This document shows, one piece after another, positions 1-64,000 of a stretch of 64,000 bases of DNA. The stretch covers positions 40,548,001 through 40,612,000 of the forward strand of contig OZ287752.1 in assembly GCA_965649765.1 (NCBI GenBank), read 5' to 3'. The notes beneath the pieces were generated by a model, which was given only the letters and a program-made list of their open reading frames with translations, searched no databases and was not told the origin of the DNA. Every line of letters begins with the position of its first letter. The stretch's first letter is position 1. The DNA is from Bispira polyomma. Lineage: Eukaryota. A program made the position numbers and the translations under genes.

Positions 1-129
1 TTTAATGGCAAAACTTACAGGCTAGTCAAATGTATCTATGAGTCCTATGAGATAAATAGTAGTCAGACAAAGTATTATATACTAAAAAAGGAGTACACAA
101 AGGTGATACTTGATCTCTCACAGTGCTTC

Positions 130-1860
130 TTTATGACGATGATATTGCGATTTTATGAGAGTCTGGGAAAGACTTGCAGAAGATGCTGTATGTAAAAGAG
201 TAGAGGGTAAGAATGAAAAATGTGGTTTTAGTTAGCTTTATACGTGTAAGTGATCTCATTGAAGCTGTCTCAGAATACCAATACCAGGTAAAGAGTTCTA
301 AAGAATTTGTAGACGTTGGGAACATGGTTCTAGTTTTACAAGATTACGGATAAAGGGCTCTTTGCAGTATCATTAATAAATTGAACTGTTTAAATGGTTT
401 AGGTTACAATGTTGTATGTTGGTCCAACCTTGGACTATGAGCATTGGGGGTGGGGTGATGCATTAATCGGTGTTCTAGATTGATTAAGTGTCAAAAGTAT
501 TCCAGTGGGATCTCAATTTTAAAAACAAGCTTTCTTGTTTGTAGTGAAGGTAAAAAATGAGTTAAAAAGTTAAATTGACCGTCAGTATTCAGAAATCGTT
601 TGTCTGCTGCTCTATATTGATGTACAACCCAAATAAGCAACACAAAAAAGGATTTGTGGATGAACAATGTCACGAATAGCATAATAAAGTAATGACATAC
701 TGCATCTGCAAAGAAACTTTTAAATTAGGAATCACAAGTATTTAGAATCAAAACTAGAAATCATAAGGCTATCTTATCTAAATTTAGAGTGGAGTAATTA
801 CTACCATTACAAATTGGCCATTGAAATTAAGTTCAAATTAAATAAAGAATATGCAAACTCTGTAATGAAAATAGGGAGAAGTTAATTTCTATTTCAACTG
901 TGTAGCATTTTGTGACGGCCAGAGTAAAATAATTAATCATGTTGAGAGTAAAATTCCTGACTTTAATGTTTAGCCAACCAACGAAAGCTATATTTCCTAA
1001 TGCAGAAAGGAAATATAATTAATCATTTTTAGATTATTTGTTAAATATGTCCGATAAACATAAATCTTTAATATTTAATTAGCCTTTCTAGTAGTGTATT
1101 TACATGTTTAAATATCCCATGTTTGTTTACATATTTGTCTCTTTTGGTAATGTTTAATATTTTATGCACTTTCTGTAAAATAGTGCCTCATAAGCCCATG
1201 TATGCAGGCTCTTTCTCTCTTTGTTGAAGTTGAACAAGCCTTCACATTGTCTTTGTGAAATCTAGAGTTGTAGATACTATGTTCCCAACTAGCAACTAAT
1301 ACAGCATAAAAAATGAAATAGCAGTTCAGAGCTTCCATAAGCCCTACAACTAGTGAAATACTGTCTCAAAGCTAGAGACAGACTCATATTTACGAGTCTC
1401 TTATTTTATTGGAAGCCACACAAAGATACAATAAGCTTTTGTTTCCCTCATAAGAACCATTGATGTCATTTTAAAAAGGGTTGTCTTTTCTTCATTTTTT
1501 TCCCAGCGCAGTTGCAGCTCAAAAATATCGTAAAATGTTTGGTGCAAATAAGGCACAACAGACACAAATGACTCCTAAATAGTCTTGCAAGAAGATAAAA
1601 TGTAAGATAGATATTTGTGAGGCAATTGAACATTTTATTTGGTATTTTATTAACCAGTTTTAAACATGAAGTAGTTTAAATATAAATATATGTAAGAATA
1701 TGTATATAATCTGGATGCCAGTTTCTGTATAAATGTATCAATAATTACTAACCACTACTTTTACCACAAGCATTACTTTCTATAAATATACTTAATAAGA
1801 AATTATATGTTGACTTGAGATTTCAAAAGAATGTCTTGTATGAAAAAGAAACTGGATAAA
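130..1860 (-). pseudogene. LRR receptor pseudogene, copy A (internally deleted)
   Basis: Manual minus-strand translation gives LRR-like segments broken by stops and frameshifts: NKIPNKMFNCLTNIYL, NKSLLYLCVASNKI, AFVGWLNIKVRNFTLNMINY, FSLQSLHILYFNLNLIS, IPLEYF*HLINLEH. The DNA is similar to 6710-7530 and to 20395-20709 + 31626-31800. Confidence 0.7.
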
Positions 1861-1914
1861 TTTGACCCCAGCTCTAGGTCTCTTGACTTGGTCTTTTCAC
1901 TGGTCCATCCGCCT

Positions 1915-3500
1915 TCACATTTATATAGTGCTTATATACCTAAGCTCTTTACAATTTTTAGTACAATTTAAAGAAATATATATATACAGTAATTTAACAA
2001 TCATATGCTAATTTAAATAAATAGGTTTTAAATGTTTTTTTAAATACTGAGATGCAGTTTCTAAGTGTTGGGGGCAAACTATTCTACAAATTTGGTGCAG
2101 CTGAACAAAAGGCACAATCTCAAAAAGTCTTTAACTTGGTCCGTGGAATAGATAATAACATCTGTGAGTCAGATCACAAAAAGCGAGGTGGACAGTAAGG
2201 CACAATAAGGCTGGTGATGCAATCAGGTGCAAGTCCATTGACAGCTATGAAGCACATAAGAATAACCTTGTAATCAATACGCTGCATATGCTGCATAAGC
2301 TGCATATACCAATGAAGTGATTTAAGAACATGTTTTACATGGTCGTATTTCTTTACTTGGCAAACTAAGTGTGCAGCACAATTTTGTGCATTTGAGGGAT
2401 GAGGGTTTGTGGTAAACCAGAGTAGTGTGCATTGGCGGAATCTAGCCTGTAAATTACCAGAGCCTGCACCAAAGTCTCTGTCGCTTCCTGTGTGAGACAG
2501 GAGTGTATTTTATATATACAGTGAATCTGGTAGTAAGCTGACCTGCAGACCTGTTGAACCTGATATGACATTGACAAATGTCCATTAATCCAGACACCTA
2601 AATTCTTCGGAAGATTTACATTCTTTGTGTTATATCCACCGACTGTTATTGCATCGTAGATAACTTTTGACTTTTAGAACTTGGATCCGATCACTAGAAA
2701 TTCTGTTTTATCATCATTGAGTTTCAGCTTATTTTGGGACATTCACTCAGATAGCTAACTGATGCAGGTTTCAATTTGCTTGAAGGGTGTTGTTTGATCT
2801 TCAATACAATTGGGATTGACAGGTACGTACAGCTGGCTGTCATTGGCAAAAAAATGGAATAGAATTTTAGAACTTCAGATGTTGTCACCAATCGGTCTTG
2901 TGTACCTTAAATACAGTGATGGTCTTAGGACAGATCCCTATGGAACGAAACAATCCAAACTACAACTGGTTGATTTGACACCCTTGACACTTACACATTG
3001 TGATCTCTATGCTAAATAACATGTAAACCATTTCAAGCAGTTTCCTGAGATACCAAACATTCAAGTCTTTTCAGCAATATTGCATGTTCGACAGTGCCAA
3101 AAGCTGCTGACAAATCCAACAGAGATAATAACACAACTTTTCCATTGTCAATGCTTGTAAGGAGGTCATTGAATATCTTAATTAAGGCAGATTCAGTGCT
3201 GTAGTGAGTATGGTATGCAGACTGAAGAAGATCAAGTAGATTGTTTCTGACTAGATGACTATTGACCTAAACACTGACTGCCTTTTCAGTTAGCTTTGAG
3301 AGAAAACTCTAAGGTTTGATACAGGTCGATAGTTTTTGTAAGTCTAGTCTAGCTTAGGTTTCTTTAACAATGGAGTGACAATTGCCGTTTTAAAAATGGA
3401 TGGTACTTCCCCTCTTGTTAGAATTAATAATTCTTGTGATCACAGGTACCAGTTCAGCTGCACACTGTTTCAGCAGATATGTAGGTGATATGGCGACAAG
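1915..3500 (-). mobile_element. Decayed non-LTR retrotransposon (L2/CR1-like), RT region and 3' end
   Basis: ORF 2365..2577 (QVCRSAYYQI...TQEATETLVQALVIYRLDSANAHYSGLP) is typical of the post-RT region of L2/CR1-group LINEs. Upstream there are eroded LDLSAAFxTV and KLNDDKTEFLVIG motifs. Confidence 0.85.
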
Positions 3501-4096
3501 GTGATGCTCAGACAATAGCCTATAATGAAAGGACGGGAACCTCTTAAGATACATTAGGCTTTATATATTAGTAAGAATAAAATTAAGCCTTACTTTAAGT
3601 CATTATTGTTACTCAAATAGCAAATGTAAACTACAGAACCTAACATTTCATAAATCTATACAAGACTAAATGTAACAGAAAGTATGTACAGCTTATTGCA
3701 CACAATCTTACGTGGATACTGGTGAAAAAGGGGTTAAAGCCCACTGAACAACAGTGATTTATTGGGGTGTCCATCTAAAGAAGCATTTGTGGTGAAATAC
3801 CGAATATGCACCTGTGTTGGTCTCTATTTTGCAAGGCAGTATAGTATGCATTTAACAAAAGAAGCTATCTGATAGCTTAATTTTACCCCTATTTAGATAT
3901 AGCCCACGTGCACACATTTGTAGTTTTTTTTATAGAATTATGTTTGTTATTGACCTTACTCACCCATTGGCTCAAATATTGACAGCTGCAGGGTGGGCCA
4001 TGACCTTATATCACTTACCAGTACACCATATATCTTTATCAAACTTTAACAATACTTTAACTGTTCTAACGTAAATTTAAATTATAGAATGAAACA

Positions 4097-4364
4097 GAAT
4101 TGAATTGAATTGAATTGGGATATTTAATGTCTACTCTAGTACCTGTTTAGGTTATATTGAGACGAGTAGTTGGAAACGCTGGAGGAAACACTGCATACAG
4201 TTGATCACGATTCTGCACTGAAACCAGCGGCCCAGAGTAAGGAACTATCACCTTTCCCACATAGGCATCGACGGGAGTTGAACCCACGCCATCTGATCCT
4301 AGAGGTGGGAGACCAGTGATTGTGAAGCGCAATGATCGCTAACGACTAGGCCAACGTGGTCCCC
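4097..4364 (-). mobile_element. tRNA-derived SINE, full length (same family as 57045-57322)
   Basis: A-box TGGCCTAGTCG, B-box GGTTCAACTCC and a (CAATT)n tail. Degenerate TSD tagaatgaaaca (4085-4096) / tagaacaaaaca (4365-4376). Colinear with 57045-57302. Confidence 0.9.
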
Positions 4365-4399
4365 TAGAACAAAACAAAATTACATATACTTATACTTAG

Positions 4400-7300
4400 T
4401 AAAACAAAGCTATTACTTACATTATTTACTCCAACATTTAGGAGAACGGAAATAAATCACTGCTTCTTTGTGTCTCTAAAACATGTGAAAGAGAATATAG
4501 ACAGCAATCTTGTCCATATCTGGTACAAACCATAAAGAGCCATATGACAGTATTACAGAGTGCAGAACACACACAGACTTCTGTGCATTAACTGGGTTAA
4601 GCAGTGCAAATCCGGGAATGGACCATTGTGTGGTCATCTGGTTACACACAATTATGTACACATATGTTAAATGCAATACATCCATATCTTTATACATAAC
4701 ACTCTGCAGTTCATGGGCAGTGGTGGCTTTCCTACATGAAGGAATAAACAGGATTCGAAACCACATTGGTGAGAGGCCAAAGATTGTGAAGCAGGCCTTT
4801 CCAGCCACTAGACCGCCAGGCTCCATTTATATAAGTAGGAAATACGCCACAAATATATATACACATGTTTGTTAGACAAAATAAAATATGAAAGAGGAAT
4901 AACCATACGACATATAAAACATTCTTTTGAGAAAAATACACTAAAATGTCCCTGAAATAGTTATAATATAATTTATAGATTCTTTAAATATATTTATAAA
5001 AACTAGTTGCACTCAAAGTGGTGAAGAGATTGGATCTAATTCATACACTAAGATGACATTACCATTTTACAACTATATACTATGGATGTTAACCCGCAGA
5101 CATCTTGATTGTTGTTAAAGAAATCGGACTGTATGAATCATTTGTCTACCAACAAGAAGACGTTTCATAGAGGGAAAAGCATAGTTATTTTTTGACTAGC
5201 AACACAATAATTGATAAAGATATGCAAATAGGACAATCATGGGATGATGGAAGCAAATTATCTTAGCTTACTATAAAAGAACCATACAGGACACTTGTTA
5301 CTTGTTATTTCTTTGGTGTGAATAAAACTATACATAACAGTAAATTTACAATTGTTTTAAAATTGACACTCTGCCCTCACCTAATGTAATAATATTAATA
5401 TCATGCTTTAAAGAGCTTTTAGCAGCCACTATAGTTGTTGTGTGTATTGACTACATGATTTGAGCTGTTAAGTACACTTGTACCAGGATGAAGTGCCACA
5501 AAGTGTGACCTTTTTCCAGATATTAAGACACAAATGAAACTGTGATGCACCTGTCGCAAAAGTGACAAATACCTCCACTAACACCTACTAATAAGAAACG
5601 AAGACATAATGAAGCATGGAGAATACCCAATACATACATCACTGATATTAACGAATGGTCACTAACTGCTTCTAATTGACATTAATGCAAAACGAGCATA
5701 ATGGCTTCAGAAAGCAATAGCAGTTAAGGAGATTTACAAAAAGTTCTGTTCAAACATTCATGTGGGCAATTTGTTCAGTATTTATTTTTTGAGAATTAGC
5801 GCCTTAGATGATATTATATCATTAAGGTACTCTATGATATATTGGTATGAGTATTGGTTAAAAACTGTCTTCCCAAGGTTTTTCAAGACCCCAGCCATTC
5901 ATGGAGTTAACTAATAGCATTGTCAAAGTAAGTACTGGAATCTGTAAAGAAAGGTGTGGAGTCTGTACTGGGTAAAACCTTCAAGTAAGATCAACTGGCT
6001 TGAACGCATGACTTCAGATTTCTTCAAAAATCACTTATGCTTGTCTCATTGTGGATATAGGTAGGAAGCTTGTATCATTCACTAGGAGTTGCCTTAGTGA
6101 CAACACCAACAACGAACCTTCCACCTAACTAAATGTGTTTAATAAAATAACAGAAGCTTTAGGCTGTGGTCACAGGGAATATAGCACAATGGATGGAACT
6201 ACGGTAAAAATATAAGAATTAAGGGAGACATATGAACTGGTTGTTATAAATACTTCAGAGATATCAACAGGCAGTTTTCTAACTCGAGACTCCCCTCGGA
6301 GTATCTTTGACATATAATAGGACTCTATGATGACTTTGTATTACTTGCTACGACTTACTGTAAGTCCTTCAGGGATTCGGTAATGGAATTTTATGGTATT
6401 GTAATGATACTGTATGCATGGAATATTTTTACTAGGAATTTAGAAAATGTAAGCTAAATGAGTTTGCATTGTCAAAAACTTGTATAAATTTAACTTGTAT
6501 CAATAGCCCATAGTTAAAAAGAATTCCAGTGATATTCTTTAATATTGTAAAAATTATCAATATTTTCAAAAGTGGTGAAATTTTTGTCCATCTAAAATGT
6601 GTATTTATATGGTATAAATGTGTGCCCCAATACTGCCAGTCAGCAGTCTGTTGGTCCTAGATTTAATAATATCATCGTCCAAGGAAATGACACTAATAGT
6701 TCTGGTAAATGATATTACGATTCTATGAGAGTCTGGGCAAAAGATGATTTATGTGATAGTCCAGTGGGGTAAAATGTGAAATGTGGGTTTTAGTTAGCTT
6801 CAAACTTGGAAGAGATGTCTGTAAAACAGACAAAAAGGCTAGTTTTACCAAATTCAGGAATAAAGGCTCTTGGTAGTATAATTAATAAATTGAACTGTTT
6901 CAATGCCACATAGAAATAAGACTTGTGGATGGACATTAACAGAAATTGCCATAAAGTACGGACATGCTGTACCAATAAAGAAACCTCAAAGAAAATACAA
7001 ACTTTCTAAAGAAAATATTGAGGACAAAAATTCATTTATCTTTCATTGTGTGATAAATATAGTAAAATAATCAATTATGTTGAAAGTAAAATTCCTGATT
7101 TTATGTTTAGAGCATCCAGAAAAGCTAAATTTACAAATGCAAAAAAAAATTAAGATTTTTTTCTGATTGTTTGTTCGATTTAACCACCCTTCTTATGTTG
7201 TATCCACATGCATTAAAAAGTTTGTATGTATATTTATGTCTTTTTGGCCATTGTTTGTTATATTATATACCTATAAACCCATGCATGCAGGCTCTTTCTC

Positions 7301-7530
7301 TTTAGACAAACAAGTTTTGACATTGCCTTTGTAAACTATAAACTTGTAGATACTACTTGGCCAACTAACATCACCATTAATATAACAAATAAAATAGCAG
7401 TTTAGAGGTTCCGGAAGTCCCAAAACTTGTGAAATATTTTCTCAAACTTAGAGACAAACTCTTACTTATGAGTTTATTTTTCATTGAAAGCCACACAGAG
7501 ATACAAGAAGCCTTTGTTACCCTCATACTT
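4400..7530 (-). pseudogene. LRR receptor pseudogene, copy B
   Basis: Colinear similarity with 17560-20540 and with 130-1450. Contains LRR-like and Cys-cluster remnants followed by hydrophobic segments (VLYVVWLFLFHILFCLTNMCIYICGV). Boundaries are approximate. Confidence 0.65.
4725..4825 (-). mobile_element. tRNA-derived SINE 5' fragment
   Basis: Minus strand reads GGCGGTCTAGTGG...CTCACCAATGTGGTTTCGAATCC, the same head as the SINE at 40297-40520. Confidence 0.75.
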
Positions 7531-7759
7531 ACTGAAATGTGACGATAGAAACAAGAATTTGATGTACTACTCCTACATTAAAATGATTTGTGGTTTATTG
7601 AAGTATAAATGGTGAAGTGGTACTAAATTAGTTTTCCAAGTTTATTCTGTTTAATATTTGAAAGACATCTAATGACAGAAAAATTATGCAGGGCACTCTG
7701 GCCTGCCATTTCTGTGTGCTGTAATTTTAGTTATTTATCTTTTTATGCTCCTAAATATA

Positions 7760-8740
7760 TCAAAAGCAAAATATCTATATCATATAACATATATGTAGAC
7801 ATTGCCAAGTCGTAAGGACTAAAAACCAATAAGTGTGTCAACTGATCTGAGGTCGACTGGGAGACTGTTCCATAACAATAGAGCAGCAGTGGAGAACGCT
7901 CTGGATGCTGCCTTATGGTTACTGAAGGAAAGAAGGGAACCAAGGTGGGGGGGGGGGGGGGGTGCTGTTGAGTGACAGCCTTAAAAGTGTAAGGTGAATC
8001 TTGAACAAAATACAAAAATGAATGGGCAGCCAGTGTAATTTTTTAAGCTAAAGAGTGATGTCTGTGCGACAGTCCAGGCTAAAAATAACCCTGCATAGGT
8101 ATTTTTGGATGGACTTTAGCTTTTTAATATATGACTTGTTTGCTCCGTAGAGAAGAGAGTTGCAGTAGTCTCACAAGGGCATTAGCAACAGTTATCGCTG
8201 TGTCCATGGACAGGTGGTTTCAGATTTTTTTGATGTCACGTATATAGTAATAGCAGGAGCGACAGATGTTGGCAATATGAGTGTCGAACGAAAAAGCTGA
8301 ATTGAAAGTGACACCTAAGTTTTTGGCATTTTCGGAAGGTAGTATGTCTTTTCCCAGCAGGGAGATGGGAAACAAAGATTTTAAGAGTTCACTATTTTTC
8401 TTGTTTCCTATGAGAATGAATTCTGTTTTGTTAGGGTTAAGTTTTAGTTTGGAGTACATCGCCTGAACAGTGGACTGACCGTTTGCAAGTAGGTCAATGT
8501 TTGTGTTTTGTGGAGAGAGAGAGAAAGACTTAAGTGTCATCTGCATACATGTAGTGTTTTATATTATGATTATTGATAACAGTGCAGAGAGGATGTGTAT
8601 AAAGGGTGAAAAGTAGAGGGCCAAGGACCGATCCCTGGGGTACTCCGTATAGTAGCTTTCTGGAAGATGATAGGTGATCATCTAATTTCATTCTTTGTGC
8701 CCTAAGAGTAAGGTAGGATCTGATCCATTTGAGGACGCTG
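7760..8740 (-). mobile_element. Decayed L2/CR1-like LINE RT fragment
   Basis: ORFs 8530..8856 and 8220..8546 contain WIRSYLT, YGVPQGSVLGPLLFTLY, YADDT, LKLNPNKTEFILIG and AKNLGVTF. Confidence 0.9.
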
Positions 8741-9179
8741 CCAGCAAGGAAGAATTGACCAATTTTAAATTGGTCAAAAAACGGTACAGCGGAAGGGGAG
8801 CAGGGGTTCTTGGCATGTATTCTGGCACGGGCAGCAGTACAAAACAGTACTTCCACATCTCAAGTACAGCTAGTTAAGAAACAAAAGTGAAAGGAAGAAA
8901 ATAACAAGGTAGCGCAAAACAGTGCAGAATGCAAGATGTTTATTATTATATATGTAAAACAGTTATAGGAGGAAAAATGTGTCTGATAAAATTACATAGC
9001 GAAAAGGGGGATGCGAAATTTGCAGAAAAATGGACGCGCAAAACTGGATATGTATCTATGAACCCTGCATGTGCTGTATTAAGATAAATGGTAGTCCAAC
9101 AATTCATTTTTCTAGCAAAATAGGACTACATGAAGGTGATACTTTTTATATCAGCCAAAATTCGGAAATATTTATAAAG

Positions 9180-9868
9180 TAAAATGAAAACACAAGTTGT
9201 GGATTGAAATGGCCAGTTTATTTATCTGAAAAAATGTACATATTAAAACGAAGCCTACAAGATCTTTACAATTTAATTACATAACACAAGTAACTTCTTT
9301 TTTTATTTATTTACAGAAATGTGTTGAACGACACTAACCCAACAATATTAAAAAGTATGATTTACAAAACAAAACAAAAGAAAAAACCCATACAGAAATG
9401 GTTATATAGAAAAGGACGATATATATACAGATTTAAAAATGAAGGGGTGGAGGTGTTATTTTTTACACTAGTATAATCTCATAAAAGGGAAGAACAATAT
9501 AATAATATACCTGTGTCAGTGAAGAGAAAATTTTTAACTGGCCTACACACAGGTTTGTCAACACTCCACCACAGCTGGTAGATATTTGTGATGGCCTAAG
9601 CCTCACATACAAAGTTAGCCTTATTTTGGTGATATAAATATGATATATTTGATATAATCATTATTTATATCAGTCCAAATGTAGGTATATTTATAAACTA
9701 AGATGAAAACCTAAGATGTGGATTGAAATTTCTAGTTTATTTAATTGTCAAAAATGTATATATAAAACCAAGTATACAAGATCTTTACAATTTGATTACA
9801 AAACACAAGTGAGTTTTATATACATTATTTATTTGCATAAATGTGATATGGACACTAACGCAAAATAC
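9180..9868. repeat. Diverged direct duplication (~170 bp x2: ~9180-9345 and ~9700-9868)
   Basis: Both copies read tgtggattgaaat...tacaagatctttacaattt...aacacaagt...gacactaac. Confidence 0.8.
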
Positions 9869-9917
9869 TGCAGGTATCCCTCACCCAACAAAGAAAAGGG
9901 AAGATACATAGAAAACA

Positions 9918-10390
9918 CACAGTGCCCCCCTTGTGTGAAGTGACCTTGGAATTGATAAGAGGTGAGTGGGAATATTAATTTTATTTCTATGTTAAACAAC
10001 TAAATTATTTACACACTTTAGAGTTAAGCATTTACTAAGTTTAATTAAAGGCCACCCTAAGGCCAAGCTTAGTCAAGTTTAAGTAAGCCCTAAGTGGGCC
10101 ATAGATTAAGATAGCCTTACCGTGGCTTTAAGGCAGGGAAACGGTAAGGCTGCCCTAACCTAGTTTAAGGCTAGGTAGAGTTTAAGGTTAGCACTACTAG
10201 TTTAAGGTAGCCTTAACCTGAGTTTAAAGTTAAGGGAAGAATTTGAGTTGAGGTCACCTTAACCTTGGGTTTAAGGTTAGGTGATTTATGATTTAAGAAG
10301 CTTAGGGTGACCTTAAACTAAATACAATATGAGAATGTTTACATTATGACTATTTACAAAAAGATTAGATATTACAAAATAGAACACCAA
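9918..10390 (-). repeat. Ngaro-1 repeat B2 (3' terminal)
   Basis: Near-identical to 11085-11559; dense in CCTTAA/TTAAGG motifs. Confidence 0.95.
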
Positions 10391-10870
10391 TAGAGCTTTA
10401 CATATAGATTACATATATAAGTTAAAACAGATGTAAAAAGTGTGTAAATAGTAAAAATTAAAAATAGTTAAAATATAAAATGCTATCCAGCCTCATTAAC
10501 CTAGACCTATAGTGCATCCAATTAAAAGAAGAGTCCCGACTAGGATACATGGGAATTCTCACTCAAGCCTTAAGTGGCTGAACCAATATAGCCCCTACAC
10601 ATGTGGTGCTGGATAGCAAAATCGGGAAATCGAGGTACAATAGGCATGTGTTGCATTGCATTGTTGCTTGAGACAGTCTTTGCTCTATGCTGGCCTGTCC
10701 CATGATGCCATTGCATGTCGATCTGAAACTACATAAGCTATTGTTAACACCGGTACAGCTTGTTCTCATACATGATAGCATTTATGACACATAATAATAC
10801 ATACAATTTTTTAACACATTATTATACAACATTTGTAAGGGAGCCAGATGGGGAAAAGGGTGGGATTTTA

Positions 10871-11088
10871 AAATTGTCTAACATAAAATGGCATCTTGCC
10901 CTTCTGACTTATAAGTTAAAAGTGGGATATTCCACACTTTTGGCGGGACATAATTAATTAATTAGTAAAGTGGACCACCCACCAACGAATCAGAACCCAG
11001 GTCAGTGAAACAAGAGTGTTTATCTTATTAAGAATGTAGGACAACAAGAGGGCACTGAATATACTAGCCCCGTGGGCTACCTTCCACA
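10871..11088 (-). repeat. Ngaro-1 repeat A2 (internal copy of the 5' end)
   Basis: 218 bp with 4 substitutions (counted by eye) versus A1 at 16637-16854. Confidence 0.95.
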
Positions 11089-11559
11089 GTGCTCACCCTT
11101 GCGGTGAAGTGACCTTGGAATTGATAAGAGGTGAGTGGAAATATTAATTTTATTTCTATGTTAAACAACTAAATTATTTACACACTTTAGAGTTAAGCAT
11201 TTACTAAGTTTAATTAAAGGCCACCCTAAGGCCAAGCTTAGTTAAGTTTAAGTAAGCCCTAAGTGGGCCATAGTCTAAGGTAGCCTTACCGTGGCTTTAA
11301 GGCAGGGAAAAGGTAAGGTTGCCCTAACCTAGTTTAGGGCTAGGTAGAGTTTAAGGTTAGCACTACCAGTTTAAGGTAGCCTTAACCTGAGTTTAAAGTT
11401 AAGGGAAGAATTTGAGTTGCGGTCACCTTAACCTTGGGTTTAAGGTTAGGTGATTTATGATTTAAGAAGCTTAGGGTGACCTTAAACTAAATACAATTTG
11501 AGAATGTTTACATTATGACTATTTACATATAGATTAGATATTACAAAATAGAGCACCAA
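11085..11559 (-). repeat. Ngaro-1 repeat B1
   Basis: Starts a few nt after the YR stop and abuts A2 through a shared CACA (11085-11088). Confidence 0.95.
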
Positions 11560-11566
11560 AGCCCAA

Positions 11567-12556
11567 TTAGGAAGTAGGAGTTGTGAGAAGGGTTTGAAAG
11601 GAGAGGGCCACTCTATCGGATGCCATGTGGTCAGAGGTCACGTAACGCCAAACGCAGTCAGATGTCCAGGTTCCATGACTCTGGATGTCCTGCAAGGGGA
11701 CATTGTTGTTAAAAGCCATGGTCGCGCCAGAGCGGCGAAAGTCATGGAATGTGATGGGGGATTCATTCAAACCTAATCTGATGAGTATTGTATGGAGGTT
11801 CCTACGCAGTCTTGAGTCTGTTAGGGGACCCCAAGAGGCATTTTGCTTGTACTGAAATAAGGGATCATTTTTTGAGCCAGGGGTGATGGCCAGGATGTTT
11901 TTAATAGCTGTCACTGGACAGATAGGTGAGTTAAGAAGGGCAGGAACTTTAAGGACCCTAACTGTGTTCTTGGCCTGAAGTGTTTTGGTCCATTTGATAA
12001 TAATGTGGAGACCAGGAGGAGCAAAAAGCACATCCGCCCTGGCCAGCTGATGAAGGGGAGAGTAAGTGGAGGAGAAGTGAGGTACAAGATTAGAAATCCT
12101 AAGGAAGGCAAAGAATGCCAGGAGATAAGCTCCTTTGAAAACTTGCCCCATATACATTGAGTCACATACCTTACTTATAAGAGTTAAGAGATCAATGTCA
12201 ATAATTTTGTGGATTTTTGCCTTGAATGGTCTGTGTAATGTGAGGGCTTTACTGAAATATTTAATATGTGGGTCATTGAAAGGGGTAGTGTCTAACCCAT
12301 AGATTGAAAATTTTGCTTTAATGGCTGCCATGTGATTAACAATAGAGGAATGAGACATTTTTCCCCACTGCCAAAAATTCCAGGAATGACAAGAGCAGCA
12401 GAGGAGTTGTATCTTGAATTTTTATTTGAATAAAGCAGCAGTAAGCCAAGAATAGCCTGAACATTGCCTTATATGCTTGTTGGGTTGTAGGCCTAAATGC
12501 CTGATGGACTGTTTGGGCTGCCTGAGCTGCTAGGAGGGCTGCCAGGGAAGGGAGAC
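11567..12556 (-). pseudogene. Ngaro-1 tyrosine recombinase (1-nt frameshift at ~12360)
   Basis: Motifs FFAFLRISNL, KWTKT, CPV, FHDFRRSGA and HGTWTSDCVWRY. The N-terminal part AFRPTTQQAYKAMFRLFLAY lies upstream of the called ORF, starting at a candidate splice acceptor (AG 12558-12557). Confidence 0.92.
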
Positions 12557-12566
12557 CTGAAATGTA

Positions 12567-14985
12567 TTATATACTCCAGTCAATGTCCAGTAATTGGTCT
12601 GGAATGTTCACCCATTCAGGGTGGGGTATAATTTGTCTTAATTTGTACTCGTTATGAGCTGTCATGTGCCATCTTGATAAGAGATCAGCAGCTTGATTGT
12701 TTTTCCCTAGTATATGGACTGTTCTTAAATTTATATCGGCGCCCGCCACTTCCATCAGGATGTTGCGCGCAATGGCTGCCAATGTTAGATCTTTAGTCCT
12801 GCCTGAGGTAAGGATAGACACCATTGCTTGGTTATCGCAGTGGACCATAAGTTTTTTGCCTGCCCAGAGGTGTTTCCACAATCTGACTGCCACCAGGATG
12901 TTTAACATCTCAAGGTGGACGATGGTAAAATTTAGATAGCCCTGAGGGACTGACTTAGTGTACACTAAACTGTTACATTTACTGCCCAGGCCTGTGAGGC
13001 ATGCATCTAGCTCTATATGATCGGTGACTGGGGCATGGTCAAAGAATGCCACCCCATTAAATTTACTGAGAAATTTGTCAAACCATCTGAGGTCCTGAAA
13101 GAATTGCACATATAGTTTAACATTACTTTCATCACTTATATTGCGTAATATGTCAAGCATACGATTTAAAAATGCCCTGGCTACTCTGACGCATTTAGCC
13201 ACATAGAGTAGTGAACCCAAGAGTGATTGCAATTCTCTTTTTGTGCATTCGGTCTTACTCAGCCAGGTTTTACACAATTGAATAGTGTCAGCTAATTTCT
13301 GGGGAGGGACCTCAATTACAAATTTCTGTGTGTCTACTAGCACGCCTAAGCAATTGACCCTAGTGGTAGGCGTTACTATCTTTTTCTTGCTGATTTCAAA
13401 ACCTAATATTTGCAAGAGCTTGTACAGGTTGTCATATGAATTGTGGGCAGCGTCGTACGTCCCGTATCCGATGACGTCATTGATATAATTGATGACGTCA
13501 TAGCCGCGTCCGTGCATGACGTAACGCACGGCATCACTGAGGCGTTGAAAAATGACGCTTCCGTGCCTGTAGCCAAACGGCAAGCACGTATCTATATAGT
13601 AGTCGTCCATTTTGAGTCTGAGAAGGTCATAATCTGCCGGATCAATCTTTACATGTCGGAATGCCCGACTTATGTCTAGCTTGTATATGAGGGTGCCTTT
13701 TCCGAGTTTTGCTACTTTGTCTGTTATGTCATCGACTGTTGGTAGAGTTAGAAGGAAATCAGTACCTAGATATTTGCTCTTTTCAATTGCAGCATTGACC
13801 GATTTACCTTTTGGGAAAACTCAGACCTATTATTACCCGACGATGAGCTGCACCAGGCTTCTCCCTAGTCATGAACGGTGAGACATGTAAAGAGGAGATG
13901 GGAGGGGTGCTAAATGGCCCCATTATTGCCCCATGTTCTTTTTCCTCAGCCAAATATGCTCGAACATCATTGGGAAATTCTGTAGCCGACTTATGATTTT
14001 CTTCAACATGGCTGAGTTCCCTTTGTCGGTCAAAGTCTAAGGGCAAACCATATTTTATAAAATAAATAAGCTGGGTGTCCCAGTAGTTACTAAGTTCACG
14101 TTGCCAGACATCCGGATTTAATTCCGATTTTAGGAGAATTTGTTCACCCATGTAATTTGGCTTACCACTGTTGTGCACTGTGTGGTGGATTTAGAGTGGT
14201 GTATTCTTACTGGATTTTTGTTTGTTGAAAGCAGGCAATGTTAAGTCACCAAGAGGTATAAAACCAAACTTACCGTGTGTTTGCTTATTCCATAGCTTGT
14301 AAACAGAGTTACTGCTAGCTTGTGCAATTGTATCCCTATGTCGGACTTTAACTTGTAACTGCAAGTCATATTTGTCTTCACTACTAGTGAGTGCATTTTG
14401 TTGTAAAATACTGTGTCCCCTTGTACTGGTATCAGTACTTGTGTTTTTTTCAGTGTTCCCCATATTTGGGTCAGTGTTCACCCCATCCCCTCTATGTTCT
14501 ACCAAGGGTGCAAACCTATTGTGGGAACTCAGACATTGTTCTGTTGTCTGACCTATTTTGGTTGCATAACTCATGTTGATGTTTGGTTTGTTTACATGGG
14601 GTTTAGTGGGTTTATCAGTCTTACCGTATTGCTTGTTGCGGCTGCTCTGCAATAGGTGCCTTTTTACATTATTTTGACATACATTACGTACACAATTTTT
14701 TGTCAACTGGCTTTCAACCAGGTGACATTTGTTCACATTATTATTGTACAATACAGTGTTAACTTTTTTAGATACATTATTTACAGTTTTACAGTCCAAG
14801 TGGCAACTGGAATTAGGCTTTTGACTGACCTTATTAATTTTTACAATATCAGCGTACGTTTTGCAATTAACTCTTGCCCAATCTGCCTTCCAATTATCAC
14901 TTGCTGCAGCTGCAACCACCCCATTGGTTATTATCCTGGAGTAAAAATTGGGCACTGCAGACTTGTAGTGCCCTATTCGTTTTTT
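12567..14985 (-). pseudogene. Ngaro-1 pol (RT/RNase H), disrupted
   Basis: ORFs 14191..14955, 13804..14178 and 12567..13610. Motifs: LPFG, YINDV (YxDD mutated), LQSLLGSL, LDACLTGLG, LEMLNI, CDN, NQAADLLSR. Confidence 0.93.
14950..14985 (-). promoter_or_regulatory. Candidate -1 ribosomal frameshift signal (A_AAA_AAC + stem-loop)
   Basis: Minus strand: tcA AAA AAC gaa ta GGGCACT acaagtctgc AGTGCCC. The heptamer is in gag phase, the spacer is 5 nt, and the -1 frame is open into the pol ORF. Confidence 0.75.
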
Positions 14986-15905
14986 GAATTTGTTTTTTCC
15001 CCCCCAGAGTTTAGCTTTCTACAATCTTTGGATGGGTGGTTGTAGCTTTTACCTCCGACAAAGCAATGAGCACATATATGGGTATATAATTGACCACCTG
15101 ACTCATGGTCAGTTTTTTGCGGACAAGTACCTTTCTGGAAAAATCTGCAGGGTTTGCCTTTTTCACTGGTGTTTTTTCTACTACTCGAGCACTGACTAGA
15201 GAAATTTTGTGATGTGGTAACCCTCTGGGCATGAGCCCTACGGATCCCATCGATTTTATGGGTGTCCTCCCAAGAAACTTTGCCCTCCTCCATTTTACAG
15301 AGGAGGACTGCATGAGCGCCTTTAGCCGTGTTCCAAGAAAAATCATGGCTATCCTCCATTAATTCCGAAAGGTACTCGAGCATTAGATCCTTAGTTACAC
15401 TATTTTGTTCTTCTTTGATTATGTTGGTAAAACCTGAGACCCATTGGACCATAGAGAGATTGTCATAAGCTAGTCTAGATTTTGTCTGCCCACCTAGTAT
15501 AAAGTTTTGCGGCCAAGGTACTTGCCGTTTAACCCACACTGTCTCAGCCCCGCCCCTTTGGGAATGAAAGTTACCTGATTCGTTTATGCGGGTCAGTTCT
15601 TGTAGTCGGGTGTCCACAGCTTCCTGGATGTGTGTTGACTGCCTCAGTGTCTGTATGGAAGGCACCAATAAGTCAGCCAGTGGGTCTCTGCTGGCAGCCA
15701 TAGGAACTTCTGTGGGAAGCCGCGATGTCGTCTGGCCACTGCTGGTTTCACCACTACCATCTGCGCCGTCTACTCTCTTTTCCATCTTAGTCATATGACT
15801 ATTTAAGTCAGTGAGCTGCTGCAGGATCAGTTTATTAACCTGGGAAGAAGACATGTCCGGTTCGTCATCCGAAACATCCGGTACAATGTACCGGATGATC
15901 ACCAC
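14973..15905 (-). CDS. Ngaro-1 gag-like ORF (true start uncertain)
   Basis: 310-aa ORF with WPQ...YDNLSMVQWVSG and a C-terminal CRFFQKGTC..H..HICAHC..H..C zinc finger, homologous to the other two Ngaro gags. Confidence 0.88.
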   Translation of the reverse strand: MVIIRYIVPDVSDDEPDMSSSQVNKLILQQLTDLNSHMTKMEKRVDGADGSGETSSGQTTSRLPTEVPMAASRDPLADLLVPSIQTLRQSTHIQEAVDTRLQELTRINESGNFHSQRGGAETVWVKRQVPWPQNFILGGQTKSRLAYDNLSMVQWVSGFTNIIKEEQNSVTKDLMLEYLSELMEDSHDFSWNTAKGAHAVLLCKMEEGKVSWEDTHKIDGIRRAHAQRVTTSQNFSSQCSSSRKNTSEKGKPCRFFQKGTCPQKTDHESGGQLYTHICAHCFVGGKSYNHPSKDCRKLNSGGEKTNSKNE

Positions 15906-16273
15906 TTTACATCTTTCATTGATTGGTTTCTAATGGTTAGACCCGCAGGCCTCACAGTCATATGTCTTCCTAGGAGCCATAATGCACTCTACGTAGCTAT
16001 TAGTCACTTTAAGGTAATGTTTTATTTAAAGAATGTCTTTTCCACTACTTAATGAATACCCTGTATTCAGCCTAGATTTTGTTTCACACCTTGGTGTGGA
16101 TTATCACAATTGTGAATGTTTGTGGTTTCGTGGTACACCGTGTGTTAACTGTTTTTATATGTAATCACAAACAATTGTACATGATTCTCCTGCACCACGA
16201 TTTAAACACAGACACCTGTGTAGTTCAATGTTTTCTGTATAAATTATTGCGCCATCGTGCACTCCATTGCACT

Positions 16274-16275
16274 GA

Positions 16276-16311
<36 letters not shown>
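16274..16311. repeat. (TA)n microsatellite in the Ngaro-1 leader
   Basis: Direct inspection. Confidence 0.95.
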
Positions 16312-16636
16312 GTCCAGTTAGTTTTACTGAAATGGAAATATAGCACAATGTGCTTAGATTTCTGCGTATACATGGAATGAGGGTGTGTTTGTAAATTTAA
16401 TGTAAAAATGCTTTAAAATATTAAAATCTAGCAGTTAAGATAACATAAATCACAGTATATAGCCCTCATTCATAGCCCCCACAAGTAGAGCAGTATGCGC
16501 ATAAATCCAAGCATAAGCAGCTTATAACATGTCAGGAACTCCACAGCAGGATCTCCATGTGATTTAGTCCAAGAAAGCACATAAAATCTCCAGGTAAATC
16601 CTTTGGAAACACAAAATAAAAGTTCCTTAAAATTTG

Positions 16637-16854
16637 AAATTGTCTAACATAAAATGGCATCTTGCCCTTCTGACATATAAGTTAAAAGTGGGATATTCCA
16701 CACTTTTAGCGGGACATAATTAATTAATTAGTAAAGTGGACCACCCACCAACGAATCAGAACCCAGGTCAGTGGAACAAGAGTGTTTATCTTATTAAGAA
16801 TGTAGGACAACAAGAGGTCACTGAATATACTAGCCCCGTGGGCTACCTTCCACA
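16637..16854 (-). repeat. Ngaro-1 repeat A1 (5' terminal)
   Basis: Matches A2 at 10871-11088. Confidence 0.95.
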
Positions 16855-17324
16855 TATTGACATTATTTTTGGTTGGAATCCTAATGCATTTCTCCAGTGC
16901 ATCAGCTTTCTGACGTCCACTTACTTTATTTCAGAATCAGAAAGGCATATTTTGTCCAAGTGGATACGATACCAATACAAAAGGAATAACTTAAATGATT
17001 GATGTGCATTGGAGCTGTATGGACCGTGCGGAAATGTTTTGTTAAAAAAGAGCTAAAACTTTTTAGTGGTAATATGAGTCATTTAATGATCAGATACATA
17101 AATATTACTGTTTAAAAGTATTAAAAGTGATACTAATTTTGAATATTAGGCAATGTAGTGTATTAGTGACAAAATTATATTTTCAATAATTACAAATTGC
17201 TGAATCAAGCCCACTATTATTTAGCTATGTTTGTTCCCAATGGCTAGGTTGGATATATACGGGGTACATGTAAACTCTAATTGGTTTTAACCATCATAGA
17301 TTTTATTTTTTTAACTTGATTATT

Positions 17325-17485
17325 TCTGGTTTTTATGTCGCTTTCACCAGTTTAGATCATAATCACTAAGGTCAGATTAAATGTTTGAAGAAATCAGTGC
17401 TGAAGAAACAAACAGGATTCAAACTAACATTGATGGGAGGCCACTGATTGTAAAGCACGCCCTTCTATCCACTGGGTCACCACGT
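17325..17485 (-). mobile_element. tRNA-derived SINE, decayed
   Basis: Head GGTGACCCAGTGG...GTTTGAATCC and tail GGTGAAAGCGACATAAAAACC, similar to 40297-40520. Confidence 0.7.
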
Positions 17486-19329
17486 GTGGCATGTGTGGAA
17501 AAGTGGAAAGTGTAAAATATATATACAACATACCATAAAATAATACACTAAAATACCTAAAATATAGTAAAAGAAATATAAGTTCTTGCAACAGTTATTC
17601 CAATATACAAACATGTTACACTCAAATTTGTGAACAGTTTAGATCTAATTCATATACTAAGATGACATTACCATTTTACAACCATGTGCCATGGATTTTA
17701 TAAATAGATTTCCAATTCACAAAAAACCCTCAGACAGCTTGATCATTGCTATAGAGACCAGACTGTAGGACCCTATCTGTCATTGAATGTGTCCATCAAG
17801 CTGGATAACAGCTACATAGTATACCAGCAAAAAAGATATTTCAAAGAGGGAAACACATAGTTTTTTCCAGTTTTTGAGTACCAGCACAATGATTGAATTG
17901 TCTGCATAATAAAGATATGCAAATAGGACACTCATGGGAAAGATTGAAACAAATCATTGTAAAAGAACCATACCATTATTTGCCTCTGTGAATAAAACTA
18001 TATGTAAGAGTAAGTTTACAACAGTTTTAAAATAGACACTCTGATAGATATCATTTATTGCAGTAATACCTTTTCTTTAAAGAATTTTTAGCAGCCACAA
18101 AACAGAATTGTTCTGTGTAGTGACCACACGTCTTGCGCATTTCAATCCACTTGAACGGGGATCAAGTGCTAGAAAGTTTGAAGTGCTTAGATAAATTATA
18201 ATTAATCTTGACCAAAGAAAACTCATGTGCAGACATTGTTATTATTCTTGTGTTTTTTTTTGTAAACTACGGTATGACTGTTTGCAGATTTTAAGATCTA
18301 AAAAATAAACCAACCTTCAAGGTTTGGCCCAAACTTGCAGTATTTTGCCCTTGTTGTCACCTCTAACAGTATGTTCTTCCTATCTAACAATGGAACGATA
18401 ACACTATGATGGTTTCAGAAGACAACATGAAGGTCACTCTTTTGTTGGTTTCCAGATTGCCAGATCAATCTAATGATAACAAGTATTTAGCACTAGCACA
18501 GAGGGGAACAGAACTGTAGTGCCTATTACGTTGGTCTTTTGTAGTTGTTAACCATTTTTGTTTAACTGAAAAGACATAAGTCTCGACTAGTAATTAAACT
18601 GTAGCTTGGTAGCAATAGATGGCTTAACTCAGGTCCTATATAAGACATGTAGTGCTACATTTAATGGCATAAAAATAATGCTTTAGAGCTATAAATACTA
18701 ATATTAGGCCGTTTAACTTTATGCTCTTTTCCATGTTAAATCTACTTTTGCATCTTAAGTACATTCACAAAGTTCTGTTTAAACATTCATGTGGGCACTT
18801 GACTCTGTATTTATGTGTTTTAAATCCCATTAAACTCCTTATTGCTCCCATGTGGCCTAGTAGTGAGGGAGTTTGTCTGGTGATCAGGTGGTTTCTGGTT
18901 TAATTCATGATAATCCCGTCTAGTGTATTTCGTGAGATATATAACGTCACTGGGGAAAATGTGAACATGCCATTGCCTACTGATGAAGACCCAGGCTATG
19001 TTTATAGAACTATCCCTTTCGGTAAATTAGTGTCTTAAAGGATATTATATTATTAAGATGCTCTATCAATGCTTCAATCATTATTATAATAGGTTAAACA
19101 CTGATGCCCAGGCATCCCCCAAGCAAGGCTCCACAAGGCTTCCCAGTGGCATTGTCAGCACCTTAGAGGAAGTCATATCAATAGGGCGCTATAGAAATGC
19201 TTCAATAACAATAACCTCGGTTATGGTAACAAGTGGACTATGAAGTTAACCAATAGCACAGTCTAAGTATATACTGGTATTTGTAAGGAAAATGTGGATT
19301 GTGTACTGAGAAAAACCTGTAAGGAAAAT

Positions 19330-19640
19330 AATTCTAATTCTAATTGGACTTTTATAGAGCTTAATCTCTCCTTTACGAAGGGGACTCTATGGCTCAACAA
19401 CACCAAGAGAGTTAACCAATTTCAGTATCCAGGGACAGAAAAACGGTCAAGCACCACAGAGTACACCAGATGGGTATGCCTTGGTGTACAGGTAGGTTTT
19501 AAACCGCTTTCTAAAAGAGGCTAGAGCGGGGGACTCACAAATCTCAACAGAAAGAGCATTCCCAACAGTGGAGTAGACCGTTGTTCCTTATGCATCTGGC
19601 ATTCAGTACACCCAACATGACAGGACCAGGGTTAAGGGAC
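19330..19640 (-). mobile_element. L2-like LINE 3' fragment
   Basis: Minus strand encodes a WN(A)L...SFRKRFKTYL-like C-terminus followed by a short-repeat (AATTAG) tail. Confidence 0.55.
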
Positions 19641-20704
19641 ACATCACCGCCCAGTAAAGAAACAACATAAAACCTCTACAATTAACCAAACTTGAAAATT
19701 TGTGACATAAACAGGTGTATGAAAAAAAGCCTGCTTGAAAAGGTATGACTTCATGTTTCTTCTCTGAGCTTGTATGGTTGTGGATATTATTAGGACGCTT
19801 GACTAGACAAAAAGAAAACAAAGGCTACCAACCTTATTTAACTACATAAGTATTTAATAAAATAATAGAAGCTTTAGGCTATGGTCACAGTGAAAATAGC
19901 AAGGATGGAACTACAGAAACATATAAGAATTAAGGGAGACTTATGAACTGATTGTTATAGATACTTCAGAGATCTCAACAGGCAGTTTTCTCACTTGAGG
20001 CACCCCTCAGAGTATCTTTGACAGGAAAAAGGACTCCATGATGACTTGATAGTACTTGGTACGACTTCAGAGATTGTATGGTACTGTATACGTGGGAAAT
20101 ATTTACTAGGAATTTAAATTAGCTCTGTTACCTAAATGAGTCGGGATAGTCAAAATTAATTTTAAGTGAAAATTTGATCTTGTATCCAAGAATGGTGAAT
20201 AGTAAAAAGGAATTCCTGTGATATTCTTTAATACAGTAAAAATTACTATTTTCAATAGTGGTGAAATTTTCGTCCATCTGAAATTTCTACTTATATAAAT
20301 ATAAATGTATGCCCCAATACTGGCAGTCGGCATTTTGTAGGTATTAGATTCATAATATTATCGTCCAAGGACAGGGCACTAATAGTTCTGGTAAATCATA
20401 TTGTGATTCTATGAGAGTCTGGGGAAGACTTGCAAAAGATAATGTATGTGACAGACCAGTGGAGTAATCTGCTTTTAGTTAGCTTTAAACTTCGATGCGA
20501 TGTCCTTGAAACAGGCAAAGTAGCCAGTTTTACCAGAGTTAGGTAAGCCACATAGAGATGCACAAAGCTACTGTATCCCTCATTATAACCATTGAATAAC
20601 CATTTAATTTCGAAAGAGTTGTCTTTTCTTCATTTTTCCCCCGAGAAGTTGCAGCTCCCAAATATAACCTACAATGTTTGGTGCAAATAAGGCACAACAA
20701 AAAC

Positions 20705-20920
20705 AAATGTACAAATTTTATTGTAATTTATCTTTTTGGAAGATAAATACTTACCTTATCCTCACTTACGCTATTTCATTTAGTTTACACCTATACCCAA
20801 CCAAAAAATCACTCAGTCTTTTTAAAAAGACTATTCTTGTGATGTCATTTTTACTCACTGCGCATGCCCAGAAGTAACCAAACTCTCGTGGAACGAGAGA
20901 AACCCTCAGTTTTCACTTGG
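20705..20920 (-). repeat. DIRS 3' ITR with terminal extension
   Basis: 20741-20920 is the reverse complement of ~31421-31620. Contains the 18-bp palindrome AGTCTTTTTAAAAAGACT (20815-20832). Confidence 0.95.
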
Positions 20921-20970
20921 AAAGTTGGAATTCCAGAAACAAAAGTGGGGTTGGCTGGGTGGGATCCAGT

Positions 20971-21070
20971 TAAGTGAGGATAAGGTAAGCATTTATCTTC
21001 CAAAAAGATAAATTACAATAAAATTTGTACATTTTATTGCGATAAATACTCCTTACCTTATCCTCACTTA
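20971..21070 (-). repeat. DIRS internal complementary region (ICR)
   Basis: The first half is the reverse complement of 20705-20769 and the second half of 31590-31630. They join at CATTT (21030-21034). Confidence 0.95.
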
Positions 21071-21554
21071 CGCTAGAATCCAACCTTAAAGGTGGTGGGT
21101 AGTTTATGGAACCCAAAGAACCTAAGGATTTAGAGGATAATTTTATTTGTTGAAAGCAATAGCGTAAGTGTTGAGGATAAGGCAAGTCCTTATAACATTA
21201 CTTGTAGATTAGATACTCTATAGGTAGATGAATCCATAACATACCTCAATCTTTGATCTGAAGTATGGCTGTACAACTGAAGTGACGTAGTACAAAGTTC
21301 CTATGTACATATCTACAGAAGTGGTCCTATTCACATATGTACAAATGTCAGCCTCATGATGTCACTGAAGGTCAGGAAGTCTCCGTCATAAAGAGTGGCA
21401 TCACATGGCTGAGTCCAACACTGTTCTTTACTGTTCTATGTACAAGTAGGAGGCTGGAAAGAAGAATACAACAATGGTTATATCATTAGCATACACAACA
21501 TATGAATATAATGTCATAACAACAAAGATCTGCAAGAACCCTTACATAATTACA

Positions 21555-21782
21555 GCTTGACAAAATGTTGTGCAGCCACCACAGAACCCAAGGTAAATTC
21601 AGAATCTTCCTTAGCTAAAGACACACCCCCTTTGAAAGCCACAGATGCTGCCATGGATCTTAAGTCATGAGCTTTGATTTGAGTAAGAGAGGCAATCTCT
21701 TCATCTGCCAACTTATACCCTAACAAAACAGTTTGTTTGATCCAAGATGATATCGTTGACTTTTTGATATCAGTTGTAAAAC
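21555..21782 (-). pseudogene. DIRS YR, C-terminal part (separated by the nested insertion, internally deleted)
   Basis: Reads FTTDIKKSTISSWIKQ...IKAHDLRSMAASVAFKGGVSL-AKEDSEFTLGSVVAAQ. The W...FxxFY catalytic segment is absent. Confidence 0.88.
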
Positions 21783-21981
21783 AGTTCGCTATGTGTAAGT
21801 CTCAGTAAATTAGTGATGTGAAAGTGTCTGCAGTTTGTGATACAAGACAATAAAAACATACTGTTTTTGGAGTTTATTTTCCTGTACAAGTTAGTATAGC
21901 TATGTACAATATGCGGTAGTTAATATAAAATATTTAAAATTTCAAGAGGTAACTGAGATTTTAAATGAACCCAAACCCAAG

Positions 21982-22958
21982 TCAGAGGGAAGTGGGGACA
22001 ATGTTTGCAAAAGTGTGTGGAATCACAGAGGCAGCTTGTGATGTAGATTGAAGATAAGTCCATACAGTTGAGCTGCGCCAAAGTCCATGTGCCATAATAT
22101 TTTGTAAAGAAATGTTGCTATTAAATGTCAATGTTGCACTGGACCTACGAAATGTATGAAAACCATGTGTAGAGTGATCAATTCCAATATGTTGAAGTAT
22201 TATTTTTAATGCTGCCCTAATGTGTGAGTCCACTACAGGGTAATGAGGGGGTTGTGCTGAGGTGAACAAGGGGGTGGAAGGCGCCAGCCCCCTGTTATTG
22301 ATCAAACCATGAAGTGCTGTAACTGGACATAGTAATGGAACTTTAATTGAAGGTAACTGGACAACATGTGAGTTGGATCTGTCCTGCATGTTTTTGGCCC
22401 ACTTTATTATGAAGCGTACCCCAGGAGGGCCAAATACTACATCATGAATCAGTAAATTTCTAGTGGGGTCGAATTTGCTTCTTGAATGTGGGGCGATGTT
22501 GGACATGCGCAAAAACCCATAATATGCCACCAAAAATATAGCCCTGAATAACTGTAGGTCTGGAAGAATTTCACATGCCTTTGAGATTTTTAAGAGTTGT
22601 TTAATGTCAAACACCCCTTTTGAAGCTGGTCTAAAAGGAGAGTTATGAACCAAACTACGTGTAAACAAGGAAATGGCATTGTGTTTAAACACTGCTGTAT
22701 TGATTTGATATTTTGCAGACATGAATTTCAATGCCGCAAGATAGTTATTCACTACTTTTGGAGATAAATTATTCTGCGTAAGATATTCCAAAAATGCCAG
22801 TATTGAATGTACAGTGATGTCCTGAATGTGTGCATATTGCAGGAAAGCCAGAAATGTCCTAAATTGGCTAATATAGGCTGATGTAGTCGCAGGTCTAAGT
22901 GCTGTATTGATCCTGTTGATCGCAGCAGTGGTGAGTGAATCTGTTACAGTTGTGGCAC
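21982..22958 (-). CDS. Ngaro-2 tyrosine recombinase (ATG-less N-terminus; putative exon 2 of a GagN-YR fusion)
   Basis: Open from the candidate acceptor TTGTAG|GT (22958) to the stop at 21982. Motifs ALRPATTSAY, YGFLRMSNI, KWAKN, CPV, FHTFRRS and HGLWRSSTVWTY. Confidence 0.9.
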
Positions 22959-22964
22959 CTACAA

Positions 22965-25781
22965 TTAGATATTATAATCCAGGTTAAAATGTGTTATAGG
23001 AACCTCCTTACGTGTGCAATGGCTTAATTTCTCCAGCACTTCTTGTTTAGGGGGATTATCTGAATATATGCGCGAAAGTGCGTCTGCCCATATATTCTCC
23101 TTACCTTTTATATACTGTATGTTCAGAGTAATGTCTAGTATGGAAGATATCAACCAAATGTTCGAATGCATGCTGCTAAGAAGGGGTCCCTAGTTTTGCT
23201 GGTCTGGACAACCAAGACTACGGCCATGTTATCACAGTGTAAAGTAACTTTCTGTTGAGCCCAGTCCTCACCCCAGATCCTTAGTGCAATTACAATATTG
23301 ATCATCTCTAATTGGGTTATGTGTAATTTCTGTTGGTAAATATTGTGTACAAGTGTATAATAAATCTGTGAGCCCCATATGCCACCTAGTCCTGTTAAGC
23401 AAGCATCCAAATGGAGTTCAGTATATTCGCTAATAGTAGAAGGGACAATGAAAGTAATTCCATTGTATTTAAACAGGAAGGCGACAAACCAATCTAAATC
23501 TTTCTTTATATTATCTGTAAGTTTGAATCGCTTGACACCGGGCGAAGCCCTGAATACAGAAAGTAACCTATTGATAAAGTACCTAGCTGGTTTTACACAC
23601 TTGTGAATATACAGCAATTTGCCGAGTATGGACTGGAATTTTGAACGTGATAACCATGATTTTGTGCGTGCTTCCACACATGCGTCGTAAATTTCCTTTA
23701 TTTTTTGGGGAGTTATGCTAATAGTGCCCTCGTCGATGTTAATGTCAATACAAGAATGTGACACATGTAGAAGGGGGTGAAATTTTTTCCGGGTTCATTG
23801 GGAGGCCAAGATCTCCTAACAATGTGCAGAGGATATCAAAACCTCGTTGCGCCTCCGATTTCTGACAGACGCAAATATAATCATCGATATAGCATGAAAG
23901 GTCATACCCTTGCTTAGCCATGTGATCTGCAATAATGTCTGAACATCGTTGGAAGACGGCACTTCCGTGCGCCCACCCAAATGCGACTGCAGCGTCGACA
24001 TAGTATTTATTGTCATGACATATACTGAGTTTAAGAGCATCGACGGGGTCCACTCTTAAATTTCGAAAAGCTCTGGCCACATCGACCTTAAACATAACTG
24101 GGTCAGAAAATTTCAAAATGTTAGAAGTAACCGTATCTATGTTGGGAAACTTAAGAAGAAATTTTGTGTTGTCATAACTGTCCCTACTGATGTGATTATT
24201 TACTTAATCACCCAATGGGTGGGAAAGATTTAGAATGACTCTGCGTTTATCCTGATCTTTAGGTCTGGTTAACAAGGGGGAACAATGGTAATGTGGATCT
24301 GGAAGTATGTCCACTGGACCTAACATGGCCCCTTTAGACTTCTCTTTCTAAAGATATTGAACAATCGCATTTGAGTATTCAAGGGCCGAGTGATGATTAG
24401 TCACGTGTTTAGCTTGCAACTGATCTGCATTATATAATGACAACGGAAAACCGAATTTCAAGTATTGTGTAACTATCTTATCTGGGTGATCCTGCGTTAT
24501 CTTTTCCCATGCAGCGATATTTAGTTGAGACTTGATAGGTATTCGTGCCTGTCTGTAATTCGAAAGTCCTGTGTCTCTTATAATGTTTGCAACATGCATA
24601 ATGTTCTCAATACTATCTAGCAGAACCGAATCCCTGTCTGGTCCTACAAATTGAAATGGAGTACTAATAAGTTTGATAAAACCTGTGTTTTTATCAGGGT
24701 TGTCGATGTCCTTATTGGGTAACGTTTTTGAAGAAGAATTAACCTCCATGTCAGGGCCCACCAGCCCGGTTGTTAATGAGCGGAGCGGAAGTACAACTCA
24801 CCTTGTGCATTTTTTTCCCAATTATCTCTGGGTTTTTGAACTTTATTACATTTAACATACATGATATCTTTTTCAATGATCTTATCTATGATGTTACACA
24901 TGTACTGAGAATAATCATGACCAAAAGTCATATGACATGCCAGGTCCTTACTATAGTTGTCATGAGCGTCTGCTGCCCCCATCATTTCCTTGTCATTAAA
25001 CTTATATGCCCTGTTCCAGCTGTGACTGGTCATGATGATTTCCTGCCTTTCTACAACATCTAACCGAAAGCCTGGCATGGCATCCAAACGTGTATAATTG
25101 AAAGTATTACCTGCCTGATCCCACTCCCTATTGCAAAAACCTGACATGTCATGATAATTTGGAAACTGCAAGTATACCAAAGCTTTAACCATGCCATTGC
25201 TGGAATAGTAATCATAGTAATCATAATTCATTACAGAAACTATACATTTAGTCTCAAAAGTGCCTCCATACCACAGCACACACTGTTTGTCATATTGTTT
25301 ATCATCTGGTCTCTGAACATGACAATAGCCATGTCTATAATTAAACCCGTTTACATCAAACAGAAAGTTATTATACCATTGCTATGGTAGCCTAATTGGG
25401 TAAATTCAAATTTTTGTGATATTTCCACAATGTGATTTTCCTTTCTTGGGAAATCTCCTTTGCTACCCTGCAAATTTCCCTTACAGTGTTTAATCATGTC
25501 TGTTTTCTTGTTAAACCTGTCATTGCCCTGTTCAGAGACACTAGGAATAGTGGTTTCACCATTTCCAATTATTTTTACATTTGTATTTTTATACTGCTAT
25601 TTTTAACTATATGGGGCCCCTGTGGGGTCCTCTGTGATTCTTTTGAACCAACTAAACATATACTTTTTACCTTACGGCTGTCGTCATTTCCAACATTATT
25701 ATAATTACTGACTATATTTCTAGTACTCTTAAATAAACTACACTCTCTGATAGTTCGTTTACTTGGTTGTCGACCTACTTC
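22965..25781 (-). pseudogene. Ngaro-2 pol (unknown N-terminal domain + RT/RNase H), multiply frameshifted
   Basis: ORF pieces with KVDVARAFRNL, AFGWAHGS, YIDD, LDACLTGLG, LEMINI, HCDN and NIWADALSR. Confidence 0.92.
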
Positions 25782-26877
25782 CTAACTGGGTGTCGGCTTG
25801 TCTGAGGATCTTTTGGCGACATTCGCCTTAACACATTTGAATTCTGGATGTGTGTTCTCCCTATTTGCTGAGCGAAAACAATGGTTACATATGTGGCGAT
25901 ATTGTCCGTGGTCGGACTCGTGGTTGCAAGTGCCGTTATTGTAAAATTTACAAACATTCTTGGGTTTTTGTGATGCCTGTGATGCCTGTAGAGCCTGCGC
26001 GACGTGGCCGTTAATCAGAGCCAGCTGCGATGTATTCATGCGATTTAATGCCCAACCTGCTCTAACAGCTGGCCAGGGAAGTGAAGACGAATCCCTCAGA
26101 GTATAAATCATTTGGTACATCATGTGCCGCATGTTAGTGGCATCTGAGACTTGTACAATGTTAAATAACGGCAGCCCACTGTGACAGTGAGAGGTCATCA
26201 AAGCTAGGTCGTTTCCGAGCAGTGCCTCCGATCCAGCCCTCGTTTGACCACAGAGATTGTGGATCAGACGTAGTAACGTCCGTGGTGTTAAACGGACCGG
26301 ATTTGTGTCTGAGGGAGGTCTTACCTTGCGACAGGTCCGTCCTAAACTGCACGTCATAAGCCGCCAGTCGTTGATTTACTGCAGCGTTAACCTCAGGTAG
26401 GGTCTTCAAAACATCCGGTCGAGGGATAATGCCATCCCGCTGGTAGTCTTGGTGAAGAGCAGCCACTGGGGCCCTGTACTGAATGGCCTGAGCCGCGTGG
26501 ACGTCTGTATGCATGTGAGGGATGTAGTGATTACCCGGTGGAATTAGGGGAAGTTTGTCTGCAATTGGTGGCCGTAGTTCTATCATGGTATTGTTGGCGC
26601 CCTGCTGTGTAGGAGAGGTTAATGGGGTCGAGTTACACGCACCTTTCAATTCCACCTTATCGAGCCGTCTATTAATTTCAGAATTTGCTAATTCCAGCCT
26701 TTTTAAAATAGTCATTATGTCTGAAATACCATTCTCACCCGTCGCTGTCTGTGCTTCTGTCTCCTTTGTGATCCTAAGTTTCCTAACTACTGGATCTGTG
26801 CCTTTGGTTGTCCCGCGTTTAGAGGTCGTTTTCTTCTTGGATAACGGAACACTACCTGGTGTTTTCGTCTTTCCCAT
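25782..26877 (-). pseudogene. Ngaro-2 gag (one frameshift near 26165)
   Basis: ORFs 26161..26877 and 25782..26357. Contains QGK..KSG, FDDLSLSQWAA and the zinc finger CKFYNNGTC..H..HICNHC..H..C. Confidence 0.9.
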
Positions 26878-27169
26878 ATTGTGTAAATATTAAAACACTA
26901 ATAAAATCACTTGTTGTAAAAGAACATAAAACTTAAATGTATCACAGTTATAAAAATTTTTTTATTCGTTGTTGACCCTTCTAATGCTTGGTCCAATATG
27001 GCACCCAAAAGTGGGGATACAATTTCTAATTAAGGGTGGCCTAATTAGTGATTGGTTCATTAGGACATGTGTGAGGAAAATGTGTGTGAACAAGAATAGT
27101 CTTTTTAAAAGGGGTATTTATTGGGATGGTGAACTGATTCAGCAGACCCCTAAAGTTGTCGTGCTCGAC

Positions 27170-29318
27170 ACTCTCTCTAAAGGATATAAACAAAAGATTC
27201 TTGTCCTTCCTAAATCCCTTAGTTCTACTGACATATTGTTTTAGAGCCCGAACAGGACATAAAGACAAATCCTCAGTAAGGTTATCATCCAGAAATGGTG
27301 TGAGTGCTGGGATAATAACAGGTTTGATTGAATCTGATCCTGCAGAGGCTAACTGATTCTTGGCTATGAAAACAGGCGAGGGGGCTACAGTGACCTCAGT
27401 CCACCCAGGTTTATGCTTAAGTGAAGAAAAAGTCCATGCATGAATCTCACCCCTTCTTTTGCCTGACGCCAAGGCCATTAGGAAAACTGTCTTAAAAGTC
27501 AATAGTTTGAGAGAAGCCTCCTTCAAAGGCTCAAATGGAGGCTTAGTCAGAGCTAGAAGGACTACAGATAGATCCCAAGTGGGTATGCCCCTATCCTTAA
27601 CTGGTCTATCCCTATAAAAACTTGCCAAAAGCCTATTCAAATCCAGACTTTTAGAAATTTCTAAGCCTGAGGAAGCCAAATGATCAGCCACAGCTGTACG
27701 GTAACCAACAATAGTACCAGGTTTCAAATTCCGTTGTTGAAACAAGAATAAAAGAAAATCTGCTATCTGAGGGATAGAAGGTTTTGAGAGGTCCACCTTA
27801 TTCTCATTTGCCCACTGTTTAAATAAGGACCACCTTGATTCATAGACAGGTCTTGAGGAAGCTCTTTGAGGAGCCTTAATTCGGTCTTCCACTGACTGTG
27901 AGAGTGTTGTGTTAGATCCGAGTTCAGTAACCAAACATGAAGGTTCAAAAATTGAAGATTCGGGTGGTATTTCTGACTGAACGGTTGTTTCATAAGTTGA
28001 GGCCACTGAGGTATCAGGTAAGGTGGACTCACTGAAAGGTCTACTAGATCCCAGAACCAAGTCATCCCTGGCCAACCTGGAGCTAACACCATCATTCTGC
28101 ACTGGTACCTTAACATTTTCTAAACTACTTTTGGTATCAGAACGACTGGACAGAAGGCATAGCCGTCCAGACCCTCCCAAGAGATATTCAATTCATCTAT
28201 AGCTAGTGCTTGGACATCTGGGATTGGGGACACATACAGGGGCAACTTGTGGTTTCGATTTGTAGCAAACAGATCTATTTGAGGCCGGTAAAGCTTTTGA
28301 CAAAGTAGATCAAACATCTGGGGATGTATTGACCACTCTGTGTGAATGACCTTGTCCCTCCTGGAGAGACTGTCGGCCAACACATTCAGACAACCTGGTA
28401 TGTATCGGGCTCAAACCCTGATTCTGCAAGGATTGCAAAAGGCAAATATTCTTCAAACTAGAAGACACATTTCCAGGGAATGAGTTCCCCCTTGCTTGTT
28501 TAGATAGGCTACTACTGAAGCGTTGTTGGTGGCTATCAAAACTCGTTTGTTGTCTATATGCTTTACAAACACTTTTAAGGCCAGAAATACAGCTTTCAGC
28601 TCTAACACATTGATATACAAGCCTTTTTCTATGTCTGACCAGAGGCCCCTTTGAACCATATCGCCTAGATGCGCTCCCCAATCTGTATTGGAAGCGTCTG
28701 TGAAAAGTAGGGTGTTGTGCTCTAGAGTCTAGAGGATGCAAGTTTTTGCCTACCATCACATTTCGACGATCCGACCACCAAATCGTTTGATCTTTTAACC
28801 TGTTTGACACAGGAATTGGGATATCTAATGATTGAGGAACTCTCCAATGCGTTTTTAGATACCATTGGAAAGGCCTCATGTGAAGTCTTCCAAAGGGGAC
28901 TATCTTCTCTACACAACCCATGACACCTAACAGGGACATTAACTTCCTGGGAGTGAAGATCTGAGCTTTCTGAACTTCTATTAATTGATTTTGTAATATC
29001 TTCCACTTCTTTTGTGTTGGAAATACTAAACCCCGAAGTAGATCGAATCGATAACCGAGGAAATCGATTTGCTGAGTTGGGTGAAGTTCCGACTTCTGGT
29101 AATTGATCACCCAACCCATAGATTCTACTATCTGGATCATAGAACGGATCTGAGCTTGACTGTCCCTTAACGTTAGGGAGCGAATCAGCCAATCGTCTAA
29201 ATACTGATGTATCCGAATACCTTGAGATTGAAGTACCAGCTTTGTTTCTTTGACAGTTCAAGTGAACTCTATCGGAGCTAATGCTATCCCAAAGGGAAGA
29301 GCCCGAAACTGGTAACAC
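27170..29318 (-). pseudogene. DIRS YR, N-terminal and core part (frame overlaps RT/RH/MT)
   Basis: ORF 27041..28180 has YESRWSLF, TIVGYRTAV, WDLSVVL, KTVFLMALASGKRRGEIHA and LCPVRAL. Its last ~40 aa run into Ngaro-2. ORF 28722..29318 is probably the overlapping upstream part of this frame. Confidence 0.85.
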
Positions 29319-29800
29319 TGATTTGCTACATTGAATCGAAGGTATCTCTGTGAATTGCGATGAATCGGTACATGGAAGTAAGCGTCTTTAAGATCTAGCG
29401 ATGCTACCCACTCCCCCCGTCTCAACGAGTTTCGAATAACCTCTGCTGTTTCCATCTTGAAAGTTGGGACATACAAATTCCGATTCAGGAAGCTCAAATC
29501 TATGACAGGACGCCATTTGTTGTTTGGTTTTGGGGCAAGGAATAAACGACTGTAAAATGCCTGAGTTGTATTGATCCTTATTGCAGAAATCGCTCCTTTT
29601 TTAGCATTTCGTGAAAACAAAATTCTAGCGCCATTTGTTTCTCTTTGTTAACATAACCGCTGTGGATTGTGGGTAATCGAGAGAACGGGATTCTCGTTTG
29701 TAAGCGAATTCGGTAGCTGCATTTTAGGATCAGTACGGCTCGAGGATGACACTTTAAACTTTCCCATACCTGCCAAAATCCTTGCAAGCGGCCCCCATGT
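27763..29800 (-). pseudogene. DIRS pol (RT, RNase H, methyltransferase-like), frameshifted
   Basis: Motifs GGRLQGF, FYSRLFLAPK, WRPVIDL, SLDLKDAYFHVPI, ALPFG, YLDD, INVLELKAV, ADSLSR and IDLFATNRN. Confidence 0.93.
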
Positions 29801-29849
29801 CTTCTGCTGTAGTTGTCACTTCCTTCTTCCTCGTCCACCCCTCGTTGGC

Positions 29850-31342
29850 TGAGAAGCCTGGTAGTTTGCGGACTTGGTATTAAAGCTGGTCCCCCGAAAA
29901 GAACCCTGCCTCTGACCACCCGAATTCTGAGCCTGGTGCTCATGCTGAGATGAAGTTGGATTTGGTTTCAAATTTCTGTCTTTTTGGGCTCATTCGAGCT
30001 CTTTCCTTAGCTAGTTTTTTCTCTACATCATTAACTGTGCTGGGTGAAAAAAGGTCAGAGGTGAAGAAACCTTTTCTCCTGAGATGATTTGACTGGTGAT
30101 CTCCAATAGGAAGGCAGCTGGCCTTAAGAATACTATCCCTTCTCATCAGTTGTAAATTGCAAGCCATTGCGATACTTGAATCAATAATAGTCTCAAGGGC
30201 CTTGTCCACTGAGCCTAAACATGTTTGTGCAATCTGAAGATTACTTGAAGCTGTTTCCACTTCAAACTTCTGTATATCAGACATCCCTTCACCCAGACCT
30301 GATAAAGAAGAGTCTACATCCAGCATGGACCTATCCATGGTCCTAATAAAATGACACACAAATGACAGTACTTGAACATTCTCTCTAAGTAATGTCTCCA
30401 TTGAAATCATCTGCTTGCCTGGAAGAGAGTAATGAGATGGTAAGTTGACAGACTTCGACAGGGACTTGAATCCTGGCATTTAGGAGCTGTAGTGGCAAAG
30501 GAATCTCCGGAAGATTTATAATATCTCATTTTGGGCCTATTATAGGACAAAAATTCTCCTCTGTTCAATGGAGTGGAAGCCAAAAGTTCAGGAGAGTTAA
30601 CATCAGGACGTCCAGCAGCGACTGATTCATAATGCCTCCATCTTTGCAAGACGTCTTCAATTGGTGGTAAAGACATGGGCAGCAACGTTGACTTCTTAGG
30701 CCTAGCAGGACCAAAAATTCTGGCAGGCTGAGCTACATCATCCATAACAGTCTCTAAACCTAATACATGCCTCACTGTAGCAAGCATCTGTCTGTAAGGA
30801 GGATCCTCCTCATCCTGTCCTTCATCCTCCTTGTCAGCATCTAACTTCGATGAGGGGGACACCGAACGTGCTCTCTTCTTAGAAGGTCCATCCCCAGCAG
30901 AGATCATCTCGATCTCGCCCTCCTCTGGAGTAGGGGTAACTGCTGTCTGTGTTCTCTCAACATTAGCCAGCCTACTGTTAATTGAAGACAATTGCTGTAA
31001 AATCTGCTGTAATGGATCAGCCGATTCTCCCATCAGAACGGGAGTCTGACCTGACAACTGCCCTGCATCTTCTCCCAACAACTGATCTTCTAAAACCTTC
31101 TCTTTCTTCTTAATCTTCAAAAGGGCCTGTTCGATACGTCTACTATGCTCTGTGGTCAGTGCCAGACATACAAAACAGTCATCTGTTGACTCGGTCACAC
31201 AAACATCATCTCCAAGTTTACCAGCCCTGCAAGGAAGGCAGTAACGATGCGAGTCAAAGTCATATACAGGGTGGCCACACTGAGGAGCCATTCTCTGCTT
31301 CTTCTGGGGAGTCTTCCCTTGTAAAACCTGCTTTTCAGCCAT
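29850..31342 (-). pseudogene. DIRS gag-like ORF1 (frameshifted)
   Basis: Probable ATG at 31342 (MAEKQ). Contains the finger CGH..DSHRYCLPCR..DVCV..CFVC, and CNLQLMRRDSIL in ORF 29940..30479. Confidence 0.85.
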
Positions 31343-31420
31343 AACTCCCAAAGTATTACTCACAAAATTCAAAATAACGGTCGACAAAAAAAAAATGGCA
31401 ACGAGGTGCACACAAACATG

Positions 31421-31630
31421 ACCAAATGAAAACTGAGGGTTTCTCTCGTTCCACGAGAGTTTGGTTACTTTCGGGCATGCACAGTGAGGATTGTCGAGGA
31501 AATTTTAAAAATGAAATCACAAGAATAGTCTTTTTAAAAAGACTGAGTGATTTTTGGTCGGGCATAGGTGTAAACTAAATGAAACAGCATAAGTGAGGAT
31601 AAGGTAAGGAGTATTTATCGCAATAAAATG
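31421..31630 (-). repeat. DIRS 5' ITR
   Basis: Reverse complement of 20741-20920; ends in AAATG (31626-31630). Confidence 0.95.
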
Positions 31631-32199
31631 ATTGTTTAAAGGGCTTGTGAGAAGATCAAATGTAAGATAAATATTTGTAAATCAATCCTACGTTTTATTT
31701 CATATTTTTTATTAATACATGTAAGAATATGTATATAATCTAGATGCCAGTTTCTGTATAAATATATCAATAATTAATTAACACGTTGATACTTCCACCA
31801 CAAATTTGACTCCAACTTCTGTTCTCTTACCATCCACCTTCAGATGAGATGCTTCCAGAAGTTAATTTTCTGTCTTCCAGTACAGCAAGATGCCATTTTT
31901 AAACCAGTTGTTTTGATTTTCAAATACATCAGTAAAGTTTGACCAAAATATGTATCTGTCTTGTTACACTTCTGCTAGAATAAGGCACAGTAAGCCTGGT
32001 CAAGTGTACTTAGATGTTTTATATATGTACCTTCTATACATAAATCTATTTGCCTTCATTCTCATTTACACACATAGACTTTTATTAATGAGGGTGAAAT
32101 TGTCCAAAGTAGAATTTATAATGCTACACCGGGACATTTGGTCTTTTCAATATTTTAATATTAATTTTTAATTTAAATGTAATTTTTTTTATTTATCAA

Positions 32200-35100
32200 G
32201 AACAGGGACTTACAAAAAAAAAAACCCTTATAAACAGGAAGATTTAGCCTTTTACAGGTATTTTAATGCAAAGTTTTTATTTTTACATTAAGTTTCTCAG
32301 CCCATAAAGTAAGAGATAGTAAATTCAGGGTAAAGTTGGTAGATGGTAAAGTTAGAGGTGATATGAGTAGAAGACAGTAAACGATTTCTATTGAGGATTT
32401 TTTTACAGGTTAATATTTATGTACATGTTGACAATAAAATGAGTTAAAATTGAATGTAAATGAAAATTTTAAGCCCCATACGGGCTAATAACACAGCAGG
32501 GAAATGCATCCTGCAATCAAACAAGGACTAGCCATAATAAAACAAATTAAAAGCCCAGTACAGACCCCATAGTCATACTTCACTTTCAGGTTAGTAAATA
32601 ATTCATCCAACATCATGTGAGTAGTTATGTTATCAATTGTAGGAAATTTGAGAACAAACCTTACCCCGTCAAATAATGTTTTGTTGACGTTTTCGTTGAC
32701 TGAACGCCCATAAGGGTGTGACAAATTCAAAATTACTCTACGACTGTTTGTGTCCTTAGTATGGGTGAGGAGTGGTGAGCAATGGTAATGAGAGGACTTA
32801 ACCTCTTCCACTGGACCTAACATGGCCCCATGACTATGTTCTTTCTCAAGATATTCCCCTACACTCTTAGTGTGTTGGAGGGCAGAGTAGTGGTTCACCA
32901 CTGTATTATTATGTAACTTATCAGGGTCAGTTAGAGAAAGGGGGAAGCCAAACTTTATGTATTGACATAACAGCTTGTCAGGATAATCCCTAAATGTACT
33001 TTCCCAGGCGTCTATGTTAAGACCAGACAGAAGGGGGATTCTAGCCTGCTTGTAATTAGGGACAGCTGTATCTCTAATGACACTAGCTACCTGCAGCATG
33101 TCCTCTACCGTGTTGATGGCCACTGGGGATCTATCTGGCCCCACGAAGTTGAAGTCAGTGGAAGACAGAGCCAAAAATCCTACCTGCTTATTTTGTACAT
33201 TAAAATCCCTTACTTCCTTATACTGATTGCTATCTAATTCACCCTTATATAACATCTGTGAGAAGTGTTCGCTCGGTGTGTATATTTTATCACAATTCAG
33301 ACTAGCACTAGTCTTGTTCAAGTCGGGTTCGCTCGCTATGTATGTTTTATCACAACCAGGACTATTACTAGTCTTGTACCATTCAGGTTTACTTACTTTT
33401 GTATGTTCAACAGCCTCATCTACACATGTGTGTGTTTCTTCAACAGACTCCTCAATCAGAGTGTCTATCAATCTGGTCATATATTCATTATAGTCATAGA
33501 CAAGCTGTTTAATGCAAGCCCTATCTCTCTTAAAATAATAGAAAGTGTCAGCTGCCTGCCTCATTGCTGTGGGATGATGAACTTCCACCTTGCTGTAACC
33601 AATAGTATTTAAAGAAACCATTTAGACCAACATTATGGTTGTAAATGTTTGAATAATGCAAAGTTCTCTCTGTGGTGGAATTTCAACACTGCCATAACTA
33701 ACCTTGGCAGTGGTCACGTCAAAGTAGGTGTGAAAGAAACCCTTTACTAATCCAGAGTTATCACTGATATAAACAATAGGAGCCATTGAATGAATTCGTG
33801 GACTATAACTTTGCCAATTCGTTGTGGATACTTGAACTTCCAGTTCCTTTAAATTCAATTTTTCATGACTGTGACCATTGCTACATACATATAAAACCCT
33901 ACCTCTGGTGTAGTGAGGGTCACAGGCTGATTAATTGGTTGCCTGGGGCCCTCATTCCTAAGAACGGTTACCGACTAGAAACTTGCAGATTCATACAGCC
34001 CCTGCACTGGTTCTGATGATCTGTGAGGCACATTAGAGGAACCCTGCAACTGAATAAATTGTTGAATAACATTAATGTCATTTTGGCTATCATCATAGCC
34101 TACATCCATACATACAAATTTATTACTAGTTACATTTGCTTTGCTTACAACACTAGATGTTTTACTTTTAGCTGCAATGTCAATCTCTCTTTTTGGAACA
34201 TTATTATTGTGATTTATGATTGTATTATCACTCTCTATTGGCTGTAATACACTACTACTGTTACTCAAATCTGTCATTACATTACTCATTAAATACTGGT
34301 GGCTATCTACAATACTACCCTCGCCACTCACTGATATTGTGCGTTTAACTGGTTGTGAACCATTGTCCTAGTTGTTGGTCATCTGCTTGTCGGGTTGTTT
34401 ACTCAGGTTGGCCTTGAAGCACTTAAACTCCGGATGTGTAGAGTCTTTACATAGGGTTTTACTACAGTACCAGCAAACATGCCGATAAGAGCCATGGTCG
34501 GCCTTATGTGTACATTTTCCATTATTGAACAAGTTACATATCGACTTGTTTTCCGACGAAGAACTGGTCCCGTGTTGACTGCCATGTTGACTGTTCACCA
34601 TGGCCATCTGAGAGGCACTGATGCGGTTTCAAGACCACTGTGTATTGTCCTGCCAGGACAAGGGAGGGATGCAGCATCCCGAAGCGCGTGTAATACTTGG
34701 TTGATCATAAATTTCATGGTGTTGTGGTCTTTTACTAATAGAGAGTTGGCCAGCTGACCAGCTGCCCATTGGGGCAAAGTGAGGTCGTCGAAAGCCGGCC
34801 TACATTTCACTGAACCCCCGCCCCACCCCTCATTGGGCCATCTTAGAGTAGGGTCAGCTAGTGAAATGTCTGTCGTGTTGAATCTGCCCGACTTTTGTCT
34901 AAAAGAGTGCTTACCGTTTGTCAGGTTCCTCTGGGCTAGAGCCTCGTACTCAACTAGCTGCTTGTTCACGGCCGCTTGTACATTCGGGAACGAGTGCAGG
35001 GCGTCTAAGCTAGGTACGATACCGTCTCTGTTGTAGCCTTGATCCGTTCTGCTTGCCATGGGAGGAGCCATCGTGGGAACCGGTTGCACACACTGAGGTT

Positions 35101-35878
35101 GAGCGATGCCGTTGTATCTGTGAGGGGGAGGTGGGAGCGAGTAGCCCTCTGACCCCTGAGTCTGTATGACTGTACCATCCCTCATCACGTGAGTAGGGGA
35201 GCTAGCAGGCGTGACGTTGCCTTGCTGTTCTTCCACACGCTGGAGGCGCCTAGTTATGTTGTCATTAGACGATTTGAGATCATGCAAAATCACCATCATC
35301 TCACCCATGTTTTGGTTGTCACTGGACTGTGAACTCGGACCCGGACGAGAAGAGGCGGTGAACTGGTAACCGTGTTGTTCTGAAAATCCGTCAGTCAGAT
35401 TAAGCAATACAGAATCTGTGATGGGGACGCCGGAGTGTGAAAGCGTGGCTTGTTTGTGTAAACTGTTTGCAATGTTTGTTACCTGAGTGCCGGCCCCACT
35501 CTTTGACCCTTTCGTGGAAGCCGTTGTTCTAGTCGTTTCTTTAGCTTCTCGCTTTGCCCTGGTGTCTTTTTCGTTCGCCCCATAGTGATCACTGTGTAAC
35601 ACGTATTAATTAAAACAACACTAAAATAAAAAATAAAACAGAACAATCATGTAAAATCTGATTATTCTTCTTGGAATTTTCCTTAGACCTGTTGGCAGGT
35701 CAAATTATAAATTCAATATGGAGGGAAGCTGCTGACCAGGCCTGTGAGTGGTCAGCAGCTGGATAGACAGATTGAAGGATTATGCCAATGCATTCGCTAG
35801 GGCATAAGGTAGATCTAATGTTTTAATAAAAGGGGGTTTTGGACTGAACTATCAGTCACCTGAAGTTGACTTGCTATG
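32200..35878 (-). mobile_element. Ngaro-type element (Ngaro-3), RT core/RH/YR deleted; 3' boundary uncertain
   Basis: Gag 34368-35602 and pol pieces 32620-34367 are homologous to Ngaro-2 (FVGPDR, PNYKQARIP, KFGFPLSL, HCSPLLT, RRVILNLSHP, KFPTID, then homology stops). The 5' end at ~35820-35878 resembles the Ngaro-2 5' end. Confidence 0.88.
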
Positions 35879-38003
35879 CAATTTGAGAATAGTTTCATTT
35901 CTTTTCAGTACACAACTTTTTTTCCATTAGCTATAATTACAAAAATACATGTTTTGAAACCCAAAATGGTTTGGGAGTCATCTTGTCCTTGAAGGCTTTG
36001 TTTAGATCAACTACCCGAATCAGGTTTTGTATCTGGCTGAAGAGATTGGGGAGATAGCATTGTCATTATGATATCCACTGTAAGTGTAATGGCATGGAAA
36101 TTCTAAATGAAGTTTCTTGGTGAAGCACAAGGACTCTTCGGACAAGGGCGGGTTCACTAAAAGTTGTGTTCATATAACATCATTGTTAGAGTATTTCCAG
36201 CAAAAAGTCCAGGCAAATAGGCTTGGAAACCCGTTAAGAAGATGTCGTGTATGCAAAATAGACAGCTGAAAAAAACAAAAAGGAACAAAAGATGAGAATT
36301 TTTTAGATGTCGTTTAACTTTTTGACTGAAATAACAGTTGATCTTAAACAAGATATATGTTGGTGTAACCTTTAAAACAGAGATGTTGATTTATTTATCT
36401 GAACCTTTAACGTTAATTAGATAAAATTAACCTTTAAGAAAGAGATATCGATGAACCTTTAAGAAAGAGTGAATAGTTTATTTATTTTATACCTAAGGCC
36501 ACCGAATTAACTGTATCTAAGGTAGTATACAGTGATTTAAACAGTTCGAAGTTGATTTGACCTTGAATAAATAGAGAAGTTGGTATTCTATAGATTAGTG
36601 TTTGGTTAAGCATATATATAATTAAACATACGGTTTGGAGAGTTAAAATAAAATAATAATAAAGTTATAAGGAAAATGAGAAAGAGTACAAGTCGAATAA
36701 ATGGCTAGAGTTAATGATGCAATACAAACGATTTGTATGTACATGGTTTCCCATGGTCTAGTGGTTAGGGAGTAGGTCGAGTGATCAACAGGTCCCCAGC
36801 TTGACTCCTGGTAGTTAGTGACCTCTTAAAAACTGGATCTTTCTTTTTCTAGTCGTGTGTCCAGTCTATGCAAAATTGCATTGTATTATATTGTGTTTTG
36901 TATTAACTATATACAATACAGTTATGAATATATATGTCGTATATTATGTGACATATTTACAGCATTTGTATTTCAATGGATGTGGACACTGCAATCAACT
37001 TGGCAAATGCACTGGTGAGCAGTAGGCTCGACTGCTGCAATTGGCTGCTCATTGGCCTTTCCAGCTTTACACAGATTGTAGGTCATTAATAGCTCACTTT
37101 GTCGAATAGTCATTAGGACTCCTTGTTTTGTTTACATTATTTTCCGCATAAATAACTCCACTGGTTACCTGTTAGGTACAGAATCATTTTTAGAATGCAC
37201 TTCCTGTCTTACAAAACAATAAACTTTCTCCAACCAGTTTACCCCCCAAAAATTATACATCCAATCAGTTCAATCAGAGTGACTCGTCCAGCTCTCCATA
37301 CAGTAGCTATTTCGACAAATCAGAATCTTATATGGCTCTTTCTCTCTTAAGCTTCATTTTCTCAATGAAGCCTTTCATACCCAGCCTTGGCTGAATGCTA
37401 ATCTTTTTGTTAACGAGCTTAGCTATACCACTCATATTCTTAATATTGTCTATGATTAGAATAGTATGCCACATTGAGTTTTCATAGAGGGACGATTAAG
37501 GACCTTAATCACTGGGAGAATCTGTTCTATCACCAAACCACTGTTAGACACTCAACAATCTCTGCCTAATATCAAAACAATACTATTTATGTTATTTGTG
37601 TACTTTTGTATTCGTATTGAAATGTATACAGATTTATCTGTTTACCTTTGCCTGGCATGCAAGACACCAATTAACATGTTCTTACCTGCACAATCACAGT
37701 CACTCAGCACCAGTAGCTGTCATTCCACTATCTAAGGATGGAGGCTTGAGGATGGTTATTCCCAAGGGGTTTTAGCCTGCCACTGGGGATATGATCCAAT
37801 AGCACCCTTTCAAGTAGTCATATAATTTACTATAATGTATTTGCCTGTACTTGGGAGGTTTGTGCTGGGATCAAACTCAGATCCTTTCTTTTGCTAAGTA
37901 TGTGTGCTAGTGACAGTGACAGCTATACCTGTGCTGCAACACACCTGCAACCCAGCAGGTGTATGTCGACAACATGGACATAGCAAGCCCTATCAGGGAA
38001 AAA

Positions 38004-38160
38004 GTCAGTCAAAGTTTAGGGTTTTACGTCCCGTTCAACAGCCAGGGTCACATTTGGGATAGGCCCTCAGCACTTGCCACTTGAGGGAGGCAAACCCACA
38101 CAGAGGTGACAGCCTGTGATTAGATGCCAAACTTGCTAACCACTTGGCCACTGAGGACCT
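38004..38160 (-). mobile_element. Short tRNA-derived SINE with a perfect 16-bp TSD
   Basis: TSD CCCTATCAGGGAAAAA at 37988-38003 and 38161-38176. A-box TGGCCAAGTGG; tail GCTGTTGAACGGGACGTAAAACC. Confidence 0.9.
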
Positions 38161-39256
38161 CCCTATCAGGGAAAAACACACATTACATTTGTCTATAATT
38201 GATGCTGTAATAGAATCTCGTTACTGGGAGACATTAGAGATGTAAAGATTGAAATTAAATTTTGGATTCCAACTTAATTATTTTCTTTGCAGTGATATTT
38301 CACCTGATCAATTCCCTTGATAATATTCCAGATCATTGTAGATTTTGTTAAAATGAACGCAGCATGTTATCTGCGTGGTTATGTTAAAAAAGAAAGGAGA
38401 AGCTAATTGGTATCTTTAGACCTAGGAGCTCTCTTTCAACATATACTGTTACTGCTTTTTTATAGAGAGGCATTATTGTTGCATGAGGATACCTAGACTT
38501 CAACACAATATTTTGTGACATGAAAAGAAACTATTTTACTTTTTTTCTGACTGATGCAAATTTTTTATGAATGAGGTCCTTCTGTGTTGCACAGATTGAA
38601 TAGAACGGAAATAGGTATTTAAACTCACAGACTGAAGCCCGAAAATTTTTTTAATCATCCATTATCATAAAACCTTACAAATTCAATTAGAGAATCCCAC
38701 GCAAAGTAACAATTGCTAAGTTGATGTGTCATCAGCCTATAGTAGAGTTTAATTACCTGTCACAAGCCTTTCTAAGAGGAATATAAAAGTCAGGTAGGAA
38801 TTTGCTCGGATTTCTAAAGGATGACGTTTCTTTGTCTGGTTCGCTTTCGTTCAGATGAAATTCCTTCCATTAATTTATTATATATAATTACTAGGACACA
38901 CAAATATAACTAACAGAATCACAAAAAGTCAGGTTTTTCTGTCATACACAAAAGCTGACGTCAATGCCTTTAATAAGATAATTGCCACTCTCATGAATCT
39001 TTAATATGCAAAATGAGTTAATGTTCACCCAGTCTAAATAGAGTAGTCAGTTTAGTCAGACACAAAAAAACCTGTGGTTTGTGGCAACAAGTGTTTAATC
39101 TGACTCATTTTTGTATGTTAGGTTAAGTTATGTTTCATTTCTTGATAAAAATTCACCATCTTCAACACATGACACATGACAGCAATGACAAAGTTTACGT
39201 GTTTATGACGCCAGCTTCCCTCAAAACGGTGCCAGTTGCCACTGGCAACGCCTAGT

Positions 39257-39260
<4 letters not shown>

Positions 39261-39333
<73 letters not shown>
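39261..39333. repeat. (AT)n microsatellite
   Basis: Direct inspection. Confidence 0.98.
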
Positions 39334-39336
<3 letters not shown>

Positions 39337-40296
39337 GAAGGATTTTTAATATGCTAAATTGATGAAAACCTGAAAAGATTAGTTTTCAAATAACTGTCAT
39401 ATACAACAAAACATGACAAAAAAATTTGAAAAACGACAATATATAGTGATTACACGACACTACACTATACAGCAATTTGACAAAATAAAAAAGCGTTATG
39501 TTGAATTATTGAATGGGCGTTGCACTTTCTTTAGTTTTGATATGAATTATGTTGTATTGTGTCGTGCTTGATGTGAATATTACTGTGCCATGTCATTCCC
39601 TGTCGTGTCAGTCAGCAGTCTATAAAGCCTTAACTGCATGCATGTTAAGCATGTTTTCCGATGTCTCTATTTAAAGACTGAGTAGACCTATTGCCACACG
39701 TCAGGATACTGGTCTTATTATATCTGGTATATGGGAAGATTGGTACAAATTGATGTCTACGGAACTTGTGCCTTTGTGGCTCAGCCCCAAAAGTTTTAGG
39801 CAGTATAGCTTGGTTATTATGCCACTGTCGGTGGTTAATCGCATATTCCTTGTTTGAGAAGACAGGTGTACAGTACAAATGTTATCAATTGTTTTGTAAT
39901 TTTATTATTTTATGTTTAACTTTTACTAAGATTATCAGCTGAAGAACTTTTCTCACATTTTTGTTCATTTTTGCTTAGCTAGTCCTGGTTAAAATGTAAA
40001 TGATCGAAGAATATGGCTTTCGACTAATTATATTATGTAGCTTTAGGGTAGAATATTATTCTCATTCGATATATTACTAAGTATGATATTTTTTGATGAT
40101 AACATTAAACTGACTGAATTGCCTAAATCACTGACCTTGATCATAGCTGACTGATTCAACATGAGTACCTTAATAGGGTATACTTAAAATAATAAGAGTA
40201 ACTATGAGTAACCAGTGAGTCCTATGTAGTTAAGATGATAAACTGCTCAGATGATCGAACTGATAAAAGTACAGTAGAGTTTTGCACCCTGATGAT

Positions 40297-40520
40297 AGTG
40301 GCCATAGTGGTCTAGTGGTTACAATCACCTGCTTTACACGATCACTGGCGTCTCACCAATGCGAGTTCGAATCCAGTTTGTTGCTTTGTGTGGGGAAGTT
40401 TGTCAGGTACTTGGTGTAGGTCGGTGATTTAGAGTGCTTCAGCACTAATTTTCTCCACCATTGAATCTGGCCGGTTGTAATATGACTTAAGCTGTTGAAA
40501 GCGCCGTAAAGCCTTACTAA
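40297..40520 (+). mobile_element. tRNA-derived SINE (related pieces at 55255-55395, 56630-56730, 61680-61830)
   Basis: A-box TGGTCTAGTGG, B-box AGTTCGAATCC, core GGGGAAGTTTGTCAG...GGTCGGTG...CTCCACCA, tail GCTGTTGAAAGCG. Confidence 0.85.
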
Positions 40521-43500
40521 GTTCAAACTATAAGCACCCTTCAGTTATAATATAATATTTTAGTTTTTAAGGTACCAAGTGTAATATTTGTAACGGAGTG
40601 TGTAATAAAAAGTTAATAAAGGAAAAACCCATTTTGCCACAGGAGAATTGAAAAAACACCCAACATATAAATACCTCTGACAAAAATCAGGACCTGAACT
40701 TTTAGCAATGCTATGGGCGTGGCCATTAATTTGATGGCATTGTTTTCACATGCACTACGTTCTAATTTTGATGAATGGTCCATTACAGCAAAACCTCAAG
40801 TAACAGAAATCCTTAAGGAAAACAATAAAACAGACAGATGTTGTGAAACATTCAAGAAAAAACTCCGAGCAAATGACAAGAGTTAGCAACTTTTCCTAAC
40901 TAACCTCTTGTCTGGATTTCCTAAGGGGGAATAGATAATGACAGGATTTATGCATCTTCAAAAAGATTCTCATTGGCAAAATAGAGTAAAAGTTAAAGTC
41001 TCATTAATTATTAAGATTACGACCCATTTTTTTTTTTTTTTGTTAAATAAAGTGTTTGATCTGCACAAGAAGAAATGACCTTATTTGCTCCTCAAAATAT
41101 TTTTTAATGTTTATATTGCTTTTAAGCTTCAGACATTATTGTTTTACAGCTTAAGGCACTTGCTGTACTTTGTGCAATATTTATTGCTATTTTCTAGGAA
41201 CTTAGCTTAAGTTCTGCAACAAAATTATACAGAGAATAAAATAAAACTGACTGTGCAATCTTACAAGTTAACTGAAAAAGATATCGATGGTAACAAAATA
41301 AATTATCATCAAATAAAACTACTCTGGTAGATCATAACTTAAATTGCAGATTACTCTATACTCAATCCCAAAGGTGAGCCTTGGTGATGTTGTGGTAACA
41401 CAATCACCTCTCACCTCTGCCATTATGTGTTGCAATATTGTCCCTGGTGTGCATTTGGGAAACTTGCTTTTTATCTTGCTGAAGGCTGGTCGTTTGCAGA
41501 GCAGAAAACCTAATTCCGCTTCTCTGATGTTTTCCAATTGGTGAACCCTCCGTGATGGTATTAAGACATTTTGAAAACAATGTAAAAGACCAAAACTAAA
41601 CCTTAACACCAAAAGTGACTACAAACAGTGATAACTACAATTAAATTTCTACTACTTATACATTACACCTTGACAGAGTACATGTTACCATATTATTGTT
41701 TTGGTAACAACGTTTATTGATTAGCAGTTGATGCCACATCTTATTCAACAACAATATGTTAAATTTTGGGTTAAATTTTGAAAGAACTTTGCTGTCATAG
41801 TGTTGCAGATAACTGTACGCAGTTGTTAAGATGTGCCAGTGTTTTAAAGTTCATAAATACATAGACATGTGCATTCACATCTTGGGGATGGACAAATAGC
41901 ATGCATGTAAGAACAGCTGAAATCTAAATTTGTTGTTGTATAGGTAATCTTTTTGGTCTGTCAAACATTTTCAAGGAAAAAAAACAACAACCCTCTATTC
42001 CAGCATGTGCCTGCGGTTTTGGTTTTATGGTAGTTAGCTGTTTAAATTTCTGAACTGACAGAATAGAATGTAGAATAAAAGGATTAATCTGAAAAGCTCA
42101 CTAGTCATCAATGCTTAAACCCTAAATCATTAATTGAGATTCACTACGCTTTTTTTGTAACCTCTCATTTATTTTTATAAGTCATTAAAAGAAGTCCCCC
42201 TAGTAGAAGACATAAAACATTAAGACCAGATCGTTAAAAGTGACCGTGGATCCAAATTTTTTTGTTTTTTTTTTATTTATTAGGTTTACACTGGATTATA
42301 AAGTTCTTACTATAACAGGTAATATGCACTTGAATGATCCCATAACAATTTATGTATACATAAACGAAGAATAGATCAATTGTTTTCATAAATAAATATA
42401 TCTATTTATGATGATTGATTATTTACTATTACCATTAAACAGACTCTTGTTACTATTTGTTTAGTACAACCAAAATGACCCAGTTCACAAATGTCCCCAT
42501 ACTAATGTCATACATGCTCTTCCACTCTTCTCCATTAACTTAATGACATATAGATTATTCATTGCCAGTGACAGATATGTCACTATTAATATTCTGTTGC
42601 AACTATAGCATGATTTTCCTGTTTTAAGGTAACCAGTCAAATCATAACTTCTGTGAAAATGTTTTTTTTTTTTGTATTTTTTTTTACCGGATGTTGGAAG
42701 TAGACCAAATTACTCATAAAGTATGGAATAAGGGCTAAATAGGGTCAATTTAGTTACAGGAAAAAATTGGCTAGTTGTGTACTGAGGTTACATATTAAAT
42801 GATATACGATATATATACTACACAAATAGCCATGAACTTTTTTTAAATGATAAAAAATATTAATAATTAACTACATGTATTCAAATATTTTAAATAGAAA
42901 CTAGATAGTTTTTTTTCACATTTAAGGTTTTAGACACAGATTGTTAAAATATAGATTTTTGTTTTTCGAAGAAGAAAGATGGCGACATAGGGTCTACTGA
43001 TAATGTTTCTGCATACATGTCATAACCAAGAATTTAGTGACTAAAATACAGCTTAAAGGCAAGTAAATGACTATGAAAAGTGTCATTAATTCAAGAGCAA
43101 TATTTGTAAATTTGCAAAACAAGAACAAAATGTTGTTTTGTGTGCCTTAAGATACACATAAATATTTTTGTGAAATTAGAAACATCAGAGATTCAGTGTA
43201 AAATACTGCTATATCTCATCTTTGAACAACTCTTATCTTTTCACTGCTGTTGTTTTGAGTTTCTGTCATAAATTACATGGCTTTACTTCTAAAAAACCCT
43301 TACCAAACTTTCCCTGGGCAAAAAATGACAGGTTGTTGTGACCCCCATTTTGCCATTTGCAACACTGAGAGACAAAACAAATAATTGATGTGAAACATGC
43401 TAAAAGACAGTAATTAGTGACACCAGCCTTTCATCATTCCTACTTGCATCCTGGGTAATTAGATGCTCTTATGTACTGTCTTATCTTTAAATCAGACCTG

Positions 43501-45132
43501 TAGAATGTGTCCATTATTTCTTGATGTACCCTTTTTATTAGAGTTTTTCATTATATATCAATTGTTTTCAAATTGGGATGTGACATTTATGAACTTACAT
43601 TTATTAACCCATTGCCCGAAAGGCAGTTTTATATTGAAAGTGCTGCATCGACATGTCCGTCTTGAGAATGCCATTGATATCCTTCATGGTAAATTATGTC
43701 ATTAATGAAGAATCATGAATATACTTTATTTACATTAATGTACAAAGGATGCATTTCTTAATGTAAATGAAGTTTCAGGTTTTTTTGTGCAGTGGTGTCT
43801 TTGGCTCTCCTGGAGTTAATCCAAGAAACCTTTTATTGGACATTTCCAGTTTCAGGGGATATTAGGGGGATTGGTAGGTGACGGTAACATAGTCATTGTT
43901 CTTACTTTATCGAGGAAAGGCAGCAGTAAATAATGGCCTTTATTTGTCAAATCAACAAAATTTTATATCTACCACTGTTTTAAAGAGCACATACTTCACA
44001 TAGGAGATGGGTTTCCGGTATAATAACAGATGGACACTCGTATCAAGCCTGTTTGTTGTGTTAATTTATGCATACAAAACTTCTCTTCAGTGGGAAGTAT
44101 TGCATGAACTATCACAAAACCCAAAGGGGCTAGTTTTAAATGATACAATGCCCACACCTCCAACCAATAAGATTTCAGGCAATATAACTTTTCTATAAGC
44201 AATGTGACAGTAATGTTGACCAACAAATAGTATTTCAGTATGATGAAGATATGAACACTACATGCTGATTTATGAAGTCTTTCATCATAATACTCTTGCA
44301 GACCTACCGGAACTTACGCTTCATGGCTGTACAGTAAGGATGTTATAACTTCTGGCAAAGCCCAATAGATTCATCTTTTAAGCTTCCTCACCTAGCATAC
44401 ATATCCAGAGTTCAGAGTCATATGCTCTGAATGAGAAAAGGCAGATACAATTTTCAAGGAGCAACATTTTTCTCAAGCTTCAAAACATACCCTTAAAGCA
44501 AGATGAAGGTGTCCCACCACTGCCAATATTTGGACAAAAAATACAAAATATCTCAAAGAAAAGACATACAGGATAAAAAAAACTCAACCTAAAATGTATA
44601 AATTGCAGATGTGTAAATGTATTTCAATATAACATGTATGGTACTTTACTATTTTAGTACAAGGGTCTAACAATATCCAAGAATTTTGGAGATTCCTATG
44701 ATCTTCAGCACACAACGGAAGCTCCAATTTGATAAGAGCCACTACAGTGGTTCCTGTTTTATATCAATTACCACACAACACAGGAAATGCATTAGACTGG
44801 TGTGGGAAGGGAACTTATTTTCTCTGTCAGGACTGTTTTTTGATAAATCTTGTGATGTTCCTGTTCCTTTCAAACTACCATGAATATGGAGATGGGTTGA
44901 GGGGTGGTGATATAGGTATCTTTGATTGCTCCTGGCAAGCTAGTAAGTTGTAGTTTTAGTGGTAGTCAAAAAAATTTCTCTTTCGTGTTTGACAAAAATA
45001 AAGTGGAGTTGTGGGCTTTAAGGTAGTGTCTATATATTTTAAGTTTTCTCTACATAGCAATTTTTCTTGTAAGTTAAGTGTTCCTTCAGCTTATGGTAGC
45101 CTTTCTGATATTTTTGAAATTAGTTTATTTAT

Positions 45133-45590
45133 TTGATGTATTAAAGGTAACTTAAATAATAGTTATGACTTTGATGTATTAAAGGTAACTTAAATAATAG
45201 TTACCACTTTGATGTATTAAAGGTAACTTGAATAATAGTTATGACTTTGATGTATTAAAGGTAACTTAAATAATAGTTATCACTTTGATGTATTAAAGGT
45301 AACTTGAACAATAGTTATGACTTTGATGTATTAAAGGTAACTTAAATAATAGTTATCACTTTGATGTATTAAAGGTAACTTGAACAATAGTTATGACTTT
45401 GATGTATTAAAGGTAACTTAAATAATAGTTATCACTTTGATGTATTAAAGGTAACTTAAATAATAGTTATCACTTTGATGTATTAAAGGTAACTTGAACA
45501 ATAGTTATGACTTTGATGTATTAAAGGTAACTTAAATAATAGTTATCACTTTGATGTATTAAAGGTAACTTAAATAATAGTTATCACTTG
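45133..45590. repeat. 38-bp minisatellite, 12 copies
   Basis: Unit TTGATGTATTAAAGGTAACTTAAATAATAGTTATCACT, with copies starting every 38 bp from 45133 to 45551. Confidence 0.97.
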
Positions 45591-47399
45591 GTGCAGTTAT
45601 GAACAGCATTGTTATCTATTGGGCTTTGACACTATTACCCCAGCCTGTGTTCTTCAATCTGTCAACCAATTGTTCAGTCTCAACTCCCTAAAGAAGCATA
45701 CTGTGCCATGCTGTCACACATACAGTGCAAAGACTAACACACATTACCCATTTATACACCTGGATAGAGAGGGGCAACTTTGTGTAAAGTACCTTGTCCA
45801 AGGGTACAATCACCTGGACCCTCAGAGCCATCAGATCTAAAGTCAAACACTTTAACTGCTAGGCCGAATAGATCAACGTTTTTTGTTAGTTTGTCATTAG
45901 CTATGGTAAACTTACATTTTAGTTACCCCTTTTCATTCTTCTATTTTTTAATCTTTAATTTTAGTTCACTATCTGGGACTCAGCTACTGTAGTAGTAGTA
46001 GGCATAGTTATTTATTTTGTGTGACAAAAATATAGGGGCAATTAAGAGTTTATTCTAAAAACCCTATCAAATGTAGCTTACGTAAAATCTACTAACATTG
46101 CTGTATTTAGTTATTGTTACATACAAATCTGTGGTAAACTCACACACAATGTATCAGATGGTTCAATATAATCCTAAATCCTAATAATAATCCTAATACA
46201 CTTTTATGGCACTTAATCTCTGAAAATAACCATATTCTAAAGGCGGAATATAGTGATAGCATTTATAATGGTTTCCTGATAGAATTATCAATGTTTTTAT
46301 GCTTACATAGATTTTATAGCATTACAATATAAGTCTCTGACTGTGTATATGATAATACACGTACCATGCTGTATTGCCCATGACGCCTGCTATGAGCCCT
46401 GCTGACATCCACGTTTTCCTAGCATTTGTTAGCAGATTATGTTCTCAAATTGCCTCTACAATTCTAATATCAATAATTTTGCAAAGTCAACACTGTAACA
46501 TCATAGGCCATGTCCTAATCAATCTGGTCATGCACATTTATATTAGTCATCAGTAATATGTATATATATATATATTGCACGGCAGTCATAAATAGAACCC
46601 TCCCCCCAGTCCATATAATCCAAATTTCCATCAAGCAGAAAGATAGCAGAAAGATACACATAACCAGTACGGGATATGAGGCAAAATCAAAGAGTATAAA
46701 GCTCATAAATACTAATAACCAATCAGAAAATTATGTCTTATTTGATTTGAGTCACTATGTTGAGCTGTATTGATCTTGGTGCAAGTATGTGCTAATAGTT
46801 AGGGTATGGACATAACTATGTTACAATCTTACTGATTATGGGGGGATTTCTAATCAGTGTATATTGGCTGTTGTCTTATAACTTATGGTGTAGCATCAGA
46901 TCTGGGACCATTCCAATTGATAATTATAACCCACAGATTATTAATGAATTGTTTGGTAATTATTCAGACCAAAGGAACTGGATTCCATCGTGTTTGATGC
47001 TAACTAATTGGTGTTTACTGTATGAACCACCTCTGTAATAAAGACTCACATCATAGTAATTTGCAGTTAACTCATAATTTTAGTCTTACAACTTTGTCCT
47101 TTATGGTACCACTACACTACCGAGGCCCTATACAAGTAACAAAACCGATAATAAATAATTCAAGCAATATAGACTCTAGCATTTTGTCTGAATGGTACAC
47201 AACAATGGATATGACAGCGTGGCTGGAACGTAATTCAAACCAATCTGAGTATCATATTACTGCTGACATTGCCTTAAGGGATTTACTAAAAAGTCAAATT
47301 TACCTCACTGGCCATTTCAATCCACATCTTGTGTTTTTATCTTTGTTTATAAATATTCCTGAATTTAGGCTGATATAAAACAATAAGATATTGCCTGCG

Positions 47400-47740
47400 G
47401 TTGAGGTAAGAGAAATTTTAAAGTTAATTACTTCCCTGGCGGTAAATGCACTGATTAGGAGTTATCTGGATGACTGCAACTCTTTGCTGTATGCAGTTAT
47501 TGAGGTTACTTCAGTAAAGCCTCAAACGGCGAAAATTCCCTCTCTTTTGTGTTGTGTATCAAATTGACTGAAATCAGACACGTATCTCAATGGTTATCCA
47601 TAGAACATTCATCGGCTGGTTACGACTGAAATCTGATGAAGATCCGTTTCTCCTATCGGACTATTTTTTGGCATATTGACTGGAATGTGCACCACAGAGG
47701 ATGACTGGTCATTGTATGTGGCGCTATAAAGTGTTAACAA
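47400..47740 (+). mobile_element. L2/CR1-like LINE 3' remnant
   Basis: Encodes AVNALIRSYLDDCNSLLY and ends in GCGCTATAAA plus a TAA-like tail. Confidence 0.55.
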
Positions 47741-49229
47741 TAACAGTAAATAATGTTTGGTACAATCATTTGGTCTTTAAGTTCATCAATCTTAATCAAC
47801 CTCCTTATTTGTCTTATCCCATCGGGAATAGTGGCTTAACACATGTAGTCAGTGTCTAATTGATGTCCAAACTAGTGGATTTGTAAATGTGGCTTTTCCT
47901 TTTTTACTCTAATTGAGTGCAATAAACTGCCACAAGTTGTAAGATTGCTAAATAATTCAACTAGTTCTTTTAACATTTAATTAAAAACGTTCCCTTCTAG
48001 GGTTGCCGACCTTCTACCATGGACTCTTTCTGAAGCCAATCTAACTTTATTCCTCTACCCCTATTTAAAGAACTATCGCATTAAAGGATGTTTCATCAAT
48101 TTGGCACTTTATAAATCCATCTATTGTTATTATTCATCATTAGTACTTGTTAGACATAACAGGGTTGAACACTGTAGATGCTGCCATCGAGAGCTTATCT
48201 AAATCTCTAATCTCAAAAACCATATATCCTGATAGTAAATTGTTTGATAATTTGAAGACATCATCACACTTGGGTATCACATAATTATAACCCACAGCTA
48301 TTGTGGAAGTCTAATTTGGACTCATGGATTCAGGGCACAAATATTTTGTTGACAGAATTGGCCAATGCTAATGAAAGGATTTTCTGAGTTAATCAAAAAA
48401 TAAAATTACAATTACAACTCCACATGACTTAGACATTTTACCATAAAGTACAAACAATACAACACAGAAAGGACAAGTAAATGTCCAAAAATAACAATGT
48501 TACAAAGACAAAAAACATACTGCATACTATTTAAAACATTTTAACATGTCAAAACCGAAAATCAAACTATTTCAATTTCTCAACATATCAGTTTGTTATA
48601 GATTTTGTCAAAATGTATTAAATTTAGTTAATATTTATTACTGTTTTACACTTTGTTTAACGACATGTTGTGTACAAGTTGCTTAATGTTAAAAAAAGCA
48701 ATGATATATCTATCTATTGTTCGGCGATTGATTTCTATGTACAAGGTCAAGAAATAAAAAAAACATCATCCTTAAGTTTATGATATAGATATGTGTCTGC
48801 AGTAATACATTTAAAAAGAAATAATCACAAAAAACACCAAAGTTTAACTTTTTTCTAATTACTTGTGCTATAGAATGCTAAGTGTGTGCTATAGTGCTAT
48901 AGTGCTAAGAATATAACATCAAAATGCAAAAAAGGCTCTTTAACTCCATACATGAAAACGACTTTAGTTACATCCAAACAAATTTGCTTATTTAAAAATA
49001 TGTTTCGTGTTAATTGTCATGTTTGTTGTTTCCATTGTTAAAAAGGATTCCTGCACTGGGGAAAAGACTAGGATAAAAACGTGGCAAGAGATTACAAAAG
49101 AAAAAAAATATATATATATAAAGCTATGTTTCGTAGAAATACTATCTTAATATTGTTCGACATAAATCTGAACCAGATTAAATTTATTCAGAGTGCAGTA
49201 AAACAAGTGAATAAATACCGATCAAATCC

Positions 49230-49600
49230 ACCCTTTATCAAGTACCGCATCATTTTCAAAACCAATGTGACTACATGCAAACTGTAAACCTTTGTCAGCC
49301 CCCATATCTTGCCTCATTGCTGTCTTTCAGAAGGCTTAACACGAAAAAACATAATTTCAGCCTTTGCAGCACCTACCCTGTGAAATCATTTACCCGCCAA
49401 TATAACACCACAGGAAACCCTTTCCAGTTTCAGAACTAACATTGAGACTTATCTCTTTACCCTTGTATACCCTCCATAGACATCTCATCCATGTCAACCC
49501 CGACCACACATTTGCATTGGAAACAGACTATAATTTTAACAATTTTGTCAATGATGTTGTGCTTGAGAAGATGCCTGGCATCAATAAGATGCGTTAAAAA
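49230..49600 (+). mobile_element. L2/CR1-like LINE 3' remnant
   Basis: Encodes IKYRIIFK and AF(A)APTL*NHLP...FRTNIETYLF-like segments. Confidence 0.55.
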
Positions 49601-51384
49601 TCGAACATATTATGTCATAATTTCCCACTGACCAATCTCAATCCCCTTGTTGGCTTGTTATATATGTTACTTAGGCTGTGTTGCTACTTAGTAGTTATTA
49701 CATGGTATAGCAATAGTGTTTTCATTAGTAATAGGGCTATTTTTCATATATTATCATGCATTTCGTTGCCATGACAACTTCTAAGTGCATTCATTGACCT
49801 TTTGGTGTAACTGGGTTGTCAAGGTCTTTGCCATGGTAACATTAATTGTAAATGTCACTTTGAATGCATAAACAAAACTTTAAGTTTATCATGTCTCTAA
49901 GCTTCTATTTACACTGTAACATCATTATATCTGTTTTGAACCGTTTTAACCTTTTGCCGGGAACTAATTAATTTCTCATTAATAGGTGATAGCTAAAGTG
50001 ACTAAAATACACACCACAGACTACTTCTGGCATTTAGTAACCACCTCGCATATAATTTTTAAATAAGGGAGTCTGCTGTACTAGAAATTCTCTATTGGAA
50101 CAAAAAATAAATTAAAATAATATTTTGTACCGTTGTAGGGGCCAAAAGGAACCAAACGTGATACACTGTCAATAGTTTGCCCCGACAATTTCTACACAAG
50201 TTCCCATGCAATTTCAAGCTATCAAATTGCACAAGTTTTGTTGTATTTTATTTTACTTTCAAAGATGTATGACTCTATTTAAATGTTGTCACATCCTAAT
50301 CATAAACAAGGTATTGCTTTCCGTATTCTACAATGTAACATTACACCAATTAAACTTTATAAGAAAAAAAATCTTTACTATTTTATCATAGAACACGACA
50401 TGGGGAAGAAAAATTCTATTGCTACATTGCAAGCCAGATTGTCGTGTCAATTGCCTTTAAAACTGCAAAATACTTTAACGTCAGACTAAAAAATAACAGA
50501 CTTAACAAAAGAGAATATTCTTTCAGCAATGCTATATGTTGGTGTGTGAGATATGATTATTTTCTTAAATCTACTCGGTGTTATTTATTAGATCAATTGA
50601 AAATGTTTGAAATGGTAAACACAATATGGTATAATAGTCACAAAACATAAAAGATATTGCTTAAAATGTGCTCCTAATGGTAACCTTTCCAATTTCTTAC
50701 AATGTATACTAAGAACAGAATCATGATGATAATGCGCTATTTTTGAACTGGTGGGGAAGCAAAAAGTGTGGCTTAAATTGTCAAACAAAATTATTGTAAA
50801 GTTACTTTATTTAAGTTATTTTTTTTATTTTCAAATATAAGCATCTTTCTTGACTAAAATTGCCATCTCTACTGCTTCAGCTACTGTGATATGCCACTGG
50901 GCAGTATCATAAATTATGTGTGAATTCAAGAGGTGTTAGGACACCAGTTTCTCCCCAAACGTGTGCCAGCGGCATTGACTGTTGAAGTTTGATTTGGGAC
51001 CTTACTTTAAATCCAGGAGTTTAGAAAAAGTTTATTCGCATTAGTAATTTACTAACCTTAAACTCAGGACTTAAATACTCAAGACAGCCCCAATATTTTT
51101 GTGTGTTCTATTCAGGCACCAGTACATAGGACATCACCATTAGTAAGCTAACAGCATAGTCCCCAGGCTTAATTAGGGGCATGGGATATCATTAGGTATT
51201 CATAATCTACTTCCCACAAACTTGTATAGTGCCTCGCACCTGCTTAATAATTTTGTCTTATTTGTTCTAATTTCAGCTTGTAATGATACCAGCAGTTGGG
51301 ATATATATATTTTTTTATTTATTCTACTTTCTAAACTATGTACAGATTGTATAAATTTATATTTAATAATTTATATTTAATAAA

Positions 51385-52010
51385 CAGAAAGGTCACCTTA
51401 AGAGTTTGCGTTCACCATAACTTGAGTTTACGTTTACTAAAACTGAGATTAAGTTTACTTTACTTTATTTACAAGTCATTACTTAGACTGAGTTAAAGTT
51501 AATGTTATTAGTTTAAGTTACATAAACTTTAAGGTGAACATGACTTTTTGAGGTTAGCATACATTTGAAATTTAAGGTGACCTTAAGATTTGACTGTGTA
51601 TTTAAAATATGAATGTAAAAATGTAAATATACTATCTTCCCTCAATTTTCCTTGAGTAGTCCTGGGCTTCCAAATCATATATACATGATTAAACATTGAC
51701 ACGAGAACCTGACTTATTTCATGTTTATGGTATTGCAGTGAGAAATGGATTATGCTGTCTCCAACTGCTGTCAATAGTCGATTTGGGGCGTCGGTGGCCA
51801 GTCTGACTTCACCCTATCTAACGTGTTTGACCTTAAGCAAACTAGCCAGAGCCTAATGACCCTTGTAGCACAAGTATAGCTACATTAGGGTATAGTAGTT
51901 AATTCTATGTTAATCTAAAATATATATGTACAAACTCAAGGTATAAGTTTAAGGCCACCTTACTGAGTTTAAAATGATTTAACTGAGTTTAAGGTTTAAC
52001 TTAAGTATGA
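51385..52010. repeat. TTAAGG/CCTTAA-rich tracts resembling the Ngaro B repeat (possible solo remnant)
   Basis: Words shared with 9918-10390: GGTCACCTTAA, CTGAGTTTAA, AGTTTAAGGT, GGTGACCTTAA. Confidence 0.4.
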
Positions 52011-54199
52011 CATTGCAATACCATGTGGATTGTATATGAGGGAGGTTGTCACAATACTTGCTGGACCGTTGGTGGTGTTTGAAGCAGTAGAAACCGTTGA
52101 CTACCTACCCTGCTCTGATGTCATCAAACACATTATACTGTATCTGACTGCTGTTGTTTCTAACAGTGGATGGGGGGACATCGGGGTAATCTATGTGGGA
52201 AAGCTGTCACCGGACCTGCTGGAGGTTGGAAGATCAGAAATCCTTGACCAACTACCATGATCTAATTTCCCCCCACCAGTGAATTGCCCATCTGCCTAAT
52301 TCTTCCTTCGTCACTTATAAGAGTGCACCTCCTTATGTTCAGTCAACAATGGGATTTGTGGATAATCCTTTGTGGTCTGGTTGCCTGTTTACATACACCA
52401 ATAAGCCATCCATACACATTAAAATCATATATTTCTCTGTGTGACAAGCGTATCCTTCTAAATTGGCCCCAAAATGGATGGCCAAAGTTATTTCATACTG
52501 ATAATTGTGTGCAACAAAATTTGAGTTACATTTTATCACAATTTGCGGCTTTAGATACCGAACAAAATAGTGAAAAATGATTAGAGTGGGACTACAAATA
52601 AGTAAGGTATTCCTAAAAACTGTATGTTGTAAAATAAATGATCTTCCCTCATTGATGTGTACAGATGACGAAATTGTAAATCTGAAGCAGCTTGAGGTTA
52701 AGTGCCCTAAAAGGTTACAGCATTAGAACAGCTAAGCCATATTCCCTGTGAATTAAAAGCCAATGCTTCTAAACTATCTTATAATGATATACAAAGTACA
52801 ACTCTCCTTCCATTATATACAGTCAATGGCATTGTTTTATTCAAGTTTAACAGCCCAATCGGACATAATGAGACTTCTTTACAACTCCAAGAAGACACCA
52901 ACCCTCTGAAGAGTTTAGCTTCTTACAAACCAGATAAAGTTCATTATGGACTACTTTGTCGAGCATATTGTCAATGCATTTTCTTTTGAAGAGGAAAGAG
53001 ATAGAACGCTGGAATAAATTGTAGTGTGTGAATGCTTAATGAGGACATCTTGTATGTATTAATTAACCCATAGAGTACACTAGCTGAATAGACAGAGCTT
53101 GTTACTGGCAGCTTTAAAGGTCCCCAATCAATACTTTGTTGTCTACATTGGCTTACAGTTTCTTAAGTAAGGCTGCACGCAAGGTTATGTTTTTTACTGG
53201 CGATAGGTGTATCACAACGATACATATAAATCTTTATCTGAAACTGAATACTTTAAGTCTCATGTGAGAGGCGTCAGGGCAAGATCAAAGAAAGTCAGTA
53301 AAATTATGTAGGATGTATTACTTATTTACTTAAAAGCACAATACATAAACCTTCGCACAAAAATGTTCTCAAACTAATTGTCATTGAGAGAAAATCACCT
53401 TGTGGCCTAGTTGAGATGATTATATATCTCTGATTGTAATCTAGTGGGTACATAGGTTCCTTAGGAAGGCAAAGCTCCTGGGTTTGATCCAAGTCTGGCT
53501 CTCCCACATACAGACATATGCTTAGTACCTCTGGTGACAAGTTAAAATGGCAGTCTTCCGTAGCTTCTGTGGCTTATTGGGTTTAGAAGGTCACTGACCC
53601 TGGTTGGTTTTACTTAATGATAGGTTATTTTGTGCTTTGAGGGCAATAATACTTTCAGCATGTTTGTTTATTGTTGAATTTTGTAACACTAACTACCCAT
53701 TGTGTATTGAAATGTATTTTTTCCACGTGGAAAACCTTTGTGGAAGTTTAAACACCAAATACATGAGAATTTAGTCTTTGGTAGCATCTGTTTATGTGTA
53801 GAAATTGTATGGACATTGTAAACCCTATCAAGGTGACTCTTATTTGGGTTATTTAGCTGCAAATGCCAACACAAGAAATGAAGCCTTTTTGAAGAAAAAG
53901 TGTTTTGGTAATTTGACTTGACTCAGACTACCGAAATAGAATATTATTTCATGATAATAACAACTATATTGTGTCTTTTGTTTGGAAAAATTACGAGACC
54001 TTGGACAGCTATAAAGGAAACTACCAAAAACACAGTAAAAATATTTCAGCTTCACATTTGTATCATAGAGTTGTTGTGATAAATTATTAAGTGTTACTAC
54101 ACCTTTAAAAAAATTGAAAATTTAGAAAATGTATTTCCTTTAAGTATATCTACTGAAATATTTGTAATTACTTAGTCAAAAATGGATGGATATTTTGTA

Positions 54200-54660
54200 T
54201 AAATAGTTATATTAGGTTTGATTTAAATGCCACTCACATTTATGATATCTATTGCATTAACACTGTTACCTACATGTTGGGAAGTATGGCAGGTACTTTC
54301 CGTGGTTTGGTGATACTCATTACAAATGGTACTAGTGTCACCCACCGATAATGTGGTCATCACAATATGAGCCAAGATGTTGGAAGTGACATGAAACCAA
54401 AATCCATTCGAATGCATGTGGAAAACCAAAAACCCAAATCAATTTAAATTGACGTGGAAAGGTATGCCACATAGTGGCCTATAGTAAGTTCTACCTTCCA
54501 GCAGTACTTCAGTCTCTCCTAATATAACCTAAAATGTTGTAAGAAGACAGGGACCACATCAACTAAACAAAGAGCTCGGCTACTGCTTCCAAACATGTAA
54601 TTCATTGGCATCATTAGCTTTATCTGTTGACAGTTGGTGTATACCACCTATGACGTTTAA
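54200..54660 (-). mobile_element. Possible decayed MULE transposase fragment
   Basis: Minus-strand QLST.KA...KQ*P and FPHA../GFWFHVTSNILAHI resemble the MULE QLxxIHA..KQxP and FPxxxxxGCxFH motifs. Confidence 0.35.
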
Positions 54661-57044
54661 TTTTTCTTCACATTAGCAATTTAGAATTGAACTAACATTA
54701 TAAGGGTATGACAGTAATGCCATTCAATAATCATAATAAATATATAACAAAATTCAGACAAAATGGAAATCGCAATGATTAATTTTTACTTTCAACATAA
54801 CATATCAATGATACTTAAAATGCAAATTGATGACAAAAGATTCTATATTGTCAGCCTAGTTAGACAGGTATACCCAGGTATTCACAGCTGCTGATGAAAA
54901 CCTAATGATTATTTTTTTTTTTAGGCCAAGTGTTTTTTGTATATCATTTATTTAATCTACACCAATCAAATTACACCTTAACACATCATTTCTTTTCAGA
55001 TTGGTCTACACACATTTCATGGTTTATCGTAATGCATGATCTCATAAATACTTGGGTATTCATATACACAACTAGTATTCAGATAAAATACTTTCAGTTT
55101 ATAGAGCCAACATGTTTGGTTATTAGCACATTACTACACAGCCCCACACAGGGGGTGAATAATAACTTCAATTTTTGCCACATGTAGCATCCAGATAAAA
55201 TTATATGACCAATACTAACATAGCTGTGCTGCAACATTGCTATGCCATTTGTTACCATAAGTGGTTAGAATCATGTTGTCAGGTACTTCCCATAGGTAGG
55301 TGGTTTAAACTGCTTCAGCATTGACTTACTCCACCATTGAACCTGACTGTCATGATATGACCTGAGCTGTTGAAAGTGACATAAACCCGACTAAAATTGA
55401 TGGTACTTTCACAATATTATCACTAAATATTTTAGTATCAGATTACGTTTAGGTTCAGTTTTACATTTCTCATTCAGTATGAATGACTGTTGATGTGAAA
55501 TGCACTTGCCATAAGCAAAAAGTGACCCCTTTTAAAACAATTTATGAAAGTGGCTTAATGTATCCGTCATGTAGCTTGCATGTTGCATGTCAATGTTTTG
55601 CAAATCCCTGAGACCCTTTCAAAACACTATATAAAAGCAATTGTGATTTTCTATCATGAAAGATGTGACGAATTATATGGCACGTAAGAAGTATGGTTCT
55701 TACATGATGAGTTTCACAGACCCCCCTGTTTTTGCTTATGCACACACAATCATTATCATTATAGCAAAATCTGTCAAGCCATTGTTAAGGGGACAAAAAT
55801 CCTAGGGAGGTAGGTGGGCCAGTCTAAAATGGATATGTTGTAGTTAATTCCTGAAAGAAGTAATTTCTGTCTGGGATTTGATAGATGGTGTGTCCACCTG
55901 AAAGCTGAAGTGTCTTGTTTGTTTATTAGGATAAAAAGTTGCTACATAAAGGAGTATTTTCCCTTGTTAAACCTACTAGACCTGATTAAGGAAGACACAT
56001 ATGATGATTGATTGAATGAGATTTAATTGAAAGTGACAAGGCTGTATTTGAACAGGACGAGATATTTTTAATTGGGAGCCAGTGTAATATGTTAACGAAG
56101 GGACATACTATATGACAAGGAATAGCAGTAGTCTAGACAGCTACTAACCAGTGTGTAAGTCACAATAGGCACAATGTTGAGACATGCATGCCGCTCGCCA
56201 TTTTAACATATATGTACTTATGATGATTAAAAGAAGAAATTGTGCCTTTGGTCTTTGCCCAATTTTCACTGAAAGAAAAATACATTATATGAAGACATTT
56301 CACTGCTAGTTATCACTTATTTTGTGTACCACATCTTGGTTGCAAGCATGCATGTGAGAAATGTGACAGTAGACATTCTGAAAGCTGGGGGTATGTAGTT
56401 TGAAAAGCATGACCGACTACCCTGTGCTCCATTACTCCAGCATTAGTGCAATGCAGCAAAGTATGTCAGTGACGTAGAGTAGCAGTGTGTAGATTCAGTT
56501 AATATATGGCACTGCGTCTACTTCCCACCAAACTCACTGACGATGTGGCGGTAAAATGGAACTAACTGAATTATGATATGATAATCAATGTTACACCACA
56601 ATGAACAAAAGTAACAATAGTTTGTTGTTACAATGTGGGTTCGAATCCTGATTGTTCCTTCATAAGGGAAAGTTTGTCAGGTGTCATAGGTCGGTGCCTT
56701 ACACAGTGCTTCAGTAGAGGTTTCCTTCACCGCGGTGGGGGCTGCAGTGGCTTAGTGGTTAGTAAGCTATTGTTTTGGTGCCTACATTAAAGGTTTCGAG
56801 TTTTAAGGACTGACTATAATAATAATAATAAATGATTATTATTTGATACAGCACAGTTATGATAACATCACTATTATGTAATGCACTTTGCAGATTGCAT
56901 TACCATTTATATTCAGCATCTTTAGTTACATTTGTCTCACATTCTAATCCTGAATTATAACTTTCTGGACAGCCCAAGTACTACCAACCAACACCTGTAA
57001 CTTTCATTCCCACTAACTAGAGACAATGGCTTTACCATTTATCG

Positions 57045-57322
57045 GGGGCCGCGGTGTCCTAGTGGTAAACAAGCATTGTGCTTTACAATCACTGGTCTCT
57101 CACCTCTGGGATCGGCTGGCGTGGGTTTGACTCCTGTAGATGCCTATGTGGGAAAGGTGGTAGTTCCTTACTGTGGGCCACTGGTTTCAGTGCAGAACCT
57201 TGATTAACTGTATGCAGTGTTTCCTCCAGCGTTTCCAACTACCCTTCCTAATATATGTATAACCTGAACAGGTACCAGAGTGGACGTTAAATATCCCAAT
57301 TCGAAAAAAAAAAAAAAAAAAA
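57045..57322 (+). mobile_element. tRNA-derived SINE with poly(A) tail
   Basis: Colinear with the reverse complement of 4097-4364. Confidence 0.9.
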
Positions 57323-57836
57323 TCCTCCACTGTCGTGATATTGAAAGCATCATTAAACCTAAACTAAATTCAATTCAAGATCTATTTACCTGTAGTACTC
57401 CCAGGTATGATTCTTTTGCTTTCTTCATACACAAAAGAGTCACTCTAATGCTCCACACTAGGTGTCAGGCCACTAAGTCACTAGCATGATAGACACAAAT
57501 TTCATGTATAGATGGGATAGGGGGGGGGGGGGGGGGCTAAAGGAAGCCAAATGCAGGAAATAGATAGAATCAATTCAAGTGTGTGGAGATGTGAGTGCTG
57601 ATCACACACATACACACACATTGCATATATAAATGATAGGCTGTGTGTATGGGGAGGCAAGGCATAAAGAAGCCATGCCGAGAGTGCTAAATGTTAACAG
57701 TCATTGGGGGTGGTTGGGTGGTGAAAAAGGCTATAACAGACAGAAAACTGTTAATTTTTCTGCAGATATATGTTTTGGAGTTTTAAAGGATATTATTTGT
57801 TATATATATATGTATACATTCTTCTGTTTCTTCCAG

Positions 57837-57953
57837 ATTGAGGACCAATTGATGACCTCCTGTTTTCTGGGCTTTTGTGTACCTAAGACAGTTTCACCGA
57901 CACACAATACTGCATTCTAATAAAAGGATTATATGTCATCAGGTTTTGGGACT
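57837..57953 (+). other. Candidate 5' UTR exon
   Basis: Acceptor TTCTTCTGTTTCTTCCAG| and donor |GTAAGT; no convincing coding signal. Confidence 0.35.
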
Positions 57954-59528
57954 GTAAGTCAATACAAGAAAATAATTATAAATGAACTCTAATTCTGTGG
58001 ATGAACTAGAAGAAAAAAATCCCATCTATACACCCCACAGTTAGAGAGGTAGTGTGAGTATGTCTTTGGAATTGGAGAGGGATTCTGTTGAATAGCCGAG
58101 AATTAGTTGATCACATAATGAGGTAGAATTGTTAGCTACAACCGGTAATTTTTTTTTTGTAATTAATACCTCCTTGTGTTACAAAAGTTACAAGTGCAGT
58201 TGATTACTTGGCTGATATTCTATATAGATTGAAGGGGGCACACAAAAAAAAAGTAAAAACGGAGAGACTGCAGGATATACATGACATTTTGTTGTAAAGT
58301 TGTGTGTATATTTTTCTTCTAGTTTATATAATGAAGAAGACTAATACTATTACATCAAATGACTATATAAACTTGATCAAATAATTAATCTTGATGTTGC
58401 TGGAATAATGCTTATTTGACTGTTTTTTTTTTGTAAACACTTTTAACAGGTGAAATAGTAGGACAAAAGGTTTGTGAAAAAACAACAAAAAACAACAGCC
58501 CACTGTAGAAACAGTGGCAATAGCACTGTACTATTATTATAGAAATACAAATATAAATTGGAAATCATCTGAAATTACTATAGAAACACAATAGATACAG
58601 CAGAAGCCATATGAAAGAAACAGTTGAATCTAAGACAGTGACGTAAGAAAGGTCAGAAGTATGTTAATAGCATAGCGACCGTATTCATTGGGATTGTTGT
58701 TAATGCGAACGAATTAGCACATCTAGTCATACGTGTTTCATAAACACAGGAAACATATTTTGCTGAGTGTATATAATATATATATATATACCTGTGGAAG
58801 TGTAAAGTGACAAGTGCTAAACAGTATAGAAGGTGTTCTACGTAAAATGTACAGCACCAAGGACTTGCGACTTATATTTGTGTATTGAATTTGTGTTACA
58901 AAACAGTGATTACTACGCCAAATGCTGTAAAAGGTATGTGTACAACAAAAATTTTTTTTGTTCCATTAGAAGATTTTGTAAAAACAACAAAAATAAAGAA
59001 TTTAAAGCTCTGCTATTATTTTTGGTGCCTACATTAAAGACTTGGAATTTGTAGGTCTGACTTATAATAATAATATTATTAATAATATAAAATAATTATC
59101 ATTTGATATAGGGCGGTTATGATAACATCACCGTTATCTAATGCACTTTGCAGATTGCATTACCATTTATAATCAGCACCTTTAGTTACATTTGTTTCAC
59201 ATTCACATTCGAATTATAACTCTCTGGACAGCCCAAGTACAGCCAGCCAACAACTGTAACTGTCATTCCCACTAACTAGAGACAATGGCTTTACCACTTA
59301 TCAATGTCCTCTTTAACCTGCCACTGGAGATAGGACCCAGTGACAGTGGACTGCCAGTTTAAGTGATCATCTGTATGACTATGTACATGTCCTGTAACAT
59401 TGAATGCCAGGTTGGGATCTAACCCACAAAGCCACATTGACAAATATTATGTTTTGTTATGCAGATGCAGTTACAGTTTCATGCTGTGTGGCTCAGGAAT
59501 ACTAGATGTAAATATTTGTATTTTAGAT

Positions 59529-59610
59529 ATGGATGACTATGGTAATGTCACAGTCAATGGGTCATCTATTACCCCGACAAACCAAGGTGCGGACTACCCT
59601 AGATATCCAG
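59529..59610 (+). CDS. Candidate coding exon (MDDYGNVTVNGSSITPTNQGADYPRYP-), possibly a membrane receptor N-terminus
   Basis: Acceptor TGTATTTTAG| ends at 59526, ATG at 59529, donor CAG|GTAAGA at 59611. Two N-glycosylation sequons (NVT, NGS). Confidence 0.4.
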
Positions 59611-62600
59611 GTAAGACAATAAGATCTAGATATGCAGTAGAATCTCGAGTATCTGAAACCCAGTGGCACTGATACGCCCGAGTTTGTGAATTAACAAAAT
59701 TTAGGGATTTTGTCCCTTTAATGTTCACGTAAAAGTGTGTAGGGTAGTGGGGAGAAACACATAGTTTTTCTCATTTACATAATAGCGTAGTTCCAGGGTT
59801 GAAATAGAAGTTAATTATTAAATATTTCATCTTAATACAAACAAGAATTAACAAATCTGTATGTATTAACATTGTTTGGATGGTTGAGATTCTACTATAA
59901 ATACATGGCTTGTGTGTTTAATTTGGCACCAAACTTTATAACAACTATTAAATCATGTATAAATAATAAAGATTTATTGAAAATAAATAAATTTAGGGGA
60001 TAAATCTGGAAATACAATAAATCAGTGAATTTATTACAATGTTGACTCTGTACCTTTGCTTAAATAGCAACTACAAATTAAGAATATATAAGCAGAAAAA
60101 ACCAAATAAACATACAAACATAGAAATGAGTAATTTCTTTTCACCTCTGGGCCACTTTCACCATTTAGTTGACAATTTTTTTTTTGAATAGTGCTTTACC
60201 TTTATATTTGTCATTATCAATCTAAAACAGCAAGCGGGAAGTAATAGAAAATCTAATACAGACTGCTGTGTTAAATATACTAGACACATTAAGATATACA
60301 CCAGGTCATCAAGCTTTGTTGGACAGACGGAAACAAACAACCCATACAAGTGTTAAAGCCACATTTGCTCTGAAGAGAGTTGATCACACTAGGGGAAGCA
60401 TTAAGATAAGTGCATTTGTAGACTTAGCCTTGTTTAATCTCTGTGACAGGAAGTACTGGCTAAGTAGCTTCAGTTAACCTGTATAAATTACTACCCCCAA
60501 GACCCCAAATGAATCCAGCATGACTTCATCAACCCATTTTAAAAATAAGCACCATGAGAGGCTACTTGTTACTGGGTGTGTTTTATTCTACCATAAACTG
60601 TGCTTGATAGCCGTGACTTTATCACAAGTAGAAATCAGTTATTTAGTATGAAATATGGTACATATGCCAAGGGATTCTTTTTTATATTTAAATTGTTTTA
60701 TAAAAAAAACCCAGCCTATGATTAGATATAAGGAGGGAGGGCTGGTTGGTTTTCCCCCAAAAATATGTAAATTGTTCCAGCGTTCCAGTTTGTTCGATGT
60801 GCTGCTAATGAACCTGTGTTTGTAAATATGACCACATATTCCTCGAGAGGTGTTCCAGATATGATTGATACTTCACAAATAAACTGAATGGTTTGAAATA
60901 GAGCCATTCTTGGCAAATGTATTGTGTTGCAAAATGAGTACTCTTCAGAAAACAGTGGATTGTTCTATTTAATATTTATATTCTAGTATAATGAATCAAT
61001 GATTCTAAAATCATTTAAAATGAGTGATCATTTGCTACCATCACCTTAAGATTACCACCAAAGCCTGCGCAATACGACGTTAAGGTACCTGGAAAGTCAT
61101 TAGTTTAAAATGGGACAAAAAATCTGTTCAAGATGGTCTGGTTAGCAATTAGAATACAATACACCATATGGCTACTTTGAGCTGAATAATGGCAGCTCTG
61201 TCATTAGTGAACTATCCTCCTTGTGGCTTCCTATGGAAATGATATTACCCACGTGGTATTGATTAGTCTTCATCACTGACAAAAGCACATAACCGTTAAG
61301 GGATAATATAAATATATAAAAAAAATTAAAAACCACTATAAAAATACACATTTGCCACAGGTTATAGTAAAATAGTTCATGTTGTTGGTTAGAATGAATT
61401 TTTTTGTCAATGGTGGATGTAGATATTTACAATTATATCCTTTCGTGTTTCAAAAGAAATATACTCCCCCCCCCCCCTCCTTTCTATGTAAACTTCAACG
61501 AGATAATTTCCAATCTCTCACTGCTATTAGCAATATATGATAACATAGTTTTAGATGACAGTGTATACCAGCTGTTGACCATTTTAAAGAATGCAGTATT
61601 GATCTGAATGTGACACATTTGTTTTCTGATGACAAGTCACTGTGTTATTACATCTATTTATTTATATTTACAAAGCCAGGGGCCCTGGTGGCATAGTGCT
61701 TAGTAGTATCAGAATAACACTAACCTCTCTCACCAATGTGGGTTTAAATCTCATTTGTTCTTCCACCATTAAATCTTGCCCTTTTCGACATAACAAAAGC
61801 CACGTAAAATCCAACTAAATTCAAATTCAATGATTTCCAAGCCCAATAATAACAATCCACTGGTACGGTCACCGACTAAAGCCAAATGGTTAAAAAAAGT
61901 TTCTGCTTTGAGGATTGCAAAGCAGGAAACCTTGGACCAACAGCCCAGTTCTGATTATTTTCCACCAGTGAAATGACTTAAGACGTGTTGAAATTGATAC
62001 AGGTGTGAGGCGGCTCTTTTACAACTACATGTCAGAGACCCCTTGTCACTTTATCGAAATATACCCCGAATCTAAACAGGAAATGTGATTTTTTTACTCA
62101 AGGGTATTTAAGTGCTGTAAAGGTTAGATGCATTATCTTCAATTCTATTCCCCACAAAGTGATTTAATGCTTCTGACAGGCTACAAGCTAAGATAGGTGA
62201 AACAAAGGGTTCGCATTAAAAGATTTATGCTATTGTTTTCTATCCTGCTTTTCTGTACATCTAAAACCAAAAGACAGATCACACATGAAAATATATTTCT
62301 GAAGAAAAAATACAACATTTTATATTCACATAGATTTTCAATGCCAAAAACTAAATCTATGGTTATCAAATGAGTGTGTTAACTTTGACATCCCTAGACT
62401 TAATTTGGCTGTAGCTTTACCCACTACTTAGCTTTCAAGGATTAAGGCCTTTTGCATTAGCACATTAGCCATATGATAGCATCATTACTAATGGCCAAGC
62501 CTCATTTGTGATCCCTAACTGAACACACAGTATTACCATCAGAATAACCTATCTCTTCTACATAGTGGCACCTCAGTAGCTACCTCTCTTCTCTCATCTT

Positions 62601-63706
62601 CCATCACAGCAGTTCGGGGTAAGACACTATAAAAATACACCATTGAACTCACACCAAATCAGTAAACACCTATGATAGATGTGCTAATGTCAAAGTAAAG
62701 TGAAAAGTTCCATCTTTAACTAACTGTGTTGGTCTTTTATAGTCATGATCTTATAATAATAATTGAAACATTTGTAAAGTTCCAAATTGATGAGAACATC
62801 CTTTAAGAATTTGATATCGCAAAAAGGGAAAGTCCAAGGGCAAGCAAAGGTCATTACAAGAAAAGCACCCACCAAGGGGAAGGGTGATTAAGGAATGGGG
62901 GGGGGGGGGGGGTCTGAAAAGGGTAGTATTCAGATGACTTCTGAAACCTGTGATTTTATCCTATGATCGGACAGTGTTAGGTGATAGAGAGATCTATTTT
63001 TACATCACCAAGGTGTCACTATGTAGAAGAGATGACTTAACATTAAAAGTAGTAATATGATGAGAATTCAGTGTGTTCAGTTAGGTCGAATAAATGAGGT
63101 TTGACCGGTTACATCTACCAGTTATATCAACAAATATATTTTGACAGTACTTGACAGTACTATCTCATCAGAGGCTGTAATTAAAAATACACTGTTGAAC
63201 TGATAATAAAATATATTTTGTTTGATTCCAGCTTATAAATGTCGGTTTGTATAATATGTACATGTGAACCGTAATCAGTAAAGTGTTATTGCAAAATTTC
63301 ATCCACAGTGACACACAAATATGCTGAAACACGTCATTAATGACATACAATCATCAGCATACAATTGCAACACCCATATTGTAATATGAATAATGTCTTA
63401 TAACAACACATGACAATGACGACAGTCAGCTATATTTAAATGTTCTCTAGCCATAGGTGTAGCCTAAAACATTGCATGATGGAATAATATTAGGTAATTT
63501 TTATATATTTCTTCTATGTGACCTTCTCACCAGTCAGGAGACTGAGGATTTGAATTATATCTTTCTAATAAGTGTCAGGTTGGTGGTGCATCAATCACAT
63601 TTAGCAAAGGCTTCTTACTTGTTAACACTTCCTGGCATATATATATAACAAAATGTGCTGTATTACAGTAGAACACAAGTAGAATACAAGAATACCCCTT
63701 AACAAG

Positions 63707-63892
63707 GCAGGTCGCAGAAAAGTAAAGGTCGCCTTATGTAACTTTATTTTTCACTGACATGTTTGTGGGTTTATTGCAGTTCCGAGTGACAGAAAAAGGT
63801 CGCAGTCTGCAGGTCGCAGATAAGTAAAGGTCGCCTTATGTTACTTATTTTTCACTGACATGTGTGTGGGTTTATTGCGGTTCTGAGTGACA
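63707..63892. repeat. ~102-bp tandem repeat, 2 copies (may continue beyond the window)
   Basis: GCAGGTCGCAGA.AAGTAAAGGTCGCCTTATGT...GAGTGACA starting at 63707 and 63809. Confidence 0.85.
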
Positions 63893-64000
63893 TTCCAGGC
63901 TTTAGAAGTAACCATTTTTCTTAGCGATTTGACCTACTTTCTAATTAGGTCAGCTATAATGCATTACCGGACACGATAATTCCAGAACTGAAAAAGGTGT

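Follow-up and report, generated by a model that had tools for sequence, protein, structure and literature searches.

The closest described systems are viruses and other retrotransposons. Retroviral and LTR-retrotransposon Gag-Pol sites share their heptamer class with the elements reported here, with a hairpin past a 6-7 nt spacer. A AAA AAC is listed among the shiftiest heptamers (PMC5009743). UAG followed by G is a type III readthrough site, in tombusvirids and luteoviruses UAG-G is accompanied by pairing with distant 3' sequence, and closteroviruses have a proposed +1 site, GUU_stop, where ORF1 ends (PMC3542737). In the MLV SD' RNA, a donor within gag is spliced to an acceptor close to where pol ends, placing an N-terminal part of Gag in frame with integrase sequence to give P50 (PMC10496198). 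Among tyrosine recombinase (YR) retrotransposons, DIRS1-like and PAT-like elements are reported to encode a methyltransferase, and their frames are often long and overlapping (PMC3266345), unlike those of the present elements; both share RT/RH and YR with them, and PAT split direct repeats as well. Fungal Ngaro are reported with YR in the same frame as RT-RH or a shifted one (PMC3783388), a frame relation also seen here. Xenopus Ngaro-like families are described with overlapping ORFs and a hydrolase (10.1101/2021.08.05.455354), and no hydrolase was seen in our elements. The portions of published Ngaro accounts examined do not state how pol and YR are expressed. No description of a three-protein scheme for Ngaro was found in the literature searched.

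Here we describe Ngaro elements whose conserved signals likely yield Gag, a recoded Gag-Pol and a spliced fusion of the N-terminal half of Gag (GagN) to the recombinase, all from one transcript; we give this reading a probability of about 80%. The signals, their register and phase, the conservation of silent and non-coding positions and the sorting by clade are read in the sequence, and from them we infer the protein products.

The window, the whole stretch of 64,000 nucleotides analysed, contains three Ngaro copies and part of a DIRS1-like element. The first-pass annotation had assigned a common layout to the three copies, and this layout is confirmed despite decay. The features of Ngaro-1 are the following.

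9916..16854, minus strand: Ngaro-1 element, full-length but decayed, with layout A1-ORFs-B1-A2-spacer-B2 (split direct repeats)
16633..16854, minus strand: repeat A1, 98% identical to A2 at 10867-11088
11085..11384, minus strand: repeat B1, ungapped portion, 94% identical to B2 at 9916-10215
14973..15980, minus strand: gag, ATG at 15980, stop at 14975-14973
15569..15577, minus strand: predicted splice donor CAG|GTAACT, phase 1, G|GT cut 15575/15574
14979..14985, minus strand: slippery heptamer A AAA AAC (-1), in the correct register, 10 nt ahead of the gag stop
14951..14972, minus strand: hairpin starting 6 nt past the heptamer, with one mismatch in this copy
12567..14985, minus strand: pol (linker, RT, RNase H), without methyltransferase, stop at 12569-12567
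12557..12566, minus strand: predicted splice acceptor, AG at 12558-12557, 10 nt past the pol stop, phase 1
11567..12556, minus strand: YR exon, with a single frameshift in this copy

Ngaro-1 gag encodes, in order, an N-terminal Cys/His motif, a coiled coil, a helix pair, a helical domain and C-terminal zinc fingers. In the window copy, gag has a premature stop at codon 17 and pol is interrupted by one stop and one frameshift; the -1 frame is stop-free for 261 codons. The predicted intron (15574-12557) measures 3018 nt, with an exon 1 of 406 nt (phase 1). The other elements are as follows.

21781..27169, minus strand: Ngaro-2 element, 3'-truncated, inside the DIRS1-like element (joint 21780-27170)
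25782..26877, minus strand: Ngaro-2 gag, ATG at 26877, frameshifted in this copy
26319..26327, minus strand: Ngaro-2 predicted splice donor AAG|GTAAGA, phase 1, cut 26325/26324
25781..25784, minus strand: Ngaro-2 in-frame UAG then G, predicted readthrough site
25762..25772, minus strand: Ngaro-2 proximal arm of a predicted long-range RNA duplex, +10 to +20 from the UAG
23207..23216, minus strand: Ngaro-2 distal duplex arm, RNase H codons L-V-V, 2.56 kb downstream
22959..22964, minus strand: Ngaro-2 predicted splice acceptor, AG at 22960-22959, 6 nt past the pol stop (22967-22965)
21982..22958, minus strand: Ngaro-2 YR exon, frame open, first Met at codon 80
34909..34917, minus strand: Ngaro-3 predicted splice donor ACG|GTAAGC, phase 1 in the gag frame, cut 34915/34914
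34367..34370, minus strand: Ngaro-3 in-frame UAG-G (RT core, RNase H and YR deleted in this copy)
27170..31630, minus strand: 5' part of the DIRS1-like element, which belongs to another superfamily and has inverted repeats and overlapping frames

The predicted Ngaro-2 intron (26324-22959) measures 3366 nt, exon 1 is 553 nt, and donor and acceptor are both phase 1. Past the UAG, the pol frame is open for just 68 codons in Ngaro-2 and for 130 in Ngaro-3, where the first ATG is out of frame with the donor. With stops or frameshifts in all three Ngaro copies, the window alone is insufficient to prove the scheme.

More than 130 natural copies keep the layout, some in the genome of the window and others on contigs of other organisms. 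These copies were picked by similarity to chosen queries, not randomly, and the DNA of other organisms was drawn from metagenome contigs. Viral contigs searched for these elements gave no match. Gag, RT/RNase H and YR are co-oriented and match Pfam RVT_1, RNase H-like, Phage_integrase and SAM-like. Repeats A1/A2 and B1/B2 are 97-100% identical in L099, L067 and L054, with the internal pair after YR; split direct repeats were not seen inside the stretch examined for L074 and L031. Six intact Pol frames stop about 30-35 residues past RNase H, with no additional domain. A PAT-like assignment does not fit, as no methyltransferase domain follows RNase H, nor does a DIRS1-like one for the Ngaro copies, whose repeats are direct only, with no inverted terminal repeats and internal complementary region. 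By these sequence features the elements are Ngaro-type YR retrotransposons, their RT being placed only by distance from the DIRS RT of the window. That element served as contrast and outgroup, and its RT falls far outside the Ngaro elements in a quick tree whose basal forks are open.

At least four lineage-specific signals occur at the gag-pol junction: A AAA AAC with a hairpin (-1), in-frame UAG-G, GUU-stop (+1) and in-frame UGA. The -1 slip and the UAG, proposed earlier as the two routes to pol, are both conserved, but the +1 GUU-stop had been missed and two signals were too few. In the -1 clade, 41 copies were examined and 34 were scorable; 28 of these have A AAA AAC exactly at -10 with a near-invariant stem behind it, and the -1 frame is open for 812-848 codons in L075, L094, L098, L099 and L108. 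Other -1 lineages carry the identical heptamer, in register, at -7, -28 or -34; those with -28 or -34 have no clear 3' structure. As in programmed -1 frameshifting, the -1 sites otherwise combine X XXY YYZ in register, a spacer within 5-9 nt, 3' structure and pol in the -1 frame. In the UAG clade, the gag end can be scored in 35 of 42 copies examined, and 32 of these have TAG-G, as do 18/18 representatives; the gag stops of 18 representatives of the -1 clade are TAA (9), TGA (5) and TAG (4). Pol is in frame and open for 788-947 codons past the TAG in L039, L055, L057, L064, L065 and L067. As in type III readthrough, the UAG sites have a 3' G, an in-frame ORF and a 3' RNA structure (predicted, with covariation), and three copies read AAA UAG GUA, as luteoviruses do. 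In the +1 clade, GTT-stop closes gag in 10/11 copies and in 20 of the 24 scorable among 30 further loci (three being repeats of earlier copies). The +1 frame is open for 830, 834 and 1175 codons in L141, L143 and L147, respectively. As in closteroviruses, GUU-stop ends ORF1 and ORF2 lies in the +1 frame without a conserved AUG; the next base is C in closteroviruses and mostly U here. RNAalifold failed to recover the extended stem that is visible copy by copy in this clade. Five of the six foreign contigs with gag end it in UGA, with pol in frame and open for 830, 75, 559, 650 and 556 codons, and the sixth ends in A AAA AAC UAA.

Among 30 in-frame copies (49 scored), 22 have no stop in the linker that leads from the site to the Pol core, while its other frames contain 8-72 stops; linker dN/dS is 0.26-0.50 (7 pairs). 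A fused gag-pol as the family state was rejected. In young copies the recoded state prevails: fused copies are single mutants nested among near-identical recoded relatives, and 18 matches in the L067 family share one 477-codon gag frame. Mapped on the RT tree, frameshift and readthrough sort into separate clades, and the donor and its phase-matched acceptor are retained across recoding types. The idea that sister lineages swap recoding and keep the splice holds to that extent, with the -1 and UAG clades as putative sisters only, their fork being open in the tree. If the scheme is true, these elements are natural sister systems for the study of one recoding mechanism replacing another.

The phase-matched GT-AG signals from mid-gag to YR are conserved family-wide. 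The donor column reads GGT in 36/38 families (63 of 80 copies anchored), against 12/38 families for a glycine close by and 91 of the 366 glycines in YR, and the codon ahead of it ends in A in 33/38. Coding for Gly-Lys was rejected as its cause, the silent positions being fixed. A YAG ends exactly 56 nt upstream of the YR A-[LF]-R-P motif in 37/38 families and 72/76 copies, always in phase 1; at other offsets the mean is 1.0 and the maximum 8. Donor, acceptor and recoding sites are all kept at synonymous and non-coding positions. A phase-1 donor past the corresponding helix was also found in all 20 true matches among 40 further copies, in 15/16 held-out copies and in 6/6 foreign gags, and of the 14 foreign contigs that could be anchored, 13 carry a T-rich YAG of matching phase. 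Relative to pol, YR occupies all three frames (7, 3 and 24 of 34 families), which excludes a single readthrough or shift from pol; Pol-YR readthrough was rejected on this ground. YR is very probably expressed through the predicted spliced RNA. Among the matches listed in two GagN searches (150 of 195; 147 of 147), there was no intron-less genomic copy, nor were the spliced-form open frames, expected at about 544 and 599 codons, present. No donor-acceptor joint was seen among the 15 of 206 joints listed for window positions 9900-27400, from three runs behaving as DNA contigs. No GagN-YR fusion occurs among 150 GagN-like proteins, a weak result as the libraries are apparently gene-called from DNA; three long YR proteins are all pol-YR chimeras.

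In the proposed scheme, the unspliced RNA would yield mostly Gag, and a minority of ribosomes would proceed into pol. Depending on the lineage, they would enter by a -1 slip on A AAA AAC before the hairpin, by UAG-G readthrough, by a +1 slip at GUU-stop or by UGA readthrough. Splicing would remove an intron of 3.0-3.5 kb, from mid-gag to just past the pol stop, and with it the C-terminal half of Gag, the recoding site and pol. It would join GagN (133-259 aa, with a basic or Cys/His N-terminus, a coiled coil and a helix pair) in frame with the complete recombinase of about 325 aa. In these elements without a protease gene, splicing would supply an RT-free recombinase at an independent dose. The scheme offers testable sites for the expression of RT and of a start-codon-less recombinase without protease. 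The retrovirus-like logic claimed earlier stands for Gag-Pol, whose recoding may have arisen convergently, as then proposed, or may descend from a shared gag-pol ancestor; the splice differs from how env is made. By analogy, it is nearer to MLV SD'/P50, as it would join half of Gag to the integrase equivalent. P50, an accessory protein, carries just the final 116 aa of integrase; the fusion proposed here would take in the complete recombinase, which seemingly has no other expression route. The present elements also differ from retroviruses and LTR-retrotransposons in having neither protease nor DDE integrase, and in using four signals within one superfamily. With slightly better than even odds, the spliced GagN-recombinase is general across eukaryotic Ngaro as a means to make and package the integrase, and recoding at the gag-pol junction behaves as an exchangeable cassette.

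The most likely use of the Gag half, tentatively, would be to let the recombinase co-assemble with Gag and travel with the cDNA for integration; nuclear import or target-site choice are alternatives. The donor maps to a low-confidence linker between predicted helical blocks in a Gag model of low confidence itself (pTM 0.32). The model had no match in the PDB, Gag matched nothing in Pfam beyond weak zinc fingers, and the linker domain of the UAG clade had no match in the Atlas. In avian retroviruses, env takes six gag codons as its start. The strongest alternative, which we consider rather unlikely, accepts recoding and splice, but gives the Gag half no role beyond lending a start codon, in line with the putative nature of GagN binding, and assigns the duplex found after the UAG to packaging, splicing control or reverse transcription. 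For a start codon a donor near the AUG would suffice, yet all lineages keep it downstream of the second conserved helix block.

As for the duplex, local folds after the UAG have no hairpin in common, and a long-range partner was therefore searched for. The bases 12-20 nt past the UAG are predicted to pair with RNase H codons that lie 2.1-2.7 kb further on, and compensatory changes accompany this pairing. The L-V-V site is the best partner of the post-UAG segment in 15/17 copies; L069 has no duplex and the best pairing of L047 is 50 nt off. Third-position pairs covary at +14 (A-U 5, G-C 8, also G-U, C-G and U-A; 16/16 paired), +17 (C-G 9, U-A 5) and +20 (G-C 6, A-U 4, C-G 4). Cognate pairing gives -21.2 kcal/mol versus -13.5 for non-cognate pairing, a difference reached in 0/20,000 permutations that ignore relatedness. 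Among 16 copies fetched as held-out material, the best partner is at the predicted site in 6/6 scorable; with these six related copies the cognate-versus-non-cognate test is not significant (p 0.14). The same scan found no common long-range partner in the UGA contigs or in the -1 lineages with distant heptamers. Both arms are intronic, the distal one about 260 nt upstream of the acceptor, as a role other than readthrough might have it. On the other side, the duplex begins 11 nt past the stop, is found only in the UAG clade and is absent from the corresponding site in 14 -1 copies. In our reading, pairing of nucleotides +12 to +20 with the RNase H codons would aid UAG-G readthrough. Unlike the compact pseudoknot of gammaretrovirus UAG-G, the predicted stimulator spans kilobases, a type described to date in plant RNA viruses, the group to which tombusvirids, luteoviruses and closteroviruses belong; here the distal arm lies within the RNase H coding region. 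If true, an animal genome holds a long-range readthrough duplex and a closterovirus-type +1 site.

It is improbable that translation of the recombinase starts at an AUG of its own, after reinitiation past the pol stop or on RNA from an internal promoter, with GT and AG as by-products of protein and AT-rich sequence. A Met at YR codon 32 in 20/20 families of the -1 clade speaks for it, and qualifies the earlier claim that YR starts without an AUG. In the UAG clade the first Met is scattered (codon 10, 45, 57, 70 or 80). The conserved A-[LF]-R-P motif and first helix precede codon 32, and an own AUG leaves unexplained why the donor's silent sites are fixed and why a non-coding YAG sits at fixed distance and phase. 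If YR is spliced as we propose, Ngaro recombinase annotations miss the N-terminal half.

Slighter still is the chance that pol arises by splicing or termination-reinitiation, since, although TAG|G matches YAG|G and, in some -1 families, an AUGA overlaps the gag stop, the gag TAG was rejected as an acceptor (13% T upstream versus 47% for YR acceptors; scores of -0.8 to -16.4 versus a minimum of 7.4 for true ones), would require phase 0 when the sole conserved donor is phase 1, no conserved acceptor lies upstream of pol, and three other lineages have textbook shift sites in register. The claim that pol has no nearby AUG needs rewording: pol frames often carry a Met within 100 codons, never at a conserved place, so that no AUG start is conserved. 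Conserved peptides of the recoded frame precede any Met in 13/21 -1 copies and in 8/10 +1 copies (the latter by eye); in the remaining 8/21 -1 copies a Met comes before the earliest conserved peptide of Pol, in three cases within the AUGA overlap. Recoding at the end of gag is, on these sequences, very probably how pol is expressed, and would bring a whole retroelement group into the recoding catalogue. Signals for three of the four predicted recoding types (-1, +1, UAG, UGA) occur in one animal genome.

On its minus strand, the window contains three related copies of tyrosine recombinase (YR) retrotransposons, Ngaro-1 to Ngaro-3, as well as one DIRS1-like element. By their repeats, gene order and lack of a methyltransferase, the YR copies are assigned to the Ngaro type, as defined in PMC4157794 and PMC3266345.

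20700-31630, minus strand: high-copy DIRS1-like element hosting the Ngaro-2 insertion, whose empty site is seen in DNA contigs connecting 21780 to 27170; Ngaro-3 is located immediately upstream of this element.
10390-10860, minus strand: ~480 nt of Ngaro-1 between repeats A2 and B2, where no coding role was seen; the spacing is ~800 nt in the related copy L099.
45049-45694: tandem repeat array (38-nt period).

The first-pass annotation had proposed that these elements produce Gag, Gag-Pol by recoding, and a fusion of the N-terminal part of Gag (GagN) with YR, by a phase-matched splice from mid-gag. Each feature that it named was found at its place in the window copies. Because all three copies are decayed, the claim was tested on relatives. 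In the 1.04 Gb genome of the window, each recombinase query gave more than 12,000 first-look candidates. From these, 80 natural copies were fetched; grouped at 85% identity of their YR nucleotide sequences, they and the window copies make up 40 families (79 copies entered the clustering). Further samples comprised 40 more divergent copies, 30 loci of one clade, 16 held-out copies and, for other organisms, 25 metagenome contigs. Comparative evidence indicates that the three-way layout is real, strongly conserved and richer than first described. The expression mechanism itself is predicted from sequence.

Among relatives of Ngaro-2, 42 copies were examined; gag ends in TAG-G in 32 of the 35 that could be scored, and the in-frame pol is open over as many as 947 codons. 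In Ngaro-1 relatives, A AAA AAC is positioned exactly 10 nt upstream of the stop in 28/34 scorable copies (41 examined). A stem is found 3' of the heptamer, pol is in the -1 frame (up to 848 codons) and the identity of the gag stop codon is free to vary. Three additional -1 layouts, with the same heptamer, were found in the wider sample. L151 and L152, two copies, have a 631-codon gag frame, common to five matches, that results from a change in the heptamer region. This subfamily, whose shift site is altered, seems to have increased in number, possibly in trans.

A third clade terminates gag with GTT-stop (10/11 copies, and 20 of the 24 scorable copies of a further set) and has pol in the +1 frame. 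In closteroviruses, GUU_stop has been put forward as the +1 shift site (PMC3542737). In this clade (L176-L205, gag end), a second in-frame stop usually adjoins the first (GUU UGA UAG), an arrangement that would protect against readthrough. Finally, six foreign contigs include gag. In five of them gag ends in UGA and pol is in frame, the UGA having a type II-like context in two (UGA-CUA or UGA-CUG); the sixth has A AAA AAC UAA.

A quick RT tree was built from 82 of 132 candidates, 50 being excluded because their open RT frame was too short. Frameshifting and readthrough map to separate UAG (support 100), main -1 (99) and +1 (94) clades. Additional -1 and UGA branches are located outside the main clades, and the order of the basal forks is provisional. 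From this distribution, the recoding signal changed several times. A single fused gag-pol frame is not the family state, in agreement with the recoding initially proposed: fused copies nest among near-identical recoded copies.

The linker ahead of the Pol core (230-460 codons) is open and under purifying selection, and conserved peptides precede the first Met in most copies. No conserved splice acceptor was found upstream of pol. In the UAG clade, the linker contains a conserved Tyr/Phe/Cys-rich domain of ~130 aa (L067:2830-3264 (+); window 24773-25381 (-)), without Pfam or Atlas match and missing from the -1 clade. Pol of the +1 clade (L141:1438-1650 (+) and relatives) starts with the motif FW-x3-HLG-x-C-x-C-x-WC, which is conserved and may be a metal site. 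At the same place, the -1 clade has W-x-x-DWARF.

Downstream of the UAG, positions +9 to +18 are conserved, and no local hairpin was found there. When the whole element is searched, the best partner of this segment is an RNase H codon run, L-V-V (15/17 copies), located 2.1-2.7 kb downstream of the UAG and ~260 nt upstream of the YR acceptor. Third-position base pairs of the predicted duplex covary. The cognate pairs exceed non-cognate ones in stability by 7.7 kcal/mol (0/20,000 permutations, kinship ignored), and the same site in 14 copies of the -1 clade reaches just -5.6 to -15.4. Among held-out copies, the best pairing fell at the predicted site in 6/6 scorable, and the cognate versus non-cognate test was not significant (p 0.14; 6 scorable copies). 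In the +1 clade, +9..+40 is predicted to pair with +174..+210 in each of 7 copies (-25 to -38 kcal/mol), a fold that RNAalifold did not recover.

As for the predicted splice, the donor glycine codon is GGT in 36/38 families, versus 12/38 at the neighbouring glycine. In the -1, UAG, +1 and UGA lineages, this donor lies 3' of a conserved helix pair. A YAG ends 56 nt upstream of the first conserved YR motif in 37/38 families (mean of 1.0 at other offsets). Predicted donor and acceptor share phase 1, the acceptor being 6-21 nt 3' of the pol stop and the introns 3.0-3.5 kb long. All three frames of YR relative to pol are represented, in agreement with a remark on fungal Ngaro elements in PMC3783388. 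The spliced product would join 133-259 aa of Gag to a recombinase of ~325 aa. An argument against splicing comes from the -1 clade, in which Met32 of YR does not vary. No intron-less genomic copy was present among the listed matches, and protein searches did not find a fused GagN-YR protein. We infer that GagN may have a role within the fusion; in Cafeteria Ngaros, ORF1 was linked to the choice of integration site (passage of PMC8547959).

Gag-Pol recoding, here a prediction, operates the same way in retroviruses and LTR elements, according to passages of PMC3542737 and PMC5009743. The nearest splice precedent is the MLV SD' RNA, which yields a GagN-integrase fragment (PMC10496198). No description of the scheme for YR retrotransposons was found in the main texts of the full-text literature searched. 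The Goodwin and Poulter 2004 abstract reportedly mentions spliceosomal introns in YR elements. Parts of the scheme may therefore already be in print (in Goodwin and Poulter 2004, in Poulter and Butler 2015 or in Repbase). The passages considered of PMC6681497, PMC3783388, PMC8547959, 10.1101/2021.08.05.455354, PMC7192593, PMC4157794, PMC3266345 and PMC5009743 do not describe it.

In two foreign contigs (L116:939-3796 and L118:1196-3881), a new gag begins soon after a YR gene, which suggests that the element can occur in tandem or in circular form.
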